DNA of 64,000 nucleotides from the IMG/VR virus record IMGVR_UViG_3300017963_000189; one strand, given 5' to 3'. This DNA is from a virus (lineage: Duplodnaviria > Caudoviricetes). Both the position numbers and the translations under genes were made by a program. Below the pieces are notes generated by a model that was given only the letters and a program-made list of their open reading frames with translations, searched no databases and had not been told where the DNA came from. Shown piece after piece: positions 1 through 64,000 of this stretch; positions within the stretch are counted from its first letter, which is position 1; each line of letters opens with the position of its first letter.

Positions 1-74
1 CCCATTTTATTGTTCTCCTATTATTACATACATTTCTATTCATATATAAATATAAGTAATGAAAATATTTACTT

Positions 75-3000
75 TTATTCTACAGTTATTTTTGACGGCC
101 CTTGATCAGTGGCTTTCAATTTGTTTGGATTAGTAAAGGTAATCTCAACAGGATCTTTTCCATCAATAGTTGTATCTTTTGTATTCAATGTTCCTTTATA
201 CCAAACTTCACTTTGTATTTCTCTATATTGTATCAACCAATTTCCTTGATGTAAATCATACACATAATGATAAGGGCTTATCACTACTTTACCATCCGAA
301 CCAGTATAATATTGTAATCGAGTATATGTTTTTTCGCCATTACTTCCAATAGATTCACTAATATGATCAAATACTTGTCGTTTCGTTTGAAATCTACTCC
401 AATTATAATTAGGATTATCTTGTACCGGCCATACCATATCAACTGTTTGTTGATCATCCCTTTCACCAGGTACAAAAAGTGATCCAGTACCAGCATAAAT
501 ACCAGGACTAAATCCTTGTTGAGCTTGTTTCGAACCTGCTCCGGCTAACGATTCATCAGTAACAACGACCGGTGTTTGTTGAAAATATGTTGATTTTTCA
601 CCCATACCCAAATCTAACTCAGTAACATGAGTCAAATATTCAGATTCAGACATATGAGTCATTTGAAGTGTAGTTTCATAATGAATATAATCATTACTAA
701 ATGTTGGATGTGTCGCCCGATCTAAATTGGCTTGATAATCCTTTCTATCTTCCTCAAGTGGTTGCCATTTGACTTTATACCTCTCAAGTATATGTGGTTC
801 AATCAATGTTCCAACTACTGGCTTAGCACGTGCAGGAATTAATGATTTCAAATGATCAAAAAATGATTGATCGTAATTCTTTATCACTCGTATAAAATCA
901 TTGTGATCCGGTCTACTTGTGTACTTTTCCCAATAAAATTTATTCAATTCATCTAAATCACTATATGTACTTTTAAACTTATCTCTTGGATCACCGATAT
1001 ATCCTAATAAATCTAATCCAGCATATGTTCCAACTATGTCTTTATTTATCGCGTCTTGTGGAGTAAAATATATTCCAAGTTTTGGCGAATCATTTGGTGC
1101 TCTATCAAATTGAGCTTTCTCAACTCTCTTTCCAACACTTAGTTGACCATACGCAATCTCGTTGTCCTCAAGTCGTATTTTGTTGTTGATAAAACGACCA
1201 GCACCAATCAACGGTGTAATAGCAGCATATTCTTCCGTTATTGAATGATAATTTATTTCACTATCGAAATTGTTCGCTGTTCCAGGTAAAACGCCAGGAC
1301 CTGGACTTGAACCTTGATTTGCTTTTATATCAGTTACGGTCGTCGATAACGCATGATTTACAGGATCGTCAAATGAATATCTCAATGTCAAATCCCAATA
1401 TGTTCTTCTTGGATCGTTTGAGTTGTATGACTTCGGCCATCTTACATGATTATTAAAAGTTGATTCCGATAACGCTGTTTGATATAATTTAAATTCTTGT
1501 ACCGATCCAGTGAATTGTTGTCCAAATGTAGCACTACTATCTCCACCAATGTAAAATGTTCCTGCTGATTGATAATCAGAAGTATAATTAATGCTAGCAG
1601 AAGATTCCCAAATAACGTGATCCCCTTCGGCTTTTTTAGTTATAAGTTGAAGTGAATCATTTGACCCACTAACTCTTAACATTACAGTGTTAAACTCACC
1701 ATCATAATATTGATATTCTTCCGTATTAGCACTATTATTAGAACTATCCACGATTTGAAGGCTACCATATTGACTTTTCGAACCTTTGACAAGATTTATA
1801 CCAAAATACCCATTTACATGAAATAATGATTGTGTTAGTTTTGTGTCAGTCGGCGCGGCAGCGAACCTGAACTCAATCGTTTGTGGATATATACTTTGTG
1901 TGTACGCACTCCAAGCACGTGAAACACTTTGACTGCCTTCCATATCTAACGCATATACAAAATCGTCAAATATCCAAGCTGACTTTTGTTCAAAATTTTC
2001 ATAATCTCTTGGATCAGGACCACCGTATTCCCTTATCGTCAATAATGATGTTGGAATACCATAACACGCTAATAACGCCTTGATCGATCTCGACGTTCCT
2101 TTTGTTTTCAACATATAAGGTAAATTATTAAGTATTCTTCTCCATATTTCTTTTGACGCATCTTCGCTACTCATATGTGTTTCATTCGAACCACTTACAC
2201 TAACCGCAGACCCGCTTGAATATGAACTATAACTACCGGTATTAGCAAATCCTAATGTATACTTCCACAACTCAGTATTATCTTGACCACCTTTCATGTC
2301 AAATCCCATTGACTTAGCAACATTATATGTTAAGTCTTTCGCCAGACCCTCATATAACGATTCATCACGATTGGCGACCATCGTAAGATGTCTTACATAT
2401 GTGTACAAAATGTCAAAATGTTGTCCTATCATATACATGAATGTCAAATAATCCTCGTTATCTTCCTCTACACTCAGGTACGCAGGTATGTTGTTTATAA
2501 AACTATGTATGTTGTCACGATCAAATCTCTGAGCAATCGTTAGTTGATCGTTATACCAATCTGTCGCTTGGGATGAAGTCAATGTATATAATTCATATGG
2601 TTCAGTTGTATTTTGTTTCGGCCATTCATGTATTGGATTTGTAAGATATTCGCCACTTAAAAGCGATCCAGAATAAGATGAACCGGATGTGTAATATAAA
2701 TGTTTTTCATATGAATCAAATGTATTTATCGTTTGACGAATCTTTGACCTAAATCCACTAATACTTTGTGACACATATAACGAATCGGCTACACTCGCGG
2801 AATATAGTGTCGTTTTCTTTATATTTTCGTTGTATTCGTCTATAACTTCCATTTTATATTTGAAATTTTTCAATCTTTCTTCGGCTGAACCAAAATGTAT
2901 AAAGTTATAATAACTACTCCAATCAATATTCAATGAAACGTCACCAACATCTGACGCACTAAAATAATGATCTATAAGTTGTTGTGATGTCGAAGCTTCA

Positions 3001-4166
3001 GTAGAAACTAAACTATTCCACGTCTCAAATCCAGTCCCACGACCCGTCATTCCTGCAACTTCTACATCCCAATTCGCTGGACGTAGTAATCTACCTTCCT
3101 CTTGTATATCTTCACTACCAAGTAAGAAAACTTTTTCAATGACTGATGGAGTTATTTGACGTGAAACCCATAATTGATCTTTTACCTTTACTTCTCTTGG
3201 AAGTGGCTCATATAATTTGAATACGATTGAATTTGGCGCTTCAGGATATTTTACATTGTCATTTACCCAATTAGTAACCAAATAATGTTTACCATCACCA
3301 AAATTCAAATAAAAATCACCATTCTTGGCATCAGCATCTTGAAATGTAAATCCATTTACTAATTGAGTCAAATCCTGGAACGCTTGAAGCATCACTTCTT
3401 GTTGATCCCAACCATCACCAAAAACTTCAGTCCAAACACTTTCATGTACACTATTTATTATTTCTTGTTGTTCTTCTCTTGAAAGAATATCTTGTGGATT
3501 GTTTTGATATGCATCTATTGCAGCAGCAACTTTCTCAATCGTTGTATCTCGTAAAGTAATTCTTTGACCACTAACTTGTCTCAATAATTTTCTATCATAT
3601 CCAAAAGCGGAAGCAAATTGGCGAGCCCCAATTCGTTTCATTCTCGCATTGAAACGACGATTGAATTCTTCCTTCCCAACTCCAGGATTAGAAAAATTAA
3701 GAAATTCACTTGCAAATATAGCATCTATTCCGGCAACATCTTTCTTTACCGGTAAAACTCTTATTTCCTTTCTTGATGGTGAAATTTCATCAATGAATAC
3801 TTTCCCACGATCACGTAAACCAACCGTACCACTACCTAACTCGTCACGATAAAAATCATAAACAATACGATATTGACCACGATTAAAACCACTACCTCTT
3901 AAATCGTCGCCAGGACGTAAGATTAATCTCGTTGGCGAAAACTGATCGTATAATTCGTACGGTGGTTCTTTGATTGTCCATAAAATTTGATTATCTTCCA
4001 TGTCATACACAGAAAATTCAATCGTATCTCGACCACTCAAATTATAGTTTTCTTCAAGAAATTTATCAAAAAAGATTAATGTCAAATCCTTTTCAGCTAT
4101 CTTTTCGCCACGAACCCGACCAGTTTGGTTCTTTATTTCTTCATAATTTTTAAAATCTTTGATCAT
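75..4166 (-). CDS. Large virion structural protein (probable baseplate/tail component), 1363 aa
   Basis: Long ORF at the distal end of the baseplate module; no catalytic motif recognised; function inferred from context. Confidence 0.55.
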   Translation of the reverse strand: MIKDFKNYEEIKNQTGRVRGEKIAEKDLTLIFFDKFLEENYNLSGRDTIEFSVYDMEDNQILWTIKEPPYELYDQFSPTRLILRPGDDLRGSGFNRGQYRIVYDFYRDELGSGTVGLRDRGKVFIDEISPSRKEIRVLPVKKDVAGIDAIFASEFLNFSNPGVGKEEFNRRFNARMKRIGARQFASAFGYDRKLLRQVSGQRITLRDTTIEKVAAAIDAYQNNPQDILSREEQQEIINSVHESVWTEVFGDGWDQQEVMLQAFQDLTQLVNGFTFQDADAKNGDFYLNFGDGKHYLVTNWVNDNVKYPEAPNSIVFKLYEPLPREVKVKDQLWVSRQITPSVIEKVFLLGSEDIQEEGRLLRPANWDVEVAGMTGRGTGFETWNSLVSTEASTSQQLIDHYFSASDVGDVSLNIDWSSYYNFIHFGSAEERLKNFKYKMEVIDEYNENIKKTTLYSASVADSLYVSQSISGFRSKIRQTINTFDSYEKHLYYTSGSSYSGSLLSGEYLTNPIHEWPKQNTTEPYELYTLTSSQATDWYNDQLTIAQRFDRDNIHSFINNIPAYLSVEEDNEDYLTFMYMIGQHFDILYTYVRHLTMVANRDESLYEGLAKDLTYNVAKSMGFDMKGGQDNTELWKYTLGFANTGSYSSYSSGSAVSVSGSNETHMSSEDASKEIWRRILNNLPYMLKTKGTSRSIKALLACYGIPTSLLTIREYGGPDPRDYENFEQKSAWIFDDFVYALDMEGSQSVSRAWSAYTQSIYPQTIEFRFAAAPTDTKLTQSLFHVNGYFGINLVKGSKSQYGSLQIVDSSNNSANTEEYQYYDGEFNTVMLRVSGSNDSLQLITKKAEGDHVIWESSASINYTSDYQSAGTFYIGGDSSATFGQQFTGSVQEFKLYQTALSESTFNNHVRWPKSYNSNDPRRTYWDLTLRYSFDDPVNHALSTTVTDIKANQGSSPGPGVLPGTANNFDSEINYHSITEEYAAITPLIGAGRFINNKIRLEDNEIAYGQLSVGKRVEKAQFDRAPNDSPKLGIYFTPQDAINKDIVGTYAGLDLLGYIGDPRDKFKSTYSDLDELNKFYWEKYTSRPDHNDFIRVIKNYDQSFFDHLKSLIPARAKPVVGTLIEPHILERYKVKWQPLEEDRKDYQANLDRATHPTFSNDYIHYETTLQMTHMSESEYLTHVTELDLGMGEKSTYFQQTPVVVTDESLAGAGSKQAQQGFSPGIYAGTGSLFVPGERDDQQTVDMVWPVQDNPNYNWSRFQTKRQVFDHISESIGSNGEKTYTRLQYYTGSDGKVVISPYHYVYDLHQGNWLIQYREIQSEVWYKGTLNTKDTTIDGKDPVEITFTNPNKLKATDQGPSKITVE

Positions 4167-4178
4167 TATTAATTCCCA

Positions 4179-5435
4179 TTAAAGTCTGTTTCGATTTCCG
4201 TCGCCTTCCGATTGTTCACTATATCCATTATATGAAAGTATTAATTGTTTAATATCATCCGGTATTGTAAAAGTTACAACATTTCCCGATCTACCACTAA
4301 CATTATCTTGTTTCTTCCAAGTATTATTATCAGTAACTGTATACCAATGACCTAAACTTATCACTCCATCCGTACCCTCAACATCTATCATTGATACTCT
4401 CAACGTTTGTCCTGGAATTACATTTATATCAAATGGATTGTTAACAGGAGCTCCGCTTTGATCTACTACATTCCCTTCACTATCCGACAATCTCCAAGTA
4501 AATCTTCCCTCAACATCGTCTCTCGCCCCAACAAGTTGTCCACTAATAAGTTCTATCATTTGAAAAGTCAATCTATCAGTCGTTACAACTGGTGGCGCTT
4601 CATCTTTATACGCGACCGCAAAAGTGAATTTATTTTCATCACCTTGATTTGCTTCACGTTCATCCGTAAGATTCATTGAAATGATATTTTTTTGACCACC
4701 ATATGCTATATAATCTTGTGTATTTCCTAAATTCTCTGAATCAAAATACCATCCTTGAAAATATTCCGGATTAGCAATTCCACTTGTAAATCTTGCTGTT
4801 ATTTGTCCGGTCTCATTATTTCTTGATATTTCATAGTTAATTCTTTGAGAAGGCACATTAAGTTGATTAGGCTCTATTCGTTGAGTGTCCGTATTCCATA
4901 TAGCAGTTTGAACATTTATTGTAAAACCTTCAACCTCTAATGTATATGGAGCTAATCTATCTCCACTTAACAAGACTTCAGTTCCGGTTGGAGACGTTCC
5001 ATCTCCATCTCCGTCGCCCGTTCCATCACCATCAGAAACAACTTCCTGAACGATTATGTCGGCTTCAGCTTCTGCAAGAAGTCGTCTCATTCTTTCTATT
5101 TCTTCTCTCAATTCATCAGCAGTTTTCGTCTTTGGTGACTTGAATAACTCATTTATCTCCGTATCAAACACCTTTTGTATTTCGCCGTCATTATAATCTC
5201 GTCTCTCAACCATTACTGACATATATTGGTTTACAAGTTGTTTATTACTACCAAGATTATTCGGATCTTCATGTAATAAAATGTTACCCATATCATCACG
5301 TTCAGTAGAAATTAAACCACCTGATACCGTAAGTGCGTTTAAGGTTTTCGCCCTTAACTCTTGTTCAGTTAAAGCTTTCCCCTCAGCACCAATAGAATCT
5401 TGTTGACGTTTTGCTTCTTTTGTTGGTTGTGCCAT
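4179..5435 (-). CDS. Hypothetical virion-associated protein, 418 aa
   Basis: ORF in structural operon; acidic, GDG repeat linker, beta-rich C-terminus. Confidence 0.45.
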   Translation of the reverse strand: MAQPTKEAKRQQDSIGAEGKALTEQELRAKTLNALTVSGGLISTERDDMGNILLHEDPNNLGSNKQLVNQYMSVMVERRDYNDGEIQKVFDTEINELFKSPKTKTADELREEIERMRRLLAEAEADIIVQEVVSDGDGTGDGDGDGTSPTGTEVLLSGDRLAPYTLEVEGFTINVQTAIWNTDTQRIEPNQLNVPSQRINYEISRNNETGQITARFTSGIANPEYFQGWYFDSENLGNTQDYIAYGGQKNIISMNLTDEREANQGDENKFTFAVAYKDEAPPVVTTDRLTFQMIELISGQLVGARDDVEGRFTWRLSDSEGNVVDQSGAPVNNPFDINVIPGQTLRVSMIDVEGTDGVISLGHWYTVTDNNTWKKQDNVSGRSGNVVTFTIPDDIKQLILSYNGYSEQSEGDGNRNRL

Positions 5436-5441
5436 ACCTTA

Positions 5442-7103
5442 TTACCTTATTACTCTAAATGTATAATTTTTGTCATATACAGTTTCTATATTTCCTTTTA
5501 CTACTTTAAATAATATTCTATACAATCTTTCTGGCTCAAGTCCATTCAAGAATAAATCAAAATAACTTCCAGTCGCATCCACAGAAATTTGAGTATATGT
5601 TGACCACGGCATAACTTCGTCCTCACTCCACGCGTCACGTATAGCATAATAAGACGAAGATAAGAAATAAGTGTCTCGTGTGTACGCCCAACTTTGTGTT
5701 ACAAATGTCTTTCTTGGATAACGTTCTCTAGCATTTACTCTAAACTTTATCTTAGAATCTTGTACATATTCATCTTGTAAATTGTCAAGATAAATAACGA
5801 AATCCTCTCCAGGTACAACATCCATTAGTTGTGTTGTCGTTGTTGATTGTGATATTGAACTCGATAAACTTGAACTTGTCCACGTATATGATGTCGTTAC
5901 CGCATCAAAACTTTGACTTGTATAATATCCCGCTACAGGATTATACGTCCACATAGCATCACTGGATGTTAATGAAGCTGAACTAAAATATACACTCGCA
6001 CTTTCAAACTCCGATCCAAGACTTGCTGTATAAAAATTAACAATAGTAAAACTCGATGTCAAACTACTACTAATCCATGTATTACTTTGACTTATACTTT
6101 CACTTATACTTGAACTTGTATATGTATCAAATGAAGCGGTTGTAAATGTATAATCTAAACTTGAACTACGATATAAACCAAGGCTGCTCGTGTAAGAATA
6201 AATAGATTGTGTCACCCACGAATAACTTTCACTATACCATGTGTTCGCATCATCACTTTGAGTAAAATATCCACTTCCAGTTCCTACCCCACTTCCAGTA
6301 AAAAAACTTGAAGTATTATAATATATTATAGGATTTGTTGTTTCATTCGTCACCGTTGCAGAACTCGACACACTTTGACTTATACTTGACGTTGTATATG
6401 GCGACCAAGCATAATCTTTCCAAACCACTTCTAATCTTGGACGATAAATTGTGTGTGTTTCTTTTGAAAAGAATTGAAGATTTCCTTGATTCAAAATACT
6501 TTGTTCAGCAGCATTATCTCTCTTTATCAAAAATCCATAATTATCTATTGACCCACTCAACCAACCTTCAACAATATTTGTTACATCAACGTGTAAATCC
6601 GTTGTTTGATAATTAAATGATTGTGATGCTTCATATTTTGTTGGATTTGCTAACGTTCCACTAAAATATGCTCCACCAGGACCACCAGCCGAACCGGACG
6701 ACCACGCACTACCAGTCACACCAGATATAGTTACACCATCACGAAGATTCCAACTTACACCGGTTGTTGTAATCGGGCTATCAGCTCTCTTACCATTACC
6801 CATTTGCCAGGATTGTGATACCGGATAAACATATACACTATATGTTACAGGAATTTCTACAGCTTCATCAGTGTAAAGATTCAAGTAGTATTTCATATCA
6901 CTACCACTTGTTTCGCCGGACGCTAACGAGGCAGAAAAGTCGTCCAAATCAAATTGTACCAAAATACGTGAATTGAATGGAGCGTCACCGAGCGCGTGTA
7001 CAAGTTGTTTCTCTAACTCCAATATTTGATCCATTCCAGTATTTTGATGTATACTGTCCTCATAAATCGTGGCGTCTTTCGAAGGAAAGATAAAATAATG
7101 CAT
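5442..7103 (-). CDS. Virion protein (DNRLRE/CBM-like beta domain) with long Ser/Thr-rich insert
   Basis: N-terminal FPSKDATIYE...NTG...ILEL and central FFSKETHTIYRPRLEVVW resemble DNRLRE-type domains; central S/T-rich low-complexity block. Confidence 0.5.
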   Translation of the reverse strand: MHYFIFPSKDATIYEDSIHQNTGMDQILELEKQLVHALGDAPFNSRILVQFDLDDFSASLASGETSGSDMKYYLNLYTDEAVEIPVTYSVYVYPVSQSWQMGNGKRADSPITTTGVSWNLRDGVTISGVTGSAWSSGSAGGPGGAYFSGTLANPTKYEASQSFNYQTTDLHVDVTNIVEGWLSGSIDNYGFLIKRDNAAEQSILNQGNLQFFSKETHTIYRPRLEVVWKDYAWSPYTTSSISQSVSSSATVTNETTNPIIYYNTSSFFTGSGVGTGSGYFTQSDDANTWYSESYSWVTQSIYSYTSSLGLYRSSSLDYTFTTASFDTYTSSSISESISQSNTWISSSLTSSFTIVNFYTASLGSEFESASVYFSSASLTSSDAMWTYNPVAGYYTSQSFDAVTTSYTWTSSSLSSSISQSTTTTQLMDVVPGEDFVIYLDNLQDEYVQDSKIKFRVNARERYPRKTFVTQSWAYTRDTYFLSSSYYAIRDAWSEDEVMPWSTYTQISVDATGSYFDLFLNGLEPERLYRILFKVVKGNIETVYDKNYTFRVIR

Positions 7104-7603
7104 TATTTATTCTCCAAATATTTTTCAACAGCGTCTTTAACAACCTCTGTCCATTGTTTTAAGCTTGAAGTTCCCAATTTGAGATTCCAACCTTTATCTT
7201 TAGCAAGTTTGTCAATCTCTTTTTTATACCCTTTTTTATCAGTATCACCGTATGTAGAAAGAGCATCCTCTTTAAATTTATCGATTTCTCTTTTAGCAAA
7301 AATAGGATAATCATAGTTTAAATCTTTATATGAACCGGGCACCGCTCCACGATCATCTTTTGAAAGTTGAAACCAAGGCACTCCAGTCGAATAAATATGT
7401 CTAAGCCATACATACCCACCCGGTACTTTGATTGAATATAATTGTCCACGACCATGATATTTAATTGAATCACTACCCAATTCTTTCGCCACTATTTTGG
7501 CTACGTGTTTACCATATTTTCTCATTATCCAACGGCTAACATGAGTGTCTACATAATCTTTCATTGGTGCCGTACCTTCTACTAAACTTGTTAATTTTAT
7601 CAT
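7103..7603 (-). CDS. Hypothetical protein, possible head-packaged protein (N-terminus MIKLTSLVE)
   Basis: ORF track; N-terminal motif shared with other small genes in the module. Confidence 0.45.
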   Translation of the reverse strand: MIKLTSLVEGTAPMKDYVDTHVSRWIMRKYGKHVAKIVAKELGSDSIKYHGRGQLYSIKVPGGYVWLRHIYSTGVPWFQLSKDDRGAVPGSYKDLNYDYPIFAKREIDKFKEDALSTYGDTDKKGYKKEIDKLAKDKGWNLKLGTSSLKQWTEVVKDAVEKYLENK

Positions 7604-9504
7604 TATAATGCTCTCCCCTCAATGTCCGTATTTGGATATTTTAATTCAAATATACTTGGATCAAGACTTGGATATATGATTCCATCTTTTGTTGCTTCTT
7701 CAATATTATACACATTTCCAGAATATCCTTCAGATGATTTCCATTTATTTTCTACTTCAGCGCTCACAACAGCTTGAACACCTTCAACCTTAAATAGTTC
7801 AGTTTGAATATCTGCAATAATAATAGGTTGATTAAACTGCCATTTTTCAACATCAAAAAAGGCTTTGATTCTATCAATACACCTTAATAATACTTCTCGT
7901 TTATTGAAATTTTTAAAGGCGACAATCGAAAATTTTACACCAACATTTATTACAAATCCATCTTTTATATTGATCGCATCAGTTAATATTCTATATTGTC
8001 CAAGATAAACTTTCAAGTTTTCTTTTATCGCATCATTCAACGATGTAAGTTTTTTATCCTTATCAAATCCTAATAAATACATATTCAATGCTAATGGATT
8101 CGGTACTCGTGTCCTATCTATTCCCTCTACTTGAGCGGTGTCAGGTGATTCACTTAGTTGATCATCTTGTATTATATAGGCTTTCGCCACTCGTCCAAAT
8201 CGGGCGGGCATTGAGTACGCCCGTGTGATGTAATCCTCTTTCGTTACTGCTCTCAACTGAGTTGGAAAATTCGCTAACGCGTTTTGTCGTATTTCCTCTA
8301 CACTCTCTCCATCACGACCACCTGTCGCTGCGTCAGGATTGTTACACGCAATCGAGTTTTTAACTTGTGCTAATGTAGATGAATCTAATACATCGTCGTC
8401 GATTGTAAATGTCGCGTCTTTTATTTCAGTTAAATCGTCTTGATTTACATTTGATGTTATTCCACCACCAACTACATATCTCACGGTTATCGTCGTGTCC
8501 GTTGGAGCTTGACCATACGTTTTCGTGTGTAAAAAGTTTGCTGGATCAATAGGTGTGTCAGTAAATGTTACTGATCCAAATAAAGTTGATCCTACATTTG
8601 TTGGATTTGGTATAAGTAATTCATCAGGATTATCAGATACACCCGCACCAAATTGTATTTCCGTCTTTTTATCTCCACGTATTCTTGATGTAAATCTACG
8701 AGCAGATTTCTTGAGTTTCAATAAGTAAGGAGCTGTATCATTATATTGTGCCAAATCTTTATCAAACGCTTCCACGTTACGAAGTTCAGTGTAAACGGTG
8801 TCCTGAGCAAGAAATGGTACGTGATACCATGTATTACCATCCGCGTCAGTAGCATCCAAAATTTGTACCACGTTCGTTTCTGAGACCACTTTTTTCTCAA
8901 ATCGTTTTGGATCACTAAAAGAAAAGTCGGCAGTCAAAATTTCTCCGGCAGCGGCTTGAGTTGATTTTTTCAATACAAAAAATGTTGGATTTCCTTGATC
9001 GTCCGTTTCCCAAACTGTAGCAGTTGTTGGATCATCACTTGACGAGTGAGCAAAATTTACATCCTCTAATGTCCTAAATACTACACTTGAATCCGCTTTA
9101 CTTGCGATCTGCATTCCTGAATTTACGATTAAGGCGTATCTCCAATCAGGAACTACATTTGCACCACTTCCCAACGCTGGTACAATATGATACACATCAA
9201 CATTAGTTGTACCAGGTACAGATAATGCAGGTGTATATCCAAGTGTTTGAGCAAGAGCATAAATGTTTTGCTCTTCTTCGGCGTACAATAATAAACTTTC
9301 TTTCAATGAGTTATCGATATAATAACTTAGTGAGTCGCCAACGTAAGACGCCATTTCAATAAACATCATTCCTACACTCGTCTCATTGAAGTTTTTATAC
9401 ACCGTAGGAAAATACACTTTGGCGAAATTTATTAGATTAGTCCTATAATCATTGAAATCTCGACCAAGATAACGTACTTCCTTTACTATGTTTTCATTCG
9501 CCAT
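7603..9504 (-). CDS. Baseplate wedge protein (T4 gp6/baseplate J-like)
   Basis: RDFNDYRTNLINFAKVYFP...FNETSVGMMFIEMASYVGDSLSYYID, GGRDGESVEEIRQNA...RAVTKEDY; adjacent to gp25-like gene. Confidence 0.85.
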   Translation of the reverse strand: MANENIVKEVRYLGRDFNDYRTNLINFAKVYFPTVYKNFNETSVGMMFIEMASYVGDSLSYYIDNSLKESLLLYAEEEQNIYALAQTLGYTPALSVPGTTNVDVYHIVPALGSGANVVPDWRYALIVNSGMQIASKADSSVVFRTLEDVNFAHSSSDDPTTATVWETDDQGNPTFFVLKKSTQAAAGEILTADFSFSDPKRFEKKVVSETNVVQILDATDADGNTWYHVPFLAQDTVYTELRNVEAFDKDLAQYNDTAPYLLKLKKSARRFTSRIRGDKKTEIQFGAGVSDNPDELLIPNPTNVGSTLFGSVTFTDTPIDPANFLHTKTYGQAPTDTTITVRYVVGGGITSNVNQDDLTEIKDATFTIDDDVLDSSTLAQVKNSIACNNPDAATGGRDGESVEEIRQNALANFPTQLRAVTKEDYITRAYSMPARFGRVAKAYIIQDDQLSESPDTAQVEGIDRTRVPNPLALNMYLLGFDKDKKLTSLNDAIKENLKVYLGQYRILTDAINIKDGFVINVGVKFSIVAFKNFNKREVLLRCIDRIKAFFDVEKWQFNQPIIIADIQTELFKVEGVQAVVSAEVENKWKSSEGYSGNVYNIEEATKDGIIYPSLDPSIFELKYPNTDIEGRAL

Positions 9505-9517
9505 CTATTTTCTCCAA

Positions 9518-9790
9518 TTATCCTCGCATTTTTGATAATTTTAATAAAGTTTTCATTTCATCTTTAGTAACATTGACAGGTTTATTTGTATTCCTTACCA
9601 TTTCGTTACCAACACATCTATAAATTAATTCTTTCTCTTTATCAGATAATTTATTGAGTAAAGTTTTCTTTATTGTAATACTTTTTCCTGTCGGGCTTGT
9701 AATTTTAACATAAGATGATTCTAAACTTCGCATCCAACTTGAATTATCACACTTTACGGTTACTTCCAAAAGATTTTTTAACTTTACCAT
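9518..9790 (-). CDS. Hypothetical protein (N-terminus MVKLKNLLE)
   Basis: ORF with GGAG RBS; inserted between gp25-like and gp6-like genes. Confidence 0.5.
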   Translation of the reverse strand: MVKLKNLLEVTVKCDNSSWMRSLESSYVKITSPTGKSITIKKTLLNKLSDKEKELIYRCVGNEMVRNTNKPVNVTKDEMKTLLKLSKMRG

Positions 9791-9802
9791 CTATTTTCTC
9801 CA

Positions 9803-10189
9803 TTACACTACAAAAGTAATTACTATTTCATCATGTTCTTTTATATTCCTCTTTAATCCAAATGCGATCCTAACGTCAATCTTGTTTTGATCCATGTTCG
9901 TCGGGCCAGCGTCTACGGTGACCTCGGTTAACTCAACATAAGGCAACCACGTCTCTACCGCAGTTGTTATCTCATTTTGTATCTTACTCGATAAATCACC
10001 CGTCATTTGATCAAATAAATAATTGTATATGTTTGTCCCGAGTTCAGGGTGCATCATTCTCTCGCCTTTTCTCGTCAAAAGAAGATTGATCATGTTTGAC
10101 TTCGCTTCCTCTATCGAAGAAAACGTTTGATCAAAAAATCCAGTATTACCCATTCTAATAGGAACTTTTACTCCTATCGGTTCTGCCAT
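9803..10189 (-). CDS. Baseplate protein, gp25/GPW-like
   Basis: NMINLLLTRKGERMMHPELGTNIYNYLFD...ITTAVETWLPYV is typical of the gp25 family. Confidence 0.9.
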   Translation of the reverse strand: MAEPIGVKVPIRMGNTGFFDQTFSSIEEAKSNMINLLLTRKGERMMHPELGTNIYNYLFDQMTGDLSSKIQNEITTAVETWLPYVELTEVTVDAGPTNMDQNKIDVRIAFGLKRNIKEHDEIVITFVV

Positions 10190-10200
10190 TTATCTTCCCC

Positions 10201-11010
10201 TTATACAGGTCTATTTACTTTTTGTTCCGTCTTTTTCATCAATCCACGATAATCTTTCATCATGTTTTGAACTAAATCCATTGGAACTTTTGAATAATTT
10301 ATTGGTTGTCCATCAGGATTTTGTGTTGGAAGTTCTACTTCAGTTAATGGTTCACTTGAAGCTGGAATCGGGTCTTCCGCAATAATCCTTTTCGCTGTAC
10401 TCTTTGGTTTTATTTCCATTCCAGGTATACCCTCTCCACCACCTATTTTTTCCATGTCGCCATATCCCATCTTAGCAGCCATAGCTTCTTTTGATGGAGG
10501 CGGCTTTGACGATGGTACATAATCTTCCGTTGGTTGTACATTCTCAACGACAGGTTGTCCTGAAGCTAAATTAACCTTCACTTGATCACTACCACCGGTG
10601 GCAGCCATCTTGTGCGGATTCGAATATATACCCTCTCGATTTGTTACTTCCTTCGCCGTTTGATTCAATACGTTGGCGAAAGGATTCTTTTCGTCCTCAA
10701 ATGGTTTCTTCCCAGCAAAAATCTTCTCGTTTACTCCAGCTCTTACTGGATCACTCTCTTTATCTTCGTCAATTAAATTCATTAATGATGTCTCGGATGA
10801 AACTTCCTCAGTCATCATTTTTCTCGGTTTCGCTTCCGTTTTTGGAGCGGATTCCGCTTCACTCAAAATCTTGTGAAACTCTTTTCGTATCGTTGTCTCA
10901 ATTAAAGGTTTCATTTCCTTTATCGCAGCTTTCACTGAGACATTGATTAACTTTTGTAAATCTTGTTTTGTCATATCTAACTCCTTACTTTTTACCCGTA
11001 ACCAACCCAC
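10201..11010 (-). CDS. Hypothetical protein (start probably at internal MTKQDLQKLI)
   Basis: ORF in baseplate operon. Confidence 0.5.
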   Translation of the reverse strand: MGWLRVKSKELDMTKQDLQKLINVSVKAAIKEMKPLIETTIRKEFHKILSEAESAPKTEAKPRKMMTEEVSSETSLMNLIDEDKESDPVRAGVNEKIFAGKKPFEDEKNPFANVLNQTAKEVTNREGIYSNPHKMAATGGSDQVKVNLASGQPVVENVQPTEDYVPSSKPPPSKEAMAAKMGYGDMEKIGGGEGIPGMEIKPKSTAKRIIAEDPIPASSEPLTEVELPTQNPDGQPINYSKVPMDLVQNMMKDYRGLMKKTEQKVNRPV

Positions 11011-11531
11011 GGAAATGGCGTGGGCACAGGACCACTTGGCGTTGTAACCAACGCAGTTGTAACTCCACTCAAACTTTGTAGATGTTGAGTAAAAAAATCT
11101 ATCAAATTATCTATAAATTCATCTTCATTCTCTGTCGCACTTACCTCTAATCTTGGAACTGGCGTTCCGGGTACACTAACTACATTCGTCACCACCGCAG
11201 TTGAACCGGGTGGCGGAATCACTGGAGCTAATGTAGCACCAGACCAAAATCCTATCAACCCTTGTGAAATCGTCGTTCCAAAAAAATTAGGTACAACACT
11301 TTCATTCATAGCAGGATTGTTCGCTTGTGTGAACGCATTCCCAATCGCTGCGGATAATGTAGGCTTAGTGTAAGTTAATACTACATTATTATATGTCAAA
11401 TCTCCACCGGTCAATATCGCTATTTCATATTGATCAGCGATAAAATTTGCTGCTTGTTGTTCAGTTTTCGCCGTGTAACTGACAAAATAATTTTTTGTCG
11501 TTTGTTTAAATGTCGTCCAATCTATCGGCAT
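10992..11531 (-). CDS. Hypothetical baseplate/spike-associated protein
   Basis: ORF next to spike gene; Pro/Gly-rich C-terminus PFPWVGYG. Confidence 0.5.
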   Translation of the reverse strand: MPIDWTTFKQTTKNYFVSYTAKTEQQAANFIADQYEIAILTGGDLTYNNVVLTYTKPTLSAAIGNAFTQANNPAMNESVVPNFFGTTISQGLIGFWSGATLAPVIPPPGSTAVVTNVVSVPGTPVPRLEVSATENEDEFIDNLIDFFTQHLQSLSGVTTALVTTPSGPVPTPFPWVGYG

Positions 11532-11536
11532 CTTTA

Positions 11537-11863
11537 TTATCCAATATATTCTATTTTATCATCACTCAATGTATAATAGTCGCCATTTTTATCTAAAACA
11601 GAAACTTCATCATAAAACATCCCACCTCTTACGTCTACTCTTTTTATTTTCTCAATAGTATGATATTCCCAATCATGACGACCCGTACCAGCTTTAGATG
11701 CTTTTGCTCTTATAGTTTTTCCCAATAACAATTTATCAAGAAAATCTTCATACATTTTTTGATGTTTATTTAACCAATTATCAATAGTCTTGTTCAAATC
11801 AAATTTTTTTCCTTCATTTAATTTGTTTCCGCGAAATATTTTGTTCCAAAGTTGTTTATCCAT
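11537..11863 (-). CDS. Hypothetical protein (N-terminal ...KLNE motif)
   Basis: ORF with RBS. Confidence 0.45.
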   Translation of the reverse strand: MDKQLWNKIFRGNKLNEGKKFDLNKTIDNWLNKHQKMYEDFLDKLLLGKTIRAKASKAGTGRHDWEYHTIEKIKRVDVRGGMFYDEVSVLDKNGDYYTLSDDKIEYIG

Positions 11864-11875
11864 CCTTTATCTCCA

Positions 11876-13093
11876 TTATAAACTATAATTTCGTTGTGAT
11901 AACGCACTCTCTAACTTACTCTTGAGTTGATTTAGTTGTGGATTCTCCGGTGGCATTGGCGGCCCACTTGGACCTGTGCCAGTAGGATGTGTATGACTTA
12001 TCAATAAATCCACTAACTCATTCAATAAATCAACTAATGTATTTCCTAATACAACCGCTTCCTGAGCATCCTCTCCACCTAAATATATCTCAGGTGAGTT
12101 TAGTATCGTTCGTGATGTCGTATTCGTTATTATATCATCTACAGCATCAACAGTAAAAATACCCTCAGTCACAAGATTCATCGCTTTCTTGGAAAATCCC
12201 ATAATCTCTTGTGTTTTAGCATTCAATATGAGTCTATCACTATTTATAAATATTTGATTTCCAAGAAATTCATTTGGTTTATCTTCATAAAATTGTAAAT
12301 GTACTTCACTCTCCGCAGTTGAGGCGATAAATGGTACATCTTCATCATTTACAATCCATATCGAACTTGGATCATCATTTATGTTTTCATCTATTGGTTG
12401 TATCGATGTCTCAGGTACTTCGTCAGGTTGTCCTACCTTTATCTTTATTGTTGGTAATCCATTCTCTTGATTTGACCCAAACCTTATTGAATGTCCAAAC
12501 CTACCTTCATATATTATGTCGCCTTCATATGGTTGTAATGGTTTTATGTCTATGTTGTCCTTGAATACCTTTCCCAACTTTATATCGTCTTGATCACTCT
12601 GGCGATTTGGGGCGCCTGATGTGGACACCGATTCATATGATTGTGCGTCCGCTTTTGACGAAGTTTCTTCCTTCGATGATACGGTCGGTAAACTTATACC
12701 AGGTACAGCATTTTGATTTGGAGCATTGTAAACATTCATTCGCTGTGTGTAATATAACTCGTTTAAATGTTGCGCGACAATTACTACCTCGTGAAGTAAT
12801 GGAAATGACTTTATGTTTGAGTCTAACGGTTTCGCCCAAGATAAAGTCGATCTCTCCTTACCATTTTCACTTATCACCATTCGAACTTTGGCTTTACCTA
12901 TATCACTATATTCTACAAACTCAGGATGTGTATCGTCTAATATAATGTCAATAACCTCAGCAGCTTCTAACTCATAAAATTCATAATGAGGCGAACCGAT
13001 CCCACGACCCGGACTTGATTCTACAGTCGTCAAACCAAATCGTTGATTTGTAAGTTGAACTGAACCTTTATTTTTATCTCGTTCCCACGCCAT
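11876..13093 (-). CDS. Baseplate hub/central spike protein (gp5/VgrG-like)
   Basis: OB-fold-like N-terminus (PLLHEVV), EGDIIYEGRFGHSIRFGS, C-terminal HTH-PTGTGPSGPP metal-binding tip motif. Confidence 0.75.
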   Translation of the reverse strand: MAWERDKNKGSVQLTNQRFGLTTVESSPGRGIGSPHYEFYELEAAEVIDIILDDTHPEFVEYSDIGKAKVRMVISENGKERSTLSWAKPLDSNIKSFPLLHEVVIVAQHLNELYYTQRMNVYNAPNQNAVPGISLPTVSSKEETSSKADAQSYESVSTSGAPNRQSDQDDIKLGKVFKDNIDIKPLQPYEGDIIYEGRFGHSIRFGSNQENGLPTIKIKVGQPDEVPETSIQPIDENINDDPSSIWIVNDEDVPFIASTAESEVHLQFYEDKPNEFLGNQIFINSDRLILNAKTQEIMGFSKKAMNLVTEGIFTVDAVDDIITNTTSRTILNSPEIYLGGEDAQEAVVLGNTLVDLLNELVDLLISHTHPTGTGPSGPPMPPENPQLNQLKSKLESALSQRNYSL

Positions 13094-13521
13094 TACTTTT
13101 CTTCCTCACTAAGTTTTTCCTTTATTTCCTCAACTCTTTGATCTAATGATTTTTGGTTTTCTTTTTCCTCTTTTACATATTCCTCATATTCATCAACGTC
13201 ACCTAATAGTTGTTTCTTTTCATCCTCAGATAAAAATCCTGGCCCTTCAGTACTCGCAATCTTACCTTCCTTGATAAGCCGTATCGCTGAGTCGCTCAAC
13301 TTGATAAGTTGTTCATCACTTCGTAAAATAATCTCCATGTATTCACGAATTAAAGGTGCTATTATCGTAGCAGATTCCAATGAGTTTACATACTTTTTCA
13401 TTTGATCTATCATACCTTTAGCATTACTTCTCGTATTAGCAGCATTTTTATGTATCTCTTTGAATACATCACTTATTGATTTGTCCTCAAATAACTCATA
13501 AAATTTTCTATCTTCTGACAT
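13093..13521 (-). CDS. Conserved hypothetical helical protein
   Basis: ORF coupled to spike gene. Confidence 0.5.
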   Translation of the reverse strand: MSEDRKFYELFEDKSISDVFKEIHKNAANTRSNAKGMIDQMKKYVNSLESATIIAPLIREYMEIILRSDEQLIKLSDSAIRLIKEGKIASTEGPGFLSEDEKKQLLGDVDEYEEYVKEEKENQKSLDQRVEEIKEKLSEEEK

Positions 13522-13532
13522 ATTAACCTCTC

Positions 13533-13976
13533 TTAAACTATTGTTTCTAATACAAACTTGTATTTTGGATTTTTTGATTTAACTTTTTTAGCATACTTTT
13601 TCAAATAAGGCATAAGTTCATGTTCATCAAAATACATTGTGTCACTGAAATCGGTTGATTCACTCAACCAAAATTCATCGGTTGACCCTTTCCTTTGCCA
13701 ATTTATATACCCATTTTTCATACCATCAACTATTCTTGTTTTTAAATTCATATTAGGTACTTTATATCCATTTTTATTTAACCACTCAGCAAATGCAGAA
13801 TGAATAACATTCCAATTATCATCAATAACAAATAAATCTCCATTTGGAAAACTTATCGCCCTTAATTCTTTCGCCATACGTTTGATTGATTTGGGATTCT
13901 TGTACACTTCGTAACCTTGATGTGTAGTTCCAACAAAATCTTCTTTCAATAAATCCTTCAATTTTATATTCGCCAT
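13533..13976 (-). CDS. Hypothetical protein (N-terminus MANIKLKDLLKE), possible head-packaged protein
   Basis: ORF directly downstream of ATATTTATA motif; GGAG RBS. Confidence 0.5.
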   Translation of the reverse strand: MANIKLKDLLKEDFVGTTHQGYEVYKNPKSIKRMAKELRAISFPNGDLFVIDDNWNVIHSAFAEWLNKNGYKVPNMNLKTRIVDGMKNGYINWQRKGSTDEFWLSESTDFSDTMYFDEHELMPYLKKYAKKVKSKNPKYKFVLETIV

Positions 13977-14007
13977 AGACTATCTCCATAAAATACAATA
14001 TCTCACA

Positions 14008-14016
14008 TATAAATAT
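14008..14016 (-). promoter_or_regulatory. Putative late promoter motif ATATTTATA upstream of structural module (also at 45, 18498, 34102, 37029, 40599, 53970)
   Basis: Recurrent intergenic 9-mer upstream of starts, here without a TTGACA; phage encodes a gp55-like sigma. Confidence 0.55.
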
Positions 14017-14024
14017 ACACAAAC

Positions 14025-14058
14025 AAAAAAAGGTTGATCTAATTAAAGACCAACCTTT
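14025..14058 (-). terminator. Rho-independent terminator after the sigma gene
   Basis: AAAGGTTG...CAACCTTT inverted repeat followed by T-run on minus strand. Confidence 0.6.
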
Positions 14059-14131
14059 AAACTTACGCCCAAGTGAACCACTTGGCTGCACTACCACTTA
14101 TTATAACCTTTGGTGTGTTTACTTCCGATTC

Positions 14132-14839
14132 TCAAAGAAAATCATCTAAACACATTTCCGTATCAAAATACCCAATAGCATTGTATTCCTCTATAAGAAT
14201 ATTATTATGTTCTCTCATTTTGTTTACGACGGCAGTAATATATTGTGTTCTCAATCCGGTCATTTCACGGATCATTAAGTAGAGTGCTTTTTTATTGAAG
14301 TTTTCTATATTGATGGAACGTCTGAATAATGTGAGTACGGCGTCCGCAATCATCATTTCTTGACGTTTAGTAAAAATCGTTGTGAGATTGTTTTCCCAAT
14401 ATTCCACCATCATTTTTATAAACTCAGGTGTATCGTCATTTTGTTTCTTATTTTGAGCTTCATCTATAATATCAAATGCGTATTCTGTCGCATTCGTATC
14501 TATACGTTGTGAAATTTTCTTGAATTTCCAATGTTCATTGTTACCAAGAATAAGATAGTTTTTCGCCAAGATAGAAAAATAAGAAAAGGCGCGACCTTTC
14601 TCTTGTTGATACTTGTGCATCTGCATCACAAGAAATGACACCGTATCGGCATGTAAATCTATTGAAGCATCCTGAAAGTGCGGAAACTTAAATCTATTTA
14701 TTATGTTTTCTACCAGTTTGTTTAAAGGTTTTTCTATCTTGTCTCTGTATATCTTCGATTTGAACGTCTGATCGTCGGACTCGTTGTATTCGACGATTGC
14801 GTTCTCTGTCTCTTTCGTAAAGTAAATCCTCCGCCTCAT
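14132..14839 (-). CDS. Phage RNA polymerase sigma factor (T4 gp55-like, late)
   Basis: YFTKETENAIVEYN...LVENIINRFKF...KYQQEKGRAFSYFSILAKNYLI resembles sigma region 2 of gp55-type factors. Confidence 0.75.
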   Translation of the reverse strand: MRRRIYFTKETENAIVEYNESDDQTFKSKIYRDKIEKPLNKLVENIINRFKFPHFQDASIDLHADTVSFLVMQMHKYQQEKGRAFSYFSILAKNYLILGNNEHWKFKKISQRIDTNATEYAFDIIDEAQNKKQNDDTPEFIKMMVEYWENNLTTIFTKRQEMMIADAVLTLFRRSINIENFNKKALYLMIREMTGLRTQYITAVVNKMREHNNILIEEYNAIGYFDTEMCLDDFL

Positions 14840-15128
14840 TAATTTCCTCTCCTGGTTCTACAAGTTTAAATTCTTCTAATCGTTTTAGTATTGAGTACAT
14901 TCCTTGATAAAAATATCCGACTTCGTCGTCGGCACGAAATGTAGCTTCGGCGTCAAGGTCATTCAAATCAGAATCAATCTTTTCAACAGTTATGGCAAAG
15001 TTTTCTATCCAACCCTCATATAACGCGAGTGTTTCTTCAAACGCTCCATTTTTACGAGACAAATTCCATACCACATAGCTCATAGTTAATATTATCAGTA
15101 TTAAAATTATTATTATAATTGTTATCAT
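14694..15128 (-). CDS. Membrane-anchored hypothetical protein overlapping sigma gene by 146 nt
   Basis: N-terminal TM helix, FRADDEVGYF motif. Confidence 0.6.
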   Translation of the reverse strand: MITIIIIILILIILTMSYVVWNLSRKNGAFEETLALYEGWIENFAITVEKIDSDLNDLDAEATFRADDEVGYFYQGMYSILKRLEEFKLVEPGEEINEAEDLLYERDRERNRRIQRVRRSDVQIEDIQRQDRKTFKQTGRKHNK

Positions 15129-15922
15129 TTTTCATTGTCCTTAAATGCGTTACCAAATAAATCTTCAAACTTCTCTATCTTTATATCAGCGTTTTCTAAT
15201 TTTTTGGGATTAAATGCTTTTTTAACTGTGGTTTTAGTCTTTTTACTTATAGGTTTACCTGATCCATTTCCTTCTAAATGTGGACGCGCTTCAGGTGTCT
15301 TAGCCCATTCTTCCCACTCCAACTTAGATGCCAACATATCTGCCGTATGTATTACGTGAACAAATCTATCTACTTCTTTTGCGCCCCATTGAATGTAATA
15401 TGGTTTATTCGGGTCTTGATACAATCCATCATGGGCACGAATGGCGATAAACTCTCGTTTACTCATTTTGATTCCATAATGTTGTAACCAAAATAAACTA
15501 CGATCTTCTATTTGCATGTATTCTATTTTTGGATTTGATTCAAATTCCATTCCTCTCTTTTTCTTCCAATCTTCGTCAGTAGGAATGTAATTATCATTCT
15601 CTATGTCGCCAACCTTTCCTAAATCGTGATTCATGGCGACAAAAAATAATTCTTCGTCCGTCCACGTCTTTTCGCCACCTATCGATTCCCATAAAGATGA
15701 AACCTTTGGTGCTATCTTCATCACATTTAGTACGTGATGGACATAACCACCAACAAACGCTGAGTGAAAATAAACCCTACTCGATGCTGGTGCTTGAGCG
15801 ATACGGTTATCATGATCGTTGTATAACTTCAATAACCTTTCTCTCCGTTCGCCATCAAAACCATCTTCAATAAAACGTATTAACTTATTCCAATTACTTT
15901 CAATCTGTTCTGCCGTTAACAT
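15125..15922 (-). CDS. HD-domain metal-dependent phosphohydrolase
   Basis: HSAFVGGYVHHV, AMNHDLGKVG, IHTADML. Confidence 0.85.
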   Translation of the reverse strand: MLTAEQIESNWNKLIRFIEDGFDGERRERLLKLYNDHDNRIAQAPASSRVYFHSAFVGGYVHHVLNVMKIAPKVSSLWESIGGEKTWTDEELFFVAMNHDLGKVGDIENDNYIPTDEDWKKKRGMEFESNPKIEYMQIEDRSLFWLQHYGIKMSKREFIAIRAHDGLYQDPNKPYYIQWGAKEVDRFVHVIHTADMLASKLEWEEWAKTPEARPHLEGNGSGKPISKKTKTTVKKAFNPKKLENADIKIEKFEDLFGNAFKDNEK

Positions 15923-15964
15923 AGTTCTCCCTTAAATATATTCTTTATTTCCTTTAACATACTT

Positions 15965-15994
15965 ATTATACTTACTTTATTTAATAAAGTTCCA
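15965..15994 (-). promoter_or_regulatory. Second promoter class TGGAAC-N18/19-TATAAT-like (also ~43155-43183, 43513-43543, ~53875-53901)
   Basis: Four intergenic copies with conserved spacing. Confidence 0.5.
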
Positions 15995-16004
15995 TTTTCG
16001 GTAT

Positions 16005-16030
16005 AAAAAAACCCGATTCAATGAATCGGG
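16005..16030 (-). terminator. Rho-independent terminator
   Basis: CCCGATTCA-A-TGAATCGGG hairpin plus T7 tail on minus strand. Confidence 0.8.
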
Positions 16031-16039
16031 CTTTATTTT

Positions 16040-16858
16040 TTAGTAAGGAATGTTACTTGTATCAAGTTCTTTCCTTTTAGTAACACTCTCAGCTTCCTTT
16101 TTCTTTTTAGTATAACGAACATGAACTTTATTCAATGCTTCCCTTTGTTTAGGTGAAAGGAAGTTTCTTGTAGTCGCACTTTCAAGAACATCAGTTACAA
16201 AATCATACGCAGACCATTTTGGAATGTCGTAATACGCAGTATCATTAGTAATACCATCAACCTCTTTTACGAGATTCAACAAAGTTTTGATCTTTGGAAT
16301 GGTTACATTTCTATGATGATCAAGTTTGTCGCCATATTCCTTGGCAGTGATTTGAATCTTCGCCATCTTGGAACGAATTGCTTTCTCCATCTTTGGAGTA
16401 AACACACGGCGACCCGTTGTCAAAATGGAAAACATATCACTAAGAAATTTGTTTGTCTTGATATACTCAGGATGTAATCCATCAAACCAAGCAATCATAT
16501 CTTTATACTGAGTCGCATATTTTTCAGCCCTTTTCTTCTGGGCTGCTTCTTTTTTCAACTTAGCAATTTCACGTTTCGCTTGACGAAAATATACCCATTC
16601 TTCACCTAAAACGAGCTGTAAACAATCCAAACCAACATCATATACTTTTGATGTAGTCTTGTGGGCAGTGTTTCCCTCAAGTAAAGAGTCGCCAGTAATC
16701 GTTGCGACATACACAAGTTTATTACCACAAAAATTACACTTTCCACCATTACCATGTACATGATGTAACTTGAAATTATAGTTGTTGACCGTTTCTTTTA
16801 TATCAACTTTCCATCTACGAGAAACAAGTGACATTCCTTTAGATTCTTTTGTTGACAT
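16040..16858 (-). CDS. Hypothetical protein with CxxC Zn-binding motif
   Basis: KCNFCG...VGLDCL. Confidence 0.55.
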   Translation of the reverse strand: MSTKESKGMSLVSRRWKVDIKETVNNYNFKLHHVHGNGGKCNFCGNKLVYVATITGDSLLEGNTAHKTTSKVYDVGLDCLQLVLGEEWVYFRQAKREIAKLKKEAAQKKRAEKYATQYKDMIAWFDGLHPEYIKTNKFLSDMFSILTTGRRVFTPKMEKAIRSKMAKIQITAKEYGDKLDHHRNVTIPKIKTLLNLVKEVDGITNDTAYYDIPKWSAYDFVTDVLESATTRNFLSPKQREALNKVHVRYTKKKKEAESVTKRKELDTSNIPY

Positions 16859-16889
16859 TATTTTTACCCTTTCTTAATTTGTATACCTA

Positions 16890-16918
16890 AATATACAAAA
16901 TTTCAGGGTATTTGTCAA
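16890..16918 (-). promoter_or_regulatory. sigma70-type early promoter TTGACA-N17-TATATT (same boxes with -35 at 22303, 22354, 30320, 35975, 48536, 49090, 58772, 60602)
   Basis: Nine copies with exact -35/-10 boxes and 17-nt spacer, most preceded by GAAAACAG or similar. Confidence 0.85.
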
Positions 16919-16935
16919 CTGTTTTCTGATATTTT

Positions 16936-17679
16936 TTATACTTCCGGTTCAACCATTGCTAAAGGTTGTGGATTTTCCTCAAAGTCGTGATATATTTCAT
17001 TCAATATACGAACAAACTCAGGATTCTCAACTTTATACATCAATACATTTTTGTAATAAAATGACCTCTCACCAGGAGTCAAAAGAATATCAATCCATTG
17101 AGTATGACGTTTATTCATCGTATCTCTAACTTGATATATCCCATCTTGTGCTCCATCAGGAGTTCCCTTGATGAAAATGTAGTCGCCAAAGTTTATGTCG
17201 GCGCCACGTCGATTGAAATGTGTAAGTAAATCCCTACTCAATGCTACATATTTGTATTCACCTGCTCTATCAATGTCAAACTTTGTTCCATCTGCCGTGA
17301 TGTCGGGTGTTGAGTCCGTTTGCTCAGGGACTGGATGGTATCCGGTCAAACTTGTTCTATAATACCTCTGTGAAAACATTTCCTTGACAAATTCTTTTAC
17401 AAGTCGATCCTTTTCTTTGTGAGCAGCAATCAACTCGTCTTTCTTACCATTTTCATATTGTAATTCAGTAACTTGTCCTTTCAAGTTCTCAATATATTTG
17501 TTTTGTTTATAAATGTCAATATTTAGAAACGATGCGTGAAACCACATCGCGAAAAACATAACTATTAAAGCTCCAATACTAAACTTCATTATGTCAACAT
17601 TTGTCAAGTTCTTGTACCACGTCTCAACCATTGAACAACCTTTTAAGACTGAATACTTAAATTTGGCGATTGTTTTCAT
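16936..17679 (-). CDS. 3D (Asp-Asp-Asp) domain protein with N-terminal TM/coiled coil (MltA-like cell-wall-associated)
   Basis: TGYHPVPEQTDSTPDITADG...VALSRDLL...FGDYIFI...YQVRDTMNKRHTQWIDILL. Confidence 0.75.
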   Translation of the reverse strand: MKTIAKFKYSVLKGCSMVETWYKNLTNVDIMKFSIGALIVMFFAMWFHASFLNIDIYKQNKYIENLKGQVTELQYENGKKDELIAAHKEKDRLVKEFVKEMFSQRYYRTSLTGYHPVPEQTDSTPDITADGTKFDIDRAGEYKYVALSRDLLTHFNRRGADINFGDYIFIKGTPDGAQDGIYQVRDTMNKRHTQWIDILLTPGERSFYYKNVLMYKVENPEFVRILNEIYHDFEENPQPLAMVEPEV

Positions 17680-17728
17680 AATTTAAATCTCCCATTCATT
17701 TAACTTACCAACTATTATAAATAAAAAG

Positions 17729-17802
17729 AGCGGAATAACGGATTCGAACCGATACTTCCACGTTGGCAACGTGGCGTGCTAACCGTTGAACACCAATCCC
17801 GC
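17729..17802 (-). tRNA. tRNA-Gly(GCC)
   Basis: Cloverleaf; CCACG-TT GCC AA-CGTGG; GTTCGAATC T-loop. Confidence 0.95.
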
Positions 17803-17827
17803 TTTTTATAAACCTACTATGTAAAAC

Positions 17828-18133
17828 TTAATCTAATTCGTTTTGACCTATAATAACTTTCATCAACTCACGTACTTTTTTTCGTTCCTTTAGACGTTTA
17901 CTTTTGTTCTCTTTACGGCGAATAATTGTCCTGTCTCGACACATACCACAACCGCAATTCATTGAATGATGATTTCTTAGATAACCCATTCCACCACCAT
18001 CACTTTCATTACAAGTGTAATCGGTAACATACTCACCACCATCATTACGCTTGTACGCCCAAAACCAACCGAAAATAGACCATAATCTTCTGCGAGATAA
18101 CAATTTTTCTTTTTCTTTACGTTTAAATCTCAA
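17828..18133 (-). CDS. Small basic hypothetical protein with HxxxCxCxxC motif
   Basis: ORF track. Confidence 0.5.
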   Translation of the reverse strand: MRFKRKEKEKLLSRRRLWSIFGWFWAYKRNDGGEYVTDYTCNESDGGGMGYLRNHHSMNCGCGMCRDRTIIRRKENKSKRLKERKKVRELMKVIIGQNELD

Positions 18134-18155
18134 GAAATGTTCTCCCTATGTGTTG

Positions 18156-18484
18156 TGGAGTCGGCGGGAATTGAACCCGCGTCCAAAATATTTCAAAATC
18201 CAACTTCTACGATTATAGTTTGATTTTGTTATTTTACGTCACGAAAAAACCAAACAAAAGTTGTGACAACGAGTTTTGATTTACTTTGAGTTGTCGCCCT
18301 CAAAGGTTCTACCGATTATGACATCACTTTACCCAATATCGGTGTCTTGGAGTGACGGCTTAATTCGTTGTGATTAAGCAGCTAATTGTAATTCGTTGCC
18401 AGTTATTTTAGGCTTTTGGATTTCCCACTTCCCAGTGAATCGCTATTAAATCTCTCAGTTATCCTGTCGAATCCGATCGACCCC
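18156..18484 (-). ncRNA. ssrA: tmRNA (one-piece); tag reading frame 18400-18374 = GNELQLAA*
   Basis: 5' GGGGTCGATCGGATTCGAC, 3' GGACGCGGGTTCAATTCCCGCCGACTCCA, resume context AAAATAACT|GGC, tag ends LAA-stop. Confidence 0.95.
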
Positions 18485-18514
18485 ATATTATATCGTGTAT
18501 AAATATATACAAAT

Positions 18515-18859
18515 TTAGTTTTCATCACCAGAATCATTGTCCGGTGGTACACTTTCATCGTCCTGAATAAACTTATCTATCTTTTTTTCATCATGCATCA
18601 AGTCAAATATATGTTTTCTTATCTCAATATCATCCTCAAACTTAAAATATGGTGTATCAACAGGACCAAAAGCATCCATTATATTTTCTTCGCCAAAACC
18701 CATGGCTTGAGCCATTCTAATACACATTATTCTATATTCATAAATATTCAAGTCCTTTGGAACATTAAAAACAATCTTTTTGGGCTCCCTTGTCTTTACC
18801 CCTTGATTTTTTAGTTCATTATCGAAATCCCTTTCCAATGTGAATTTGTCCATATTCAC
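18515..18859 (-). CDS. Hypothetical protein
   Basis: ORF track, coupled to next gene. Confidence 0.55.
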   Translation of the reverse strand: MNMDKFTLERDFDNELKNQGVKTREPKKIVFNVPKDLNIYEYRIMCIRMAQAMGFGEENIMDAFGPVDTPYFKFEDDIEIRKHIFDLMHDEKKIDKFIQDDESVPPDNDSGDEN

Positions 18860-19257
18860 CCCTTTCCTTCATAATGTTCTAACCTCTTTTTTAATCTTTG
18901 TATTTCATCATACGATTTTAATGATTCATCTACGTGTAACTTCTTAATGTTTTCATTCCATTCACGTATTGATTTATTTTCTTCTAATATCCTAATCATT
19001 TCTTCTTTGTCTTGGCGAAACCAACCAATATCATTCATTTCTTTTTCACTTACCTTACCAAATCTCATATCTTCAGGTAAAACCATAACACTTACATCAA
19101 TATTCTTGTATATTTTTAGTCGCCGTACAATAACTCTCAATACATCAATCCATTTACGAAATCCTTTATTCGTTCGTAATACAATAACGTCGCCTTGTTC
19201 TAATGATAATTTACTTATCGCCTTTTCTAATCTTTTCTTACCAAACATATCAAACAT
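18856..19257 (-). CDS. Hypothetical protein
   Basis: ORF with GAGG RBS. Confidence 0.55.
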   Translation of the reverse strand: MFDMFGKKRLEKAISKLSLEQGDVIVLRTNKGFRKWIDVLRVIVRRLKIYKNIDVSVMVLPEDMRFGKVSEKEMNDIGWFRQDKEEMIRILEENKSIREWNENIKKLHVDESLKSYDEIQRLKKRLEHYEGKG

Positions 19258-19266
19258 TTTGTACCT

Positions 19267-20433
19267 CTATTTTTTTAATAAATGTGGTTGAGCTTCAAGT
19301 TGTCCTGCTCTTGTTACTCTCACAAATTCAGCATTCTTTCTAAATTCTTCTATATTTTCAGCACCTACATAACTCATAGATGATTTTATTCCATCAGTTA
19401 TAGATTCTATTATTCGTTTTACTTTCCCTTTATACGGGATAAGTTTTGAGTTACCCTCTATGTTATTATCGTTTTCGCCACGATCTAACTTACTCGATTG
19501 ACTGGCCGACCCGCGATATTGTTTGAATAATTGTTCGTCAGGAAAATTTCCTACTCGTATCAATCTACCTGGCGTTTCCTTAGTTCCGGCAAAAAGTGAT
19601 CCCATCATAACCATGTCTGCTCCAAGAGCAATCGCTTTTGCAGCGTCACCGGGTGTCCGTATACCACCATCTGCTATGATAGAAATTCCACTTCCCTTGA
19701 GCACTCGATATACCTCAGCTATCGCTGATGCTTGTGGAATACCTACTCCGGTTCTTATTCTTGTCTCACATAATGACCCATTTCCTATACCAACTCTAAC
19801 ACTATCTAATCTCCATTTAACTAAATCTTTAGCTGCATCAGCAGTAGCAATACTCCCACCTATAAGTGTTACGTTGTCGCCGTACTTCTTTCGTATCTTC
19901 GTGACGGCCCTCTTGAGTAAAATGTGATGTCCATGAGCTACATCAAATAAAAATGTCTTGACACCTCTGTTGTGTAACTCTAAAAATCTTTCATAATAAT
20001 CACCGGTTACTCCAATCGCACAAGCAATCATTTGTTGAAAAGCAAACCCGTCTGCAGGTTCAAGTTGAGTTGTCGCAAATCCTGTATTTGATTCTACATA
20101 ATTATTATTTTCATACATACAACGATTATGCGGTTGATATTTATACCATTCCCTAAACTTTTCTCTCAAATACATTACTTGTTCGGCTTGTTCCTCTATC
20201 GTCATAAAACGATGTATGAAACCAACTCCGCCGAGCTCCCATAACTGGTACGCCATTTCATGTTCCGTTACAGTATCCATTGGTGAAGATACTATTGGAA
20301 TACGAATCTTGAACATCCCATTATGAGAAAATCCGGTTGTAAGATCACAATCAACCCTTGATAAAACTTTACTATATTTCGGGCGTAATTGTAAATCATC
20401 AAATGTATATGTATCTGGAACAATATGCGTCAT
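19267..20433 (-). CDS. guaB: IMP dehydrogenase/GMP reductase family (CBS-less)
   Basis: SSPMDTVTE, DVAHGH, GIGNGSLCETR catalytic loop, IIADGGI, GIKSSMSYVGA; GuaB versus GuaC not resolvable by eye. Confidence 0.85.
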   Translation of the reverse strand: MTHIVPDTYTFDDLQLRPKYSKVLSRVDCDLTTGFSHNGMFKIRIPIVSSPMDTVTEHEMAYQLWELGGVGFIHRFMTIEEQAEQVMYLREKFREWYKYQPHNRCMYENNNYVESNTGFATTQLEPADGFAFQQMIACAIGVTGDYYERFLELHNRGVKTFLFDVAHGHHILLKRAVTKIRKKYGDNVTLIGGSIATADAAKDLVKWRLDSVRVGIGNGSLCETRIRTGVGIPQASAIAEVYRVLKGSGISIIADGGIRTPGDAAKAIALGADMVMMGSLFAGTKETPGRLIRVGNFPDEQLFKQYRGSASQSSKLDRGENDNNIEGNSKLIPYKGKVKRIIESITDGIKSSMSYVGAENIEEFRKNAEFVRVTRAGQLEAQPHLLKK

Positions 20434-20495
20434 AACCTTTCCCCTATTTATAAAACCTCTTTTCTCTTATACTACCGAAAACCTATTTTTGTTCC

Positions 20496-21140
20496 CTAAA
20501 CCTTTCCACAACACTTCTTATATTTTTTTTGGCTACCACATGGGCAAGGCTCGTTACGACCTACTTTTTTCTCATTCTTGATGGGCTCAAGTTTCCATTC
20601 CCTATCAAACATCAATACACCATTCAAATGATCAACCTCATGTTGAACGGCGACACTCTCTAATAAACTCGTATCATTTTCCATATCATCACGATCTTCG
20701 GCAGCAAAATATAATGTTTGATCCTTTTCCCATACTATACTTACACCATTATATATTCCTACCCAATCAACCTTGACTACTATATTTTTCTTTCTTTTCG
20801 TCCTTACACTGGCTCCAGGAAATGAAACACAACCCTCTTGATACCACGTTTCGCCATCACTCTCGATGATTGTTGGATTGACTAATACTATTGGTTCTTT
20901 CGCCCGAATTACACAAATCTTCTTTCGAATACCAATCTGGGGCGCTGATAGACCAACATCATTTTCATTACGTGCCGATAAAGTAGCCCATAGTTGTTCG
21001 GCTATATCTCCTGCTTCAGTTGTGTCCTTTACTTTAGAACTACGTTTTCGTAATACCGTTTCGTCCGTTATAATAGGGAGAGCACGAGACTTCGCGCTCT
21101 CCTTGAGTGTTTCTTTTAATTCATCTAATGCTTTGCTCAT
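20496..21140 (-). CDS. def: Peptide deformylase with C-terminal SEC-C Zn motif
   Basis: [24 protein letters not shown]; tail [21 protein letters not shown]. Confidence 0.92.
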
Positions 21141-21592
21141 TTCTTTTTCCTACCACGTTTTTTCTTTTTATCCTTACCATTCTTTTTATTATACTTAGCA
21201 GCAAGTTTTTGTTGTTTCTTTATACGTTCTTGTTCCTTTTCAAAAGAAGATTTCTTAGCTTTTGGTTCAATTACGGTTGGTTTCTTTGTTCCCTTGAGTT
21301 TAGGTTGTTCCACACCCTTGAAGAAAACATTTCCTTCTGAATCAACAAACTCTTTGTAAAATCTCCAACCACGCGGACGACGAACTTTGTTCTCGTCGGC
21401 TTCGGCTTTCTTTTTCGCCCGTACTAAAGCTTCCGGCGGCCCGGCCATCTTTTGAGTACAACGCCAACATATCCCACCTTTACTGTCACCATCAATTTCA
21501 AGTTCCTCGCCACACCCTTTCATACAAAGTACCCACTTTGTCTCTGCACGTTTAGGTAATGAAAATCTGTTAACTTTTTTTCTGCGAGCCAT
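21137..21592 (-). CDS. Basic hypothetical protein with Cys pairs
   Basis: CxxxC...Cxx[11 protein letters not shown]. Confidence 0.55.
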
Positions 21593-21741
21593 TTTTTACT
21601 CCTTTTTAAGTATACATTTCGTCTACTTGTTCTGTTTTTCTTTTTATTGGTTCTTTATTAAATACTTCATTGTTTAATATTACAAATCTCAATACAAGAT
21701 AACCTACTAATATTGACAATAATATTATAATTATTGATTTT

Positions 21742-22248
21742 CTAATTTTTGTCCACTCGATATTTGTTGTAAATCTCATTTAATTCCTTTGCCTTTTCTT
21801 GTGTAAATGTTCCGGGATCGTCACAAAAATTCGCATATATTCCTTGCACTCTCTGTTTATTTACTTGAAAAGCATTTTCTTCAAGTTCCGGAATATCTAT
21901 CTCAGAAAGCAATTCTACAACCATTCTAATCTTGAGTTTTATAGCACTTACTTTCTTCGTGTCGTATTTTGGTTCTACAGGTTGAGGCGATTGTACCGGT
22001 TGTGGTTGATAAGTTGTATTACCAGGATCGTTCCCAAACACATAACCTTTATTCTCTTTTTTTGTTTGAATGTTATACCATTCGCCCATTGAATACTCTT
22101 TTGTTCCCAATGGATTTTTACCTATACTACCCCACTCAACCAAAAACTTACCATTTCCAAGTTCTATCATACGATAAAACTTACTATGATGTTTTCCCGT
22201 GTTATGGTTTAAAGTTGTATTCTCAAAATAATAAACTCGATTTGACAC
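21742..22248 (-). CDS. WGR-domain protein
   Basis: SKFYRMIE...FLVEWGSIG...KKENKGY. Confidence 0.7.
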   Translation of the reverse strand: MSNRVYYFENTTLNHNTGKHHSKFYRMIELGNGKFLVEWGSIGKNPLGTKEYSMGEWYNIQTKKENKGYVFGNDPGNTTYQPQPVQSPQPVEPKYDTKKVSAIKLKIRMVVELLSEIDIPELEENAFQVNKQRVQGIYANFCDDPGTFTQEKAKELNEIYNKYRVDKN

Positions 22249-22362
22249 TTTCTAAAACCTTTCATTTTTTCAGTATACCAATATACAAAATAAAAACATC
22301 TTTGTCAAATGTTTTTTTACTTGATATATAAATATACGAAAAAATAGCTTCATTGTCAACCG

Positions 22363-22632
22363 TTATTTTCGTTTTTTTGTGGCTATTGTTATCCTTTCTT
22401 TCTTTTTATTACTTATCCACTTGACATATTTTTGTATTTTTGGATTCGCCAATAATTTCTCCAATGTGTCATAATTCCTATCTAACTCTTTGTTTGGTAT
22501 AAGTTGATGAACCATGTCCTTACACGAAAGGCATACTTTTATCGTGTCGCCCTTTGAGCCTCCTCGTGCTTTTGGCGTCAGGTGATGTCGAGTAAGTGTT
22601 TCTACATCCCTATTACATAAATTACATATCAT
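22363..22632 (-). CDS. Small HNH endonuclease-like protein
   Basis: CNLC...LTRHHLTPKARGG...VCLSCKDMVH. Confidence 0.8.
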   Translation of the reverse strand: MICNLCNRDVETLTRHHLTPKARGGSKGDTIKVCLSCKDMVHQLIPNKELDRNYDTLEKLLANPKIQKYVKWISNKKKERITIATKKRK

Positions 22633-23117
22633 ATCAAATAAGCTTTTTCAAGTTTATATTTCGTTTTCAAATAATTCTTTCTAAACTTTGTTCGTTCTTT
22701 TCTCAAATCTTCAAGTTCAAGTTTCAATTTGATTATCTTAGCATCAAGACCGTCGTTGTGATTCACAGCTTCCAGGAGCGCTGCAGGTTCTACATTTACA
22801 AACTTCATTATACCCTTTTTATCAAAATGTATTTCGCCTTCATAATGATGTATGGGAAATGGATAAAGATACATATCTTTTCGATACGCAATATTCAAAT
22901 ATTTTTGTGGCTCAAAATATGATCTTTCTTTGTCTTTCCACGTTACTTGAAAAGAAAAATATTTCTTATTCTCTTTGTGTTCCCGTATTTTCTTTTCAAG
23001 ATTTGTGATCTTGTGTTCATATTCCCTATCAATCATATCAGGATTTTCTAACGCAGTTTTGTGAGAATACTTTACAATTTCACCATATAACTTTTCTTTT
23101 CTTCTAAATAACTTCAT
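22629..23117 (-). CDS. Hypothetical protein
   Basis: ORF track, coupled stop/start. Confidence 0.5.
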   Translation of the reverse strand: MKLFRRKEKLYGEIVKYSHKTALENPDMIDREYEHKITNLEKKIREHKENKKYFSFQVTWKDKERSYFEPQKYLNIAYRKDMYLYPFPIHHYEGEIHFDKKGIMKFVNVEPAALLEAVNHNDGLDAKIIKLKLELEDLRKERTKFRKNYLKTKYKLEKAYLI

Positions 23118-23512
23118 TTGATGTTTCCTTTCCTCAAAATTTCACCTAAATGTATTTTATATAATCCTTCGTCACGATCCTTTACAATCCCTAACATTTT
23201 TACATCCATCCAAGGCTTGTCGGCTCCATAACCATTTACAAAATGTATGTAATCATATTTCTTGTCCTCTAACCTCTTTGACCAATAACCCTTGATTTCC
23301 CTATTCTCTACTTTCTTTTCGCCACATAAAATGGCGTCAAAATACTCTTTCATCAATGTCAAATGTAATACTTTATCCACTTTATTCTCCCTTTCCTTTT
23401 TTCCCTTTAACCAACTCTTATATAATAATGATCCTTTTGGAGCATAACCGGGTGCGGGTAACCCATCTAAACCTCTCTGGTATGCTGATCCCATATTTCC
23501 TAATGTTTTCAT
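23114..23512 (-). CDS. ASCH-domain protein
   Basis: LHLTLMKEYFDAILCGEKKVENRE...YDYIHFVNGY. Confidence 0.8.
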   Translation of the reverse strand: MKTLGNMGSAYQRGLDGLPAPGYAPKGSLLYKSWLKGKKERENKVDKVLHLTLMKEYFDAILCGEKKVENREIKGYWSKRLEDKKYDYIHFVNGYGADKPWMDVKMLGIVKDRDEGLYKIHLGEILRKGNIK

Positions 23513-23886
23513 CTATTATACCATACTATTGTGTCAAAATCTTTCCTAACCATATTGTGTTTTACATCACTTGGATATATCTCGATGTCGGTTTCTTGAC
23601 CATCTTTTACATAATGACCAAATCCGTCATAATCAATAAATCCACCACACTTTACACATTCAACAAAATGTTCTATTGACATAACATCACCGTAATCCGG
23701 AAGCTCACTCAATTTGTAAGATTTTATCAACCTATATTTTCTACTCAACTCATTTAATTTTTTCCGTTCAGGTAATGTATATTCTTGATATAATTCAAAT
23801 GGTTTACTATAATCCCATTCCTGCTCTTTTTTCTCAAGTTCTTTTTCAACTTTTTTTGCTTCTTCTAATAGTTGTTTTTCATCCAT
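23509..23886 (-). CDS. Hypothetical protein
   Basis: ORF track; GGFIDYDGFG motif. Confidence 0.55.
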   Translation of the reverse strand: MDEKQLLEEAKKVEKELEKKEQEWDYSKPFELYQEYTLPERKKLNELSRKYRLIKSYKLSELPDYGDVMSIEHFVECVKCGGFIDYDGFGHYVKDGQETDIEIYPSDVKHNMVRKDFDTIVWYNR

Positions 23887-23887
23887 C

Positions 23888-24883
23888 TTAATACCCCAAA
23901 ATTTCGCTTATATGTTTTTTAGCTTGTTCTATACGATCATTATAATCGTCGCCATGAATTATCTTATATTCCCAATTACGATTGTCTAACTCTTTCCTAA
24001 TCATTCCATAATGTTCAACCCTACGATTTGAAAATGTCCTTGTTCCATCGTCAACCCAAGGCACTTCAGGTGTCAAAAGTAAATGTAAATGATACTTACT
24101 ATTCCACGACTGTGTCGCTATCCACGCTGGACACGGAACGTTATATAACTCCGCCCACGTCTGTGTCGTCATTAAATCCGTATCACAAATCAATAACCGG
24201 TTCGCGTGTCTCGCAACTTCATCTTCCCATTGTAATTGACCAGCAGCTATCCGTGAAAAATCCATTGAATTTATCTGAGCGTTCCTTTTCATATTGTCAG
24301 TATATACCCTACCATATTCAGGTACAAAAGCTGTCTTGTAATGTACGGCTAATTCGTGTGCCATTGTTGTCTTTCCAACAGATTCAGGTCCAACTAATAC
24401 CACTTTCTTGGCGAAAAAATGACGAGCTTCCTTTGGTATCATTTCCCAGTTCGTCATTGGATTTCCACGAATATCCGTCCCTGATATTGGAAATGTAACT
24501 CTCAACTTGTCCACACATTCATGTTTGATACCAAAAATCTCAGATATTTGATTACCATATTCCTCAGATGTAAATACCACATCTAAATTGCTTGGTGTAT
24601 TATCCTTGATTATTTGTGTCCACACTTCCCAAAATTTTACCGGACCTTGATCATAAGTTTCAGGATAATCAGGTACATTTGTCAAGTGAATGACATTTGC
24701 TTTTGGGAACTTTTCTTTGATCCAATTATAACGAAGATAACCGGGTATAAATTCCGACTCCAAACTACATATTAATATTGTTAAGTTTTTCGCCCGTTTG
24801 AGCCCTTCCTCAATCAAATATGAATGTCCATTGTGTAAAGGATAAAACTTACCTAATATCAACCCATGTTTATACATGACCAT
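23888..24883 (-). CDS. nadR: NadR-type NMN adenylyltransferase/nicotinamide riboside kinase (no HTH)
   Basis: GKFYPLHNGH (HIGH-like), ISGTDIR, GPESVGKTT P-loop, LICDTD, PWVDDGTR. Confidence 0.92.
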   Translation of the reverse strand: MVMYKHGLILGKFYPLHNGHSYLIEEGLKRAKNLTILICSLESEFIPGYLRYNWIKEKFPKANVIHLTNVPDYPETYDQGPVKFWEVWTQIIKDNTPSNLDVVFTSEEYGNQISEIFGIKHECVDKLRVTFPISGTDIRGNPMTNWEMIPKEARHFFAKKVVLVGPESVGKTTMAHELAVHYKTAFVPEYGRVYTDNMKRNAQINSMDFSRIAAGQLQWEDEVARHANRLLICDTDLMTTQTWAELYNVPCPAWIATQSWNSKYHLHLLLTPEVPWVDDGTRTFSNRRVEHYGMIRKELDNRNWEYKIIHGDDYNDRIEQAKKHISEILGY

Positions 24884-26192
24884 TTCCCTCTATTATTTCT
24901 TCCCATGTTATTTTCTTACCACTACTATTGTTTGACATCGTTAAAAATTCGATGGCTCTCGAGGCAGCTGTGTAAAGCCAGCGGGGATTGTCGCCCCAAT
25001 AATCGTTGTGAATGTATACATTATCCCACTGTGAGCCTTGTGACTTGTGAGCCGTTATCGCATATCCATATGTTGTTATCAAAACGCTTCTACTCAATAT
25101 AGGTTTCTTGTAAAACTTTCTATCAATCAAATGTTCCAAATCAAAAGGTAATGTGGTTATATCTATCTCAGGATGATAGATTGATGGGCGTACCGTATTC
25201 GGGAATAAAAACATATCATACTCTCCATCACGACCCATTATTTCTACTTTACAATAATAACAATCTCCAAAACTATCGCCATCTTTGGAATAGATTTCTA
25301 ATGGGCGAATGTCGATTACTTTGTTTACCCGGAATGTCTCCGAATTCTTGTAAGTAGGTGAATTAGCAATCACGATTATTTGATCAGTCTTCCGGAGCGC
25401 ACTTGGTTCTTCACCAAACTTGTGTGTTCTGGCCAACTTGTTCAACAATACTCGTGTCTTGTTTTTCGCCACAATGAAAACACTATCATCATAGTTTTTT
25501 AAGCCGTCAAGCCATTTCTTTCCAACTTCCTCAATGTCTAAAACATCCACTTCATCTTTTGACTTTGTTGGAACACAGGACTTCTTTATTTCTCTCAACT
25601 TTGTAACATAGTCAAGGATAACTCCATCATGACGTTGAACATTTTTTAACTCGTAATGTGGATTCCTCAATACTTTTGGATCATCACCGACTGGCTCAAG
25701 TTGAAATCCATCACCTATCTTTATTACTTTCGCCCCATGTTTGGCGATGTGTTTGTTGATGTCGTTGTTTACAAATGTGTCTATCATACTCGATTCATCT
25801 ATGATAACAAGTTGTCCTTGTGTAAAACTACACTTGGCATTCCAGTTTCCATCGTCGTCGGGCTCGCCATAGAGCAAACTGTGTAACGTCCTAAACTTTT
25901 CCTTGTAATCAATTAACCCGGCTAACCAATCTGCTGACTTGTGTCTCAATACCTTGACCGCAGCATTTGTTGGTGCTGATACATAAACATCATAATGTAA
26001 AATGTCACGAGCATATGAAAATATGTTTTCTATGATTGTGGTTTTACCTGTTCCAGCATATCCTGCTAACTTGAAAGTATTCAAGTTTTGATCATACGTT
26101 TTTGGTTTCTTTAGAAATTTCTCAACTTCCAGTAACGCTTCCTTTTGATCCTTTGTATAACTAATCTTTTCACTACGTTGTTTGAGTATCAT
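24870..26192 (-). CDS. SF1B helicase (Dda/RecD2-like)
   Basis: GYAGTGKTT, APTNAAVKVL, IIDESSMI, IGDGFQLEPV, YAITAHKSQGSQW, YTAASRA. Confidence 0.9.
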   Translation of the reverse strand: MILKQRSEKISYTKDQKEALLEVEKFLKKPKTYDQNLNTFKLAGYAGTGKTTIIENIFSYARDILHYDVYVSAPTNAAVKVLRHKSADWLAGLIDYKEKFRTLHSLLYGEPDDDGNWNAKCSFTQGQLVIIDESSMIDTFVNNDINKHIAKHGAKVIKIGDGFQLEPVGDDPKVLRNPHYELKNVQRHDGVILDYVTKLREIKKSCVPTKSKDEVDVLDIEEVGKKWLDGLKNYDDSVFIVAKNKTRVLLNKLARTHKFGEEPSALRKTDQIIVIANSPTYKNSETFRVNKVIDIRPLEIYSKDGDSFGDCYYCKVEIMGRDGEYDMFLFPNTVRPSIYHPEIDITTLPFDLEHLIDRKFYKKPILSRSVLITTYGYAITAHKSQGSQWDNVYIHNDYWGDNPRWLYTAASRAIEFLTMSNNSSGKKITWEEIIEGNGHV

Positions 26193-26772
26193 ATAACTCT
26201 CTCCATTTCCTGTAACCTTGTAACGCCATAAAGAAGAATAAGGCGTATAATCCTGCTGTCATATATAATTCTTTGTAAATAAAAACACCTACATAAATAA
26301 CATCTACTGTGATCCATAAAAACCAATTCTCTATATATCGTTTCGCCAGATAAAAGTTGGCGACCAAACTCAATGATGTGGTAAATGAATCTATAATAGG
26401 AATATCCGGTTGTCCAATGTAACCACCTTGATACAATCCCATTATTATACTATAAATGAACCACGTTCCTACTAAAACATACATCATAATGGTTAAAACC
26501 ATTGTGTCTTTTGGACACGCAGCAAATTGATCCTTATACCTTGTTATTGGTGCTGGTGGCTTGTTACGCAGTTTCGCCCAATTATACCATCCATAAAATG
26601 ATTGACACAAAAATACGATTTGTGTTATGACCTCGGCGTACAGGTTCACAGAGAAAAACAAATGTAAATAAGCACTTACTCCAATAATACCTAACGGCCA
26701 CGCAATAACCTTGTTTTGTATAGTAAAATATACACACGCTAATGTGAATAGAACAGCAATAATTTCTATCAT
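26173..26772 (-). CDS. pnuC: PnuC-family nicotinamide riboside/vitamin transporter
   Basis: AWPLGIIG, QSFYGWYNW, DSFTTSLSLVANFYLAKRYIENWFLWITVD. Confidence 0.92.
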   Translation of the reverse strand: MIEIIAVLFTLACVYFTIQNKVIAWPLGIIGVSAYLHLFFSVNLYAEVITQIVFLCQSFYGWYNWAKLRNKPPAPITRYKDQFAACPKDTMVLTIMMYVLVGTWFIYSIIMGLYQGGYIGQPDIPIIDSFTTSLSLVANFYLAKRYIENWFLWITVDVIYVGVFIYKELYMTAGLYALFFFMALQGYRKWRELYDTQTT

Positions 26773-28697
26773 AAGTTTATTGTAACTCCAAGTGTATAGT
26801 TTCTTAAAGCAGCTACATAATAGTTTGCTCCATCATATACATAACCACTATTATAATAATCATTATCAAACACATTGTTTATTGTAAAACTAAATATCAA
26901 CTCTTTGAATGTCGTTTTGAAATATAAATCAGTAACAAAATATGGTTTCATCTTCGTTGTGTTTTCATTATCTAAAAATGATTCTCCCATATATCTACAA
27001 TATACTCCACTCGTAAAATAATGATTTACATTGTAAATCAAGTTCCCGGTGTAAGTCAACTCCGGACTTAACAATGGAGTAACATCTTTGTAGACGCCGT
27101 ACTCTTTTATATTCGATTTATTCACACCTATAAAATTGAACATACTCAAATCTTTTGAAAACTTATATGTTGATTCAATTTCTATTCCTTGTCTTGTACT
27201 CTTTGGTACATTCATTCTCAATGGTAATCCAATGTAACTTAGTTCACCTATGGCGGCGATTTCATTGGTGAAATCCATATGATATAGATTTACATTCAAT
27301 GTGAAGTCCTTTTCAATATACTTAATTCCCGCCTCAATGTCAAGAACTTTTTCTGGCTCAACTTGATAAGCTTCGTGAATGTTATCTTCATTTAGATCAT
27401 CTTCGCCATTGAATAAATCGTTTCGTGTTGGTTCTCTCATGTTTTGACCAATAGAAACATAATACATTCCATACTTTACGCCGACCTTTGGATTCACAAA
27501 TAACCATGAAGTTTTTGGTGGCGAAACACTACCATTGTAAATAAACTCGTTGTATCTTACTTGTACGTCACCAAATAAATCTATGTCTCTCGTTATGTCA
27601 TAACTACCTTTTATAAAACCACTCGCCTCATTCTTGATCCCATAATTCTTGTAAACCTCGTCGCCAATTATATCCATTGAATGATTTCGTTTATAGGTGT
27701 ATAAATGAAAACCCGAGTATAGTTTTAACCTTGTAAAATCATAGTTTACATTTAATATGTTACCTAAATAGTATGAATCTAAATTAAAGTTCAACATATC
27801 CTCTGCCAGAACACCATATGTACCATCTAACTTGATAAAATAGATTGTATTCGTTACGTGTTCACTCATATATGATAATGAATTGAACCAATAATGAAAA
27901 TGATCCTTTTCGTTGGGCGACAAGTAATTCATTTGACGATTGTAACTTAAATCATTTTCGTGTGTCGCCAGGTACGCCATTTCATTCTCTTGATTTCCAT
28001 AAAATGTTATATACTTGAATGCATAGTTTTCCTTGAATACTCCACCACTTAAATAAAATGAATAACCATAATGACCGGAATTGTCACGGTAACCTTTCGT
28101 ATTTACCCTTGAAAATCTTAGATTCAAGCCAATACCATCTTCATTTATACCGAAACTCTGTTCCGCCATGAACTTGTATGTATTGTATGATCCATAATTG
28201 AAATTCAACCTTGAGTATTCTTCGTCTAAAGTCTTTGATGTGAAATTGAGTGATCCACCATAAGAAGCTGTACCATTACTTGTAGTTCCAACTCCACGTT
28301 GTATTTGTACATCTTGAACGGAACTCAAAAAATCAGGATAGTTGTTGAAATAAACTCCCATATCTTCAGGTTCATTTAGTGGAACACCATCTAATGTAGC
28401 ATTGATCCTTGTTTGATCAATCCCGCGAAGGCGAAAATAAGAATAACCATAAAATGTTCCCATGTCAGAATAAAACTGAATCGCGGGAGTGTATGTCAGC
28501 ATCGCTGGAACATCTTTGTCGTCTAAAGGTATTTGTTGTAAATCATCTTGAGAATATGTTTTCTCTGTAATAGGATTATCTTTTATTCTAAGATGTCCTA
28601 CAACTGAAATTTCTCCATCATATTCATAAACCTTTAGTGTATCTTGTGAAAATACAAATGAAACAAACAACAATAAAATAACCATTATTTTAAACAT
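26769..28697 (-). CDS. TonB-dependent outer-membrane receptor (start taken at MFKIMVILL)
   Basis: Signal peptide; plug motif RLRGIDQTRINATLDGVPLNEPED...QIQRGVGTTSNGTASYGGSLNF; barrel end NNVFDNDY...RNYTLGVTINL. Confidence 0.88.
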   Translation of the reverse strand: MFKIMVILLLFVSFVFSQDTLKVYEYDGEISVVGHLRIKDNPITEKTYSQDDLQQIPLDDKDVPAMLTYTPAIQFYSDMGTFYGYSYFRLRGIDQTRINATLDGVPLNEPEDMGVYFNNYPDFLSSVQDVQIQRGVGTTSNGTASYGGSLNFTSKTLDEEYSRLNFNYGSYNTYKFMAEQSFGINEDGIGLNLRFSRVNTKGYRDNSGHYGYSFYLSGGVFKENYAFKYITFYGNQENEMAYLATHENDLSYNRQMNYLSPNEKDHFHYWFNSLSYMSEHVTNTIYFIKLDGTYGVLAEDMLNFNLDSYYLGNILNVNYDFTRLKLYSGFHLYTYKRNHSMDIIGDEVYKNYGIKNEASGFIKGSYDITRDIDLFGDVQVRYNEFIYNGSVSPPKTSWLFVNPKVGVKYGMYYVSIGQNMREPTRNDLFNGEDDLNEDNIHEAYQVEPEKVLDIEAGIKYIEKDFTLNVNLYHMDFTNEIAAIGELSYIGLPLRMNVPKSTRQGIEIESTYKFSKDLSMFNFIGVNKSNIKEYGVYKDVTPLLSPELTYTGNLIYNVNHYFTSGVYCRYMGESFLDNENTTKMKPYFVTDLYFKTTFKELIFSFTINNVFDNDYYNSGYVYDGANYYVAALRNYTLGVTINL

Positions 28698-28710
28698 AAC
28701 TACCCCTTTC

Positions 28711-28965
28711 TTATCTAAATGCGATAAAGTCCAATTCATCAAGTTTAACTGTTTGGCAAAATGGATGTGAATCTTTCGGGTCTTTTGGTTGCATAACCAC
28801 TATTCCCATTTCGTCTTTTGTTTCGCCGTCTGGGCTTACTCTTGTCCATTGATGAACTAATGTTACACGACATTCATTATATGATTCATCCTTGAACTTT
28901 ACCCACGGCCCTTCACTCATTTCGATTTTTTTCATCACTTCCCCAATATGTTTTTGTCGATCCAT
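28711..28965 (-). CDS. Hypothetical protein
   Basis: ORF track. Confidence 0.45.
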   Translation of the reverse strand: MDRQKHIGEVMKKIEMSEGPWVKFKDESYNECRVTLVHQWTRVSPDGETKDEMGIVVMQPKDPKDSHPFCQTVKLDELDFIAFR

Positions 28966-29123
28966 AAATCGGCACCACGATATGTATTAAAATATCTTAT
29001 CGTCCACCATATAATAAATTTACCTTGAACAGCGTAAAGCGTTTCATTCCAATCACCCATCATATTTGGCGAATGAATAGGTTTTACTCTGTACTTACTA
29101 AACAAGATTGCACTTAATGACAT
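28935..29123 (-). CDS. Small hypothetical protein (start probably MSLSAILF)
   Basis: 3' part of track ORF 28935..29225. Confidence 0.4.
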   Translation of the reverse strand: MSLSAILFSKYRVKPIHSPNMMGDWNETLYAVQGKFIIWWTIRYFNTYRGADLWIDKNILGK

Positions 29124-29282
29124 TACATAACCCTTTCTAATTTGTCCATCGTATATACATTTATATGATTTAATCTGCGATCTAAAATAACCCGTGGTGA
29201 CTTTTTCCAAGACGGAGCAATCCATAGAATTATTGCTGTTTCCTTTTCGCCTATGAGGCGAACTTTATCACCACTTTTCATA
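29123..29282 (-). CDS. Small hypothetical protein (MKSGDKVRLIG..., SH3/KOW-like)
   Basis: 3' part of track ORF 29123..29308, following the tRNA-like RNA. Confidence 0.4.
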
Positions 29283-29283
29283 G

Positions 29284-29363
29284 AACTCTCGGTGAGATTC
29301 GAACTCACGTTTTCAGCTCCGGCTACGGCTAACAGGGTCGAAACCTGCCCCGGCTACGAGAGC
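29284..29363 (-). ncRNA. Non-canonical tRNA-like RNA, anticodon UCG (Arg), D-loop motif displaced 3' of anticodon arm
   Basis: Acceptor GCTCTCG/CGAGAGT, T-arm GTGAG-TTCGAAT-CTCAC, hairpin GCAGG-TT TCG AC-CCTGT, no D-arm. Confidence 0.75.
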
Positions 29364-29366
29364 ATT

Positions 29367-29486
29367 TTAATGCCATGCGTTATCAAACCAAATCCTTAAA
29401 GTTAAATACGCAAATGCTAATATACCAATAATGGCTGCTATTAATATACCAACTACCTTAAAAACTATTTTAAATACTTTGGACAT
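29367..29486 (-). CDS. 39-aa membrane peptide (MSKVFKIVFKVVGILIAAIIGILAFAYLTLRIWFDNAWH)
   Basis: Read by hand; GGAG RBS; single hydrophobic helix. Confidence 0.5.
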   Translation of the reverse strand: MSKVFKIVFKVVGILIAAIIGILAFAYLTLRIWFDNAWH

Positions 29487-29507
29487 AATTCACTCCAAGT
29501 TAATAAG

Positions 29508-29587
29508 AACCGTCGGCGAGATTCGAACTCGCATTTTCAGCTCCAATTACGATTAGTTGCTTAGAAGGCAACCTCGGCTACGACGGC
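29508..29587 (-). ncRNA. Non-canonical tRNA-like RNA, anticodon UCU (Arg), same architecture as 29284
   Basis: Acceptor GCCGTCG/CGACGGT, T-arm GCGAG-TTCGAAT-CTCGC, hairpin GTTGC-CT TCT AA-GCAAC. Confidence 0.75.
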
Positions 29588-29782
29588 TTATTTTCGTTTC
29601 AAGTCGGTTACGATTTCCCCACAATCGGGGCAAGTCAACCAATTCCACATTCCACCTTTGGCTAAAGTTTCTTTCAAACTTTTATACCTAAACGATTTTA
29701 CACATTTGTTACAAAAATAGTTGAAACCCTTTTTTGTAACCGTTACTTGTTCATCTAAACCCTTAGATGTATTTCTTGGCAT
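29588..29782 (-). CDS. Zn-ribbon protein
   Basis: CNKC...CPDCG. Confidence 0.6.
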   Translation of the reverse strand: MPRNTSKGLDEQVTVTKKGFNYFCNKCVKSFRYKSLKETLAKGGMWNWLTCPDCGEIVTDLKRK

Positions 29783-30266
29783 ATTCGTGATCCTTTGAAA
29801 AATTACTTACATTACTTTTTAACGCTTTCTTCAAGTCACCAAAATACTTGTCTATCGATTTTAGGATTTGATCAGGTGATCCAGTTTTCTTACGTACAGG
29901 AACTTTTACTCTATCATACGCCATATAAGAATCAGGACCCGGTTTAATAACAAAACTTCCTGCTCCACTTGGATCAAATTGAAGTTTATCTTTCATCTTA
30001 CCACTTTTTTCAAATCCCCAAATAAACATACGATTACTAACTATATCATTTTCAAAATATCCACCAGACCAATCATTCTTTTGACCTAACGCGAATACGA
30101 TATGAATACTCGGTTCAAAACGTCCACCAAATTCAACTTGAGAAAATGACTTTGGAAAATGTTTCTTTATTACACTTTCAATTTGTTTCACAAAATCATC
30201 AGTACTCATTGTTGCTTCGTTGAGTTTACCCTTTTCCAATACTTCTTTCCATTGTTTACTATCCAT
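29763..30266 (-). CDS. Hypothetical protein (N-terminal ...KLNE motif)
   Basis: ORF with RBS and ATATTTATA/TTGACA promoter. Confidence 0.55.
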   Translation of the reverse strand: MDSKQWKEVLEKGKLNEATMSTDDFVKQIESVIKKHFPKSFSQVEFGGRFEPSIHIVFALGQKNDWSGGYFENDIVSNRMFIWGFEKSGKMKDKLQFDPSGAGSFVIKPGPDSYMAYDRVKVPVRKKTGSPDQILKSIDKYFGDLKKALKSNVSNFSKDHEYAKKYI

Positions 30267-30340
30267 CTATATTCTCCATAAATGATTACTTATATAAATA
30301 TACGAAAAATAAAAAGAATTGTCAACTGTTTTCTGATTTT

Positions 30341-30709
30341 TTATGACAACAATTCAATCTCTATACTCAATACTTCATGAATAAATGTACCGATATTTTG
30401 TAAGTCTTTTGCCTTTGTCTCGGGCAAATGTATCTCTTTGTTCCTATCATCTAATGCTTGATCTACAACAAGTCTATACGTGTCCATCTTGGAAAATGGT
30501 AAATGATTTCTTATTTGTGTAGTAAATACAAATAAATCCTCTACCCGTATCTTATCCTTTTGGAATACGTGTTTTACTGGAGTATCAACAGATGGAATAC
30601 CTAATGCGGAAACAATCTTGTCGTTTACCCGATATACAGATACTAAAACTTTTACCTTTTGTGATTTTTTAACCGTTGTTTTAGTTGTCTTTTCTTTCGT
30701 TTCTGCCAT
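30341..30709 (-). CDS. Hypothetical protein
   Basis: ORF with GGAG RBS. Confidence 0.5.
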   Translation of the reverse strand: MAETKEKTTKTTVKKSQKVKVLVSVYRVNDKIVSALGIPSVDTPVKHVFQKDKIRVEDLFVFTTQIRNHLPFSKMDTYRLVVDQALDDRNKEIHLPETKAKDLQNIGTFIHEVLSIEIELLS

Positions 30710-30710
30710 T

Positions 30711-31244
30711 TTATTCTCCTTTTAATTTATTTATCGCCTCTTGAATCAAATCTTCATGAAACCCTTTTTCCATTGTAGTATGTATAAACTTTCCCTTATG
30801 TAAGGGCTCAATATCAGACAATTCATCATCTATAATTATATAAGAATCAACATTTTTATTCTCACTCAACCATAAATTTATCTCATTTCCACGTTCATGT
30901 TCCCAAAACATTTGTAAATCATTTATAGTTTTGATTCCTATATCCTCTTTATACTCTTTCCAAACTGGCGTCCTTCCTATAACAATCCCACGAAAGTCGG
31001 CGTTCATCAAATACATAATCAACTCATTTATTGGATGTAAATCTCGCCATGACGATGATATAACTACAAATGCTTGCGTTTCATCTATAACCTTGTTGAT
31101 GTTTTCTACCAACTTTGGATCAATCATTTTTTGACTATACAAATTACGATCACCATCTTTATTCGCTTTCGCAAATGTACGGGCGTCACTGATAGAATCA
31201 TTGGTACATATTACTCCATCAAAATCTAAAAATATAACTTTCAT
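30711..31244 (-). CDS. HAD-superfamily phosphatase, RNA-repair (Swiss Army Knife-like) type
   Basis: IFLDFDGVI, VISSSWR, ERGNEINLWL, YIIIDD. Confidence 0.8.
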   Translation of the reverse strand: MKVIFLDFDGVICTNDSISDARTFAKANKDGDRNLYSQKMIDPKLVENINKVIDETQAFVVISSSWRDLHPINELIMYLMNADFRGIVIGRTPVWKEYKEDIGIKTINDLQMFWEHERGNEINLWLSENKNVDSYIIIDDELSDIEPLHKGKFIHTTMEKGFHEDLIQEAINKLKGE

Positions 31245-31380
31245 CCTAATAACTCCGGATATTTCATTTCAAAATACTTGAATATCGCCACTATTGTAAA
31301 TGCGATTATTACACCATATCTTTCTATTACAATACCAAATATAATGGCGAATACACAAAATATAATCCATCCAATACATT

Positions 31381-33369
31381 TTATTTTTTGTTTTTTCTTC
31401 TCTTTTTCATCCATGCAAATAACTTGTTTATGTTTGTCGCCTTATCAAATATTTCTTCCTTACCAACTACCACACCATATACGTGTTCCTCAATCGTATC
31501 TTCGCCTATCAAATAATATACGTTCACGGCATTCTTTTGTCCTATTCGATGGGCTCTATCCTCGGCTTGTGTTAGCATCGCCGGTGTCCAGGGTAACTCA
31601 AGAAACGCAACCTTGTCACACACATCTTGTAATCCGTCTATACCAACTCCACCAGATTGAACCGAGGCGACAAATAGTTGTATTCTCTTGTCCTTGATAA
31701 ACTTGTTTACCAAATCCTCAACTTGATCACTCATTCCACCATATAATAATACAGCCCTATCTTTGTATTTCTCATAAACTTGTTCCGCAGCATCCCTGTG
31801 ATGCGTAAACAAAATCAACTTACTCGATTGTTCTAATGTATCATCTATCCACTCTAACGCCGCTTTCATTTTATACTCAACCGCAGCTTGTCGTAAATAT
31901 TCTACCTTTACCATCTTCTCAGCAAACGCACTACGATTTTGTAACTTTTCGTCTACTGCTTCCAAGATTTCATGTTCACTCATTTCATCTTGTTTTCGTA
32001 GTTTCGTCTCATACCAATTTATAGAATCATCCTCAACTTTTTCGTAAGCCGGAACATCAGATAATGGCAAATAAACTACTTGTCTAACTTTATCAGGTAA
32101 CTCAGTTAAAACATCCCTTTTCATACGACGAATCATACAAGATTTTCTCAACTCAACTTGTAGTTCTTCCTCGTTCGCCGAACCATATGTCGTACCAAAC
32201 CCATTCCATTGTGGCGGAGCGTAGCGGTTTATAAATTTCCTCTTTCCACCAAAATGTGTGTCCAAAATTCCTAACAAATCAAGCTGTGGTGCTAATTCAA
32301 CAGTTCGATTTAGTATCGGTGTACCGGTCGTCAAAATCTTGAATGGAACATTCTTGAAATTTTTGAGTATGTAATCCGTTCGAGCAGCTTTTGGATTTTT
32401 CAAATAGTGACTTTCGTCACATACAATGACTTTTGGTTTTCTTACCACAAAACGATTTGATACCTTTGACGCCATTGAATAACTTACAATGTATAAATCA
32501 CCAGGTGGAATGATTTTGTTCTTATCAACCGCAACCACACTTTTATGAGGCAACCACGTCTTTATTTCTCGCGCCCAATTTTTCTTCAGCATCGCTGGTA
32601 CAACAATCAATGCTGGATATAGTTGATGGTACTCTATAATCGCTAACGCTTGTATTGTCTTTCCTAATCCCATTTCGTCAGCGATAAGGATTGACCTTTT
32701 ATGTTTTGAGTATTCCACCGATACTTTTTGGAATGGATATAGTTTCTCAAACATACCCTTGAATTCTTCCGTTTCTTCCATTTCAGCGGTTACGGATAAC
32801 TCAAATAACTTCTTTTGTTTCTCAATCTCTTTCTTTAGTCTCTGTTTCGCCTTTTTTACTTTTTCTTCGTCAATGTCATATCCTATTACTTTAACTAATG
32901 GATGATTTGTTAGTTCATCAAATACATTTTCATCACGAATAATTGAAAACCAAACTCCATCTTGATTTTGGCGAAATTCAAATTGAAAATCTAAATCCTT
33001 CTTAAAAAATCCTATTAATATGTCAAACTTGTCTTTCGGTAACCAGGGTAACCTGACCTCTATTACATTATTATCACCTACTATTTTAATGTTTATTTTA
33101 TCGTATACCGGTCGTTCCTTGTTAACTTCATCATTTTTTGAACTTAATGTTTCATAATCAATTTCATACTTGTCTAATACACTCTTGTTCTTTACTAAAC
33201 ATTCATCTATAAGTTTTACTTTACCATAATCCGTTATCTTTCCTCTCAACAAGTGTTCCAATAATATTCTATCAGCGCCAGAAAATCCCTGTATCTTTCC
33301 TTGTTTAACAAAATCAAGAAATAGTTTAGCGAATTTTACGGTATAATGTTCATTATAGTTGTTACTCAC
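31381..33369 (-). CDS. SNF2-family helicase (SMARCAL1/HARP-like)
   Basis: LYPFQ, ADEMGLGKTIQA, VCDESHYLKN, LTTGTPILNR, GGVGIDGL, QAEDRAHRIGQ. Confidence 0.92.
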   Translation of the reverse strand: MSNNYNEHYTVKFAKLFLDFVKQGKIQGFSGADRILLEHLLRGKITDYGKVKLIDECLVKNKSVLDKYEIDYETLSSKNDEVNKERPVYDKINIKIVGDNNVIEVRLPWLPKDKFDILIGFFKKDLDFQFEFRQNQDGVWFSIIRDENVFDELTNHPLVKVIGYDIDEEKVKKAKQRLKKEIEKQKKLFELSVTAEMEETEEFKGMFEKLYPFQKVSVEYSKHKRSILIADEMGLGKTIQALAIIEYHQLYPALIVVPAMLKKNWAREIKTWLPHKSVVAVDKNKIIPPGDLYIVSYSMASKVSNRFVVRKPKVIVCDESHYLKNPKAARTDYILKNFKNVPFKILTTGTPILNRTVELAPQLDLLGILDTHFGGKRKFINRYAPPQWNGFGTTYGSANEEELQVELRKSCMIRRMKRDVLTELPDKVRQVVYLPLSDVPAYEKVEDDSINWYETKLRKQDEMSEHEILEAVDEKLQNRSAFAEKMVKVEYLRQAAVEYKMKAALEWIDDTLEQSSKLILFTHHRDAAEQVYEKYKDRAVLLYGGMSDQVEDLVNKFIKDKRIQLFVASVQSGGVGIDGLQDVCDKVAFLELPWTPAMLTQAEDRAHRIGQKNAVNVYYLIGEDTIEEHVYGVVVGKEEIFDKATNINKLFAWMKKRRKNKK

Positions 33370-33743
33370 ATACTCTCTCCGATTTGGATTACTCTACCAT
33401 AAACGTTCTTTGTCCAACCGTTTATCCGTCCATGATTATTTCCAATCAATAGTCCACGTTTATCATTTTTTCCTTTTACTAAATGTGTATAAAGATTTCC
33501 CTTGACCTTACAATAAACTATGTCGCCTACATTACATTCTTCCCACGTCACCGGTTCCAGTGTAACCGGTTGACGAGATTTGATTAACGGCATCATAGAG
33601 TTGCCAGGTTCTTTGGAAATTATTGTCTCTCCATTCAATAACTTTTCAACTTTCCAATTCAAATACTTTCTCCAAAATGGGCTCAAATCGTCTAAAGATA
33701 CGCCAACGGGCTTCCTCTTTGTCGATAAATCCTGCCCAATCAA
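33366..33743 (-). CDS. S24/S26 peptidase-like protein (true start probably internal)
   Basis: GNSMMPLI...VGDIVYCKV...THLVK. Confidence 0.6.
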   Translation of the reverse strand: MIGQDLSTKRKPVGVSLDDLSPFWRKYLNWKVEKLLNGETIISKEPGNSMMPLIKSRQPVTLEPVTWEECNVGDIVYCKVKGNLYTHLVKGKNDKRGLLIGNNHGRINGWTKNVYGRVIQIGESM

Positions 33744-34089
33744 TCTCTCTTATTTGTAGTAAATCCTTTGGTATTGTTGGATAAATGTGTTTTATAAAAT
33801 GTTTGTCCTTTATCCTAACAACAAACCAAAATACTTTCTTGTATGTCTTACCTTGTTTATTCTTATAGTTTATTACTTTTGGTTCACCACTTTCTACCAT
33901 GTCGGGCGAAAACTCAACCCCGAATTCCTCTCTCGTTTCTCTTATCGCTGCGTCTAACTCACTCTCTCCAATCTCTATCTTTCCCTTTGGAATGCTGTAT
34001 GAGCCTTTCCACGGTGCTCCGGTGGGATGTCCTAATAAAATACTATCTTCGTAGATAATAACTAAACCGGCCGATTTCTCTATTCCCAT
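33646..34089 (-). CDS. Nudix hydrolase
   Basis: PKGKIEIGESELDAAIRETREEFG Nudix box. Confidence 0.9.
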   Translation of the reverse strand: MGIEKSAGLVIIYEDSILLGHPTGAPWKGSYSIPKGKIEIGESELDAAIRETREEFGVEFSPDMVESGEPKVINYKNKQGKTYKKVFWFVVRIKDKHFIKHIYPTIPKDLLQIREIDWAGFIDKEEARWRIFRRFEPILEKVFELES

Positions 34090-34116
34090 TTCTCACCTAT
34101 ATATAAATATATAACT

Positions 34117-34494
34117 TTAGTATTTCCAACCATTTTTCTCAACATATATCCATTCACGTAATTCACCACCATATGAATTGTAATCATACATAACTTTTAT
34201 CGTGTCGCCAACTTCAATGTGTCGAATAATAGCTGGGTCGGTAATAACCTTGTTACCAATGTTCGGAACAACCAACACTATACTATTTTCATTCTTCTCA
34301 ATAAAACTACCATCAGGTACAATGATTTCCGTTTCAACCGGTAATGCTAATCCTACAAAAAGAAAACCAAAAATTATTGTAAAAAAAGCTAAAAAGAACC
34401 CGAACCCCATCATTCCATCAAGATCAATCATCACTCCAAGAAAGAATATAATAATACCAACTGCTAAAAGTATTCCACTAATTATCAAAACCAT
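34117..34494 (-). CDS. Membrane protein
   Basis: Two N-terminal hydrophobic helices. Confidence 0.55.
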   Translation of the reverse strand: MVLIISGILLAVGIIIFFLGVMIDLDGMMGFGFFLAFFTIIFGFLFVGLALPVETEIIVPDGSFIEKNENSIVLVVPNIGNKVITDPAIIRHIEVGDTIKVMYDYNSYGGELREWIYVEKNGWKY

Positions 34495-34497
34495 AAC

Positions 34498-35268
34498 TTA
34501 ATCTCCTATATTTCTACTTGTTATCCATTTTTCAATTATATATCTTTTATCCTTTACAAAATATGGTATTCTTGTATCGGCGACCCAGCGTGACCTTTCC
34601 ACCATTCCATCACCAACTACCACATCGTAACTTTCTTTATATACGACAAATCCCCACTTTTGTAAAGGTGTAAGATTATCCCACAAAATACCCTTTTTAT
34701 AACACATATCAACCATTTCTTGTTGATTCTTTCCATTACATTCACTGTGACTATATAATGAACGAGCAAGAGCTTGAATGGAATTTCTCTTGGCATCTTG
34801 TTGTCTCCAAATGAAAACATTTTCTATTTCGCCGACAGTTGGCACATTGAAAACTCGGGCATCAAATAATGCTGATGTCCATTGATCAAAATGACCCACT
34901 CCCTTTAGATTGAAATGTGCGGTGAACGCGGAAGCCATAATGGATGTGATCTTTTGTATCTTTCCACCAAAATACATTTGTGAATCAGGATTCGCCCATC
35001 CATTCAATAAAAATGTGACTTCATCAGATTGCCCGTAAGCCATAAGTATTTGTCCTACATCACGACATAAATCAATAGTCGCTTGTTGAAACAATAATGA
35101 CAAACGATAATCAAATGGTTTCTCGATGTTCATTCGTTTTACCCATGTGTGAAACGCCTTACCATCAAGGCGAACAAACGTAGGCATATTTTGATTTACA
35201 TATCCTAACTCCGGAGAATAAAATTCCTTCTCATACATTTTCATCCGGTCGCCTAATGAATCACTCAT
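34498..35268 (-). CDS. tRNA(His) guanylyltransferase Thg1-like protein (3'-5' polymerase)
   Basis: GDRMKMYE, VRLDGKAFH, AYGQSDEVTF, FDARVF, WRQQDAKRNSI. Confidence 0.92.
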   Translation of the reverse strand: MSDSLGDRMKMYEKEFYSPELGYVNQNMPTFVRLDGKAFHTWVKRMNIEKPFDYRLSLLFQQATIDLCRDVGQILMAYGQSDEVTFLLNGWANPDSQMYFGGKIQKITSIMASAFTAHFNLKGVGHFDQWTSALFDARVFNVPTVGEIENVFIWRQQDAKRNSIQALARSLYSHSECNGKNQQEMVDMCYKKGILWDNLTPLQKWGFVVYKESYDVVVGDGMVERSRWVADTRIPYFVKDKRYIIEKWITSRNIGD

Positions 35269-35567
35269 AATTCCTCCGTCCATTGACAATGTTCATACGC
35301 ATCGTTTGAGCCTTCTTCATACTTTAGTTGCATAACTTCATCTATTTCATCTAAAAGTTCTTTGCTCAATTTTATACCAAATTCCACACAAGATTCTAAC
35401 TTAGCCATCAATACATTGTAACGATAATTTACTTCAGATAAAGTAACGTGTTGTATAAACTTTCCATCAATCCATAACTCCGCATCATAATATGGATATG
35501 AACCATCAATCTTTTTTACGTTACGATATTCTTTATCACGATACTTTTTTCCCATCTTTCTTTCCAT
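35265..35567 (-). CDS. Hypothetical protein
   Basis: ORF track. Confidence 0.45.
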   Translation of the reverse strand: MERKMGKKYRDKEYRNVKKIDGSYPYYDAELWIDGKFIQHVTLSEVNYRYNVLMAKLESCVEFGIKLSKELLDEIDEVMQLKYEEGSNDAYEHCQWTEEL

Positions 35568-35742
35568 AATTTATTTTACTTACATCATACTCACTTATTA
35601 TTTTTGACATTTCATTACATTTTTGGAGCCACAAAGCATCGTCCTTGAGTGTCGTTTTACCATCTTTCTTCTTTTCACGGTACTTCCTACTATACTCAAC
35701 AAACGACCTTATGACTTCCATTGTCTCTTTGTGTGTCGCCAT
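35536..35742 (-). CDS. Hypothetical protein
   Basis: ORF with GGAG RBS. Confidence 0.5.
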   Translation of the reverse strand: MATHKETMEVIRSFVEYSRKYREKKKDGKTTLKDDALWLQKCNEMSKIISEYDVSKINYGKKDGKKVS

Positions 35743-35743
35743 T

Positions 35744-35923
35744 TTACTCCTTTACTTTGACTACATTATGTTTTACATGAACATATAAAAGAATGGCCAT
35801 TACCCCAATCAAATATACACCCGCCCAATCAATAGGTACATTGAATATAGAATACTTTACCATTATTACAAATACCGGTATAGCCATTAACGCAATTATT
35901 ATGTTTCTCATACGTTCTTTCAT
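35744..35923 (-). CDS. Small membrane protein
   Basis: Two TM segments; start estimated within track ORF 35744..35980. Confidence 0.45.
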   Translation of the reverse strand: MKERMRNIIIALMAIPVFVIMVKYSIFNVPIDWAGVYLIGVMAILLYVHVKHNVVKVKE

Positions 35924-35992
35924 GACACTTCCTTTCATTATAAGTTGATATAATATAATAAATAAAAATGGATTTGTCAACTGTTTTTTTAG

Positions 35993-36018
35993 AAAAAAAG
36001 GGCGATTCCTCGCCCTTT
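35993..36018 (-). terminator. Rho-independent terminator
   Basis: AAAGGGCGA-TTCC-TCGCCCTTT hairpin plus T-run. Confidence 0.8.
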
Positions 36019-36050
36019 CGATGTAACCTTATACTTATTATACTAATAAC

Positions 36051-36920
36051 TTAAAACTTTGTTCCACATTTCGGGCAGAATGCAAAATTCTTCTTTCTTC
36101 GTTTACCACACTGAGTACAATATTCTCGTGTCGCTTCTTGAATGTTTACTCGTTTTTTGGATAATGGAAAGATTTGAAATTCTTCAATGTGAGAAACCCA
36201 ACTTTCAAAATCAATATTCGTTTTATGGAATTTTTGTTTTGACTTTTTACCTTTCTCAATACGTCCAGTTTCTTCAGTTGGAACAGGTAAACTACATTGC
36301 ATTTCATCCCCAAGAGACACTTCCTTACAAGGATTTACATTACTTGTTGTAAATGAAATGTTATTATCACTACTATTTGAAATCGTTATCGTTCCACTTA
36401 AATTCGGATCAGCAGTATCTCCACCCGTATTACAATACCAATATGGTTCATATGGTGGGCAAGGCGTAATGTCTCGTTTATGGTAATGATGATGGTAAAT
36501 ATGAGTAGATACCGGTTGAATCAACCAATTAGGAAATTGTCTTTCCTTATAAAACTCGATCTTGACTTTACCATTTTCGGCGACCAAATGACCACGACCT
36601 TGTTCAATCTCATACGTCTCAAACTTGAACTTGTGTTTCTTCTTTCCACTCGCTGTTATATCAGGTGTGTCCAAAAATACGTGTTCACCAGGTTTCAAAA
36701 CTAATCCACTTTCGGATGTCTTTTCGCCGTTTAAACTGATCATGGCGAGCCATGTGTAGGGCGTACAGTTGTCCAACTCAATTTGGAATTCCGTTCCGTC
36801 AGCCATAAAGACCTGATTGTAAGGATAAGTTTTGATTCTGGATTTGTTAATTGTGATGTGCGCTGATGGATAATCCATAACAGCGACGGATGATGTGCTA
36901 ACGCGTCTGTGTTGTTTCAT
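36051..36920 (-). CDS. Conserved hypothetical protein with C-terminal double Zn ribbon
   Basis: GTEFQIEL...GLVLKPGEHVFL...ETGRIEKG; CTQCG...FCPKCG. Confidence 0.65.
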   Translation of the reverse strand: MKQHRRVSTSSVAVMDYPSAHITINKSRIKTYPYNQVFMADGTEFQIELDNCTPYTWLAMISLNGEKTSESGLVLKPGEHVFLDTPDITASGKKKHKFKFETYEIEQGRGHLVAENGKVKIEFYKERQFPNWLIQPVSTHIYHHHYHKRDITPCPPYEPYWYCNTGGDTADPNLSGTITISNSSDNNISFTTSNVNPCKEVSLGDEMQCSLPVPTEETGRIEKGKKSKQKFHKTNIDFESWVSHIEEFQIFPLSKKRVNIQEATREYCTQCGKRRKKNFAFCPKCGTKF

Positions 36921-37052
36921 AGCAATTCTCCTTATTTATTTGATAAATACCTGCAAACCAATTCATGTCCCGTTGGAACATTCTAAAGTCACCATTAACT
37001 CTTGGCTAACAGATTGATGAATTACATATATAAATATATAAAAATTTATTTT

Positions 37053-37685
37053 TTACTTATGTAACACTTTTGATTCTTCTAATTCTTTTGTATAAAAACA
37101 ATAATGTAACATTGGATATTCTGCAATATATCTTACAGGTTCCCTATCTCCAGGTAAAGTAGGTTTCGCACAATATTTATATGGTTTATATCCTATACCT
37201 TCTACCCATTTATACGCTTTACAATGTCTTGGATTTGGATATTTCATTACGTGTCGCCCATCGTCCGTAATCATTTTATACGAAAACATCATTATATCAT
37301 CACTCGATACCATAAACTTTTTTAAGTCAATAAGAAAATCCTCGTGAAATGTTTCATCTTCGTCTGGCGACAAAATGATGTCAGGTTTTTCGTCGTCTAA
37401 CTCTCGTAATAATTCCTCTCTCCAATTCCACCGATTCCACTTTATATCACTCGTAAATGTAATGAGCTTTGTTCCACTGGCTGCTTCTATACACTGGAGC
37501 CAAATGTCGGTGTCGCCATTTACCTCGTCAAATCTCAAAACTAATATGTCTACTAACTTTTTTAGTTCGCGGATCATCCGGGGCGCCATAGGGAAATCAT
37601 TTATCGCTACGATTCCTGCTACCTTTTTCTCTATCTCGTTGATTGTAAAACCTTCGTCACTAAAACCTTTTATTTTATATTTCAC
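37053..37685 (-). CDS. Glycosyltransferase family 2-like protein
   Basis: PDIILSPDEDETF DxD-like motif; NWREELL; MLHY. Confidence 0.5.
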   Translation of the reverse strand: MKYKIKGFSDEGFTINEIEKKVAGIVAINDFPMAPRMIRELKKLVDILVLRFDEVNGDTDIWLQCIEAASGTKLITFTSDIKWNRWNWREELLRELDDEKPDIILSPDEDETFHEDFLIDLKKFMVSSDDIMMFSYKMITDDGRHVMKYPNPRHCKAYKWVEGIGYKPYKYCAKPTLPGDREPVRYIAEYPMLHYCFYTKELEESKVLHK

Positions 37686-37993
37686 TGTAACTTTTCCTCG
37701 TCAAACTCGTCAAATGTTATGATCGCTGGACAATACTGCATCTTACCATTCTTGAAATGTTTGATCCATACATCGGGTGCTTCAGAGCCTTGTCCATACA
37801 ATGTAATTACATAATCTTCATGTTTCTTGGAAAATTCTCTCAAATCCTTTTCATGCTCTAACCAGATTGTCGGATCGCCGCTTAACGCATATTTGGCTTC
37901 CTTATATTCCTCACAAATCGCATCAATAATTTCTTCCGCATATGGCTCTACATCTATCGAATATAAAACAAACTCATTCATCGTCATTCCCAA
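37682..37993 (-). CDS. Hypothetical protein
   Basis: ORF track. Confidence 0.5.
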   Translation of the reverse strand: MGMTMNEFVLYSIDVEPYAEEIIDAICEEYKEAKYALSGDPTIWLEHEKDLREFSKKHEDYVITLYGQGSEAPDVWIKHFKNGKMQYCPAIITFDEFDEEKLQ

Positions 37994-38789
37994 AAAGTTT
38001 ATCAGGATCCCATCTGTATAGGTGTCCGTCTTTCTCAGCTCCCTCTATACCCTTTTCCTTGATAATTTCGTCTAACTCGTCGCCAGTCTTTCGTATTTCT
38101 TCGCCCGTTTCGTCACGACGATCAGGATCACCGTAAAAAGAAATGTCGTCCAAAATTCCACCAACTACATCAAATACAGTCATCTTCTTGTGACCTATAA
38201 CACAATACCAATAATCAGGATCGTCAGGAGTTTTATTCGTTTGGTATCTTTCCCAATCCAACATTCTGTATTCAGTATCTATCTTAAAGGGATAGCCTTT
38301 CATCTCATTTATTGGTGTAAATGAAAAAGAGATGCCCATATCATCCATCCAATCACCAGTTTCTTCGTCAAGTGTTTCGCCACGACCACCAAAACCTACC
38401 CATTCCTCAACTTCTCTATATTCACCATTGATACTCTTATCCCACCATTCAGTTGACCAAGCAACTTGTAAATACTTTGTTCGGGTATGACCATCGGGCT
38501 TATCCACAAATGGTTTCTTCCATTCGTCTACCCACTTACCCAAATCAAAATGACCAAGTTGACTGGCGAAAATCACACTAATAATTTCATGGTTGTCCAT
38601 AACATGATTGAAAAAATCCTCAAATGTTATATCGTCCTCTACTCGTATTTCTTCATTGAGATATGGTATAAAACTCTCTACTTTGTTTTCAAGTTGTTCG
38701 CCATCATCCCAATCACGGTAATATATTCCATCCTTTTTGATAAGGATTCCTCTTGTAAATTCACTCATAATAACCTCTCTATTTTTCAT
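37974..38789 (-). CDS. Acidic hypothetical protein
   Basis: ORF track. Confidence 0.55.
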   Translation of the reverse strand: MKNREVIMSEFTRGILIKKDGIYYRDWDDGEQLENKVESFIPYLNEEIRVEDDITFEDFFNHVMDNHEIISVIFASQLGHFDLGKWVDEWKKPFVDKPDGHTRTKYLQVAWSTEWWDKSINGEYREVEEWVGFGGRGETLDEETGDWMDDMGISFSFTPINEMKGYPFKIDTEYRMLDWERYQTNKTPDDPDYWYCVIGHKKMTVFDVVGGILDDISFYGDPDRRDETGEEIRKTGDELDEIIKEKGIEGAEKDGHLYRWDPDKLFGNDDE

Positions 38790-40380
38790 TTACAGGATCA
38801 CTTTGTACTGAATAATCAACATCAGGATCATCTTCCATATGACCCACATTTACACTACCACCTGCTTGAAATGGCGACCGTATAATCATTCCTTGACCCT
38901 CTTTCTTTACTTTTCTTACAGCATCCTCAAAATACGCTCGTATCTCGTCATTTGTTACGGGTGATTTCTTTTTTTCCTCTATCTCTTTCTCAAACGCTTC
39001 TTCGTCCTTTTTCTCAGGTTCCGTCCTCATTTTATCAAAAAACTCGTTTTTGTGTTTTACCTTTTCTACCGCATCTATAATCTTTTCTTTTGGTATGTCG
39101 CCCGATTTCGCAGGCTCTTGAACTATTCGTTCTTTTGTTGGTTCATCTTGTCCTACCTTTTTCGTCGTTTCCTCTAATGCCTCAGAAAAATCTTCGTCTA
39201 AATCCTCTTGACTTTCAATGAAATGTTTAAATAACTCAGTTCCTGCTTTTAACTCTTTCTCTACCTCAACTTCATTTTCCATTTCCTCAATTTCGTCGTC
39301 TACCTCTTGAAGAAAATCCTTTTCCTCTTTTATCTTCTTTTCTATGTTGTCAAATGATTCTTCTATCGGTTTCGCAGATTCTATACCCGGTTTATCAAAA
39401 ATAATTTCATCGTCCTCGTCGTCCTCTTGTGGTATATCATAACCACCAAATTCACCTACCTCTAAACCAATGTGTTCTTGTGGTATAGGATCAAATGAAC
39501 TTGTAATAGAAAAATCTCCCGGTAACGCAGGATCAATACCTACACTATATTCTTTCTCTTGTCTACCTTTCATTATCACAGAGTTATAGGCGACAATCAA
39601 AGCAATAGCTAATGGATCAAACACAAATACAATGACCAATGTAAACCATTTCATTACATTGTCCATCGTCGTATTGAATATACGTGCCATATAAACCAAA
39701 GGCCCAACGTCTACACCGGTGTCTATCATTTCAAGTTTTTTGTCCGAAATGTCCTGTTCTACGGTAGATAATCTCACATTCGTTGTATCAAGTTGTTCGG
39801 TGTAACGTGAAATGTTGTCGTCTATTCTCGTTAATTCTTCGTCATATCTCTTGTGTGCTTGACTATTTCTCCACGCTCTATACTTTACAGAATTAGAATC
39901 CGTCGCTGTATTGTTAGCAGCTATCTCACTGTTACGATTCTCAATGGTTGATTGTCTCTCCGCTCTCAGTGTCGCTATATCACTTTTCAATCTTTCTCGT
40001 TCATCCACTAAATTTTGTTTTCGTTGATCCAATACTTGAGCTTGACTATTGATTTTATCTAATCCTATCGTCGCCCCTTGATAACTGTTAGTCAAATAAC
40101 CATAAATACCACCGGACGTTACTAACATCAATACCAATACTGCTATCGATAAATACGTCTTTAATCCCCAACCTGTTGTTTTCCAATACCTATACAAAAA
40201 TGACGCGGTGATGATCTTGGCGAATTCCAAGGCACCCATGGCGATTGCCACGTATAACATTTCCCCTGAGTATAACATGGATAAACCCGTTACAGAAAAG
40301 ATCGCTGCAGCAGCAGCTACCAGTAACGCTGAAAATCCCAATAAGGTTGTGAATATTTTTGAGTTAGTTTTTTCGAGCAT
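38779..40380 (-). CDS. Membrane protein with long coiled coil and acidic tail
   Basis: Three N-terminal TMs (IFSVTGLS...LEFAKIITAS...GGIYGYL), coiled coil, fourth TM VFVFDPLAIAL. Confidence 0.7.
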   Translation of the reverse strand: MLEKTNSKIFTTLLGFSALLVAAAAAIFSVTGLSMLYSGEMLYVAIAMGALEFAKIITASFLYRYWKTTGWGLKTYLSIAVLVLMLVTSGGIYGYLTNSYQGATIGLDKINSQAQVLDQRKQNLVDERERLKSDIATLRAERQSTIENRNSEIAANNTATDSNSVKYRAWRNSQAHKRYDEELTRIDDNISRYTEQLDTTNVRLSTVEQDISDKKLEMIDTGVDVGPLVYMARIFNTTMDNVMKWFTLVIVFVFDPLAIALIVAYNSVIMKGRQEKEYSVGIDPALPGDFSITSSFDPIPQEHIGLEVGEFGGYDIPQEDDEDDEIIFDKPGIESAKPIEESFDNIEKKIKEEKDFLQEVDDEIEEMENEVEVEKELKAGTELFKHFIESQEDLDEDFSEALEETTKKVGQDEPTKERIVQEPAKSGDIPKEKIIDAVEKVKHKNEFFDKMRTEPEKKDEEAFEKEIEEKKKSPVTNDEIRAYFEDAVRKVKKEGQGMIIRSPFQAGGSVNVGHMEDDPDVDYSVQSDPVNEK

Positions 40381-40382
40381 TT

Positions 40383-40562
40383 TTAATCTTGATTTTCTCT
40401 ATTGAGTAAAGCCAGGATTTGTCCTAACTCGTGTTGAATTTTACCGTAAGATTCATGAACCTGTTCTTTTGTTAACGCATCCTTTTCAATGGAACGTTTT
40501 AACCCTTCTACGTTGTCGGTTAATCTTTCAATCTTTTCTACTATAATATCTTTAAATCTCAT
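40383..40562 (-). CDS. 59-aa hypothetical protein (MRFKDIIVEKIERLTDNVEGL...)
   Basis: Read by hand; AAGG RBS; fills gap. Confidence 0.5.
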   Translation of the reverse strand: MRFKDIIVEKIERLTDNVEGLKRSIEKDALTKEQVHESYGKIQHELGQILALLNRENQD

Positions 40563-40641
40563 AACATATCCTTTCCGTTTACGTTTTACACATACTTATA
40601 TAAATATTAAACTATTGAAAAATCAAATAGTTCCACAAAAT

Positions 40642-40671
40642 AAAAAACCCGCCCTACACAAATGGGGCGGG
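40642..40671 (-). terminator. Terminator downstream of Ro60 gene
   Basis: CCCGCCC...GGGCGGG hairpin plus T6. Confidence 0.75.
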
Positions 40672-40726
40672 TCTCGGCTAAGTTCATAGCTCTCCCAGAG
40701 TCCTCCAGTCTCCCGGCTGTTCTGGA

Positions 40727-42370
40727 TTAGAATTTATCCATAATAAAGTCACTCATTATAGATGGCGCGTTTGTGTCGAAACCAACAACGTCGAGTGAGC
40801 TTCTATCCTTTGGATCAGCAATAGTGAAACCATTCGATGCCATACCAACTACAACTAACTTGACATCGTGACCCACTTTATGACGATAACGATCCATTGC
40901 TTCGCTTGGTTGGATATTTCCTGCCCAAGTTTCATTATCGGTATATACAAAAATCGCGTCAAAATCCTTGTTCATACCAGCGGCCCACAATGCTGGTAAA
41001 GCACAATCAGTTCCACCAAAATCTAACCTGCTAACGTAATTATCCACATCATTCAAACTCATTCTATCGTGTAACTTCAATTCCGTTACATTAGTTAACG
41101 CTTGACCAGAACCATACCAACCACCACCGGTAAATCCAATAATACCCCAGTTCTTTTCAGCTTTCATCGTTACCATAGCCATTGCGGACGATGCGGAACG
41201 ACAACTGATAAATGGAGCGTTTTGAATACCACTACCCATAGAACCAGATACATCCAAAGCAATCAAGATTCTCTTACCCGTAGACTCAATGTTCTTGAAT
41301 GCTTTGTAAAATCCTGCGTCCAAAGCGGAAACGATTTGTGGTACAACGTTCCAAGTATTAGACCCACGAAAACCACGTCCTGCTTCATAGGTTTTCAAAG
41401 CCATTAATAATTGAATAGGATGTACACGTGCTTTCTTTAACGCTTCATCATTAGTGATCTTGTCAACCACTAAGTTGATTTCGTCAAAGTTACCACTTTC
41501 CAAGATACCAACTTTGGATAAGTTACCTAAATTACGAATTAACGCAGTCATAGGCATTGTTGGTAACAACGCTTCGTATACTTTCTTTCCTAAGAATTGT
41601 GTAGGAATAGCTTCCCGTGGCAAGTTATATTCCTTAATCAAGTTCACAATTTCCTTTTCATTTTCGGCTTTCTTTGCTAACTCAAAACCATAAATCATTG
41701 GAATTTTCCTATACTTCTCAATGTCGCCATTGATTCCTTGAGTAATCCAATGGAATACCTTGTTCATATCTTCATTGACGGCTTGTGCATGAGACTTACG
41801 TAAAATGTCACGGTGACTCCACCCGTCACGAGATTGATACTTGACTACTTGATACGCCAACTTGTTGATGTCCTTGTCGGTGTACCACTTGGCGAATGCC
41901 TTACGTAATCCACGACCCCAACCACGCATCGAGTTTACGAACTCTGTGAAATGGAATAAATGAGTACCAATACGTGCTACTTTACTCAAGTTGTCCAAAG
42001 CGTACTTCTTAGCTTCGTCAGTTCCATAGGAAGCAACCATCGCTAATACGAATAACGCTGGATCATTATTAGGTGCACGACCCTCTAAAGAAATCTCAAC
42101 TACACGATTTACAACTTCAATGCCATCTTCCTTGATTAACTTTTCAATGTTCTTAGCATTCTTCTTAGTTAACTTTTGCGCGGATGCGTAATAAGTTGGT
42201 TGATCGCTACCCAATACTAAGAAACGATTTAACTTATCCCACTTGTCCAACTTAAATGAGACGCCACCGCCATAATTCTTAGCCATATCTTTCTTACGAC
42301 CCTTGATTTTTTGGTTTTGTGGAGTTGCTACCTTAGTAGACTTGTTTAAAGTTTTGGTATAATTTTGCAT
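40727..42370 (-). CDS. rsr: Ro60/TROVE-domain RNA-binding protein (start MQNYTK)
   Basis: LNRFLVLGS...YY, KYQSRDGWSHRDILR, MTALIRNLG, ARVHPIQLL, vWA MIDAS LDVSGSM, GGTDCALP, VYTDNETWAG. Confidence 0.95.
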   Translation of the reverse strand: MQNYTKTLNKSTKVATPQNQKIKGRKKDMAKNYGGGVSFKLDKWDKLNRFLVLGSDQPTYYASAQKLTKKNAKNIEKLIKEDGIEVVNRVVEISLEGRAPNNDPALFVLAMVASYGTDEAKKYALDNLSKVARIGTHLFHFTEFVNSMRGWGRGLRKAFAKWYTDKDINKLAYQVVKYQSRDGWSHRDILRKSHAQAVNEDMNKVFHWITQGINGDIEKYRKIPMIYGFELAKKAENEKEIVNLIKEYNLPREAIPTQFLGKKVYEALLPTMPMTALIRNLGNLSKVGILESGNFDEINLVVDKITNDEALKKARVHPIQLLMALKTYEAGRGFRGSNTWNVVPQIVSALDAGFYKAFKNIESTGKRILIALDVSGSMGSGIQNAPFISCRSASSAMAMVTMKAEKNWGIIGFTGGGWYGSGQALTNVTELKLHDRMSLNDVDNYVSRLDFGGTDCALPALWAAGMNKDFDAIFVYTDNETWAGNIQPSEAMDRYRHKVGHDVKLVVVGMASNGFTIADPKDRSSLDVVGFDTNAPSIMSDFIMDKF

Positions 42371-42410
42371 GATTCGACCCTCCTGTTTAAAGGTAAATGT
42401 TATATAAACT

Positions 42411-42437
42411 AAAAAACCCGACAAGATATTTGTCGGG
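42411..42437 (-). terminator. Terminator/attenuator hairpin in Ro60 leader
   Basis: CCCGACAA-ATATC-TTGTCGGG plus T6, about 40 nt before the start codon. Confidence 0.7.
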
Positions 42438-42460
42438 TTACTATTGTAAACAAAATATCT

Positions 42461-42522
42461 TGGATAAAAAGTTGTTGATGTTATTTTTACGTGTGATCGC
42501 GATAATCATCAACTACGACCCA
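42461..42522 (-). ncRNA. Y-RNA-like element Y1
   Basis: TGGGTCGTA-GTTGATG-ATTATC...CATCAAC-AACTTTTTATCCA. Confidence 0.65.
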
Positions 42523-42599
42523 AATTATGTCTGAGATTGTAGGTTTTACAATCTCGTTACTGTTTGTACACATGGTACATCAGCTAAAATATAAAAAAT

Positions 42600-42915
42600 T
42601 GGCGGGATTCGCATCTACCCGCAAGCGTTCATTCAGACTTGAATTATTCGAGCATGTCGGTTAACAACCGTCGTTATTAACCTTATGACAGGAAGAACCT
42701 ATCTATTTATCTTCCAACGTCCACTAGCAGTAGCTCTATTGCCAATTATAATGGGGATTTTAGCAGACGAACCATTGATATGTTTTTTTCAACCCCAAGA
42801 GTTGATCCCACTCCCATATCGACAGTCTCTTATTCTCACTGAACTCGCAACCGACTCCCAGAACTTTTCAGTCTGGGCTATCGTACCTTACTCACCTGCA
42901 TGAGTTATTCAGTCA
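42600..42915 (-). ncRNA. Unidentified ~315-nt structured RNA
   Basis: No credible ORF, higher GC, closing stem GACTGAAT/ATTCAAGTC, GNRA hairpin CCCAGACT-GAAA-AGTTCTGGG, 3' hairpin GCGGG/CCCGC. Confidence 0.55.
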
Positions 42916-42944
42916 CAAAATTTTCAAAGATCAAAATAAAATGA

Positions 42945-43027
42945 TGGATAAAGGTGGCTAACGAGATTGACGCGCGTCACGTCCTGCGTTTTTTTCGATT
43001 AAAAGATAACGTTAAACCGACGACCCA
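42945..43027 (-). ncRNA. Y-RNA-like element Y2
   Basis: TGGGTCGTC-GGTTTAACG-TTATC...CGTTAGCC-ACCTTTATCCA. Confidence 0.65.
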
Positions 43028-43058
43028 TCAAGTCCTGTATCAATCAGGACTTGTTTAG

Positions 43059-43132
<74 letters not shown>

Positions 43133-43203
43133 ATACAATATGTTATATATACTTATATACTATTCAACTAAATAAAAGTTCCATTTTTCTCAAAAAAAAA
43201 TTT

Positions 43204-43437
43204 AGGATAAGGAACGACCAGAGAGAGTTGATTTTTCCGTGAAACTATCACGTCTTTTTAACGTTGTTGTTAAAGACTCTCAACGGGGCTTCTTAAACTT
43301 GCTCCCACACAAGAAACTCTAAGACCGCGAAAACTTTCTTCGGTTAAGATTTTACGACGCGGCTAGCAGATCGAGTTTACAATCTACCTTTCATCCTTTT
43401 AGAATTATCTGTAAGGTAACTCTGCATCAACGACCCT
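43204..43437 (-). ncRNA. Y-RNA-like element Y3 with ~190-nt inserted domain
   Basis: AGGGTCGTT-GATGCAGAG-TTACC...CTCTCTCTGGTC-GTTCCTTATCCT; own upstream promoter. Confidence 0.55.
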
Positions 43438-43569
43438 AAAAGTTGAGAAAAATTTTCAAAGAACTATTTGTACTACCATATATAAGTATATACAAATTTT
43501 CGAAACGTATCTATTATACTACTTTTTGTGAAAAAAAGTTCCATTTTTTGAAACTTTTTTTATTTTTTA

Positions 43570-43923
43570 TCATCCGTCTCGCCATGCTTCAGAATAAGTA
43601 GAAAATTCAAGATCATCACCGAACTTTTCCTTGAGTTTCTTTTCTACTCTCGCCTTAAATTCGGCTCCAGTTTCATCGTCTTTAACTTGATCCCACGACA
43701 CACCAATATAACAACCATAATCTCCGTCATAAGGCCATAGACATTCCATATCAAGTTCTTTTCCTAATTCATATCCAATTTCCCATACATCAGTATCATC
43801 GTCGTCGTTTTCAACTTCCATATTTAAAGCCTCACGAAATTCATCTTCCGATTCAAAACAAATTCCATAAATCAAGAATGAAGATGTGGAACTATTACTT
43901 ACAAACCCATTTCTTACTTTCAT
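43570..43923 (-). CDS. GFVSNSS-motif protein 8 (MKVRNGFVSNSSTSSF)
   Basis: N-terminal motif; AGGA RBS. Confidence 0.85.
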   Translation of the reverse strand: MKVRNGFVSNSSTSSFLIYGICFESEDEFREALNMEVENDDDDTDVWEIGYELGKELDMECLWPYDGDYGCYIGVSWDQVKDDETGAEFKARVEKKLKEKFGDDLEFSTYSEAWRDG

Positions 43924-43936
43924 ATTGTTTTCCTTT

Positions 43937-44314
43937 CTAACAATCTACTTCTACTTCAGCAACATTTTTAGGAAGTTTATCTTTAGCAGAATACCAAAGT
44001 TCACCTGGCCAGATTCCATCTACATTATCATATCCATATTTTTCTTCAAATTCTTCCTCAGACAAATCTTCATCTTCAGGTAATAATGTCACAGAAAAAT
44101 CTTCATAAAAACACCAATTACCTGTCATTCCACTAAAAATAACTACATCAAAATCACCAATTTTTTCTTCCTTTCGTCCTAAATAACTATTATCAATGAC
44201 TTGTTTCTCATAAACATCTAAATTGTCTCGCCATTCTTTTTCTTGTTCAGGTGTCATTACAATAGTAAAACTTGAACTTGAACTGTTTGATACAAAACCA
44301 CTACGTATTTTCAT
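43937..44314 (-). CDS. GFVSNSS-motif protein 7 (MKIRSGFVSNSSSSSF)
   Basis: N-terminal motif; AGGAGG RBS. Confidence 0.85.
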   Translation of the reverse strand: MKIRSGFVSNSSSSSFTIVMTPEQEKEWRDNLDVYEKQVIDNSYLGRKEEKIGDFDVVIFSGMTGNWCFYEDFSVTLLPEDEDLSEEEFEEKYGYDNVDGIWPGELWYSAKDKLPKNVAEVEVDC

Positions 44315-44328
44315 AACCTTTCCTCCTG

Positions 44329-44928
44329 TTAATGTCTACTTACTTTTATATGATATACCCTACGAAACAATGTACCATGTTCCATAGCAGCAAATAATGA
44401 ACTATCGTTATCACTATATTCAAATGTATAGAATACGGCGTCAGGATTCTTTTCCTTGAATCTCTCTAAAATAGCTTTCGCTCGTTTGTCACTTTCTTCC
44501 TCACGAGCTTTCCAACATTTTTCATATAACTCTCTACCCTTGTCCGTTGTATATCCACCATTTTCTAAGGCTTCCCTTTCCATTTCTTTATATTTTTCGT
44601 CTCGTTTGTCGCCACGATATACATCAACATGACCAGGTAATTCTTCATATCCATCAAACCAACCATCCCTGATACAATCCAACATTTGTTCATCAGTCGT
44701 CTCACCATCTTGTTCTTCAATGTCGGCCCATACGATTTGAGCTACTTGATCAACAGGCCAAAATGTGTCCTTGTCGTCCATTCCATATACAAAAGGATTT
44801 GGATAATCGTTTTGACCAGGTGAAAACAAAATCTCTTTTACATCGTTAATGTTTTTTGGTTTACGCGGAAACGCTACCAAAAATGAACTTGAACTTGAAT
44901 TACTTACAAAACCATTTCTAATCTTCAT
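44329..44928 (-). CDS. GFVSNSS-motif protein 6 (MKIRNGFVSNSSSSSF)
   Basis: N-terminal motif. Confidence 0.85.
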   Translation of the reverse strand: MKIRNGFVSNSSSSSFLVAFPRKPKNINDVKEILFSPGQNDYPNPFVYGMDDKDTFWPVDQVAQIVWADIEEQDGETTDEQMLDCIRDGWFDGYEELPGHVDVYRGDKRDEKYKEMEREALENGGYTTDKGRELYEKCWKAREEESDKRAKAILERFKEKNPDAVFYTFEYSDNDSSLFAAMEHGTLFRRVYHIKVSRH

Positions 44929-45403
44929 AACGATAACTACCTCTCTCTAAAAATTTATCAATATTGACTTCCCATGAACCTTTTTGATCCTTTACTTCGG
45001 CTAAATCCTTATACATCATATATTCCATACCAAAATTTCTGGCGATAAAAACATAATCGTTTCCTTTGTCATATTGTATATAATAATGATCGTAATGACA
45101 TAACGCCTTAAATGGAATATGATTTTTCAATAAAAACTCTATTACTTCCCACTCATTACATTCAATCGTATATCCATAAGCAGAAACTAACTCGCCTCTC
45201 AATTCCTCAAATTGATCTTGATAACTTACTTGATCTGGGTAATGAGCCATTGTTTTCCAAAATCCAAATCGTTCTAATTGTTCCATTTTCTTTTTTGATA
45301 TAAAAGTCTTTTCACATTTACCTTGAAAATCAAATTGATCCCTAAAATGAACTATAAAAGAACTTGAACTACTATTTGATACAAAACCATTTCTTACTTT
45401 CAT
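44918..45403 (-). CDS. GFVSNSS-motif protein 5 (MKVRNGFVSNSSSSSF; start 45403)
   Basis: N-terminal motif; GGAG RBS before internal ATG. Confidence 0.85.
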   Translation of the reverse strand: MKVRNGFVSNSSSSSFIVHFRDQFDFQGKCEKTFISKKKMEQLERFGFWKTMAHYPDQVSYQDQFEELRGELVSAYGYTIECNEWEVIEFLLKNHIPFKALCHYDHYYIQYDKGNDYVFIARNFGMEYMMYKDLAEVKDQKGSWEVNIDKFLERGSYRYED

Positions 45404-45405
45404 TG

Positions 45406-45678
45406 TTATCTCCACTCAACTTTATTCATGTCAATACCAATATATTCTAAAAACTTATACATATCAAAATTATCCATACTACACCAACCATGAATGTATT
45501 TTTCGCCAACATCTATATCCCATTCATCGTATTTACCAAAATAATCACCAACATTTTTTAATTTACCATACTCCAAATGATTCTTTATTTTGTATAGTTG
45601 TTTATCAGTTACACCGTCTCGTTCTATAATAAATGAACTTGATGAACTATTTGATACAAAACCTTGTCTTATCTTCAT
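45406..45678 (-). CDS. GFVSNSS-motif protein 4 (MKIRQGFVSNSSSSSF)
   Basis: N-terminal motif. Confidence 0.85.
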   Translation of the reverse strand: MKIRQGFVSNSSSSSFIIERDGVTDKQLYKIKNHLEYGKLKNVGDYFGKYDEWDIDVGEKYIHGWCSMDNFDMYKFLEYIGIDMNKVEWR

Positions 45679-45679
45679 A

Positions 45680-45997
45680 TTAACACAACCTTACACCAGA
45701 ATAAATCCTTACATCTTTTGAATTAGCACCAAACTCTTTTATAAGTTTTTCAGCCATTTGATTTATGTCCTCTAATGTTAAAACGTCACCACCAAAATCA
45801 GTTTCGTCACCCTCAGCAATCTCTATTCCTATAACAGTTTCATCAACTCCGTCCTCTCCGCCTTCATACAAAATTGTATATACATCTTGTAAATCATCTA
45901 ATTGATTCTCGTCATATTTACTATCGTCAAATGGAATGCCTACAATAACAAATGAACTTGTCGAACTATTACTTACAAACCCTACTCTTTTTTTCAT
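45680..45997 (-). CDS. GFVSNSS-motif protein 3 (MKKRVGFVSNSSTSSF)
   Basis: N-terminal motif; AGGAGG RBS. Confidence 0.85.
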   Translation of the reverse strand: MKKRVGFVSNSSTSSFVIVGIPFDDSKYDENQLDDLQDVYTILYEGGEDGVDETVIGIEIAEGDETDFGGDVLTLEDINQMAEKLIKEFGANSKDVRIYSGVRLC

Positions 45998-46009
45998 TGT
46001 CGCCTCCTA

Positions 46010-46426
46010 TTAATAATATTCCTCTTTTATGATTATAATTTCATCGGTTTTATAGTCAATACCCATTGGTACTAACATCATTGCTCCCATATCATCATAA
46101 TCTTGATCAGATACAGATCCCTCATACAACTTCCAACCATGATTTTTGACCTTATCATATATCTCAGGATACATATCCTCAAACTCTCCAGGTTCCCAGC
46201 ACCTATCATCTATAAATCCATCAAGAGTATATTCATCCGCATTATCAACAAACGCACCAGTGATTATGAAAATAAACTTCTCAACTAACTCTTTCATTGG
46301 AAAATCTTCAGTGGTTTTTATTCCATCTAATACCGTCTTAAAACTACTCTCCAGATCGCCTTCTTTTACCGCTATAACGAAGCTGGACGAGCTGGAATTA
46401 CTTACGAAACCTGTTCTTACTTTCAT
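46010..46426 (-). CDS. GFVSNSS-motif protein 2 (MKVRTGFVSNSSSSSF)
   Basis: N-terminal motif. Confidence 0.85.
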   Translation of the reverse strand: MKVRTGFVSNSSSSSFVIAVKEGDLESSFKTVLDGIKTTEDFPMKELVEKFIFIITGAFVDNADEYTLDGFIDDRCWEPGEFEDMYPEIYDKVKNHGWKLYEGSVSDQDYDDMGAMMLVPMGIDYKTDEIIIIKEEYY

Positions 46427-46438
46427 AATTTCTCCCTA

Positions 46439-46858
46439 TTAATAACTACAATATTCTAACATTTCATCAATGTCACCGATTGTCGTAGGTGAATGTTGAT
46501 CACATTCTCCAAATAATACAACTAACTCACCATCAGGTAAATCACTTTTATTAAGTTTCATATCTCCACCATAATCTGAAGCATATTTAGAAATTTCCAA
46601 AACAGTACCAACTTCTAAACGTTTTTCTCCCTCTACATCATCCGCATTAATCAACTCAAGTAATTTACCATATTCATTTTTGTCAAACCATTTGGTATTC
46701 AAGTGAATATATCCACCATCATAAGAATAACTCGTATCAATGAAATACTCATTTTTATTCAAATCTTCAACAGTCAAATCTTTGACATTTACTTTTTTTC
46801 CAATTACTACAAAACTTGAACTGGAACTGTTAGATACAAAACCATTTCTAATTTTCAT
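46439..46858 (-). CDS. GFVSNSS-motif protein 1 (MKIRNGFVSNSSSSSF)
   Basis: N-terminal motif. Confidence 0.85.
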   Translation of the reverse strand: MKIRNGFVSNSSSSSFVVIGKKVNVKDLTVEDLNKNEYFIDTSYSYDGGYIHLNTKWFDKNEYGKLLELINADDVEGEKRLEVGTVLEISKYASDYGGDMKLNKSDLPDGELVVLFGECDQHSPTTIGDIDEMLEYCSY

Positions 46859-46886
46859 AACTTATTCTCCCTACTTTATATTATTT

Positions 46887-47123
46887 TTATTGAGGCCATT
46901 CACTTGGAAATTTATCGAGGGCGACCCACACTGTTCCGCCTTCGTAGGGCTCGCCGTTCTCGTCGGCTAACTGAGCCTGAATTACACCATTTCGCTCTCG
47001 TAAATCGCTGATGTTAATTAAGCCCATTCCAAAAGGTGTGAGCCAAGGTGCTTCAAACGGAAGCTTGTTGATCGTGTCGCCAGTTGGCAGCTTCGCTTTT
47101 CCCAAAAATATGTTTTTTCCCAT
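46887..47123 (-). CDS. Hypothetical protein, locally GC-richer
   Basis: ORF with AGGAG RBS. Confidence 0.55.
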   Translation of the reverse strand: MGKNIFLGKAKLPTGDTINKLPFEAPWLTPFGMGLINISDLRERNGVIQAQLADENGEPYEGGTVWVALDKFPSEWPQ

Positions 47124-47134
47124 ATCATTTTCTC

Positions 47135-48169
47135 CTATATTTCATAATGTACACACGATTGTTTACATTCTCTACATTTAATTACTTTATTCCTAAACTC
47201 AATAACTCGTTCACTATTCCACAAATCATTGAGAAAATTGTCCACTTCATTTAACTTAATTCCCTCTTTCCAATCAGATTCACCTTCCATAAAACTACAA
47301 GGGAAAAACTCACCTTTTACATTGAAGTAACTTGAAAATAAACTTGATTCACATGGTTCAATGTATTGTTCATATTGAGAATCATTACCAACTGCTTTCA
47401 AAAACTTGAACGCACCACAACTATCAAATCCAATGGGAACATTATTTGAAAGGGCGAAATTGACAAGTTCACTAAATTTTTCTTGCGAAAGTTGAGTGTA
47501 ACGAGATTCTGCTCGACCCTTTTTCTTGAGTGACAAAAATACAATCGCGTTCATCTTTGATAAACGTTCGTCGTTATGTCTCTCATATATTAAACTACGC
47601 GCCTTGTCAAAAGTTTCATTTGAAATCATAAAATGTATGTTTACCTGATCCATACCACGATCGGTCAGTTTCTTGATCGTGTTGAATGTCATATCCTTGT
47701 CATAATAAGATACGGCTACCGCTCCACAAGCAGCTGCTAAATGATCTGCTAATTCGTCAGTAATACCAGCTCCGTTTACGGTGACATTTGGAATGACTTT
47801 GTTATCTCGACAATACTTGAAGATTTTCCACATATCAGGATTTGAATCTATATCACCTATACCAAAAGCGATTTGTGTGATTGTGGGCGGGAGTTTGGCG
47901 AAAAGTTCCTTGAATGTCTCTAATGTCATATATTCGCCGTTTGGATTGTTTTTCTTGTAACAAAAGTTACATGGAACACCAACACCTTTACACGATGTCG
48001 CTATCTCAATGTCAGCAATCTCAGGACCAAATGGTGAAAATTGTGGATCATCCTCTTGTGTCTTTCCCCAACGCGCAAAAAACCCACTTTTCCTATCAAA
48101 AATAAAGTTGTAATCTCGGGAGTGCAGATAAGTCTTGTCACCCTTATGGGCGATAATCGCTTTGTTCAT
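47135..48169 (-). CDS. Radical SAM enzyme with SPASM/twitch-like C-terminus
   Basis: CKGVGVPCNFCY (CX6CX2C), AFGIGD, VTVNG, GAVAVSY, PCESSLFSSYFNVKGEFFPCSF...CRECKQSC. Confidence 0.88.
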   Translation of the reverse strand: MNKAIIAHKGDKTYLHSRDYNFIFDRKSGFFARWGKTQEDDPQFSPFGPEIADIEIATSCKGVGVPCNFCYKKNNPNGEYMTLETFKELFAKLPPTITQIAFGIGDIDSNPDMWKIFKYCRDNKVIPNVTVNGAGITDELADHLAAACGAVAVSYYDKDMTFNTIKKLTDRGMDQVNIHFMISNETFDKARSLIYERHNDERLSKMNAIVFLSLKKKGRAESRYTQLSQEKFSELVNFALSNNVPIGFDSCGAFKFLKAVGNDSQYEQYIEPCESSLFSSYFNVKGEFFPCSFMEGESDWKEGIKLNEVDNFLNDLWNSERVIEFRNKVIKCRECKQSCVHYEI

Positions 48170-48185
48170 GAATGTAACCCTTTCT

Positions 48186-48485
48186 TTAGAATGGTTTATT
48201 TATATCCTTTATATAATGTCTTATCAAATCTAAATCATTAGCAATATAATCAACTGCTAACATATCAATACCATGACCCTCTTTGTATTTTTTCTCTATT
48301 CGCCGAAAAGATTCTTGTAGAAAATCAAACTCAATCATGACATCGTAAAAATCGTCGGCGTCACGTTCCTCTAAGAAATCATACTCATTGTCCATAATTT
48401 GGGGCGATAATTCCTCAAATGAACGATTCACATTCATCATGAGATTTGTTATCAGTAACGCTTCATCAAGATTTGTATATTCCAT
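48186..48485 (-). CDS. Hypothetical protein
   Basis: ORF behind TTGACA promoter. Confidence 0.55.
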   Translation of the reverse strand: MEYTNLDEALLITNLMMNVNRSFEELSPQIMDNEYDFLEERDADDFYDVMIEFDFLQESFRRIEKKYKEGHGIDMLAVDYIANDLDLIRHYIKDINKPF

Positions 48486-48537
48486 AAAATTTCCTTTCTT
48501 CCATTTTATATAAATATAATAAAAAGAAAGAAGATTG

Positions 48538-49041
48538 TCAACTGTTTTCTAATATTATTTCCTTATGTCCAAATGCGAACTCTTTATCCATTATTTCATC
48601 TATCTTGAACCAACCTATTTCTGCAGTTTCATTTTCCTCATTATATTTATTTGTCAATTCTGGAAGTTTATCCACTTGTATAAAAAACCTATATCTCAAC
48701 GTAACATTTTGTTTGTTTTGAGCAACATCAGATGCTACATAATATGGTTGATGTACATTAAGTAGATTGTCGCTGAAATATTGTTTTATATTTAATCCCG
48801 TTTCTTCATATATCTCACGAACAACGGCTTCAACTCCGGATTCATTCCAATCAAGATAACCACATGGTAAATTCCAATAACCTTGATAATCCGGTGCACC
48901 TTGTCCGCGCTGATTAATCAAAACATATGTTTCGCCTTTACAACGAACAAAAACTAATCCCACGACGGCAATAGAACGAGAAATCCAATAGACTTGCCCT
49001 TCATGTTCAATCATTTTATTTTGTACGTTATTAAATTTCAT
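48538..49041 (-). CDS. Nudix hydrolase (start MKFNNVQ)
   Basis: WNLPCGYLDWNESGVEAVVREIYEETG. Confidence 0.9.
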   Translation of the reverse strand: MKFNNVQNKMIEHEGQVYWISRSIAVVGLVFVRCKGETYVLINQRGQGAPDYQGYWNLPCGYLDWNESGVEAVVREIYEETGLNIKQYFSDNLLNVHQPYYVASDVAQNKQNVTLRYRFFIQVDKLPELTNKYNEENETAEIGWFKIDEIMDKEFAFGHKEIILENS

Positions 49042-49091
49042 AAAATCTCCTATTTTAATTGTTAGTAATATACGAAAATAAAAATGATTTG

Positions 49092-49286
49092 TCAACTGTT
49101 TTCTGATATTTCTTCAAATTCTATATCTTGTATTTCCTCAACGAAGTAAAGTAACCCATCTTTCTTTAAAACTAAATCGGCTTGTTTGTACCATCTAAAC
49201 CAATCTAACTTATCTGCCGAAAACCCCGTATCCGGAGTTTTCATTTTTACAACCCATCTTTTGTCTTGAAATGATAAAAATTCCAT
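49092..49286 (-). CDS. Hypothetical protein
   Basis: ORF track. Confidence 0.5.
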   Translation of the reverse strand: MEFLSFQDKRWVVKMKTPDTGFSADKLDWFRWYKQADLVLKKDGLLYFVEEIQDIEFEEISENS

Positions 49287-49288
49287 AT

Positions 49289-49528
49289 TTATCTTACCAA
49301 CGCTAATATATTTTCTTCATCTACAATAAAAGAACCATCAGACAATTCTATAGCTTTTCTTTTATCAAATATAACTTTTTTATTTTCACTTATAGCAGTT
49401 TCGCCATTTTTTAGAACAAGTCCAACAACCACCTTTTCATTTTGATCCGTATATTCTATTATACTACTTTTACTTTCTTTTATTTCTTCTATATGTAATC
49501 TCTTACCATAAGTATTTTGTATTTCCAT
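49289..49528 (-). CDS. GroES/cpn10-like co-chaperonin (divergent)
   Basis: KRLHIE...SSII...GLV...KVIF...FIVDEENILALV resembles cpn10 pattern; next to Hsp20. Confidence 0.55.
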   Translation of the reverse strand: MEIQNTYGKRLHIEEIKESKSSIIEYTDQNEKVVVGLVLKNGETAISENKKVIFDKRKAIELSDGSFIVDEENILALVR

Positions 49529-49597
49529 TTCATTTCTCCCATATAACCAGGTGGGGCATGGAGAGAGCCCCACCGGATTTCAGCCATTACGAAGCGG

Positions 49598-50014
49598 TTA
49601 TTTGATTTCTATTTCTTTTAGTTTTTCTTCCTCTTTTTTGGGAAGCGTAATTGTTAGGACACCATTCTTGAAATTGGCGTCGATGTTTTGTTTATCAAAA
49701 GAATCTCCAAGATAAAACCTACGAGCAAAAGTTTTACTACCTATCTCTCGATAAAGATATTTCTTCTTTTCCTCTTTTTCTTCTTTTACTTCGCCGGACA
49801 CGGTTAAGTAACCTTTTTCATACTCGATTTTGATGTCTTTCTTATCAAATCCTGGCGTTACGGCGACAACCTCTAATTGATCGTCTTTCTCAACAACGTC
49901 AACTTTTACATTGTCGCCATCGAAAAATCCCAGACTTCTCCGATTAAAAAAGAAATCACTATCATCAAAAAGTGACGGAATGTCGCGTGAAAAATATTTA
50001 ATTAAACTATCCAT
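49598..50014 (-). CDS. Small heat-shock protein Hsp20
   Basis: VDVVEKDD...PGFDKKDIKIE...LTVSGE...FARRFYL...ANFKNGVLTITLPK. Confidence 0.95.
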   Translation of the reverse strand: MDSLIKYFSRDIPSLFDDSDFFFNRRSLGFFDGDNVKVDVVEKDDQLEVVAVTPGFDKKDIKIEYEKGYLTVSGEVKEEKEEKKKYLYREIGSKTFARRFYLGDSFDKQNIDANFKNGVLTITLPKKEEEKLKEIEIK

Positions 50015-50149
50015 AATTAATTCTCCTTGTGTTTGTTTTACGTTATAGTTTAATCAAATATGTTACAAATATCGTACCAAAAAATCTCAGTCGTTGTTTT
50101 TATTGATTTTATCTTAGTTTAGTAAAATAACCATTATTTTTGTATGTCA

Positions 50150-51352
50150 TTATGTCACACTTAGTATGACATCATTGTTCGTGTCGCCAAAAACGGTGGC
50201 GAAAATCGCTTCCTTCTTGTCAAGGATATAATAATATACATCAACCTGTTCGCTCGTCTTTCTCAATGTTTGATTCTTGTAATGTACATCTTTACCCTCT
50301 TTTATGATCTTATCATAATGTTTCAATCTTTCCAAGTTCTCATTGTTTGTAACTCTAAAATGTTCCTGAGCTCTTGACTTCATTGGTTTATTGATTATAT
50401 CTTGTCGTTTTAAACCGGTCAACTTCTCAAAACTTTCATTCGCATCAAGTATAATGTAATCGACCACTCTATTCTTTTTATCATAAATAAGTTTTTTGTA
50501 GGCTATCGCATTGAAACTACGATGAAAAAGTAACTTGTATTTTCTCTCGTTTTCTTTGGCTTGTTCAGTGAGAAATTTTGTTTTTGTTATGTCTTGAATC
50601 GTTTGTATAAAATATAATGGTTCATCGTTTGATGTTTTTTGTAAAGTGGTTGTAACCAACGCCCAGAAGTAGAAACCATTATATTTCTTGAATCGTTTCT
50701 CTACTTGAACAAAATCTTGACCACCATCTAATAACCTATTACAAATATAATCAACCGATTCCAGATCAGATTTATATGTTATATCTTTTGGAGTAAGATC
50801 AAGTATGTCGCCACGAGTGTAACCCAATAGGTTACAAAATGTGTCGTTTACATCCATGTATTTCATGTCCATGTCTACTATGGCTTGAGCGACACCGGGA
50901 TTGTTGAATAATCCATCGAATTTTTCTTGTTCGATTTTCTCAGTGTTCGCTAACATCCTCTCGTTCGTTACATCACGACCAACTAAAATAAGGTATTCAT
51001 CGTCGTATAAACCATGAGCTGGATCATCTTGTGATGGAGTGTTAGATATACGATGTATATAATACTTACATGATACTAACTTAGTATCACTATTTTTTGT
51101 TTGTATAAAGAATTCCTGTTCACCATTGAATGTTTCATTGAACATTTTTTGTAATACTTTTTCGGTGTTGTCCTTATCATCTTCTATTACTAATGATGAA
51201 AAAGGTTTTTCCTGCATTTCATGATGATTATATCCCAACGCCTTAAAAGTATTGTTATTTACTTCTTGTACTCGTTTGAATTCATCAATGATGAAAATCA
51301 TTGCATCAACTTCATTTAATAAGTTGTATAAAAAATCTTTATCATTTAACAT
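50150..51352 (-). CDS. Multi-PAS sensor protein without recognisable output domain
   Basis: Three PAS/PAC repeats (VNNNTFKALGY, VNDTFCNLLGYT...KDIT...QTIQDIT, ANESFEKLTG); ends after third PAS. Confidence 0.85.
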   Translation of the reverse strand: MLNDKDFLYNLLNEVDAMIFIIDEFKRVQEVNNNTFKALGYNHHEMQEKPFSSLVIEDDKDNTEKVLQKMFNETFNGEQEFFIQTKNSDTKLVSCKYYIHRISNTPSQDDPAHGLYDDEYLILVGRDVTNERMLANTEKIEQEKFDGLFNNPGVAQAIVDMDMKYMDVNDTFCNLLGYTRGDILDLTPKDITYKSDLESVDYICNRLLDGGQDFVQVEKRFKKYNGFYFWALVTTTLQKTSNDEPLYFIQTIQDITKTKFLTEQAKENERKYKLLFHRSFNAIAYKKLIYDKKNRVVDYIILDANESFEKLTGLKRQDIINKPMKSRAQEHFRVTNNENLERLKHYDKIIKEGKDVHYKNQTLRKTSEQVDVYYYILDKKEAIFATVFGDTNNDVILSVT

Positions 51353-51606
51353 ATAAATCTCTCAAGTAAGTTAACTATCAAATAAGAACCTGAACAAGAT
51401 GTAAGTGTTTCTAATCGTTGTTCTTTACTTATTGTATTGTCACTAATAACCTTTAACATATCTCGTAAATATGACTTGTCCAAATCAGATGGCGCCACAA
51501 CTTCTATGTCTAAATTAGACAAAATAGATAAATCACGAATTTCACTTACTAACTCTTTTCGTGTTTCATCTTTCGCCTTGTCAATTATTTCTTTCCACTC
51601 TCCCAT
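51346..51606 (-). CDS. Hypothetical protein
   Basis: Track ORF 51346..51636; start probably MGEWKE. Confidence 0.45.
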   Translation of the reverse strand: MGEWKEIIDKAKDETRKELVSEIRDLSILSNLDIEVVAPSDLDKSYLRDMLKVISDNTISKEQRLETLTSCSGSYLIVNLLERFIC

Positions 51607-51632
51607 AATTTTACTCCATGTATAAATAGTGA

Positions 51633-52241
51633 TCAACCATAAAATTTTGATTCACCATATAGTAATTTTACCTCTTTCATGATAAAAGCATACATACGAG
51701 CAACATTATACGCATCGTCCATTCCACGATGGGGCGAGCCTTCAAACTCTAAACCAAGTACCTGAAGCGCGTTGTCCACGTTTCGTTGTACGTTTTGATT
51801 CGTCAAAAGTGAAAACCAATACTTGAAATTACTATGAGTATGTTTGAACGGATATTGTAATCCCTTTCTCTCACATTCTCTTTCTACTTGTTGTCTATCA
51901 AAATCTCCCCAGGACATCCATTCATATTTCGTTGTCTTGAACTCAGTCATCATCCTCGCCAGGGCATAGTCAAGGGCAAGACCATCCTTGATTATCATTT
52001 GTTGAGTGATACCTGTGAGTTTAGTGCAGTAATCTGTTATACCACTTAGACCCATCTCTGTAGGAATTATGAGATAACTTTCTTTCTTTTCGATCTCCAA
52101 TGATCTCGTATCAAGTTGTACTATTCCTATCTCAATCATTTCCATTACGTCACGTTGATTTCGTCCATCAGGAAGTATACCATTTTCCCAACAAGTGCTT
52201 TCCAAATCTACGAAATTTATTTTTTGTACCTTTTTCGCCAT
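51633..52241 (-). CDS. DEDDh 3'-5' exonuclease (KapD/ERI-1-like)
   Basis: FVDLESTCW, IIEIG, SWGDFDRQQ, HRGMDDAYN. Confidence 0.9.
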   Translation of the reverse strand: MAKKVQKINFVDLESTCWENGILPDGRNQRDVMEMIEIGIVQLDTRSLEIEKKESYLIIPTEMGLSGITDYCTKLTGITQQMIIKDGLALDYALARMMTEFKTTKYEWMSWGDFDRQQVERECERKGLQYPFKHTHSNFKYWFSLLTNQNVQRNVDNALQVLGLEFEGSPHRGMDDAYNVARMYAFIMKEVKLLYGESKFYG

Positions 52242-52242
52242 T

Positions 52243-52455
52243 TTATTTTCCTATCAATCTACAATTTTTTATTTCTTCCGGTGTCGCCAATCTATACCTA
52301 TCAAAAAAGATTACTTCCTTACCATGTTGTTTTCTCAACACTTCCTTTTGTTTCTTTACATATGAAAAAACATACACATTTCCGGTTGGAAAGTAAATCT
52401 TAAACGGACATTTGGTATCATCAAATATCACAATATCATCGTCTTTGAAATCCAT
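52243..52455 (-). CDS. Hypothetical protein
   Basis: ORF track. Confidence 0.45.
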   Translation of the reverse strand: MDFKDDDIVIFDDTKCPFKIYFPTGNVYVFSYVKKQKEVLRKQHGKEVIFFDRYRLATPEEIKNCRLIGK

Positions 52456-52456
52456 C

Positions 52457-52753
52457 TTACCAATCCTCAGTTGGATCGGGATTAATCCAAGATTCTATCA
52501 ATGCTGATATGTATTCGTCTTTTGACTCCCATATACAATTTTTTAGTGCTCGTTCCTTTTCTTGTTCACTTTCATAATGACCATATTGTTCGGCGAACTC
52601 AAGTACATCAGTCATTTTGTCGTTTGTATCTTCCATTTCAGCACGCCAAACATATTCTGCTGCTCTCCGTAACGCTTCTTTGTACTTTTGTTTACTCTTG
52701 AACTCGTCAAATATAGCGTCAACTAATTCTTCGGTATTTGTCTTTTTACACAT
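52457..52753 (-). CDS. Hypothetical protein
   Basis: ORF track. Confidence 0.5.
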   Translation of the reverse strand: MCKKTNTEELVDAIFDEFKSKQKYKEALRRAAEYVWRAEMEDTNDKMTDVLEFAEQYGHYESEQEKERALKNCIWESKDEYISALIESWINPDPTEDW

Positions 52754-52933
52754 TATTTATTCCTTTATTTTATATTTCTTTTTCGCCAATTTAAGATTTT
52801 GTGCGGTCGCTTTATCTTTTTCTTCATCACTTGTACAACCATAACATACATCTTCTGACATACCAAAAATAACTAAATTGATTTCTTCACCACACTTTTT
52901 ACATATCATAATTTATTCCTTTATTTTGTGTAG

Positions 52934-53004
52934 TCCGCCCACCGGGAATCGAACCCGAATAAGTGAGTTTAGAAGTCACTGTTCTACCATTGAACTATGG
53001 GCAG
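52934..53004 (-). tRNA. tRNA with CUA anticodon (probable amber suppressor)
   Basis: CTGCCCA/TGGGCGG acceptor, GTTC/GAAC D-stem, GTGAC-TT CTA AA-CTCAC (C31:C39 mismatch), T-loop TTCGATT. Confidence 0.75.
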
Positions 53005-53016
53005 ATATAAAAGCGG

Positions 53017-53406
53017 TCAACTTGTGACCGCTTCATTTTCTTTTTGAGCCATTATAGGTAAATCTTTGAACATTCTTCCATTTGTATATACAGCAATCGC
53101 TGTAAGTTGGTTATCTAAATCAGGTTCATGAAAAAGTGAAAAAGGTATTTTCTTTCTATCATCATATTGTTTATCATTGATAGATTGTAACTTGTCTTTC
53201 CACTCATTCAATTCATGACTACTTTCAACAGCGAGAAAAATAAGATAACCATTCTTCCACTCGCTCTTCGGATAGTCCATCATAAACTGAGCAACTACAT
53301 GAGCACCCTGAACTGCTTGATATGATGGATCAAATAATTTAATAAAACTATCCGGTTTCTCCATACATCCTAAATCATTACGAGTTAGAACATATAGCCG
53401 TTTCAT
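53017..53406 (-). CDS. Peptidyl-tRNA hydrolase type 2-like protein (start MKRLYVLT)
   Basis: LYVLTRNDL...AVQGAHVV...FHEPDLDNQLTAIA. Confidence 0.7.
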   Translation of the reverse strand: MKRLYVLTRNDLGCMEKPDSFIKLFDPSYQAVQGAHVVAQFMMDYPKSEWKNGYLIFLAVESSHELNEWKDKLQSINDKQYDDRKKIPFSLFHEPDLDNQLTAIAVYTNGRMFKDLPIMAQKENEAVTS

Positions 53407-53704
53407 TATCCACCTTCTGTATAACGGGATACGCATTAAGAAGTTGTTCAATGTAATCTTGATTTGGCTCATTATCGTCTCTTACCGACCTTTCAATTTG
53501 TTCATAACTTTTACCACGTGCCATACAATAAGCAATATGTTGATGTCTAAATTCATATTTCGCTTGTTGTACTTCGTGTCGTTTTTTATTTGATTCTTTT
53601 CTACTTCGTTCTAATTCCTTAAACTCGATCTTGAGTTGTCTGATTTGTTGTGCTAACCCTTTAAGGTAATATTTTCTCGATTTGATATATTCTTTACGTT
53701 CCAT
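53378..53704 (-). CDS. Basic hypothetical protein upstream of PTH2-like gene
   Basis: ORF; FRHQHIAYCMARGKSYEQIE. Confidence 0.6.
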   Translation of the reverse strand: MERKEYIKSRKYYLKGLAQQIRQLKIEFKELERSRKESNKKRHEVQQAKYEFRHQHIAYCMARGKSYEQIERSVRDDNEPNQDYIEQLLNAYPVIQKVDNETAICSNS

Positions 53705-53979
53705 TTTAAATCTCCTTTATATTATTGTTTCATTTTTTATGATACATTACCACTTGTTTCAATAAAAATGAAACATTAAGGAGGCTTAAAACTTTTTATC
53801 TACGTAAAGCCCTACGTCCACTTAATCATTTTGATACTCCTATAAAATATCCATTGATTGATATACATATACTTACACTATTGAAAATGATTTTTGTTCC
53901 AAAATCTTCATCCCAACCGTAAGATATGTGTTGACCTATATATTTTTCGTAATTTAATCTCATAACATATATAAATATA

Positions 53980-54123
53980 CTATTTTTTAATTTCCCCTAA
54001 TCCTTTACACTTTGTACACGCTACTTCCATATATACCGGTTGTCCGTCCAATAGGGAAATCGGGACTAATCGTTGTCCCGATCCCTTACAAGTTGGACAT
54101 ATTTCTTTTTTACTTTTCGCCAT
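53980..54123 (-). CDS. 47-aa DnaJ-type Zn-finger miniprotein
   Basis: Read by hand: MAKSKKEICPTCKGSGQRLVPISLLDGQPVYMEVACTKCKGLGEIKK* (two CxxCxGxG). Confidence 0.7.
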   Translation of the reverse strand: MAKSKKEICPTCKGSGQRLVPISLLDGQPVYMEVACTKCKGLGEIKK

Positions 54124-55426
54124 CAGTCTTTACCTTTTTTGTACGCGGTTTACGCGGTTTTGGTAAATACTTAATTTCATTTATAGAATGAATATGATAA
54201 CGACCCTCATAATCACTTGGATTTGTGGCGACAAGATTATAACTAATACGAACCTTTTTATAATCCGATTGTTTCGTCCTCAATTTGAACTTTTCAGGAA
54301 ATACATCAGAACCGATATAAATTTTTCGTTTCTCGCCATCTATAAAACCATTATGTGATTCATTTTGGAATCTTAAAACTAATTCGCCAACATCTTCATG
54401 TGTTTCAATAAACTCAATAGGCGGACAATGATTACTCACTGTTGATGTGATCATATGCCATACTACATAACAAATCTCACCAATCTTTTTCAATACCCAC
54501 CAAATAGTAGTGAATACAACTCCAATAACACTAAATATAAAACCAAATACCAACCCCACAGGTTTCAAAATAGCAACAATCGTATTGATCCACTTTTCTG
54601 CGGTTTCTTTTCGACGTTCCTCTTTAGCATCAATTTCTTCCTTGTGAGCCTTGTAATATTCGTCTTGTTGTTTCTTGAATTCGGCTTCTTTTTTACGGCG
54701 TTCCGCAAGACGAGCGAACTTTTTGTCTTGTCGTCGTTCTCGTATATTACAAGATTTCTTAATGAGAAAGTTGAAACATCCACGATTGAATAGAAATACA
54801 CCTATACGATATAATACCCAAAATGTGACCACCATACCTAATAAAATAAGTAATCCCATTCCAACTACATATCCTAACATTCCCCATTCAATGGCAACCA
54901 ACCAACCGGCAAGCATTACAAGTAAATCCCATACTACACTTAAAAACCAAAATACTGCCCATAATACCCAATACACAACAAAATATGGAATGGCGAAAAT
55001 AACATGAATACCATAACCTACCCATGCTACTGCATTGTCAAGGAATAATAAAGATATGAAGAATGTTGTAATGAATGCTAACATAGAAATAATTAATGAA
55101 AACGAAAAAGGATTTTCGTCTTTTAATGCTTCGAAATGTTCAGGTAACGATGGTATAACAAGACCTATCAATTTTGTTAGACCATAAATAATATAGGCGA
55201 AAATAAACAAAGGAAAAGTAACTACCATCAAAAGTGATCCCCAAAACATAAATTGGTAAAACGGACACTTATGAGTAACTAACTTTTCGCCCATACCATA
55301 CCAACTTCTCAACCATTGGTAATAACGATACCTGGCATCTGAGACGCCCATCGTAATGGTATCTTCGACACCAAACAACTTTTCGGAAGCGTCTCTTGCT
55401 TTAGATTTTGCTTCCCATTTACTCAT
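54110..55426 (-). CDS. Multi-pass membrane protein
   Basis: Many hydrophobic segments with central charged coil. Confidence 0.7.
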   Translation of the reverse strand: MSKWEAKSKARDASEKLFGVEDTITMGVSDARYRYYQWLRSWYGMGEKLVTHKCPFYQFMFWGSLLMVVTFPLFIFAYIIYGLTKLIGLVIPSLPEHFEALKDENPFSFSLIISMLAFITTFFISLLFLDNAVAWVGYGIHVIFAIPYFVVYWVLWAVFWFLSVVWDLLVMLAGWLVAIEWGMLGYVVGMGLLILLGMVVTFWVLYRIGVFLFNRGCFNFLIKKSCNIRERRQDKKFARLAERRKKEAEFKKQQDEYYKAHKEEIDAKEERRKETAEKWINTIVAILKPVGLVFGFIFSVIGVVFTTIWWVLKKIGEICYVVWHMITSTVSNHCPPIEFIETHEDVGELVLRFQNESHNGFIDGEKRKIYIGSDVFPEKFKLRTKQSDYKKVRISYNLVATNPSDYEGRYHIHSINEIKYLPKPRKPRTKKVKTDGEK

Positions 55427-55638
55427 TTGGACACCTCCGTTGAATCAGTTGATGTTGAGTCAGTTAATGTTTCGATAACTTGTAACAAACTATCTCTTTC
55501 TGCTGTTAGAGCGATAACAGCTTCAGAATCTTCGGAAACTCTCGCTTCCTCAAGATGATTCGTTGATTGCCATGAGAATATAAAAACTAAGACAATAACC
55601 AAGATAATAATACCTGCTCTTACATAATCATTCATAAT
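55423..55638 (-). CDS. Small membrane protein
   Basis: Track ORF 55423..55668; TM helix; start approximate. Confidence 0.45.
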   Translation of the reverse strand: MMNDYVRAGIIILVIVLVFIFSWQSTNHLEEARVSEDSEAVIALTAERDSLLQVIETLTDSTSTDSTEVSK

Positions 55639-55858
55639 ATAACCCTTTCTTTTTGATGAATGTTTCACCGATTATAGTGTATATCTTCTTTAACTAATAA
55701 TTCGTTATAATGTTCCAACCAGGTTAAAAAAACTTGTCCTTTAGTTGTAAATTCATTTTTATCAATAGGTTTTTCGCCATGTTTCTCACATAACTTCTCA
55801 TATCGTCTATAATCTCGTAGTAAATCCTTGTCCATAATAACCCTTTCATTTTAGATAG

Positions 55859-55930
55859 TAGCGTGTAGCAGATTCGAACTGCTAAGGCAACAGGATATGA
55901 GCCCGTGCTGGACAACCAATCCGACACGCC
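55859..55930 (-). tRNA. tRNA-Met/Ile2(CAU), atypical D-arm
   Basis: ACGGG-CT CAT AT-CCTGT; AGCAG-TTCGAAT-CTGCT. Confidence 0.8.
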
Positions 55931-55939
55931 ATTCAACCG

Positions 55940-56012
55940 TGGGTCTGGTTGGAGTTGAACCAACGATCTTCGCCATGTCACGACGACGACTTAACCTCTT
56001 GTCCACAGACCC
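55940..56012 (-). tRNA. tRNA-Val(GAC)
   Basis: Cloverleaf; loop GT GAC AT. Confidence 0.88.
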
Positions 56013-56024
56013 AATATAACAATT

Positions 56025-56534
56025 TTAAAACCATTTGTCAAGGAAATTCTGGATTGTGTCCTCTTTTCCTCTCTTTATCCACCATTCTTTTCTAAGTAAT
56101 CCCTTAAAAACATATATCTCGTGTGTTAAAAAATTTGTTACTCCAAATAAAATCAACCCACTAAAAAATACCCATGACCATGTTTGTAAAGTCATTGATA
56201 TAACTGCTAATACATATCCACCTAAAATACCTACAAAATATGTCAAGTATTGAAATCCTTGTCTTATTATTTTCGCCCCATGCCATCCATCAAACATGAA
56301 CGCTGGTTTAACAATAAATCCTAACCACTTCTTTCTCGTTCCATCTTCATTATATTTTCGTTCCCACGCACTATCAGGATCAACCATATACCACGACCAC
56401 CAACCACCTTTTGGCAACCAATCAAAAATTGAATCTTCATAATAATATTGTAGACCATCTTCTATATCATTGAATATAATAGAAACTATCCACAACACTA
56501 AGGCGACAAAAAATAATATAATAAATAAAAGCAT
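56025..56534 (-). CDS. Membrane protein
   Basis: TM helices; FDGWHGAK motif. Confidence 0.6.
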   Translation of the reverse strand: MLLFIILFFVALVLWIVSIIFNDIEDGLQYYYEDSIFDWLPKGGWWSWYMVDPDSAWERKYNEDGTRKKWLGFIVKPAFMFDGWHGAKIIRQGFQYLTYFVGILGGYVLAVISMTLQTWSWVFFSGLILFGVTNFLTHEIYVFKGLLRKEWWIKRGKEDTIQNFLDKWF

Positions 56535-56551
56535 CTTATCTCTCCCATTTA

Positions 56552-56866
56552 TTATAAATAGTGTTCATTCTTTTCTTTCAACCATTCCATTAATAATTTA
56601 TTCTTTTCGCCGACATAAACAGGACACCACTCAAGAAACTCAAGCGGTTTCACTGTTCCATATGGAGCTCCAGTATCCCAGTGATACTCCATATCAAGAA
56701 ACTCCATTGTAAACTTTTGTCGTATTCCTATAAAACCTTGTTTCTTCTGATGATATACTCCAAGAGTAAAGTTACGAGCTAATATCATATATAAACCGGT
56801 ATGCTCACACTTTTCTATTGGTAAATAATCCTCAACATTTGTTGTATATCCCATACAATACTCCAA
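56552..56866 (-). CDS. Hypothetical protein
   Basis: ORF track. Confidence 0.55.
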   Translation of the reverse strand: MEYCMGYTTNVEDYLPIEKCEHTGLYMILARNFTLGVYHQKKQGFIGIRQKFTMEFLDMEYHWDTGAPYGTVKPLEFLEWCPVYVGEKNKLLMEWLKEKNEHYL

Positions 56867-56875
56867 CTTAATTTG

Positions 56876-57001
56876 TGGTATTTGTAGGATTCGAACCTAA
56901 ATTCCGGTGTATCAGACCGACGTGTTACCGTGAGCGGTTATCCAATAAGATTAACCGGTCTCTTATTGGCTTCCCTTTGTGCTCTATTACACTACCATAC
57001 C
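56876..57001 (-). ncRNA. tRNA-Ile(GAU)-like RNA with ~50-nt domain inserted in D-loop
   Basis: GTGT/ACAC D-stem, TCGGT-CT GAT AC-ACCGG, T-loop TTCGAAT; imperfect acceptor; insert closed by GAGC/GCTC. Confidence 0.7.
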
Positions 57002-57011
57002 ATTATACTCA

Positions 57012-57108
57012 CCCCGTCACTGCCAGGTTTTACTCAACTGCGCGGGTCGAACACTCCAAACCTACCGCGAATCGGTTTTGGAGACGGTGGAATTGAACCA
57101 CCACGGGA
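57012..57108 (-). ncRNA. Circularly permuted tRNA-like RNA (T-arm first, closed acceptor; YrlA-like topology)
   Basis: TCCCGT-[GGTGG TTCAATT CCACC]-CTCCAAA...TTTGGAG-...-ACGGGG. Confidence 0.55.
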
Positions 57109-57112
57109 TTAG

Positions 57113-57184
57113 TGGGAGCACCAGGAATCGAACCCGGAACTGGAGGTTAAGAGCCAACTGCGTTCCCAATTACGCCATACTCCC
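57113..57184 (-). tRNA. tRNA-Lys(CUU), mismatched anticodon stem
   Basis: Cloverleaf; CT CTT AA loop. Confidence 0.8.
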
Positions 57185-57192
57185 ATAACTAC

Positions 57193-57275
57193 TTTTCACC
57201 AAACTATATCAAAAATACCTACTTTTCACGATCAGTAACCATTTTTCACCAAATGACCTTGAAAATACCTACTTT
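57193..57275. repeat. Two-copy direct repeat TTTTCACCAAA-N-AAAATACCTACTTT, ~50-nt period
   Basis: Seen between tRNA-Lys and tRNA-Phe. Confidence 0.6.
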
Positions 57276-57276
57276 G

Positions 57277-57355
57277 TGGGAGCAGTCGGGATCGAACCGA
57301 CGACACCCCGGGCTTCAACCGAGTGCTCTACCATTCTAATCTGAGCTACACTCCC
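57277..57355 (-). tRNA. tRNA-Phe(GAA), enlarged D-loop
   Basis: Cloverleaf; TT GAA GC. Confidence 0.9.
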
Positions 57356-57485
57356 ATATATAAAATAAAATCGATCTTCCTCACATCCCTTTACTCTTGG
57401 AAGAATTGATAGAATACGTCTATCTCTTGATAAATGATATATAGGCCAGGGTTTGGCGACCCTTACACCATCAACGATTTTATAG

Positions 57486-57605
57486 TTGCGCGAGTAGGAT
57501 TCGAACCTACATCCTTCCTTTCCAATAAGATAACGTTTCTCCAGCGGCCCTGTTAGGACAAAAACGAAGCAACGGTTTTAGATGTTACCATTACACCATC
57601 GCGCA
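57486..57605 (-). ncRNA. tRNA-Gln-derived RNA with anticodon arm replaced by ~65-nt domain
   Basis: TGCGCGA/TCGCGCA acceptor; D-arm TGGTGTAATGGTAACATC identical to tRNA-Gln at 63109; perfect T-arm. Confidence 0.7.
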
Positions 57606-57613
57606 AATTAAAA

Positions 57614-57826
57614 CTATTTTTTTACTACCCTATATTGTGTTTTGCGGTAATTCTTCCAATTCTTTTTCTCTCGTTTTGGAAGATACCACCATCCACAACC
57701 ACCATATATACTACCGGTTCTTTGTAAACAAATCATACAAGGTACGTCTCTTACGTGTTTCCATTGTAATTTTTTGTAGACACTACTATTTGTAGTATTC
57801 TTTAGCGTTTCTCTTTTTCTCGTCAT
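57614..57826 (-). CDS. Small basic Cys-containing protein (paralog A)
   Basis: TTNSSVY...CMIC...KNWKNYRKTQY; start MTRKR within track ORF. Confidence 0.6.
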   Translation of the reverse strand: MTRKRETLKNTTNSSVYKKLQWKHVRDVPCMICLQRTGSIYGGCGWWYLPKREKKNWKNYRKTQYRVVKK

Positions 57827-57868
57827 TTTGATTCTCCTTATGTAATGTTTGACCACTACTAAGGAAAA

Positions 57869-58081
57869 TCATTCTCCATATTCATCATACATTATTACCT
57901 TGTATTGTGTTTTTCTGTAATGTTTCCAATTTTTACGATAATACGTTCTTTGGTTTTCATTACGATTATATTTACAACGTGAACATGAAATGATACATTG
58001 TAGTTCACGATAACGTTTTAACGCTAAGTTGTAAATACGACTGTTAGTTGTTGTATCAACTATTCTTTTGTATTTCGCCAT
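57869..58081 (-). CDS. Small basic Cys-containing protein (paralog B)
   Basis: TTNSRIY...CSRC...KNWKHYRKTQY. Confidence 0.6.
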   Translation of the reverse strand: MAKYKRIVDTTTNSRIYNLALKRYRELQCIISCSRCKYNRNENQRTYYRKNWKHYRKTQYKVIMYDEYGE

Positions 58082-58206
58082 TTGGTTTCTCCTTGAGTTA
58101 AAATTTACTTAACTCAAACGAAACCACTCCCTACATAATGTGTAAAATATGTCATATTATCTCCCGTTTTGACACATAATTGGTAATATATGTCACTTTA
58201 TTTTTG

Positions 58207-58289
58207 TGGTAAGGGTAGGATTTGAACCTACGAACCCTTGCGAGACCGGTTTTACAGACCGGCGCCTTTAACCACTCGGCCACCCTACC
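58207..58289 (-). tRNA. tRNA-Tyr(GUA)
   Basis: Cloverleaf with long variable arm. Confidence 0.95.
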
Positions 58290-58320
58290 AAATCTTATTC
58301 TAAACCAATACTATATCTCA

Positions 58321-58473
58321 TTAGTAATCAACTTTCCCGCGACAAGCTTTACGGGATTGTTCACGTTTTTTGTTTTTGATTTTACGAACACGGTAACGTC
58401 CATCAAAGAAACCATCACGTTTCTGGATTTCTCTCAAAACACCTTTGTTCATATTTATGTTTACATTACTCAT
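58321..58473 (-). CDS. Small basic hypothetical protein (GFFDGRYR)
   Basis: 3' part of track ORF 58321..58515. Confidence 0.5.
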   Translation of the reverse strand: MSNVNINMNKGVLREIQKRDGFFDGRYRVRKIKNKKREQSRKACRGKVDY

Positions 58474-58718
58474 TAGACCATCACTACTTTCTTTTGTTTC
58501 AACCAAGTTAGACAATCATCTAACTCTTGTTCATCTATTTCGCCATTCAATAACTGACACTGCCAGTTCAACATATTTGAGATAACTTCTTTCCTTACAA
58601 ACTTCCCTTTTGGGAAATCATCTAAGGCTAATCCTAACAAAGGCGTAGTATCTACACCAGGATAAGTCTTTCCATTTCTCAAATCGTCAACTACTTCTTT
58701 TACGTCAGCTTTTGTCAT
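58473..58718 (-). CDS. Hypothetical protein
   Basis: ORF behind TTGACA promoter. Confidence 0.55.
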   Translation of the reverse strand: MTKADVKEVVDDLRNGKTYPGVDTTPLLGLALDDFPKGKFVRKEVISNMLNWQCQLLNGEIDEQELDDCLTWLKQKKVVMV

Positions 58719-58797
58719 TTCTCAAATCCTCTCTAAATGTTATACCTAAATATACAACATTTTTTTGGATTTGTCAACTGTTTTCTGGTTTTTTTTG

Positions 58798-58871
58798 TAC
58801 CGCGAGTTGGATTTGAACCAACGACTTCCTGCTTGTAAGGCAGACACTCTAAACCCCTGAGTTACCGCGGC
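58798..58871 (-). tRNA. tRNA-Val(UAC)
   Basis: Cloverleaf. Confidence 0.95.
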
Positions 58872-58885
58872 ATATAATGTTCCTT

Positions 58886-59021
58886 TGGTACGAGAGGCAA
58901 GACTTCATCCTTGCGCTTATGTATTGTAACCTATATGATCAACCTATAAGCCATACATCGTATGGAAGCGAATCAAACATACAGCGCTGACTTTGTTTGA
59001 CTTTTTCTCTACCTCTCTCGC
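58886..59021 (-). ncRNA. tRNA-like RNA (acceptor + T-like arm + encoded ACCA) with multi-hairpin core
   Basis: GCGAGAG/CTCTCGT-ACCA; GCAAG-GATGAAGT-CTTGC; hairpins TCAAACA/TGTTTGA, CCATAC/GTATGG, GCTTAT/ATAAGC. Confidence 0.6.
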
Positions 59022-59036
59022 CAGAGAAACATTGTG

Positions 59037-59110
59037 CTCCACCGGTAGGATTCGAACCTACGACAAGTCGGTTAACAGCCGACCGCTCTACCTGACTGAG
59101 CTACAGTGGA
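59037..59110 (-). tRNA. tRNA-Asn(GUU)
   Basis: Cloverleaf. Confidence 0.95.
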
Positions 59111-59113
59111 ATT

Positions 59114-59188
59114 TGGCTGGCCCGCCTGGACTTGAACCAGGAATGCTTGAGTCAAAGTCAAGTGTGTTGCCAATTACACCACGAGCCA
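59114..59188 (-). tRNA. tRNA-Gln(UUG), CCA encoded
   Basis: Cloverleaf. Confidence 0.95.
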
Positions 59189-59196
59189 ATTTCTTG

Positions 59197-59269
59197 TGGA
59201 GGCCCTGAGAATCGAACTCAGCTCTTCACGGGCTTCAACCGAACGCTTCACCAGGATAGCTTGACCTCC
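59197..59269 (-). tRNA. tRNA-Phe(GAA)
   Basis: Cloverleaf. Confidence 0.88.
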
Positions 59270-59278
59270 AAAAAAAAT

Positions 59279-59389
59279 GGGTAAGTGTCGAATAAGATAA
59301 ATCTCCCAAAGGGAGTTGTGGGGCTTGATCCCACGGCGATCCAGATTCGTAAATCCGACCGCCAACCAGGTAACCTTATCCATCGACCC
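59279..59389 (-). ncRNA. Y-RNA-like element Y4 with tRNA-like domain
   Basis: GGGTCGATGGATAAG-GTTACC...T-arm GTGGG-ATCAAGC-CCCAC, CTCCC/GGGAG hairpin...CTTATTCGACACTTACCC. Confidence 0.7.
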
Positions 59390-59395
59390 ACTTAG

Positions 59396-59588
59396 TTCTC
59401 AGAGTTGGAATCGAACCAACTTCCGTACAAGGTTTATTGTAGTTACTTACTATTCACACATTGTTTATTTTTCAGGCCTCAATGTGTGGGCTTCACTACA
59501 ATCTCACTTGATTCTACTTAGATTCGGCTGATCGCGATCAGCAGGAACGATCTAAGTCAACGTGTCTTACCGCATAAACGATCCAAGA
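59396..59588 (-). ncRNA. tRNA-like RNA with ~130-nt domain replacing anticodon arm
   Basis: TCTTGGA/TCTGAGA acceptor, GTTT/AGAC D-stem, GTTGG-TTCGATT-CCAAC; insert stems ACTTAGAT/ATCTAAGT, GCTGATC/GATCAGC, ATTGTAGT/ACTACAAT, CACACATTG/CAATGTGTG. Confidence 0.7.
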
Positions 59589-59589
59589 G

Positions 59590-59664
59590 CGGAACCGACG
59601 GGACTTGAACCCGCAAGCCTTCGCCTTGACAGGGCGATGTGCTAACCAATTACACCACGGCTCC
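59590..59664 (-). tRNA. tRNA-Asp(GUC)
   Basis: Cloverleaf. Confidence 0.95.
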
Positions 59665-59703
59665 AAATAAGAACAGTTTCACATCTTGTTCAGGATGTAA
59701 AAA

Positions 59704-60123
59704 TTACTGCAACAACGTCAGGTTCAGGAATGGGAAATGTCTTTTCAACTCAACTTCGTGTTTCAATAATACCTTAGCTTCCGGTTCCGCTTTCAATAAG
59801 ACATCTAAAGAATCGTAGTAAGTAACATCGTTGACTTCCGCTTCCCAGCCGTAGCAAGAACAGTGTCCGTCATACAATACTGCCCATCTACCATCTTTAG
59901 TTATTCCTATTTCAGTAGCGCCTTCTTCGTAATCATCCAAGTAAAACCCATCATACATTATCAACCACACTACTTCAACACCTTTCAACGCAAATTGTAA
60001 ACGATCAATGTTATCAACTCCAGATTCAATAGCATATTCCCCGTAGAATCCGTTGTCATAACTTTCCTGCAACGCTTTTTGTTGATAGTTGTACGCTTTT
60101 CTCCAAGTTTGTAAAGTTTTCAT
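59704..60123 (-). CDS. Hypothetical protein
   Basis: ORF with GGAG RBS; HCSCYG motif. Confidence 0.6.
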   Translation of the reverse strand: MKTLQTWRKAYNYQQKALQESYDNGFYGEYAIESGVDNIDRLQFALKGVEVVWLIMYDGFYLDDYEEGATEIGITKDGRWAVLYDGHCSCYGWEAEVNDVTYYDSLDVLLKAEPEAKVLLKHEVELKRHFPFLNLTLLQ

Positions 60124-60238
60124 GGCAATTCTCCTTATGTTAGTTTATGGTTTCTAAGTAGTTAAGAATTGCTTAACTTTACCATACCTATCATTTGGAT
60201 TGTCGCCTAAAAAATTTACTTCTCAAAGATCAAACTTG

Positions 60239-60311
60239 TGCCCCCACTTGGATTCGAACCAAGAACTCACCGCTTAAAAGGCGGGTGCGTTACCATTGAC
60301 GCCATGGAGGC
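60239..60311 (-). tRNA. tRNA-Lys(UUU)
   Basis: Cloverleaf. Confidence 0.93.
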
Positions 60312-60313
60312 AA

Positions 60314-60553
60314 TTACATACTATTTTTTATCGCACTTACTATTTGGTAAAAATTCATTATCGTCCAATTCTTGTATACCATCACTTCACCATCAGAATA
60401 ATGAACTACCATTTTTATTTTTCCATAAAATTTACATATTTTGTCGCCGTTCTCGTTGATAAATGTGACCTTGTTATTCTCTACAATAAAATCACACTCA
60501 ACTTCAATGGCGACCCACTTGTAAAAATCGTAAAAAACTCTATCATTGTCCAT
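60314..60553 (-). CDS. Hypothetical protein
   Basis: ORF behind TTGACA promoter. Confidence 0.5.
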   Translation of the reverse strand: MDNDRVFYDFYKWVAIEVECDFIVENNKVTFINENGDKICKFYGKIKMVVHYSDGEVMVYKNWTIMNFYQIVSAIKNSM

Positions 60554-60627
60554 CGTTTATTCCTTTAACGTATATATAAATATACGAAAAAAATGTAAAC
60601 TTGTCAACTGTTTTTTCAGATTTTTTG

Positions 60628-60699
60628 TAGGCCTGCAAGGTAACGATCCTTGTTCTCCCGCTTAAAAGGCGGGTGCTTCACCATTAAAGCTTCAGACCC
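60628..60699 (-). tRNA. tRNA-Lys(UUU), variant T-loop
   Basis: Cloverleaf; T-loop ATCGTTA. Confidence 0.85.
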
Positions 60700-60707
60700 A
60701 TAATTTG

Positions 60708-60780
60708 TGGAGCTACTCGGATTCGAACCGAGAACTCAGGCTTGCAAGGCGAGCGTAGTTCCCATTACTACCATAGCCCC
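60708..60780 (-). tRNA. tRNA-Ala(UGC), mismatched anticodon stem
   Basis: Cloverleaf; G3:U70. Confidence 0.85.
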
Positions 60781-60790
60781 ATATCATTTG

Positions 60791-60863
60791 TGGAGACGAT
60801 CGGAATCGAACCGACCACAGTCTGCTTGCAAGGCAGTCTCGCCCCCTTGGCACATGCGCCCCC
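60791..60863 (-). tRNA. tRNA-Ala(UGC)
   Basis: Cloverleaf; G3:U70. Confidence 0.85.
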
Positions 60864-60915
60864 ATAAAAGACAATCGTTTTAGGTTATCTCAACTCAAAC
60901 AACCTTTTTTACTTG

Positions 60916-60986
60916 TCCGCACAGAGAGAATCGAACTCCCATTTACTGGATATAAGCCAGGTGCTCTACCGTTGAACTATGCGCGG
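60916..60986 (-). tRNA. tRNA-Ile(UAU)
   Basis: CCTGG-CT TAT AT-CCAGT; A73. Confidence 0.85.
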
Positions 60987-61070
60987 ATAAATGAACAAGT
61001 ATTGTATTGGAAAGCGGGCATTAGCCCAACTCCATCATGAAAGGATAACCCAATACTTTCGGCTCATTAG

Positions 61071-61141
61071 CAAGGGCGACAGGAATCGAACCCGCCACAC
61101 CAGGATTTGGAGTCCCGGTCGTCACCTTGACATACGCCCCT
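61071..61141 (-). tRNA. tRNA-Trp(CCA)
   Basis: Cloverleaf. Confidence 0.92.
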
Positions 61142-61149
61142 ATAATTTG

Positions 61150-61232
61150 TACCGACACTCGGATTCGAACCGAGACGGGATTTCTCCCACTCGCTTTTGA
61201 AACGAGCGTGTCTACCATTCCACCATATCGGC
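61150..61232 (-). tRNA. tRNA-Leu(CAA)
   Basis: Cloverleaf with long variable arm. Confidence 0.95.
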
Positions 61233-61237
61233 ATAAT

Positions 61238-61337
61238 GTCAAGGATTTTCACTACACAAAAGTTGACATATCTATGTAGTAAAGGCGTTTTACGTTTGTC
61301 GGTCTAAGTCAACCTCGACCTTTCCCACGACCTTGAC
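61238..61337 (-). ncRNA. Unidentified structured intergenic RNA
   Basis: GTCAAGG/CCTTGAC closing stem, TTTACTACA/TGTAGTGAA hairpin, GTTGAC complementary to loop GTCAAC. Confidence 0.45.
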
Positions 61338-61346
61338 GTACCTTAG

Positions 61347-61429
61347 TAGCACTGGAGAGATTCGAACTCTCATGTATGTTTCAACCGCCGGGTTTAAGCC
61401 GACTGCGTATGCCATTCCGCCACAGTGCC
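61347..61429 (-). tRNA. tRNA-Leu(UAA)
   Basis: Cloverleaf with variable arm. Confidence 0.93.
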
Positions 61430-61439
61430 ATATATTTTG

Positions 61440-61512
61440 TAGCACCACCCGGATTCGAACCGAGATCTGTGGGGCGAAAACCCACTATCCTAAACCATTA
61501 GACGATGATGCC
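61440..61512 (-). tRNA. tRNA-Glu(UUC)
   Basis: Cloverleaf. Confidence 0.9.
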
Positions 61513-61519
61513 ATATAAT

Positions 61520-61599
61520 GAGCAAATAGTTGTCAAGGAATAACCCCGAAGGGCTATTGGATTCGAACCAATTTAACCGATAACCTTAACATTCGGCTC
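61520..61599 (-). ncRNA. YrlA-like Y RNA Y5
   Basis: GAGCCGAATG (GNCGAAN0-1G)-TTAAGG-TTATC, T-arm ATTGG-TTCGAAT-CCAAT, closed hairpin AGCCC-TTCG-GGGTT, CCTTGACA...GCTC. Confidence 0.8.
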
Positions 61600-61604
61600 A
61601 TTTG

Positions 61605-61679
61605 TCGGGATAGACGGATTCGAACCGCCGATCCCATGCTCCCAAAGCATGTGCGTTAGCCAGACTACGCTATATCCCG
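61605..61679 (-). tRNA. tRNA-Pro(UGG)
   Basis: Cloverleaf. Confidence 0.95.
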
Positions 61680-61686
61680 ATAAAAG

Positions 61687-61758
61687 TCTGAGCGGCTGGG
61701 CTCGAACCAGCGCGTTCCCGGTTCCAAGCCGGGGTTCTTCCAACTGAACTACGCCCAG
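61687..61758 (-). tRNA. tRNA-Pro(UGG)
   Basis: Cloverleaf. Confidence 0.92.
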
Positions 61759-61764
61759 ATAATA

Positions 61765-61836
61765 AAACGAACAAGAGTGACCAACGAGTTTTGTTCTTTT
61801 TGACAGGAAAGATAATCGTCAATCTTCGGCTCGTTT
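61765..61836 (-). ncRNA. Y-RNA-like element Y6 (minimal)
   Basis: AAACGAGC-CGAAG-ATTGACG-ATTATC...CGTTGGT-CACTCTT-GTTCGTTT. Confidence 0.75.
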
Positions 61837-61838
61837 AG

Positions 61839-61911
61839 AGTACCATATCGGATTCGAACCGATACCACCGACTTGGAAGGACGGAATGCTACCGTTAAAC
61901 ACCAATGGTAC
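61839..61911 (-). tRNA. tRNA-Gly(UCC)
   Basis: Cloverleaf, U73. Confidence 0.92.
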
Positions 61912-61918
61912 ATAAAAG

Positions 61919-61990
61919 TTGCGGGAGTGAGAATTGAACTCACGTGGCTCGGCTTATGAAACCGAGTGGGCGACCAACAGCCTTCCCACA
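61919..61990 (-). tRNA. tRNA-Met(CAU), minimal D-arm
   Basis: CTCGGT-TT CAT AA-GCCGAG; GTGAG-TTCAATT-CTCAC. Confidence 0.75.
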
Positions 61991-61996
61991 ATAAAA

Positions 61997-62157
61997 GTGC
62001 TCCGTTAAGGATTCGAACCTCGTTTAGTTATACCATGCTACACCTTGGCCCAGGACTTTGGTATAACCTACTCTTTCATCTTAGTGAACTGACTTGAATC
62101 AGTGTAGTAACTCAAGACTTCATTCTAAAACTATTAGACCATCTTCTAACCGGAACA
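61997..62157 (-). ncRNA. tRNA-like RNA with ~100-nt insert containing putative kissing loops
   Basis: TGTTCCG/CGGAGCA acceptor, TAGA/TCTA D-stem, T-loop TTCGAAT; hairpins CTTGA/TCAAG and GTTATACCA/TGGTATAAC with loops CTACAC and GTGTAG. Confidence 0.7.
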
Positions 62158-62165
62158 TATAAGGC

Positions 62166-62305
62166 TGCCTGAGGCCGGAATCGAACCGGCTTGAAAACCC
62201 ATTTCGTACTTTGTGGTTTTCTTTAGCGACCCCAGCGATTCTGTCTCAGTTAGTACGAACCAAAACATATTCTTTTCTGGGCGCCCCACTCCAGTGGGCT
62301 CGGGC
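62166..62305 (-). ncRNA. tRNA-like RNA with ~80-nt insert in anticodon loop
   Basis: GCCCGAG/CTCAGGC, CCCAC-TGGA-GTGGG, anticodon stem GCCCA/TGGGT, inner TTCGTACT/AGTACGAA, T-arm GCCGG-TTCGATT-CCGGC. Confidence 0.7.
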
Positions 62306-62311
62306 GTTTAG

Positions 62312-62393
62312 TACCTTCGGAGAGATTCGAACTCTCATGTCCTTTGGACGCTGGTTTCTAAAACCAGTGTGTATGCCGTTCCACCACGAAGGC
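62312..62393 (-). tRNA. tRNA-Leu(UAG)
   Basis: Cloverleaf with variable arm. Confidence 0.95.
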
Positions 62394-62399
62394 AAATAG

Positions 62400-62473
62400 T
62401 GCGGGAAGTAGGTTTTGTATCCTACAACTTCGGGCTTACTCACCCGATGTTTTTTCTCTTAAACTATTCCCAC
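62400..62473 (-). pseudogene. Degenerate tRNA (8-nt anticodon loop TGAGTAAG, T-loop ATACAAAA)
   Basis: All four stems pair but loops lack consensus. Confidence 0.6.
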
Positions 62474-62476
62474 TTG

Positions 62477-62551
62477 TGATGTCGACGGGATTCGAACCCG
62501 CATTTACCAGATTGAAAGTCTGGTGTCCTACTCCATTTAGACGACGACATC
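62477..62551 (-). tRNA. tRNA-Glu(UUC)
   Basis: Cloverleaf. Confidence 0.93.
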
Positions 62552-62557
62552 AATTTG

Positions 62558-62629
62558 AGCTACCTACAGGAATCGAACCCGTAACTTGGGCTTACAAAAC
62601 CCTTGTTTTCCCAGTTAAACTAAGGCAGC
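62558..62629 (-). tRNA. tRNA-Thr(UGU)
   Basis: Cloverleaf. Confidence 0.9.
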
Positions 62630-62638
62630 ATTCATTTG

Positions 62639-62711
62639 AGCTCCCGATCGGCATCGAACCGATACCACCAACTTACCAAGCTGGTATTCTATCCAATTAA
62701 ACTACAGGAGC
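62639..62711 (-). tRNA. tRNA-Thr(GGU)
   Basis: Cloverleaf. Confidence 0.92.
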
Positions 62712-62718
62712 AACTCAG

Positions 62719-62792
62719 GGTGATCGTCGGGATTCGAACCCGAACCAGCCGAGTCACAATCGACTATGCTCACCATTTACACCACGATCACC
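62719..62792 (-). tRNA. tRNA-His(GUG), G-1 genomically encoded, C73
   Basis: G-GTGATCG.../CGATCAC-C; TT GTG AC. Confidence 0.95.
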
Positions 62793-62799
62793 ATATAAG

Positions 62800-62873
62800 C
62801 GAGACCGAAGGGATTCGAACCCTCAGCTACCGGATAGACAGTCCGGTGTGTTGACCAATTACACCACGGCCCC
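62800..62873 (-). tRNA. tRNA-Asp(GUC)
   Basis: Cloverleaf. Confidence 0.95.
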
Positions 62874-62937
62874 AAATGAACCAAACTCCATTATCATCCG
62901 CACGGTTAGTCGGCTTGATCAATTTCATTTGGTTTAG

Positions 62938-63009
62938 CTTCTCCAATAGGATTCGAACCTATATCTCCGCCCCGATTGGGCAGTGTCCTTTCCTTTAGAC
63001 GATAGAGAA
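62938..63009 (-). tRNA. Glu/Asp-type tRNA body with aberrant loop CA ATC GG (anticodon AUC, A33)
   Basis: Intact stems and T-loop; U33 lost. Confidence 0.6.
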
Positions 63010-63108
63010 AACGAAACAAAGTGATCAACTTTATATTTCGCCGTGGATAGGAAAGTGATCAGCTCTCCAGCCCCACTATACCATTGGCATATAAAACCAA
63101 TGATGTTG

Positions 63109-63179
63109 CTGACCCACATGGATTCGAACCATGAACTTCTGATTCAAAGTCAGAGATGTTACCATTACACCATGAGCCA
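63109..63179 (-). tRNA. tRNA-Gln(UUG)
   Basis: Cloverleaf. Confidence 0.95.
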
Positions 63180-63184
63180 ATATA

Positions 63185-63277
63185 AAAAGAATCTCGATAT
63201 GTTGTGTTAAGTTCCTCATAGGGCAGACGTAACTCCTAAACAACATATCAGCCGTTCTGCTACTCATTGATTCTTTT
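63185..63277 (-). ncRNA. Long hairpin RNA with asymmetric bulge
   Basis: AAAAGAATC/GATTCTTTT and GATATGTTGT/ACAACATATC stems. Confidence 0.45.
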
Positions 63278-63278
63278 G

Positions 63279-63355
63279 TCCGCGCGGTTGGAATCGAACC
63301 AACGTGTAACCTACTACTCTTTCTACGCCTTATCAGAGCGAGGAGATACGCGCGG
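63279..63355 (-). ncRNA. Non-canonical tRNA-like RNA, anticodon GAU (Ile), displaced D-loop class
   Basis: CCGCGCG/CGCGCGG, CGCT-CT GAT AA-GGCG, TAGTAGG after anticodon arm, GTTGG-TTCGATT-CCAAC. Confidence 0.75.
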
Positions 63356-63366
63356 ATATTTTTTCG

Positions 63367-63439
63367 TACTCTCGGCCGGATTCGAACCGACATTGTTGGT
63401 TTCGTAGACCAAAGTCCTATCCTATTGAACGACGAGAGC
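63367..63439 (-). tRNA. tRNA-Arg(ACG)
   Basis: Cloverleaf. Confidence 0.93.
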
Positions 63440-63446
63440 ATATTAG

Positions 63447-63630
63447 CTTCACGAGTGAGATTCGAACTCATTGTCTCAGTCGGGCACTTAACCGCATCGA
63501 CAGTTTAACTTGTCCAACTCTTATCCGGAAAAGAGTAGAAACGTTCATGTTTCGCGAGAACATTACTAAGTTTCCAGAGGAACTCACCGAAGAAAGTGAG
63601 CGACGATTCACCACATCGTCCAGTCGTGAA
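63447..63630 (-). ncRNA. tRNA-like RNA with ~125-nt multi-hairpin core
   Basis: TTCACGA/TCGTGAA acceptor, GACGAT-GTGGTGA-ATCGTC D-arm, TGAG-TTCGAAT-CTCA T-arm, hairpins CTCAC/GTGAG, ACTCTT/AAGAGT, GTCG/CGAC. Confidence 0.7.
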
Positions 63631-63740
63631 ATATATTGTCTTAGCAGACAAGGAGCGTTCGGCATCGTCCTACTCTATCCTTTTCCCCTTATTTATGTTA
63701 CCAGCCACTAATGAGTGTCAGGTGGGTAAGTCTACCATTG

Positions 63741-63824
63741 TGAGAGCAATAGGATTCGAACCTATACAGCCGTTAGGCACCGGGTTTACAATCCGGCTCA
63801 GCTCACCGTCTCTGAAGTGCTCCC
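63741..63824 (-). tRNA. tRNA-Tyr(GUA)
   Basis: Cloverleaf with variable arm. Confidence 0.9.
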
Positions 63825-63916
63825 AAAAATGTGTGTTTCCATTTTGAACTACAACTGTATGACTTATGTCAGTGTTGCAGGATCGAGAACGTGTACACAC
63901 CAAACCAAACTCTTAG

Positions 63917-63991
63917 CTTACCCGCTCAGATTCGAACTGAGGTCTCACGGCTTAACAGGCCGGCGTTTTAGACCGCTAATACTACGGGCAA
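63917..63991 (-). tRNA. tRNA-Asn(GUU)
   Basis: Cloverleaf. Confidence 0.85.
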
Positions 63992-64000
63992 ATATGGTAT

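Follow-up and report, generated by a model that had tools for sequence, protein, structure and literature searches.

A phage gene cassette for a TonB-dependent receptor, PnuC and NadR, and its probable role in a two-membrane route to NAD+

Four overlapping genes on a phage contig

The stretch of DNA that we analysed (64,000 nucleotides, hereafter the window) comes from an IMG/VR virus contig of 161,620 bp, with a completeness of 70% according to CheckV. The contig carries a baseplate wedge gene and phage-family helicases, and it probably belongs to an uncultured jumbo phage with a host of the Bacteroidota type, which agrees with the diderm host proposed in an earlier note on this DNA and narrows it. 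Four genes of the window follow one another on the minus strand and overlap. They encode a TonB-dependent receptor (TBDR), PnuC, a Dda-like helicase and NadR, and our analysis confirmed the identities, the order and the 4-nt overlap of the first two genes given in that note.

The TBDR gene (26769..28697, minus strand) encodes 642 aa counted from Met16 of an open frame that spans 26769-28742 and is limited upstream by a TTG at 28742. We favour the ATG at 28697 as the start, as did the earlier note, because it opens a signal peptide, is preceded by AAGGGG and gives a length that fits the 642-aa relatives. The signal peptide, read by eye as MFKIMVILLLFVSFVFS with cleavage before QDT, is conserved at loci L125 and L126. 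The protein ends in GVTINL, and most homologues, phage and cellular alike, finish with L, I or F; by eye, the receptor has a Sec signal peptide at one end and, at the other, the hydrophobic C-terminus that serves as a signal for barrel assembly. Pfam recognises the Plug domain (42 bits, cut-off 23.9) and the TonB_dep_Rec barrel (76 bits, cut-off 27). The AlphaFold2 model (pLDDT 82.5, pTM 0.83) has the N-terminal plug within a C-terminal 22-strand barrel that characterises TonB-dependent transporters, and Foldseek matched it over its full length to PqqU (9c4o, TM 0.80) and YncD (6v81, TM 0.79); full-length structural alignments with PqqU, YncD, FecA and FhuA gave TM values of 0.73-0.81. A TonB-box-like EISVVG follows the signal peptide and precedes the plug, within an N-terminal stretch of low pLDDT. 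We found no TonB_C domain in the 161-kb phage fragment, so the receptor would depend on the TonB of the host. Phage and cellular copies have kept the plug, the TonB-box region and family-specific motifs in common, and dN/dS is 0.10-0.12 in comparisons with phage-lineage copies that are 86% and 79% identical: the receptor is under purifying selection in this phage lineage. A SusC/SusD-type glycan importer was considered and rejected, because the receptor has 642 aa instead of about 1,000 and is directly followed by PnuC, not SusD. The ORFs upstream of the receptor (84 and 96 aa) have no Pfam match.

The stop codon of the TBDR gene and the start codon of pnuC share the nucleotides ATGA, as read directly from the sequence. 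PnuC (26173..26772, minus strand; 199 aa) belongs to the family of inner-membrane nicotinamide riboside (NR) channels, with matches to PF04973 (161 bits), to the NR-transporter equivalog TIGR01528 (104.4 bits, cut-off 42.45) and to PHROG 1880. It is similar to the PnuC of N. mucosa (4QTN, E 8e-11), with conserved W-x-x-W and Y-N-W stretches. Of the possible cargoes (NR, thiamine, riboflavin or deoxynucleosides), the gene context points to NR: NadR is encoded in the same operon, some cellular operons are headed by NrtR, and the search for a TPP riboswitch was negative.

The last gene (23888..24883, minus strand) encodes a NadR of 331 aa, in which an NMN adenylyltransferase domain precedes a ribosylnicotinamide kinase domain. 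It matches PHROG 3462 (255 bits) and aligns over its full length with the solved structures 8x7f, 1lw7 and 9x6f (E 5e-41 to 2e-35). The adenylyltransferase motifs GKFYPLHNGH and ISGTDIR (patterns GxFxPxHxGH and ISxTxxR) are present, as are the kinase motifs GPESVGKTT and LLICDTD (Walker A and B). This NadR is a divergent member that falls under the NCBIfam equivalog cut-offs, both for TIGR01526 (247.7 bits against 341.15, covering 2-324 of 325 positions) and for NF005988 (190.2 bits against 201, covering model positions 63-406 of 411). Since the latter alignment begins at model position 63, the protein lacks the HTH domain. Between pnuC and nadR, which it overlaps by 20 nt and 14 nt respectively, lies the gene of a Dda-like SF1B DNA helicase (24870..26192, minus strand; 440 aa; PHROG 325 at 216 bits; Pfam AAA_30, AAA_19 and UvrD_C_2). 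The helicase occurs at L010 and L011, both from one phage, and is absent from L124, L123 and every other TBDR locus compared. It is an insertion limited to the present phage lineage and probably has no role in the NAD chain.

Bacterial origin of the trio and its recurrence in phages

The closest cellular relatives of the receptor (38-42% identity, Bacteroidota) are themselves encoded in TBDR-PnuC-NadR operons. These start with the NAD regulator NrtR, continue with a varying set of NAMPT, Prs, NADAR or Macro genes, and end with the trio, all on one strand. The operons of Flammeovirga sp. SJP92, F. aprica, and Bacteroidia and Cyclobacteriaceae MAGs share with the window the order and common strand of the three genes, with identities of 38-45% per protein, and hold the nearest cellular relatives of all three. 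Cultivable carriers of the bacterial receptor include F. aprica, Niastella soli and Flexithrix dorotheae. We found no description of such a bacterial operon in the literature, and the paper on the NrtR family (Rodionov et al. 2008, PMC2330246) has no TonB-dependent receptor in its text. When 80 genome loci were collected by their TBDR alone, the cellular ones had on the same strand after it NadR (52/72), PnuC (45/76) or both (43/72). The NAD link does not extend to the whole TBDR family: of the 22 homologues from Gemmatimonadota, most lack NAD genes in their neighbourhood.

Thiamine-type pairs of TBDR and PnuT in Bacteroides are controlled by TPP riboswitches and have thiamine salvage genes as neighbours. 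The earlier note drew an analogy with these importers, which turned out to be a misfit: the cellular operons contain NadR, NrtR, NAMPT and Prs, and the TPP riboswitch (RF00059, gathering score) was found neither in ten cellular TBDR-PnuC-NadR loci nor in the window. Nor was any other riboswitch found at these ten loci or in the window. A thiamine-type pair is thus unlikely here.

A receptor of this kind in a phage might be thought unusual, as the earlier note put it, but the trio is also present in three huge phages from GenBank (LR756502, LR745206 and LR756501), in IMG/VR and on phage-like metagenome contigs. In a synteny survey of the kind that the note suggested, the TBDR of IMG/VR viral contigs is followed by NadR at 26 of 27 loci and by PnuC at 16 of 27. 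The other 11 loci have no recognisable PnuC between TBDR and NadR, and carry Macro or deoxyribosyltransferase-like ORFs instead. Whereas the bacterial operons carry NrtR, NAMPT and Prs, the phage copies lack them (NrtR or NAMPT upstream of the TBDR at 0 of 25 IMG/VR viral loci) and would therefore escape the host regulator. Phage copies occupy at least five places on the tree, and a single phage clade is rejected (p 3e-46). The best relatives common to the TBDR, PnuC and NadR of the window are those of L124 and L123, followed by the Bacteroidia clade with NrtR operons. That the three proteins have the same best relatives is evidence of inheritance as a block. Judging from these relationships, the trio is a block copied from a bacterial NAD-salvage operon, with an ancestry shared by its three genes.

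A proposed chain from precursor uptake to NAD+

Our results suggest that the phage has acquired a NAD-salvage cassette copied from Bacteroidota and that this works as a two-membrane chain from NR to NAD, that is, the phage pathway NARP3 with a receptor added, and we regard this explanation as probable. After infection, host Sec would export the TBDR and host BAM would insert it into the outer membrane, where host TonB-ExbBD would power it. The receptor would take up a scarce extracellular pyridine precursor, most simply NR, into the periplasm, PnuC would carry NR across the inner membrane, and NadR would trap it by phosphorylation to NMN and adenylylation to NAD+. The outcome would be a host-independent NAD+ supply, free of host NrtR control, that may refill a pool drained by NAD-depleting defences (as in NARP3) or by the NAD-consuming enzymes of the phage. 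As far as the neighbouring genes can tell, NR (255 Da) may be the ligand of the receptor, and NMN or NAD would fit equally well; counter-defence of the Thoeris/SIR2 type is a possible purpose, suggested by the likeness to NARP3 (PMC13464706). The earlier note had also proposed a chain from uptake to NAD, which is strengthened by the conserved linkage of the TBDR to PnuC, NadR and NrtR in bacteria and to PnuC or NadR in phages. Its genes, gene order, NAD chain and diderm host are retained here, but not its thiamine analogy or the rarity of the receptor.

A wider reading, to which we give an even chance, makes this TBDR family the first transporter of the outer membrane dedicated to pyridine nucleosides or nucleotides (vitamin B3 ribosides), belonging to the NrtR regulon in Bacteroidota. 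The cassette would have been captured several times by jumbo and mega phages, without its regulator, and these phages would place a receptor of their own in the outer membrane of the host. If so, this is a two-membrane, three-gene form of NARP3, and the success of the phage against NAD-depleting immunity is tied to extracellular nicotinamide riboside.

The strongest alternative changes only the purpose of the chain and falls somewhat short of an even chance. The chain would work as proposed and feed the NAD-consuming enzymes with which the phage replicates a genome of about 300 kb; NadR could also re-adenylylate the NMN released by a NAD-dependent ligase. The phage does encode the adenylation domain of a NAD-dependent DNA ligase (in a 645-aa ORF), a straightforward metabolic reason for such a chain, together with a dehydrogenase and a complete PncA-PncB-NadD-NadE cluster in which all members score above the NCBIfam cut-offs. 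Given this cluster and the ligase, NAD supply is a theme of the phage genome, which also favours the main explanation. The cassette also lies among replication genes, here as well as at L124 (beside PolB) and L123 (beside RecA, an exonuclease and DnaB), and 174 gut jumbo phages have NAD synthesis genes alongside NAD-dependent enzymes (PMC11662467). Against this, the need for NARP3 was shown specifically in the face of Sir2-HerA (PMC13464706). Both purposes may hold at once, and the sequence does not separate them.

The usual cargo of TonB-dependent transporters is too large to pass through porins or too scarce to be taken up by them. It is conceivable, if unlikely, that the receptor imports NMN, NAD or an unrelated vitamin such as thiamine, with a looser link to NadR. 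NR is a ligand proposed from gene neighbours, which most Gemmatimonadota members do not share; NAD (663 Da) suits the usual cargo better than NR, and the best structural match, PqqU, is a cofactor importer. Several observations speak for an NAD precursor nevertheless: PnuC passes the NR-transporter equivalog, the bacterial partners are NadR, NrtR, NAMPT and Prs, and the TPP riboswitch is missing from the loci searched. Besides, NMN or NAD as ligand would still make an NAD-precursor chain, although one dependent on a nucleotidase in the periplasm, for which we saw no gene in the operons.

We consider it improbable that the phage barrel mainly remodels the cell surface, for instance to exclude superinfecting phages or to mask receptors, transport being secondary. 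This idea was raised for the outer-membrane proteins of huge phages at large in a preprint that lists 1,603 of their barrel proteins and a transcribed Lak-phage TBDR (10.64898/2026.10.24.761521), but the latter is of another family (27% identical to the TBDR of the window), and in Lak-B4 neither PnuC nor NadR is encoded within 6 kb of it. Exclusion alone would not maintain the tight linkage to PnuC and NadR inherited from bacteria, and the plug, TonB-box region and family motifs are all kept. Finally, the genes are clearly of host origin and the record is an incomplete metagenome fragment, as one would expect of a chimera or of decaying host DNA without phage function, but this is barely credible and already largely refuted, because at least three independent assemblies have identical gene junctions (one contig of 309,378 bp), the GC content of the cassette (0.32-0.375) is unremarkable beside that of the genome (0.346), the frames are intact and translationally coupled, the TBDR has a dN/dS of about 0.1, and many phage lineages keep the trio; neither the chimera nor the truncated receptor against which the earlier note had warned was found.

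Comparison with NARP3 and other known systems

The closest published system is NARP3, in which the PnuC-like Bas30_87 and the HTH-less NadR Bas30_86 of phage TrudiRoth import NR, make NAD+ and defeat Sir2-HerA (Yan et al., Sci Adv 2026, PMC13464706; PDB 9x6f). The window likewise pairs a phage PnuC with a bifunctional NadR that lacks the HTH, in a single run of overlapping genes; the expected chemistry is the same (NR to NMN to NAD+), and the NadR matches 9x6f over its full length (E 1.6e-35). There are also differences. NARP3 consists of two genes of Enterobacteriaceae phages, and an outer-membrane step is absent from the paper, whereas the operon of the window is headed by a TBDR, is of Bacteroidota origin and has a helicase gene between pnuC and nadR. 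The restoration of NAD+ and the NR-dependent rescue by NARP3 were demonstrated by experiment, in E. coli with Bas30_86/87 (PMC13464706), whereas the trio of the window is known from its genes.

Receptors of this kind have been seen in huge phages before and were read in other ways. LR745206 and Mar_Mega_1 were reported to encode 'SusC' (PMC9723777), and the copy in LR745206 is of the same TBDR family as that of the window, followed by PnuC and NadR. The huge-phage TBDRs of this paper and of the preprint are 22-strand TonB-dependent barrels like ours, and were read as carbohydrate uptake (SusC) or surface remodelling, with no link to NadR, NrtR or NARP3; one sentence of the preprint mentions NMN-transport genes near 22-stranded barrels (10.64898/2026.10.24.761521). 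We found no paper on a three-gene TBDR-PnuC-NadR module. PqqU/YncD, a transporter of the small cofactor PQQ, is the best structural match in plug and barrel, but the sequence identity is 18-19% and the ligand and genomic context differ, which makes this a resemblance at the level of the fold.

Other phage routes to NAD+ resemble the window in part. The NAD-jumbo phages, of which 68/174 have pnuC, were reported to carry Preiss-Handler clusters (PMC11662467), and the phage of the window has a cluster of this type as well; the terms TonB and outer membrane do not occur in that text. In these phages, as in NARP1, NARP2 and the NAD+ salvage of KVP40 (Lee et al. 2017, as cited in PMC9723777), NAD+ is rebuilt within the cell or at the inner membrane, whereas the window adds a receptor for the outer membrane. 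Most likely, this receptor extends the published two-gene NARP3 pathway by an outer-membrane step.

The cassette and the integrity of its receptor

All genes of the window lie on the minus strand, and the four genes of the cassette region overlap or abut. They encode a TonB-dependent outer-membrane receptor (TBDR; 26769-28697, open frame to 28742; 642 aa, Pfam Plug and TonB_dep_Rec barrel), the inner-membrane nicotinamide riboside (NR) channel PnuC (26173-26772; 199 aa, NMN_transporter), an SF1B helicase (24870-26192; 440 aa, AAA_30/AAA_19/UvrD_C_2), and NadR (23888-24883; 331 aa, AAA_28). One ATGA contains both the stop of the TBDR and the start of PnuC, and the overlaps that follow span 20 nt (PnuC/helicase) and 14 nt (helicase/NadR). 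Gene calls, Pfam and NCBIfam models, and these overlaps confirm the gene set and positions that an earlier note had read from the sequence. PnuC scores above the NCBIfam equivalog cut-off for NR transporters and matches the structure of N. mucosa PnuC. NadR can be aligned along its whole length with three NadR enzymes of solved structure and keeps intact motifs for the adenylyltransferase (GKFYPLHNGH, ISGTDIR) and for the kinase (GPESVGKTT, LLICDTD). Its alignment to the NCBIfam model of trifunctional NadR, which scores below the curated cut-offs, covers positions 63-406 of 411 and thus shows that the HTH domain is lacking. The helicase between pnuC and nadR was found in this phage only. Scans of 23000-30000 for sigma-70 promoters, which do not cover those of Bacteroidota (42, against 31.7 +/- 5.8 in shuffled sequences), and for terminators (4 against 3.0) both did no better than shuffles and say nothing about operon boundaries.

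The receptor likely starts at Met16, which opens a classical signal peptide ending in VFS (followed by QDT), is preceded by AAGGGG, and gives the 642 aa and the start position of the nearest relatives. The stretch EISVVG occupies the expected position of a TonB box. The AlphaFold2 model, based on 31 homologues (pLDDT 82.5, pTM 0.83), has a plug and a complete barrel, and in Foldseek the whole model aligns with PqqU, YncD, FecA, and FhuA (TM up to 0.81). Relative to copies from other samples that share 86% and 79% identity with the receptor, its dN/dS is 0.10-0.12. The start, the signal peptide, the model, and this ratio speak against a truncated receptor, which we reject. A chimera of host and phage, another weakness foreseen by the earlier note, is rejected in view of the same gene order on both sides of the TBDR in two independent assemblies, the match in GC between cassette (0.32-0.375) and genome (0.346), and the phage genes of the window (a baseplate wedge gene and phage-type helicases). 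The source record is an IMG/VR virus contig of 161,620 bp (70% complete). Several contigs carry an identical TBDR, and one of them is 309,378 bp long; samples ERZ27256783 and SRR6963591 contain this phage. At E 1e-5 the receptor matches no PHROGs family.

The window also carries a phage tmRNA gene (18153-18484, minus strand, 137 bits) and about 34 tRNA genes (52934-63991). Near the cassette (19267-21140 and 33646-35289) are host-like genes for an IMPDH/NMO-like dehydrogenase, a peptide deformylase with a SEC-C motif, a Nudix hydrolase, and a tRNA-His guanylyltransferase.

Relatives in bacteria and phages

The nearest cellular receptors share 38-42% identity and belong to Bacteroidota (Flammeovirga, Fulvivirga, Cyclobacteriaceae, Xanthocytophaga, and Bacteroidia MAGs). 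Three of them are encoded in one-strand operons that begin with the NAD regulator NrtR (Nudix + WHD_NrtR) and end with TBDR-PnuC-NadR, the middle being occupied by varying sets of NAMPT, Prs, NADAR, Macro, and other genes. Scanning one genome per species with the TBDR alone gave 80 loci. Of the loci that could be assessed, 52 of 72 have NadR downstream on the same strand, 45 of 76 have PnuC there, and 43 of 72 have both. The exceptions are mostly 22 Gemmatimonadota homologues, whose neighbours show no consistent theme; in three of them PnuC and NadR-kinase genes are convergent with the TBDR and adjoin it, apparently fused in one case. The latter, on a Gemmatimonadaceae contig (L046:7793-8956, minus strand), is one ORF of 387 aa that converges on the TBDR, with an AAA_28 kinase domain in its C-terminal half and a tblastn match to PnuC; it appears to join PnuC to a ribosylnicotinamide kinase domain. 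Several Bacteroidota loci have TBDR-NadR without PnuC. No riboswitch, TPP or other, was detected at ten cellular loci or in the window. Because of these NAD-gene neighbours and the lack of riboswitches at the loci scanned, we tie the receptor family to NAD salvage and reject thiamine specificity. The analogy with thiamine-type importers, on which the earlier note had drawn, does not hold for operons with NrtR, NAMPT, and Prs.

The earlier note had called a receptor borne by a phage unusual, but the trio also occurs in other phages. In 50,697 GenBank phage records, tblastn detected members of the TBDR family in huge phages LR756502, LR745206, and LR756501/LR756503 (35-39% identity), all with PnuC and NadR directly downstream. 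Lak megaphages have a more distant TBDR (27%), and in Lak-B4 neither PnuC nor NadR lies within 6 kb of it. With blastn, the 7-kb cassette region matched GenBank phages in short patches only. Viral contigs scanned with the TBDR as a single protein gave no relatives; an alignment-based scan detected full-length members on 27 IMG/VR contigs (the largest of 483 kb), followed by NadR in 26 of 27 and by PnuC in 16 of 27. NrtR or NAMPT lies upstream in none of 25 such loci. In loci with no recognisable PnuC, the space between TBDR and NadR is taken by Macro or deoxyribosyltransferase-like ORFs. A closer relative of the window phage (L124) has TBDR-PnuC-NadR-PolB. Another such relative, the 81.8-kb phage-like contig L123, carries at 8001-17650 a tandem pair of TBDR paralogues of this family; PnuC, an R2K ATP-grasp protein, an unknown ORF, and NadR come after them, next to RecA, an exonuclease, and DnaB.

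In a tree of 53 receptors (IQ-TREE, LG+C20 PMSF), the window TBDR and five phage-like sequences form one clade (support 99), whose sister (support 99) comprises LR756502, NrtR-operon Bacteroidia, and Gemmatimonadota. Phage receptors fall in at least five places among cellular sequences, and a single phage clade, a group named after the tree was seen, is rejected (delta lnL 479, AU p 3e-46). The best relatives of the window TBDR, PnuC, and NadR are the same and in the same order, which indicates that the three genes travelled together. A 16.5-kb contig of a 'Deltaproteobacteria' MAG (L022, JAJFLM010000305.1) has TBDR-PnuC-NadR in a phage-only clade, beside a 362-kb IMG/VR phage; the contig is probably a piece of a phage genome that binning placed in a bacterial MAG.

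Proposed import route and NAD supply

These linkages of TBDR with PnuC and NadR, in bacterial and phage loci alike, support reading the cassette as a two-membrane import-to-NAD chain, and the interpretation of the earlier note was right in substance. The TBDR, powered by the TonB of the host, would take up a pyridine precursor, PnuC would hand it inward, and NadR would convert it into NMN and then into NAD+. We invoke the host protein because no TonB_C domain was found in the phage fragment; nor was a SIR2 domain, both absences being weak evidence in a fragment 70% complete. The ligand (NR, NMN, or NAD), the localisation of the receptor, its timing, and its purpose are what we infer.

Regarding purpose, the earlier note favoured counter-defence. 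Supply of the phage's own NAD needs is as plausible, because the same phage encodes a second NAD pathway and an NAD-consuming enzyme. Outside the window (L013:5627-10359, about 93.6-98.4 kb of the parent contig), a cluster encodes NadD (TIGR00482), a radical SAM protein, PncB (NF003704), NadE (NF010587), PncA (NF008623), and an unknown protein of 182 aa; NadD, PncB, NadE, and PncA all score above their curated cut-offs. PncA-PncB-NadD-NadE make up the whole Preiss-Handler route from nicotinamide to NAD, encoded about 67 kb away from the NR cassette. Further along (L127, parent contig 150403-151095, minus strand), a 645-aa open frame has the adenylation domain of an NAD-dependent DNA ligase, an enzyme that consumes NAD+ and releases NMN.

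The 182-aa ORF beside PncA (L013:5627-6175, minus strand) has no Pfam family and represents a protein type of about 140-180 aa. Homologues occur at L008:5586-6014, L003:4337-4744, and L105:4314-4721, and lie directly upstream of the TBDR in a Cyclobacteriaceae NrtR operon and in the huge phage LR756501. The motifs of the protein (hhhhD-x-H-G, DDKAG) and the weak HAD-like lead that was the sole result of an Atlas search point to a HAD-like fold, and the protein might be an NAD-pathway enzyme not yet described. The same region encodes a hybrid sensor kinase of 753 aa, its domains being PAS, HisKA, HATPase, and receiver (L013:666-2927, minus strand). At some Gemmatimonadota loci, kinases like this one flank the TBDR, which may be coincidence.

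Significance and known systems

If our reading is correct, NAD precursors are a new substrate class of TonB-dependent transport. Bacteroidota rely heavily on TonB-dependent receptors, and such transport would explain how they scavenge vitamin B3 ribosides at trace levels. Large phages would not only rebuild NAD+ inside the cell, but also re-equip the host outer membrane for the import of raw material, extending NARP3, a pathway proven by experiment, to a second membrane. Published huge-phage annotations of the same gene ('SusC', carbohydrate uptake) would be corrected. The module should be easy to test, because the orthologous operon is present in cultivable bacteria; orthologues of the receptor occur in Flammeovirga aprica, Niastella soli, and Flexithrix dorotheae.

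The TBDR of LR745206 was named SusC and tied to carbohydrate uptake (PMC9723777). This published receptor has PnuC and NadR directly downstream (LR745206.1:130794-144719), and its annotation probably needs revising. The pair pnuC and nadR has been published in jumbo phages (PMC11662467), and a 2026 preprint cataloguing huge-phage barrel proteins notes, in a single sentence, that some 22-stranded barrels have NMN-transport genes nearby (10.64898/2026.10.24.761521). The 2008 NrtR paper mentions no TBDR (PMC2330246), and our full-text searches yielded no description of a TBDR-PnuC-NadR unit, in bacteria or phages. In NARP3 of Enterobacteriaceae phages, the chemistry of PnuC and NadR and their use against Sir2-HerA were proven by experiment, with no mention of an outer-membrane component (PMC13464706). 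The window cassette, in contrast, adds the TBDR: we read it as NARP3 with a receptor of its own, the cassette being a copy of a Bacteroidota operon that is as yet undescribed.

Follow-up and report, generated by a model that had tools for sequence, protein, structure and literature searches.

The four-arm cloverleaf is treated as universal among bacterial tRNAs, both in textbooks and in recent papers. Departures from canonical tRNA design have been described. In mitochondrial D-armless tRNAs, a short flexible connector stands in for the D arm, the G18G19/T-loop elbow is lost, and adapted mitochondrial factors are needed, as a published review sets out (PMC7609411). Bacterial and phage allo-tRNAs carry 8/4 or 9/3 acceptor/T branches and keep the D arm (PMC5389517). 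A tRNA with a non-canonical fold that was evolved for use in E. coli is a laboratory construct, and a passage of the paper reporting it explicitly calls the four-arm cloverleaf universal for bacterial tRNAs (PMC11551756).

We analyzed a window of 64,000 nucleotides from a marine jumbo-phage fragment; the sequencing runs matching the window were of DNA from marine sediment and seawater metagenomes, and no RNA run was listed among them. It contains three genes of a design that we call rewired, labeled R1 (Arg-UCG), R2 (Arg-UCU), and R3 (Ile-GAU) (Table 1), and a fourth rewired copy, Arg-CCU, lies in the same genome outside the window. The first-pass annotation had described perfect acceptor and T arms and a missing D hairpin in three RNAs, and the observation was confirmed for all three, on the minus strand: each has a 7-bp acceptor stem, a 5-bp T stem with a 7-nt loop, and a 5-bp anticodon stem with a 7-nt loop. 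The U33 and purine 37 that it had reported in the anticodon loops were read directly in R1, R2, and R3, and the TAnnnGG motif that it had placed after the anticodon arm is there in each. From 5' to 3', R1 runs GCTCTCG/U/AGC/CGG/G/anticodon arm/UAG/CCG/UAGCCGGA/GCU/GAAAAC/T arm/CGAGAGT, with U as discriminator at 29284 and no encoded CCA. R1 and the canonical tRNA-Arg(ACG) share one and the same acceptor sequence, as previously claimed. R3, located inside the tRNA array 11 nt downstream of this canonical gene, has a U.U at the top of its anticodon stem (27:43), which is kept in its subtype, and the stem pair next to its loop is U.G. R2, a small open reading frame, and R1 follow one another in that order on one strand, which suggests a single transcript.

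Table 1. Positions of the rewired tRNA genes, their parts, and two reference features in the window.
Feature	Position	Strand	Remark
R1, rewired tRNA-Arg(UCG), 79 nt	29285..29363	-	direct sequence reading and family model
R1 acceptor	29357-29363 / 29285-29291	-	GCTCTCG / CGAGAGT, with G1.U72
R1 outer helix	29353-29355 / 29315-29317	-	AGC with GCU
R1 inner helix	29350-29352 / 29326-29328	-	CGG with CCG
R1 anticodon arm	29332-29348 (anticodon 29339-29341)	-	5-bp stem, loop UUUCGAC
R1 D-loop-like sequence	29318-29325	-	UAGCCGGA
R1 linker	29309-29314	-	GAAAAC
R1 T arm	29292-29308	-	GTGAG-TTCGAAT-CTCAC
R2, rewired tRNA-Arg(UCU), 79 nt	29509..29587	-	layout as R1; discriminator U at 29508
R2 outer helix	29577-29579 / 29539-29541	-	AGC with GCU
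R2 inner helix	29574-29576 / 29550-29552	-	CGA with UCG
R2 anticodon	29563-29565	-	
R2 D-loop-like sequence	29542-29549	-	UAAUUGGA
R2 linker	29533-29538	-	GAAAAU
R2 T arm	29516-29532	-	
R3, rewired tRNA-Ile(GAU), 76 nt	63280..63355	-	discriminator A at 63279
R3 sole flanking helix	63343-63345 / 63317-63319	-	CUC with GAG; outer helix absent
R3 anticodon arm	63325-63341 (anticodon 63332-63334)	-	loop CUGAUAA
R3 D-loop-like sequence	63310-63316	-	UAGUAGG
R3 linker	63304-63309	-	UUACAC
R3 T arm	63287-63303	-	
Canonical cloverleaf tRNA-Arg(ACG), comparator	63367..63439	-	only canonical Arg tRNA of the genome
39-codon hydrophobic ORF	29367..29486	-	flanked by R2 and R1; ribosome-binding site GGAG

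Standard tools barely recognize these genes. The Rfam tRNA model (RF00005; gathering threshold, 29 bits) scored R1, R2, and R3 at 33.1, 36.9, and 29.7 bits, respectively, the last just clearing the threshold. Its alignment assigned 4 to 5 nt to the 15-nt D-arm site, placed an insert of 18 to 20 nt in the variable region, and contained no canonical D hairpin (positions 9 to 26) in R1 to R3. ARAGORN reported R1 alone of the three, as "tRNA-???" with a 4-base anticodon. Since ARAGORN and the deposited annotations overlooked rewired genes, there is likely a bias for AGA/AGG and AUY in the tRNA repertoires given for phages and in analyses of their codon usage. A family model built from Arg-type relatives gave 99.5 bits for R2, 86 bits for R1, and 31.2 bits for R3, the low value for R3 being due to the Arg-type origin of the model. 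Folded as single sequences, R2 had the proposed fold as its minimum-energy structure, and the minimum-energy folds of R1 and R3 differed from it. Given the family-model scores, and flanking helices that covary in dozens of independent phage contigs, the match of R1 to R3 to the rewired design is far beyond chance.

Exact-pattern scans of viral contigs, with the T loop, UA, and GG fixed throughout and the A after GG and the GAAAA linker also fixed for the Arg type, brought up 43 distinct relatives of the Arg type and 14 of the Ile type. The class spans four Arg and two Ile anticodons, its genes are constant in length (79 nt for Arg and 76 nt for Ile), and they are normally spaced within tRNA arrays, on the coding strand. 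A Trp-CCA gene is a tentative further member. The rewired design is common in phage DNA. Unannotated copies also occur in cultured Pseudomonas phages, and in PA11, TC6, IME180, and HHBS10_2 one rewired copy is the sole tRNA gene, so that direct tests are possible. The first-pass annotation had proposed a covariance search across phages and asked whether the family was already known: our scans brought many homologues with the flanking covariation preserved, and in the openly accessible full-text literature we found neither a published description of the class nor a catalogued family.

The relatives allowed the helices flanking the anticodon arm to be evaluated. In the Arg type (n = 43), pair 10:48 was GC in 28 sequences, AU in 13, CG in 1, and UA in 1, and pair 13:37 was GC in 31, AU in 8, CG in 2, UA in 1, and GU in 1; neither was ever unpaired, and four Watson-Crick combinations were present at each. 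Pair 11:47 was CG in 33 cases, UA in 4, AU in 2, and UG in 1, the three exceptions being U.U, and pair 14:36 was unpaired in 19/43. Pairs 11:39 and 12:38 of the Ile type (n = 14) were formed in 100% of the sequences, with four and three pair types, respectively. Among the relatives, covariation is likewise seen in each of the acceptor, anticodon, and T stems, and an unbiased mutual-information scan ranked the flanking-helix pairs among the stem pairs. The flanking helices are real: they covary, and RNAalifold predicted them without guidance. The compensatory pairing pointed out earlier around the anticodon arm (CGG/CCG in R1, CGA/TCG in R2, and CTC/GAG in R3) thus recurs as covariation in relatives, the outer AGC/GCT pairing noted for both Arg copies exists in R1 and R2 and is absent from R3, and the structural part of the alternative topology then put forward has held and is strengthened by the covariation.

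U8, the A14 equivalent, and the GG are invariant, UA and GG being fixed by the search patterns. For the pair that corresponds to the Levitt pair R15:Y48, covariation is perfect in both types (Arg, 43/43; Ile, 14/14). At 41:55 of the Arg type, a pair in which the scans fixed Y at column 55, it is AU in 39 sequences and GC in 4 (44 A:T, 6 G:C, and no exception in the wider set of 50 hits), and at 42:52 of the Ile type it is GC in 7, AU in 6, and UA in 1. In the window genes, the R base can pair with the base just 5' of the T stem, giving G:C in R1, A:U in R2, and G:C in R3. We take the relocated UAnnnGG to behave as a D loop. We also infer that the D-loop/T-loop elbow is retained, from one covarying tertiary pair together with invariant bases, several of which were fixed by the search patterns.

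Identity elements follow the anticodons. A scan that put no constraint on the base after GG yielded 3 extra loci, all with T at that position and all with an Ile anticodon, and 47 distinct A-bearing hits, of which 44 could be read directly as UCU, ACG, UCG, or CCU. The other 3 are indel variants, two of them legible by eye (L007, UCG; L033, UCU), and the anticodon was thus read in 46/47 A-bearing hits, L041 excepted. By this reading, the A after GG, equivalent to A20, goes only with Arg anticodons. ArgRS normally reads A20 within a true D loop. The Arg-type anticodon loops are CUACGAA for ACG and CUUCUAA for UCU, the same as those of the E. coli tRNA-Arg species, and A73 is present in 13/13 Ile-type genes. 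CCA is encoded directly 3' of the discriminator in 24/43 Arg-type genes, compared with about 0.7 expected by chance (1/64 each). G1.U72 was dismissed as an Arg-specific trait, since 9/35 tRNAs of this phage have it, as a house style.

The about 44 canonical tRNAs of this genome cover all 20 amino acids, with ACG only for Arg and, for Ile, UAU only, plus three CAU; the four rewired genes bring UCG, UCU, CCU, and Ile-GAU, exactly the anticodons that are absent from the canonical set. AGA is the commonest Arg codon here (17.2 per 1,000), and AUU and AUC together reach 42 per 1,000. In the complete 50-kb record of HHBS10_2 (44.7% GC; AGA plus AGG, 19 per 1,000 codons), nothing but the rewired Arg-UCU matches the tRNA family; AGA and AGG are rare in the GC-rich host of this phage. 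Gap-filling is not general, because two complete jumbo-phage genomes have both a canonical and a rewired Arg-UCU, and in one of them a canonical and a rewired Ile-GAU lie side by side. A strict rule that the rewired and canonical forms of an isoacceptor exclude each other was accordingly rejected: it is true here and in G003 and HHBS10_2 and false in G001 and G005. Such coexistence may leave room for a specialized, non-redundant role.

The best reading is that Arg-UCG, Arg-UCU, Ile-GAU, and Arg-CCU form a phage-specific structural class of tRNA genes. We propose, with a probability of roughly 80%, that they are working elongator tRNAs whose core is a three-way junction and retains the elbow between D loop and T loop. 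The acceptor/T-arm limb is canonical (7 plus 5 bp, standard T loop), which should allow normal handling of the RNAs by RNase P, the CCA-adding enzyme, and EF-Tu. After U8, the strand would enter the anticodon stem directly, and the returning strand would pair with the descending one to make a D-stem-like helix; only then would the D-loop sequence come, as U-A14-R15-n-n-G18-G19, to which the Arg type adds an A. A short, purine-rich linker would then join the relocated loop to the T stem, and with the loop and linker in this place the core would be a three-way instead of a four-way junction. The relocated loop could supply the U8-A14, R15-Y48, and G18G19/T-loop contacts of the elbow, clamped in the Arg type by three further pairs (9 to 11 with 47 to 49). 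Charging would probably be by the host enzymes, ArgRS using the A20 equivalent and C35 and IleRS using GAU, A37, A38, and A73. No Pfam match to ArgRS, IleRS, or a CCA-adding enzyme (PF00750, PF00133, and PF01743) was found in the 161.6-kb record; as this record is only about 70% complete, the phage may still encode them. The codons read would be AGA/AGG, CGA/CGG, and AUU/AUC, which the AT-rich phage uses heavily. That the RNAs are expressed, processed, charged, and used by ribosomes, and how they fold in three dimensions, we infer from sequence.

Tied to the non-canonical fold is a reading, improbable in our view, in which the RNAs are made but have no role in translation, serving as mimics or decoys that occupy or mislead a host anticodon nuclease, another defense tRNase, a synthetase, or a modification enzyme, or acting as regulators or primers. 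In the two complete jumbo phages the rewired genes adjoin canonical isoacceptors with the same anticodon and hence do not merely fill gaps there, and the window is rich in RNA repair and quality-control genes (HAD_SAK_2, Thg1-like, Ro60, RNase T-like, and tmRNA), which fits a tRNA-centered conflict. However, a decoy would need neither the full translation feature set, with its 7/5 limb, identity-linked anticodon, and frequent CCA, nor anticodons that exactly complement the canonical set of this genome, and it would be unexpected as the only tRNA gene of an AGA/AGG-rich phage with a GC-rich host. The identity elements, the encoded CCA, the gap-filling in the tRNA set, and the codon usage thus favor functional tRNAs over nuclease-resistant mimics.

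Still less probable is that the flanking pairings do not form and that the approximately 20 extra nucleotides make a hairpin of their own (CCG-UAGC-CGG in R1), giving a D-armless tRNA with a long variable arm, as in class II or some organellar tRNAs. The Rfam alignment does place the region as a variable-region insert, 84.5% of cells are compatible with the pairs 36-38:43-45, and a variant of the hairpin is present in the R1 minimum-energy fold. The pairing is nevertheless that of an invariant GG meeting C or U, with double-sided change in 0/43 sequences, and R3 (GAG-UAGU-AGG) is unable to form it, which led us to reject a class II tRNA with a self-contained variable-region hairpin; the competing flanking helices have many compensatory changes and were those chosen by RNAalifold.

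Decay into pseudogenes, or fragmentation by recombination or mobile-element insertion, would suit the weak standard-model scores (29.7 to 36.9 bits) and the homing endonuclease genes that often neighbor rewired loci, but is scarcely credible given the constant lengths, the stems that are perfect or compensated in dozens of unrelated contigs, and a design repeated with four Arg and two Ile anticodons; covariation effectively refutes it, and acceptor-stem diversity excludes a single recent clone. Equally hard to credit are tRNA-mimicking, YrlA-type Y-RNA-like ligands of the phage Ro60 (TROVE plus vWA), even though its gene (40727-42424) lies inside the window and bacterial Y RNAs contain a tRNA-like module: a TROVE match is absent from 4/5 other rewired-tRNA genomes, including a complete 50-kb Pseudomonas phage, and the RNAs have open ends that are ordinary acceptor stems, anticodon arms, often CCA, and no Ro-binding stem. 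A permuted tRNA gene was rejected because the acceptor strands are at opposite gene ends and many relatives encode CCA after the 3' one.

As to why functional three-way-junction tRNAs would be kept, a tentative and on balance doubtful extension is that bacterial RNase P, CCA enzyme, ArgRS/IleRS, EF-Tu, and ribosomes accept them while they escape a recognizer of the canonical D arm or core, either host tRNA-cleaving defense nucleases acting on RNA or homing endonucleases acting on DNA, where they cut canonical tRNA genes. If so, the rewired copy would be a backup, immune to such conflict, for decoding Arg and Ile codons. Clustering of 1,046 neighboring ORFs from 86 loci gave no universal neighbor; the commonest family, GIY-YIG/NUMOD homing endonucleases, occurred at 12/86 loci, a count made at rewired loci alone, and a search of the eight ORFs surrounding R1 and R2 gave neither an HNH nor a GIY-YIG domain.

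If charged and used, these RNAs would be a widespread natural exception to the universal four-arm cloverleaf. They would mean that the tRNA core can be re-threaded with the L shape kept, they would amount to a natural test of tolerance in ArgRS, IleRS, EF-Tu, modification enzymes, and the ribosome, and they may offer a ready-made, orthogonal-looking scaffold for genetic-code engineering.

With canonical tRNA-Arg and tRNA-Ile, the rewired class shares the 7-bp acceptor, the 5-bp T stem with its UUCGAAU or UUCGAUU loop, the 5-bp anticodon stem with isotype-appropriate 7-nt loops (U33, A37), U8, the A14-R15...G18G19 motif, R15:Y48-type covariation, and location in tRNA arrays. In contrast to them, it has no D hairpin, its D-stem-like helix being closed by the anticodon arm and not by the D loop; its D-loop sequence stands 3' of the anticodon arm; it has no separate position-26 hinge or 44-48 connector along the D stem; and its core would be a three-way junction, whereas the canonical one is four-way. 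The mitochondrial D-armless tRNAs (such as metazoan mt-tRNA-Ser(AGY) and Ascaris mt-tRNA-Ser(UCU)) likewise have no D hairpin between the acceptor and anticodon stems, but we rejected an assignment to that type because the rewired class keeps the D-loop motif and a canonical T loop and has a covarying helix that resembles the D stem, and its setting is bacterial translation. Allo-tRNAs, which likewise came to light through metagenome mining, also depart from the cloverleaf in nature and in association with phages; unlike them, the rewired class has a standard 7/5 acceptor/T branch and an altered D/anticodon limb. The engineered E. coli tRNA bears on the use in bacterial translation of a tRNA without the canonical core, and the rewired class would be a natural counter-example to the statement of universality in that passage of its report (PMC11551756).

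The window spans positions 1430-65429 of an IMG/VR viral record of 161.6 kb (estimated completeness, 70%); its GC content is 34.6%, and the minus strand holds nearly all of its long ORFs as well as a large tRNA array, which a tmRNA accompanies. We read the three genes lacking a D hairpin (R1, R2, and R3, termed rewired) directly from the sequence and verified their coordinates. The first-pass annotation had described them accurately in every detail that we checked, including an acceptor stem that R1 shares with the canonical tRNA-Arg(ACG). R1 and R2 are colinear. [quoted passage not shown] R3 has a single flanking helix (CUC/GAG), followed by UAGUAGG and a 6-nt linker. All three lie narrowly above the cutoff of the Rfam tRNA model, which aligns them with the D arm deleted and 18 to 20 nt inserted in the variable region, and ARAGORN called only R1 and misread it. 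A G1.U72 wobble tops the acceptor stem in 9 of the 35 tRNA-model matches in the window, including R1, R2, and the canonical tRNA-Arg(ACG).

Coordinates of the rewired genes and of other features (positions in the window unless another record is named; family model R1 was built from Arg-type relatives and is distinct from gene R1)
Feature	Location	Strand	Description
R1	29363->29285	minus	rewired tRNA-Arg, 79 nt, anticodon UCG
R2	29587->29509	minus	rewired tRNA-Arg, 79 nt, anticodon UCU
R3	63355->63280	minus	rewired tRNA-Ile, 76 nt, anticodon GAU
Rewired Arg-CCU	G000:C1:90948-91026	minus	fourth of the whole record (G000), 79 nt, 85.2 bits to family model R1
L095	G002:87300-87377		CCA (Trp) anticodon, 78 nt, inner helix AGU/ACU, A:U Levitt-like pair, 55 bits to family model R1
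L097	G002:81265-81344		Ile-UAU rewired variant, 47.6 bits to family model R1
tRNA-Arg(ACG)	63367-63439	minus	canonical
tmRNA	18153-18484	minus	
RNA-repair/surveillance cluster	30711-31244, 34498-35289, 40727-42424, 51633-52241	all minus	
tRNA with CUA anticodon	52933-53004	minus	amber suppressor type
Phe-like tRNA-model match	57277-57355	minus	47.1 bits
120-nt tRNA-model match	57486-57605	minus	41.9 bits
AAA_28, PnuC-type, and TonB-dependent-receptor-like genes	23888-24883, 26173-26772, 26769-28742	minus	
IMPDH/GMP-reductase gene	19267-20433		

Through a blastn match, we reached a homolog in Pseudomonas phage HHBS10_2 that is unannotated and has a CCC/GGG inner helix and an encoded CCA; related copies, none annotated as a tRNA, occur in IME180, vB_PaeM_Ty, PA11, TC6, PSA11, FBPa8, PP21, and Boevelstad. 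IMG/VR was scanned with exact patterns, and the locus counts are therefore lower bounds: at least 56 loci for the Arg-like layout and at least 33 for an Ile(GAU) pattern built to exclude canonical tRNAs. Removal of duplicates left 43 distinct 79-nt Arg-type genes (UCU, UCG, ACG, and CCU) and 14 distinct 76-nt Ile-type genes, with extra Ile variants spanning 77 to 81 nt. These further homologs keep the covariation noticed in the three initial copies, and, judged by their sequences, the rewired tRNAs form a family and not an accident. The isotypes found are Arg (four anticodons), Ile (GAU and UAU), and, tentatively and from a single example, Trp (L095), on a 416-kb viral contig that also carries L097. 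Arg, Ile, and Trp are all charged by class I synthetases, and a tie between the isotype range and this class is speculation. Since the Arg-layout pattern gave only seven matches in prokaryotes (185,579 species, one genome each), all seven on metagenome-assembled contigs, the class is essentially phage-borne. Another odd type of tRNA-like gene, found on viral contigs (L062 and L064) and bearing the anticodon GAU, combines a short connector on the 5' side with a variable-region hairpin (GAACC/GGUUC) and falls outside the rewired class.

The proposed fold is 96.5% paired in the 43-sequence Arg alignment, versus 64% in shuffles, and sliding the 3' partners by 1 to 3 columns left at most 45% pairing. 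In the outer helix, columns 10:48 are never unpaired (GC 28, AU 13, CG 1, UA 1) and columns 11:47 comprise CG 33, UA 4, AU 2, UG 1, and U.U 3. For the inner helix, we found C:G throughout at 12:38, no unpaired case at 13:37 (GC 31, AU 8, CG 2, UA 1, GU 1), and pairing in just 24/43 sequences at 14:36. The Ile alignment has four pair types at 11:39 and three at 12:38, again with no unpaired case. A structure-free mutual-information scan of all column pairs ranked the flanking-helix pairs among the classical stem pairs, and RNAalifold predicted the same helices unaided. Single-sequence folding recovered the model in only one of the three genes, R2, a weak result that is outweighed by the comparative data. 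A rival variable-arm hairpin (36-38:43-45) showed no compensatory change in the Arg alignment and was discarded. Covariation in both alignments, together with RNAalifold, thus supports the compensatory pairing that the first-pass annotation had proposed around the anticodon arm.

The third base of UAnnnGG, at the R15 position, is complementary without exception to the base directly 5' of the T stem, at the Y48 position: A:U 39 and G:C 4 in the Arg alignment, A:T 44 and G:C 6 across 50 hits, and G:C 7, A:U 6, and U:A 1 in the Ile type. This covariation reads as the signature of a canonical Levitt pair and bears out the earlier view of the motif 3' of the anticodon arm as D-loop-like. U8, the A14 equivalent, and GG are invariant among relatives, several of these being fixed by the search patterns, and the relocated UAnnnGG probably acts as a D loop does. 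The strand 22-25/26/27-31 of a normal tRNA descends without a break through the D/anticodon stack, and its D loop departs at the upper end of the up-running strand. On geometric grounds, the strand after U8 would take the "down" role in the rewired form and the returning strand the "up" role, the D loop would still depart at the upper end of the up strand, and connectors 8-9 and 44-48 would be freed from running along the D stem; the resulting three-way junction could superimpose on the canonical L.

We then considered a role in translation. Leaving the base after GG free in the pattern scan yielded three extra loci, all three with U at this position and an Ile anticodon, and the 47 distinct hits with A were all of the Arg layout. 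The script read 44 of the latter directly as UCU, ACG, UCG, or CCU and misread three indel variants; inspected by eye, two of these carry UCG (L007) and UCU (L033), and no anticodon was assigned to L041. A20 is the chief ArgRS determinant in E. coli. The Ile-type genes have A73, A37, and A38 in 13/13 cases, A37 and A38 being fixed by the search pattern. Identity elements follow the anticodon, the A20 equivalent and A73 being coupled to isotype. CCA is encoded straight after the discriminator in 24 of the 43 Arg-type genes. No phage ArgRS or IleRS was found in the 161.6-kb record (estimated 70% complete), so charging would have to come from host enzymes. We propose, with a probability of roughly four in five, that the rewired genes are functional tRNAs with a rewired core; the alternative topology suggested at first reading is likewise supported by the flanking-helix and Levitt-equivalent covariation.

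According to ARAGORN, the canonical tRNAs of the whole record cover 20/20 amino acids, with Arg represented by ACG only and Ile by UAU only, plus three CAU. The four rewired genes, the fourth being wedged between two ORFs ∼25.5 kb past the window end, fill exactly the gaps in this set: UCG, UCU, CCU, and Ile-GAU. They would read CGA/CGG, AGA, AGG, and AUU/AUC; AGA leads the Arg codons (17.2 per 1000), and AUU/AUC reach 42 per 1000. The rewired Arg-UCU gene of HHBS10_2 (complete 50-kb record; GC, 44.7%; AGA+AGG, 19 per 1000 codons) is the sole tRNA-family match there, a classical instance of codon compensation where the host is GC rich. Gap-filling is not universal among carriers: canonical and rewired Arg-UCU coexist in two complete jumbo-phage records (G001 and G005), and in G001 a canonical Ile-GAU is directly followed by a rewired one. 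Such redundancy may point to a special role of the rewired copy. As to the amber suppressor-type tRNA of the window, stop-codon counts show no evident wholesale recoding: of 174 crude long ORFs, 19 end in TAG.

One candidate driver of rewiring is escape from tRNA-targeting defense nucleases, and the window is indeed rich in RNA-repair and RNA-surveillance genes, encoding the HAD domain of "Swiss Army Knife" RNA-repair proteins (HAD_SAK_2), a Thg1-like 3'-5' nucleotidyltransferase, Ro60 (TROVE + vWA), and an RNase T-like exonuclease besides the tmRNA. Another candidate is protection of the gene from homing endonucleases whose targets are canonical tRNA genes: an annotated homing endonuclease CDS (772-1224) abuts the rewired gene of TC6 (L115), and GIY-YIG/NUMOD endonucleases are the commonest neighbors (12/86 viral loci, e.g., L063:1409-2290, a raw count without a control set), whereas a scan of eight ORFs flanking R1 and R2 found no HNH or GIY-YIG domain. 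Ro60 was rejected as a partner of the rewired tRNAs, as TROVE had no match in four of the five other genomes carrying one.

The window contains further unusual tRNA-like sequences. The 120-nt match has normal acceptor, D, and T arms and ∼65 nt in place of the 17-nt anticodon arm, an insert that is possibly Y-RNA-like or intron-like because a Ro60 gene shares the window. The Phe-like match, missed by ARAGORN, has the anticodon loop UUGAAGC (GAA) and an enlarged D loop. Other genes of the phage specify an AAA_28 protein, a nicotinamide mononucleotide transporter of the PnuC type, and a protein resembling TonB-dependent receptors (Plug + beta-barrel).

Full-text literature searches and targeted reading found no published description of the rewired class, and a 2024 paper states that every known bacterial tRNA is a cloverleaf (PMC11551756). 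By its score and by every feature but the D hairpin, the class is a tRNA, and we rejected its assignment to the permuted tRNA genes or to the Y RNAs. It differs from mitochondrial-type armless tRNAs in retaining elbow elements, from class II tRNAs in having no variable hairpin, and from allo-tRNAs in that its acceptor/T branch is the standard 7/5.

What the first reader, a model, noticed from the sequence alone, without database searches (positions are those of the whole stretch)
42600..42915. Unknown ~315-nt structured RNA nested between two Y-like RNAs in the Ro60 leader
Seen: ORF-free, GC-richer block with a closing helix (GACTGAAT/ATTCAAGTC), a GAAA-tetraloop hairpin (42857-42877) and a 3' hairpin. 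It contains AATAAGAGAC, also found in the D-loop insert of the tRNA-like RNA at 56876. I do not recognise RNase P, SRP, 6S or intron cores in it. Inference: a large phage ncRNA functionally linked to Ro60.
Basis: partly seen in the sequence, partly recalled or inferred. Interest (0 to 1): 0.62.

Follow-up and report, generated by a model that had tools for sequence, protein, structure and literature searches.

The report
Enlarged manA-like RNA beside phage Ro60
A real, intricately folded non-coding RNA of about 330 bases lies among Y-like RNA and tRNA genes just upstream of a giant phage's Ro60 gene; it is an enlarged, uncatalogued relative of the 'manA' phage RNA (reported in a 2026 preprint to build RNA-only cages), and its function is still unknown.

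Summary
The flagged block is a real structured RNA gene on the minus strand, about 42920 to 42591. I found four more distinct copies in uncultured-phage contigs. Each lies upstream of a Ro60 gene 62-65% identical to the window's. On the five-sequence alignment, a 90-pair, 15-helix model with one pseudoknot has 92.8% of cells paired. 48 pairs show compensatory changes; 0 of 500 shuffles reach this, and slid controls give 7-13.

It is not a wholly unknown class. The only Rfam family it hits is manA (RF01745), below threshold: 20.1 bits here, 34.3 bits (E 2e-7) in one relative, gathering score 55.2. It shares manA's terminal clamp, with the same spacing:
- an end-to-end closing helix;
- a GUGACUGAAUAA...UAAGGU hairpin;
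- a 3' hairpin with an 11-nt UA...AAU loop.

Its middle is different and twice as long.

A functional link to Ro60 is not shown. Co-location may only reflect an array of small-RNA genes.

Best reading: a free-standing manA-type architectural RNA. Earlier notes of this scan report enlarged manA-like RNAs in tRNA arrays of other phages; the Ro60/Y-RNA setting is what differs here.

The parts
42591..42920 (-). Whole manA-like RNA: closing helix to the start of the U-tract, about 330 nt
   Evidence: Homologous over its full length in 4 other phage contigs. 90-pair covarying structure. The Rfam manA sub-threshold hit spans 42936-42592.
42916..42920 (-). P1, 5' strand of the closing helix. Weak in the window (UUUUG/CAAUU; can extend with A-U pairs). 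It is CCUCG/CGAGG or GAGUG/CACUC in relatives.
   Evidence: 4 of 5 pairs show compensatory change. Same position as the manA model's end-to-end helix.
42597..42601 (-). P1, 3' strand
42885..42913 (-). Module 1: ACU/GGU helix, GAAUA/AA internal loop and P2 hairpin. This is the manA signature GUGACUGAAUAA...UAAGGU.
   Evidence: Covarying stems. The same signature retrieves more than 120 viral contigs. Of the 16 loci I put through Rfam, the five of the standard form score 161-196 bits as manA and four variant forms 60-122 bits.
42852..42883 (-). P3 hairpin capped by a GAAA tetraloop (42866-42869)
   Evidence: 12 pairs, 8 with compensatory change; GAAA in 5/5
42827..42848 (-). 5' strands of the long arm P4-P5-X2. 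Includes GAAU-AA-GAG, one side of the second GAAUA/AA loop module.
42625..42652 (-). 3' strands of the long arm X2-P5-P4. Includes CUC-GAAUA-AUUC, the other side of module 2.
   Evidence: All three X2 pairs are compensated in the window against L001, L088 and L090; L007 pairs only after a one-column shift.
42655..42820 (-). Family-specific core. It holds P6 (42815-42820 with 42777-42782), a pseudoknot (42811-42814 with 42691-42694), the P7 hairpin (42789-42805), P8 (42760-42771 with 42716-42727), P9 and the P10 hairpin (42659-42682). The conserved unpaired P8 loop reads AAAUCCCC..UUGGCA..AGCUACU.
   Evidence: The core pattern finds only this family in the viral, metagenome and genome collections.
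42602..42622 (-). P11, the 3' hairpin: 5-bp stem and conserved 11-nt loop UAGAUGCGAAU
   Evidence: Stem covaries (GGG/CCC to GAG/CUC) and the loop is conserved. Same element and spacing as in manA.
42588..42596 (-). U-rich tract directly after P1, present in all 5 homologs; possible 3'-end or termination signal
   Evidence: function inferred
42943..43029 (-). Upstream Y-like RNA with GGGUCG...UUAUCC ends (context)
   Evidence: not called by Rfam
42459..42523 (-). Downstream Y-like RNA (context)
   Evidence: Terminal stem in the MFE fold; homologs in L001, L088 and L007
43058..43132 (-). tRNA-Met (CAU) in the same cluster
   Evidence: a tRNA-Met lies near the RNA in all 5 loci
40727..42370 (-). 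Ro60 gene (TROVE + vWA_Ro60 domains)

Best explanation
It is a free-standing structured RNA gene of the manA architectural type.

Anatomy (shown):
- A short helix joins the extreme 5' and 3' ends.
- Four arms radiate from the junction it closes:
  - a hairpin carrying the manA signature loop (GAAUA opposite AA);
  - a GAAA-capped hairpin;
  - a very long arm that repeats the GAAUA/AA loop and carries a pseudoknotted core of about 170 nt;
  - a 3' hairpin with a conserved 11-nt loop.

Expression (inferred): it is made as part of the small-RNA gene cluster (tRNA-Met, Y-like RNAs) ahead of Ro60. Its 3' end is set at the U-tract that follows the closing helix.

Action (inferred): it acts as an RNA in its own right, not as a switch for Ro60. 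By analogy with manA, its conserved exposed elements are candidates for RNA-RNA contacts, possibly self-assembly. These are the GAAA tetraloop, the palindrome-containing AGCUACU stretch and the 11-nt loop.

Link to Ro60: co-location with Ro60 is most simply explained by its sitting in an RNA-gene array that also holds the Y RNAs.
For: - Five distinct homologs were found. On them, 90 pairs have 92.8% of cells paired and 48 pairs show compensatory change. No shuffle of 500 reaches this, and slid controls give 34-49% paired.
- Invariant G-U pairs fix the strand.
- Rfam's only family-level hits are manA. They are full-length and end at the covariation-defined closing helix: 20.1 bits (E 0.004), 34.3 bits (E 2.3e-7 locally, 1.7e-5 in 28 kb) and 17.8 bits.
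- A side-by-side view of confirmed manA RNAs and this family shows the same order and spacing of elements. The order is P1, UG, ACUGAAUAA-hairpin-UAAGGU ... UUG, hairpin(UA..AAU), C, P1'. P1 covaries throughout.
- It is not a leader for Ro60:
  - a Y-like RNA and a separate strong terminator (42439-42415) lie between it and Ro60;
  - in L007, a tRNA, other RNAs and three ORFs (1.4 kb) intervene;
  - small manA-like RNAs sit inside phage tRNA arrays (L167/L149).
- The manA preprint reports a conserved core with variable peripheral helices, and kissing-loop and GNRA-receptor contacts between copies.
Against: - The manA scores are all below the gathering score (55.2). L001 gives only fragmentary hits and L088 none at E<=10 in the 28-kb search.
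- The middle two-thirds has no counterpart in manA, so the shared clamp could be a reused module and not common descent.
- There are only 5 sequences (about 4 lineages) from one phage clade.
- There is no expression, end-mapping or assembly data.
- The closing helix is weak in the window itself (3 Watson-Crick pairs).
- All five copies are next to Ro60, so a direct functional link is not excluded.
Confidence: 0.62

Rival explanations
1. It is a partner or client of Ro60. The RNA is bound by the phage Ro60/Y-RNA particle as substrate, cofactor or scaffold, and this is why it is kept at the Ro60 locus.
For: - All 5 copies lie upstream of Ro60 on the same strand, within the Y-like RNA cluster. 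Three of them were retrieved by an RNA-only pattern that did not use Ro60.
- Gene order inside the cluster is shuffled between phages, yet the RNA stays in it.
- It ends in a single-stranded U-rich tail, the kind of end Ro60 is known to thread. This point is from established knowledge and was not tested here.
Against: - It has no Y-RNA-type terminal stem (GGGUCG...UUAUCC with a bulged C), and Rfam gives no Y_RNA or YrlA hit.
- 78 other Ro60-bearing viral loci have no such RNA.
- 120 manA-signature loci have no Ro60 nearby.
- All five carriers belong to one clade, so the synteny may simply be inherited.
Confidence: 0.2
2. It is a cis-acting riboswitch or attenuator. Ligand-dependent formation of the closing helix next to the U-tract would terminate transcription before the downstream Y RNA and Ro60.
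For: - manA was first proposed as a riboswitch candidate.
- The closing helix is followed by a U-tract in 5/5 copies.
- In 4 of 5 loci it lies 180-250 nt upstream of Ro60.
Against: - A separate canonical terminator and a Y-like RNA lie between it and Ro60.
- In L007 it is 1.4 kb and several genes away.
- No alternative (anti-terminator) pairing is conserved.
- It is very large for an aptamer.
- manA relatives occur inside tRNA arrays, where there is nothing to regulate.
Confidence: 0.08
3. It is an unrelated new RNA class that converged on, or borrowed, two common structural modules (the GAAUA/AA loop hairpin and the long-loop 3' hairpin). It is not a manA relative.
For: - All scores are below the Rfam threshold.
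- The central 230 nt is not alignable to manA.
- The GUGACUGAAUAA...UAAGGU signature also turned up inside a ROOL RNA (L220), which suggests a portable module.
Against: The two modules, the closing helix and the linker nucleotides (UG before, UUG and C around the 3' hairpin) all occur in the same order and spacing as in manA. Three members independently give end-to-end manA alignments.
Confidence: 0.1

Closest known systems
manA RNA motif (Rfam RF01745; Weinberg et al. 2010, PMC2864571; cryo-EM preprint 10.64898/2026.07.01.735769)
   Same: - An end-to-end closing helix.
- A 5' hairpin with the GUGACUGAAUAA...UAAGGU internal loop.
- A GNRA-capped hairpin next to it.
- A 3' hairpin with an 11-nt UA...AAU loop, flanked by UUG and C.
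- Phage-borne.
- Sub-threshold but significant CM hits.
   Different: - About 330 nt against about 190 nt. From the 5' signature to the 3' hairpin is 300-313 nt against 150-165 nt.
- manA's three-way junction is reduced to one hairpin.
- manA's fourth arm is replaced by a long arm with a second GAAUA/AA loop and a pseudoknotted core of about 170 nt.
- It is followed by a U-tract.
- It sits in an AT-rich giant phage at a Ro60/Y-RNA locus, not in cyanophage 5' UTRs.
- Its scores are below the gathering cut-off.
ROOL and GOLLD large phage/bacterial RNAs (RF03087, RF01998; bioRxiv 10.1101/2024.12.08.627333)
   Same: Large ornate non-coding RNAs of phages, usually among tRNA genes, and reported to form RNA-only multimers. 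One ROOL (L220) even contains the manA 5' signature.
   Different: No Rfam hit to either at E<=10. The size (330 nt against 580-800 nt) and the helix plan differ.
Y RNAs / YrlA (RF00019, RF02553), the RNA partners of Ro60
   Same: Encoded next to Ro60, in the same cluster and on the same strand as Y-like stem-loops.
   Different: It lacks the terminal bulged Ro60-binding helix and any tRNA-like module. Rfam gives no hit.

Membership tests
manA RNA (RF01745) | Covariance-model score at or above the curated gathering score (55.2 bits) | tested here: not met
   Window 20.1 bits, L007 34.3, L090 17.8, L001 only fragments of 12-14 bits. Confirmed manA of the standard form score 161-196 bits and variants 60-122 bits.
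manA RNA (RF01745) | Helix between the extreme 5' and 3' ends, closing the whole fold | tested here: met
   Columns 17-21 with 342-346; 4 of 5 pairs compensated. It covaries in the same position in confirmed manA.
manA RNA (RF01745) | 5' hairpin with the conserved internal loop GUGACUGAAUAA ... UAAGGU directly after the closing helix | tested here: met
   42885-42913; stems covary. The signature retrieves manA RNAs from viral contigs.
manA RNA (RF01745) | 3' hairpin with a UA......AAU loop, preceded by U(U)G and followed by one C and the closing strand | tested here: met
   42602-42622
manA RNA (RF01745) | Central three-way junction (GUGGUG hairpin, GNRA hairpin, third hairpin) plus a simple fourth arm; total about 190 nt | tested here: not met
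   Only the GNRA hairpin is present. The fourth arm carries about 230 extra nt, left unaligned by the model (227- and 182-nt insertions).
manA RNA (RF01745) | Self-assembly into closed oligomers (preprint) | not testable with these tools
   Needs SEC, native gel or cryo-EM. Only candidate contact elements are seen (GAAA loop, AGCU/UAGCUA palindrome, 11-nt loop).
Y RNA / YrlA | Terminal stem with the conserved bulged Ro60-binding helix | tested here: not met
   There is no such stem in the covariation-supported fold, and Rfam gives no Y_RNA or YrlA hit at E<=10. The flanking elements do have GGGUCG...UUAUCC ends.
ROOL / GOLLD / HEARO / OLE / raiA and other large bacterial RNAs in Rfam | Covariance-model match | tested here: not met
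   No hit at gathering score in the whole window, nor at E<=10 in 42300-43650.
Riboswitch / transcription attenuator | Aptamer directly coupled to an expression platform of the regulated gene | tested here: inconclusive
   A U-tract follows the closing helix in 5/5 copies. However, other RNA genes and a separate terminator lie before Ro60, and L007 has 1.4 kb in between.

The most novel reading that the evidence does not exclude
The RNA is a self-assembling manA-type particle that works with, or is looked after by, the phage's own Ro60/Y-RNA machinery. Ro60 might check its folding, load it or tether it. If so, this would be the first biological context for manA-type RNAs and a concrete client for a phage Ro60.
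Probability: 0.12. Interest if true: 0.85.

Novelty: new variant of a known kind. Interest (0 to 1): 0.58.

Why it matters
manA RNAs have had no known function since 2010. A 2026 preprint now reports that they build RNA-only cages.

- A twice-as-large relative with the same clamp but a new core shows that the manA junction is a reusable chassis, found beyond marine cyanophages.
- Its place among tRNA and Y-like RNA genes, with its own U-tract, argues that manA-type RNAs are free-standing RNAs and not gene switches.
- Its constant neighbourhood with Ro60 gives a testable lead: does Ro60 bind it?
- It is also a new, well-defined target for structural work on RNA assemblies.

Tried and rejected
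Searches that found nothing more:
The contigs of the closest Ro60 relatives (P0002-P0016, 60-89% identity; ENA/Logan) could therefore not be fetched, and the set stayed at 5 RNAs.
- Exact scans with the 3' hairpin and the P7 motif gave only chance hits in GC-rich coding DNA.
- nhmmer and motif scans of 78 other Ro60-bearing viral loci (Ro60 identity up to 53%) found no copy.
- The core pattern found nothing real in 185,579 prokaryote genomes and nothing new in IMG/VR.
- blastn of the 1.2-kb region against GenBank phages matched only the tRNA-Met.
- There is no second copy in the 161.6-kb phage record.

Readings I rejected:
- An antisense protein. Stop-free runs of 58-111 codons exist on the plus strand. 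They have no conserved start, shift frame between homologs, give no Pfam hit, and are explained by the purine-rich sense strand.
- The AATAAGAGAC link.
- RNase P, SRP, 6S, introns, GOLLD and ROOL.

Not attempted: a full-length covariance model of my own (about 340 positions), because the tool's stated calibration limit would be exceeded.

Full report
**Setting**

The window comes from a 161.6-kb uncultured virus record. It carries 36 tRNA genes and a tmRNA gene, all on the minus strand. The ORF at 42370-40727 (minus) is a Ro60 protein with TROVE and vWA_Ro60 domains.

Upstream of it, on the same strand, lies a run of non-coding elements. In order they are:
- a long Y-like RNA (about 43440-43203);
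- tRNA-Met (43132-43058);
- a Y-like stem-loop (43029-42943);
- the flagged block;
- a 55-nt two-hairpin element (42585-42531);
- a second Y-like stem-loop (42523-42459);
- a canonical terminator (42439-42415).

The minus strand folds to -95 kcal/mol with z -3.0. The decisive evidence is comparative.
- A Ro60-guided search found a syntenic copy in L001 and another in L007.
- A scan of JGI metagenomes with a pattern from the RNA's most conserved core added L088 (identical in L095) and L090. That scan did not use Ro60.
- All five copies lie upstream of a Ro60 gene 62-65% identical to the window's.
- MAFFT alignment A3 has 74% mean column identity. RNAalifold gives 82 pairs, 40 of them compensated.

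I refined the model by eye. This added a second loop module, helix P6 (columns 118-123 with 156-162), a pseudoknot (columns 124-127 with 245-248) and a re-registered P9. The refined model was then counted on A3:

| measure | model | controls |
|---|---|---|
| pairs / helices | 90 / 15 | |
| cells paired | 92.8% | 34-49% when partners are slid |
| pairs with change on both sides | 48 | 7-13 when partners are slid |
| shuffles reaching the observed values | 0 of 500 | |

Invariant G-U pairs fix the strand. The RNA is therefore real. It runs from about 42920 to 42597, followed by a U-rich tract that all five copies share.

- The GAAA hairpin and the 3' hairpin are confirmed.
- The proposed closing helix GACTGAAT/ATTCAAGTC is not confirmed. 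Those two strings resemble each other because the RNA contains two copies of one internal-loop module: helix, GAAUA, helix on one strand and helix, AA, helix on the other. One copy is at 42885-42913. The other is formed by 42827-42835 with 42641-42652. In L001, L088 and L090 the second copy reads GUGACUGA(A/U)AAUCC, almost the same as the 5' signature.
- The 10-mer shared with 56958-56967 is at chance level, is not conserved, and is a stem strand in the other RNA.
- The plus-strand 72-aa ORF is not a gene.

**What is it?**

At gathering thresholds Rfam calls nothing here. At permissive thresholds the only family-level match is manA, RF01745:

| copy | bits | E-value |
|---|---|---|
| window | 20.1 | 0.004 |
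| L007 | 34.3 | 2.3e-7 locally; 1.7e-5 in 28 kb |
| L090 | 17.8 | 1.3 in 28 kb |
| L001 | 12-14, fragments only | 0.2-0.95 |

The window and L007 alignments span the whole model and leave 227 and 182 nt in the middle unaligned. Their ends coincide with the closing helix that covariation defines independently.

The pattern GTGACTGAATAA-N8-30-TAAGGT retrieved more than 120 viral contigs. I put 16 of them through Rfam. The five of the standard form score 161-196 bits as manA, four variant forms score 60-122 bits, and the other seven gave no manA hit at the gathering score.

I laid confirmed manA RNAs beside the five new RNAs. They show the same order and spacing: P1 strand, UG, ACUGAAUAA, hairpin, UAAGGU; then, at the 3' end, UUG, a 4-5-bp stem, a UA......AAU loop, the stem, C, and the P1 strand. 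P1 covaries across all of them.

The topology around the junction is also the same (four arms), and a GNRA-capped hairpin follows the signature hairpin in both. The differences are these:
- manA's three-way junction is reduced to one hairpin.
- The fourth arm is hugely expanded.
- From the 5' signature to the 3' hairpin is 300-313 nt, against 150-165 nt in manA.

The core pattern (AAAUCCCC..UUGGCA..AGCUACU) exists nowhere else in the three collections. I therefore file it as an enlarged, uncatalogued variant of the manA kind. It is not a member of RF01745 as curated.

**How does it probably work?**

Shown:
- the fold;
- its conservation;
- its place in a cluster of small-RNA genes;
- a U-tract after the closing helix in 5/5 copies.

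Inferred: it is a free-standing RNA. Between it and Ro60 lie another RNA gene and a proper terminator. In L007, a tRNA, further RNAs and three ORFs intervene. The order of elements within the cluster differs between phages. Small manA-like RNAs occur inside phage tRNA arrays (L167/L149).

The 2026 preprint reports that manA RNAs keep a conserved core, vary their peripheral helices, and assemble through kissing loops and a GNRA-receptor contact. Here the invariant GAAA loop, the conserved unpaired AGCUACU stretch (UAGCUA in three copies, a perfect palindrome) and the 11-nt loop are candidate contact points. This is analogy, not evidence. The GAAUA/AA loop looks to me like a UAA/GAN-type internal loop; that is from memory and was not tested.

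**Link to Ro60**

For a link: 5 of 5 copies are co-located with Ro60, including the three found without using Ro60.

Against a link:
- All carriers are one clade.
- 78 other Ro60-bearing viral loci lack the RNA.
- 120 manA-signature loci lack Ro60.
- The RNA has no Y-type Ro60-binding stem.

I put a direct partnership at about 0.2 and a cis-regulatory role at under 0.1.

**Novelty and context**

I found no paper that describes an enlarged manA relative or a manA-type RNA at a Ro60 locus.

After I had reached the manA reading, I consulted the scan's earlier notes. They report enlarged manA-like RNAs of 300-400 nt in tRNA arrays of other phages. The kind therefore recurs in this scan. The Ro60/Y-RNA setting and this particular core are what is specific here. 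Those notes are unchecked and I did not use them as evidence.

**Limits**

- Only five sequences were available.
- There are no expression data.

Noticed in passing
window 42531-42585 (-); also L007 1588-1650 and L088 2895-2955 (-): A conserved two-hairpin element (AGCUGA, hairpin, AACAGUAAYGA, hairpin) lies directly 3' of the manA-like RNA's U-tract. Both stems covary between phages, and the window fold has z -4.2. It is absent in L001. It could be a small RNA, a 3' extension or a processing or promoter region for the next Y-like RNA.
   Followed up: partly
L088 3307-3424 (-): The tRNA-Met just upstream of the RNA carries an insertion of about 45 nt right after the CAU anticodon. Rfam still scores it as a tRNA (46.7 bits) but ARAGORN misses it. 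It may be an intron-containing phage tRNA.
   Followed up: no
L220 3239-3835 (-): A ROOL RNA (286 bits) in a phage tRNA/tmRNA array contains the manA 5' signature GUGACUGAAUAA-N18-UAAGGU near its 3' end. This may be a shared module or chance.
   Followed up: no
L167 6318-6500 (+), L149: A manA-like RNA of about 150 nt, with the same clamp (closing helix UUGUGG/CCACAA), sits between tRNA-Gly and tRNA-Pro in a phage tRNA array. It scores below Rfam's gathering score.
   Followed up: partly
window 43203-43440, 42943-43029, 42459-42523 (-): Three Y-like RNAs have GGGUCG...UUAUCC terminal stems, and one is 240 nt long. None is called by Rfam's Y_RNA or YrlA models at E<=10. Homologs are present in L001, L007 and L088.
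   Followed up: partly
window 43535-43545 and 43175-43185 (-); L001 about 2705-2716: The motif AATGGAACTTT occurs exactly ahead of the long Y-like RNA and ahead of tRNA-Met, and also ahead of the cluster in L001. It may be a phage promoter element. Window-wide the count is not significant (7 with up to 1 mismatch against 3.2 expected).
   Followed up: partly
L001 about 2860-3020 (+): A short, very Arg/Lys-rich ORF (about 53 aa) lies between the promoter-like region and the first Y-like RNA. It is absent at this place in the window. My Pfam call failed on wrong coordinates.
   Followed up: no
window 42380-42390 (-); L007 2985-2999: The Ro60 ribosome-binding region reads GGAGGGUCGAAUC-AUG. It therefore contains the same GGGUCG as the 5' strand of the Y-like stems.
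   Followed up: no
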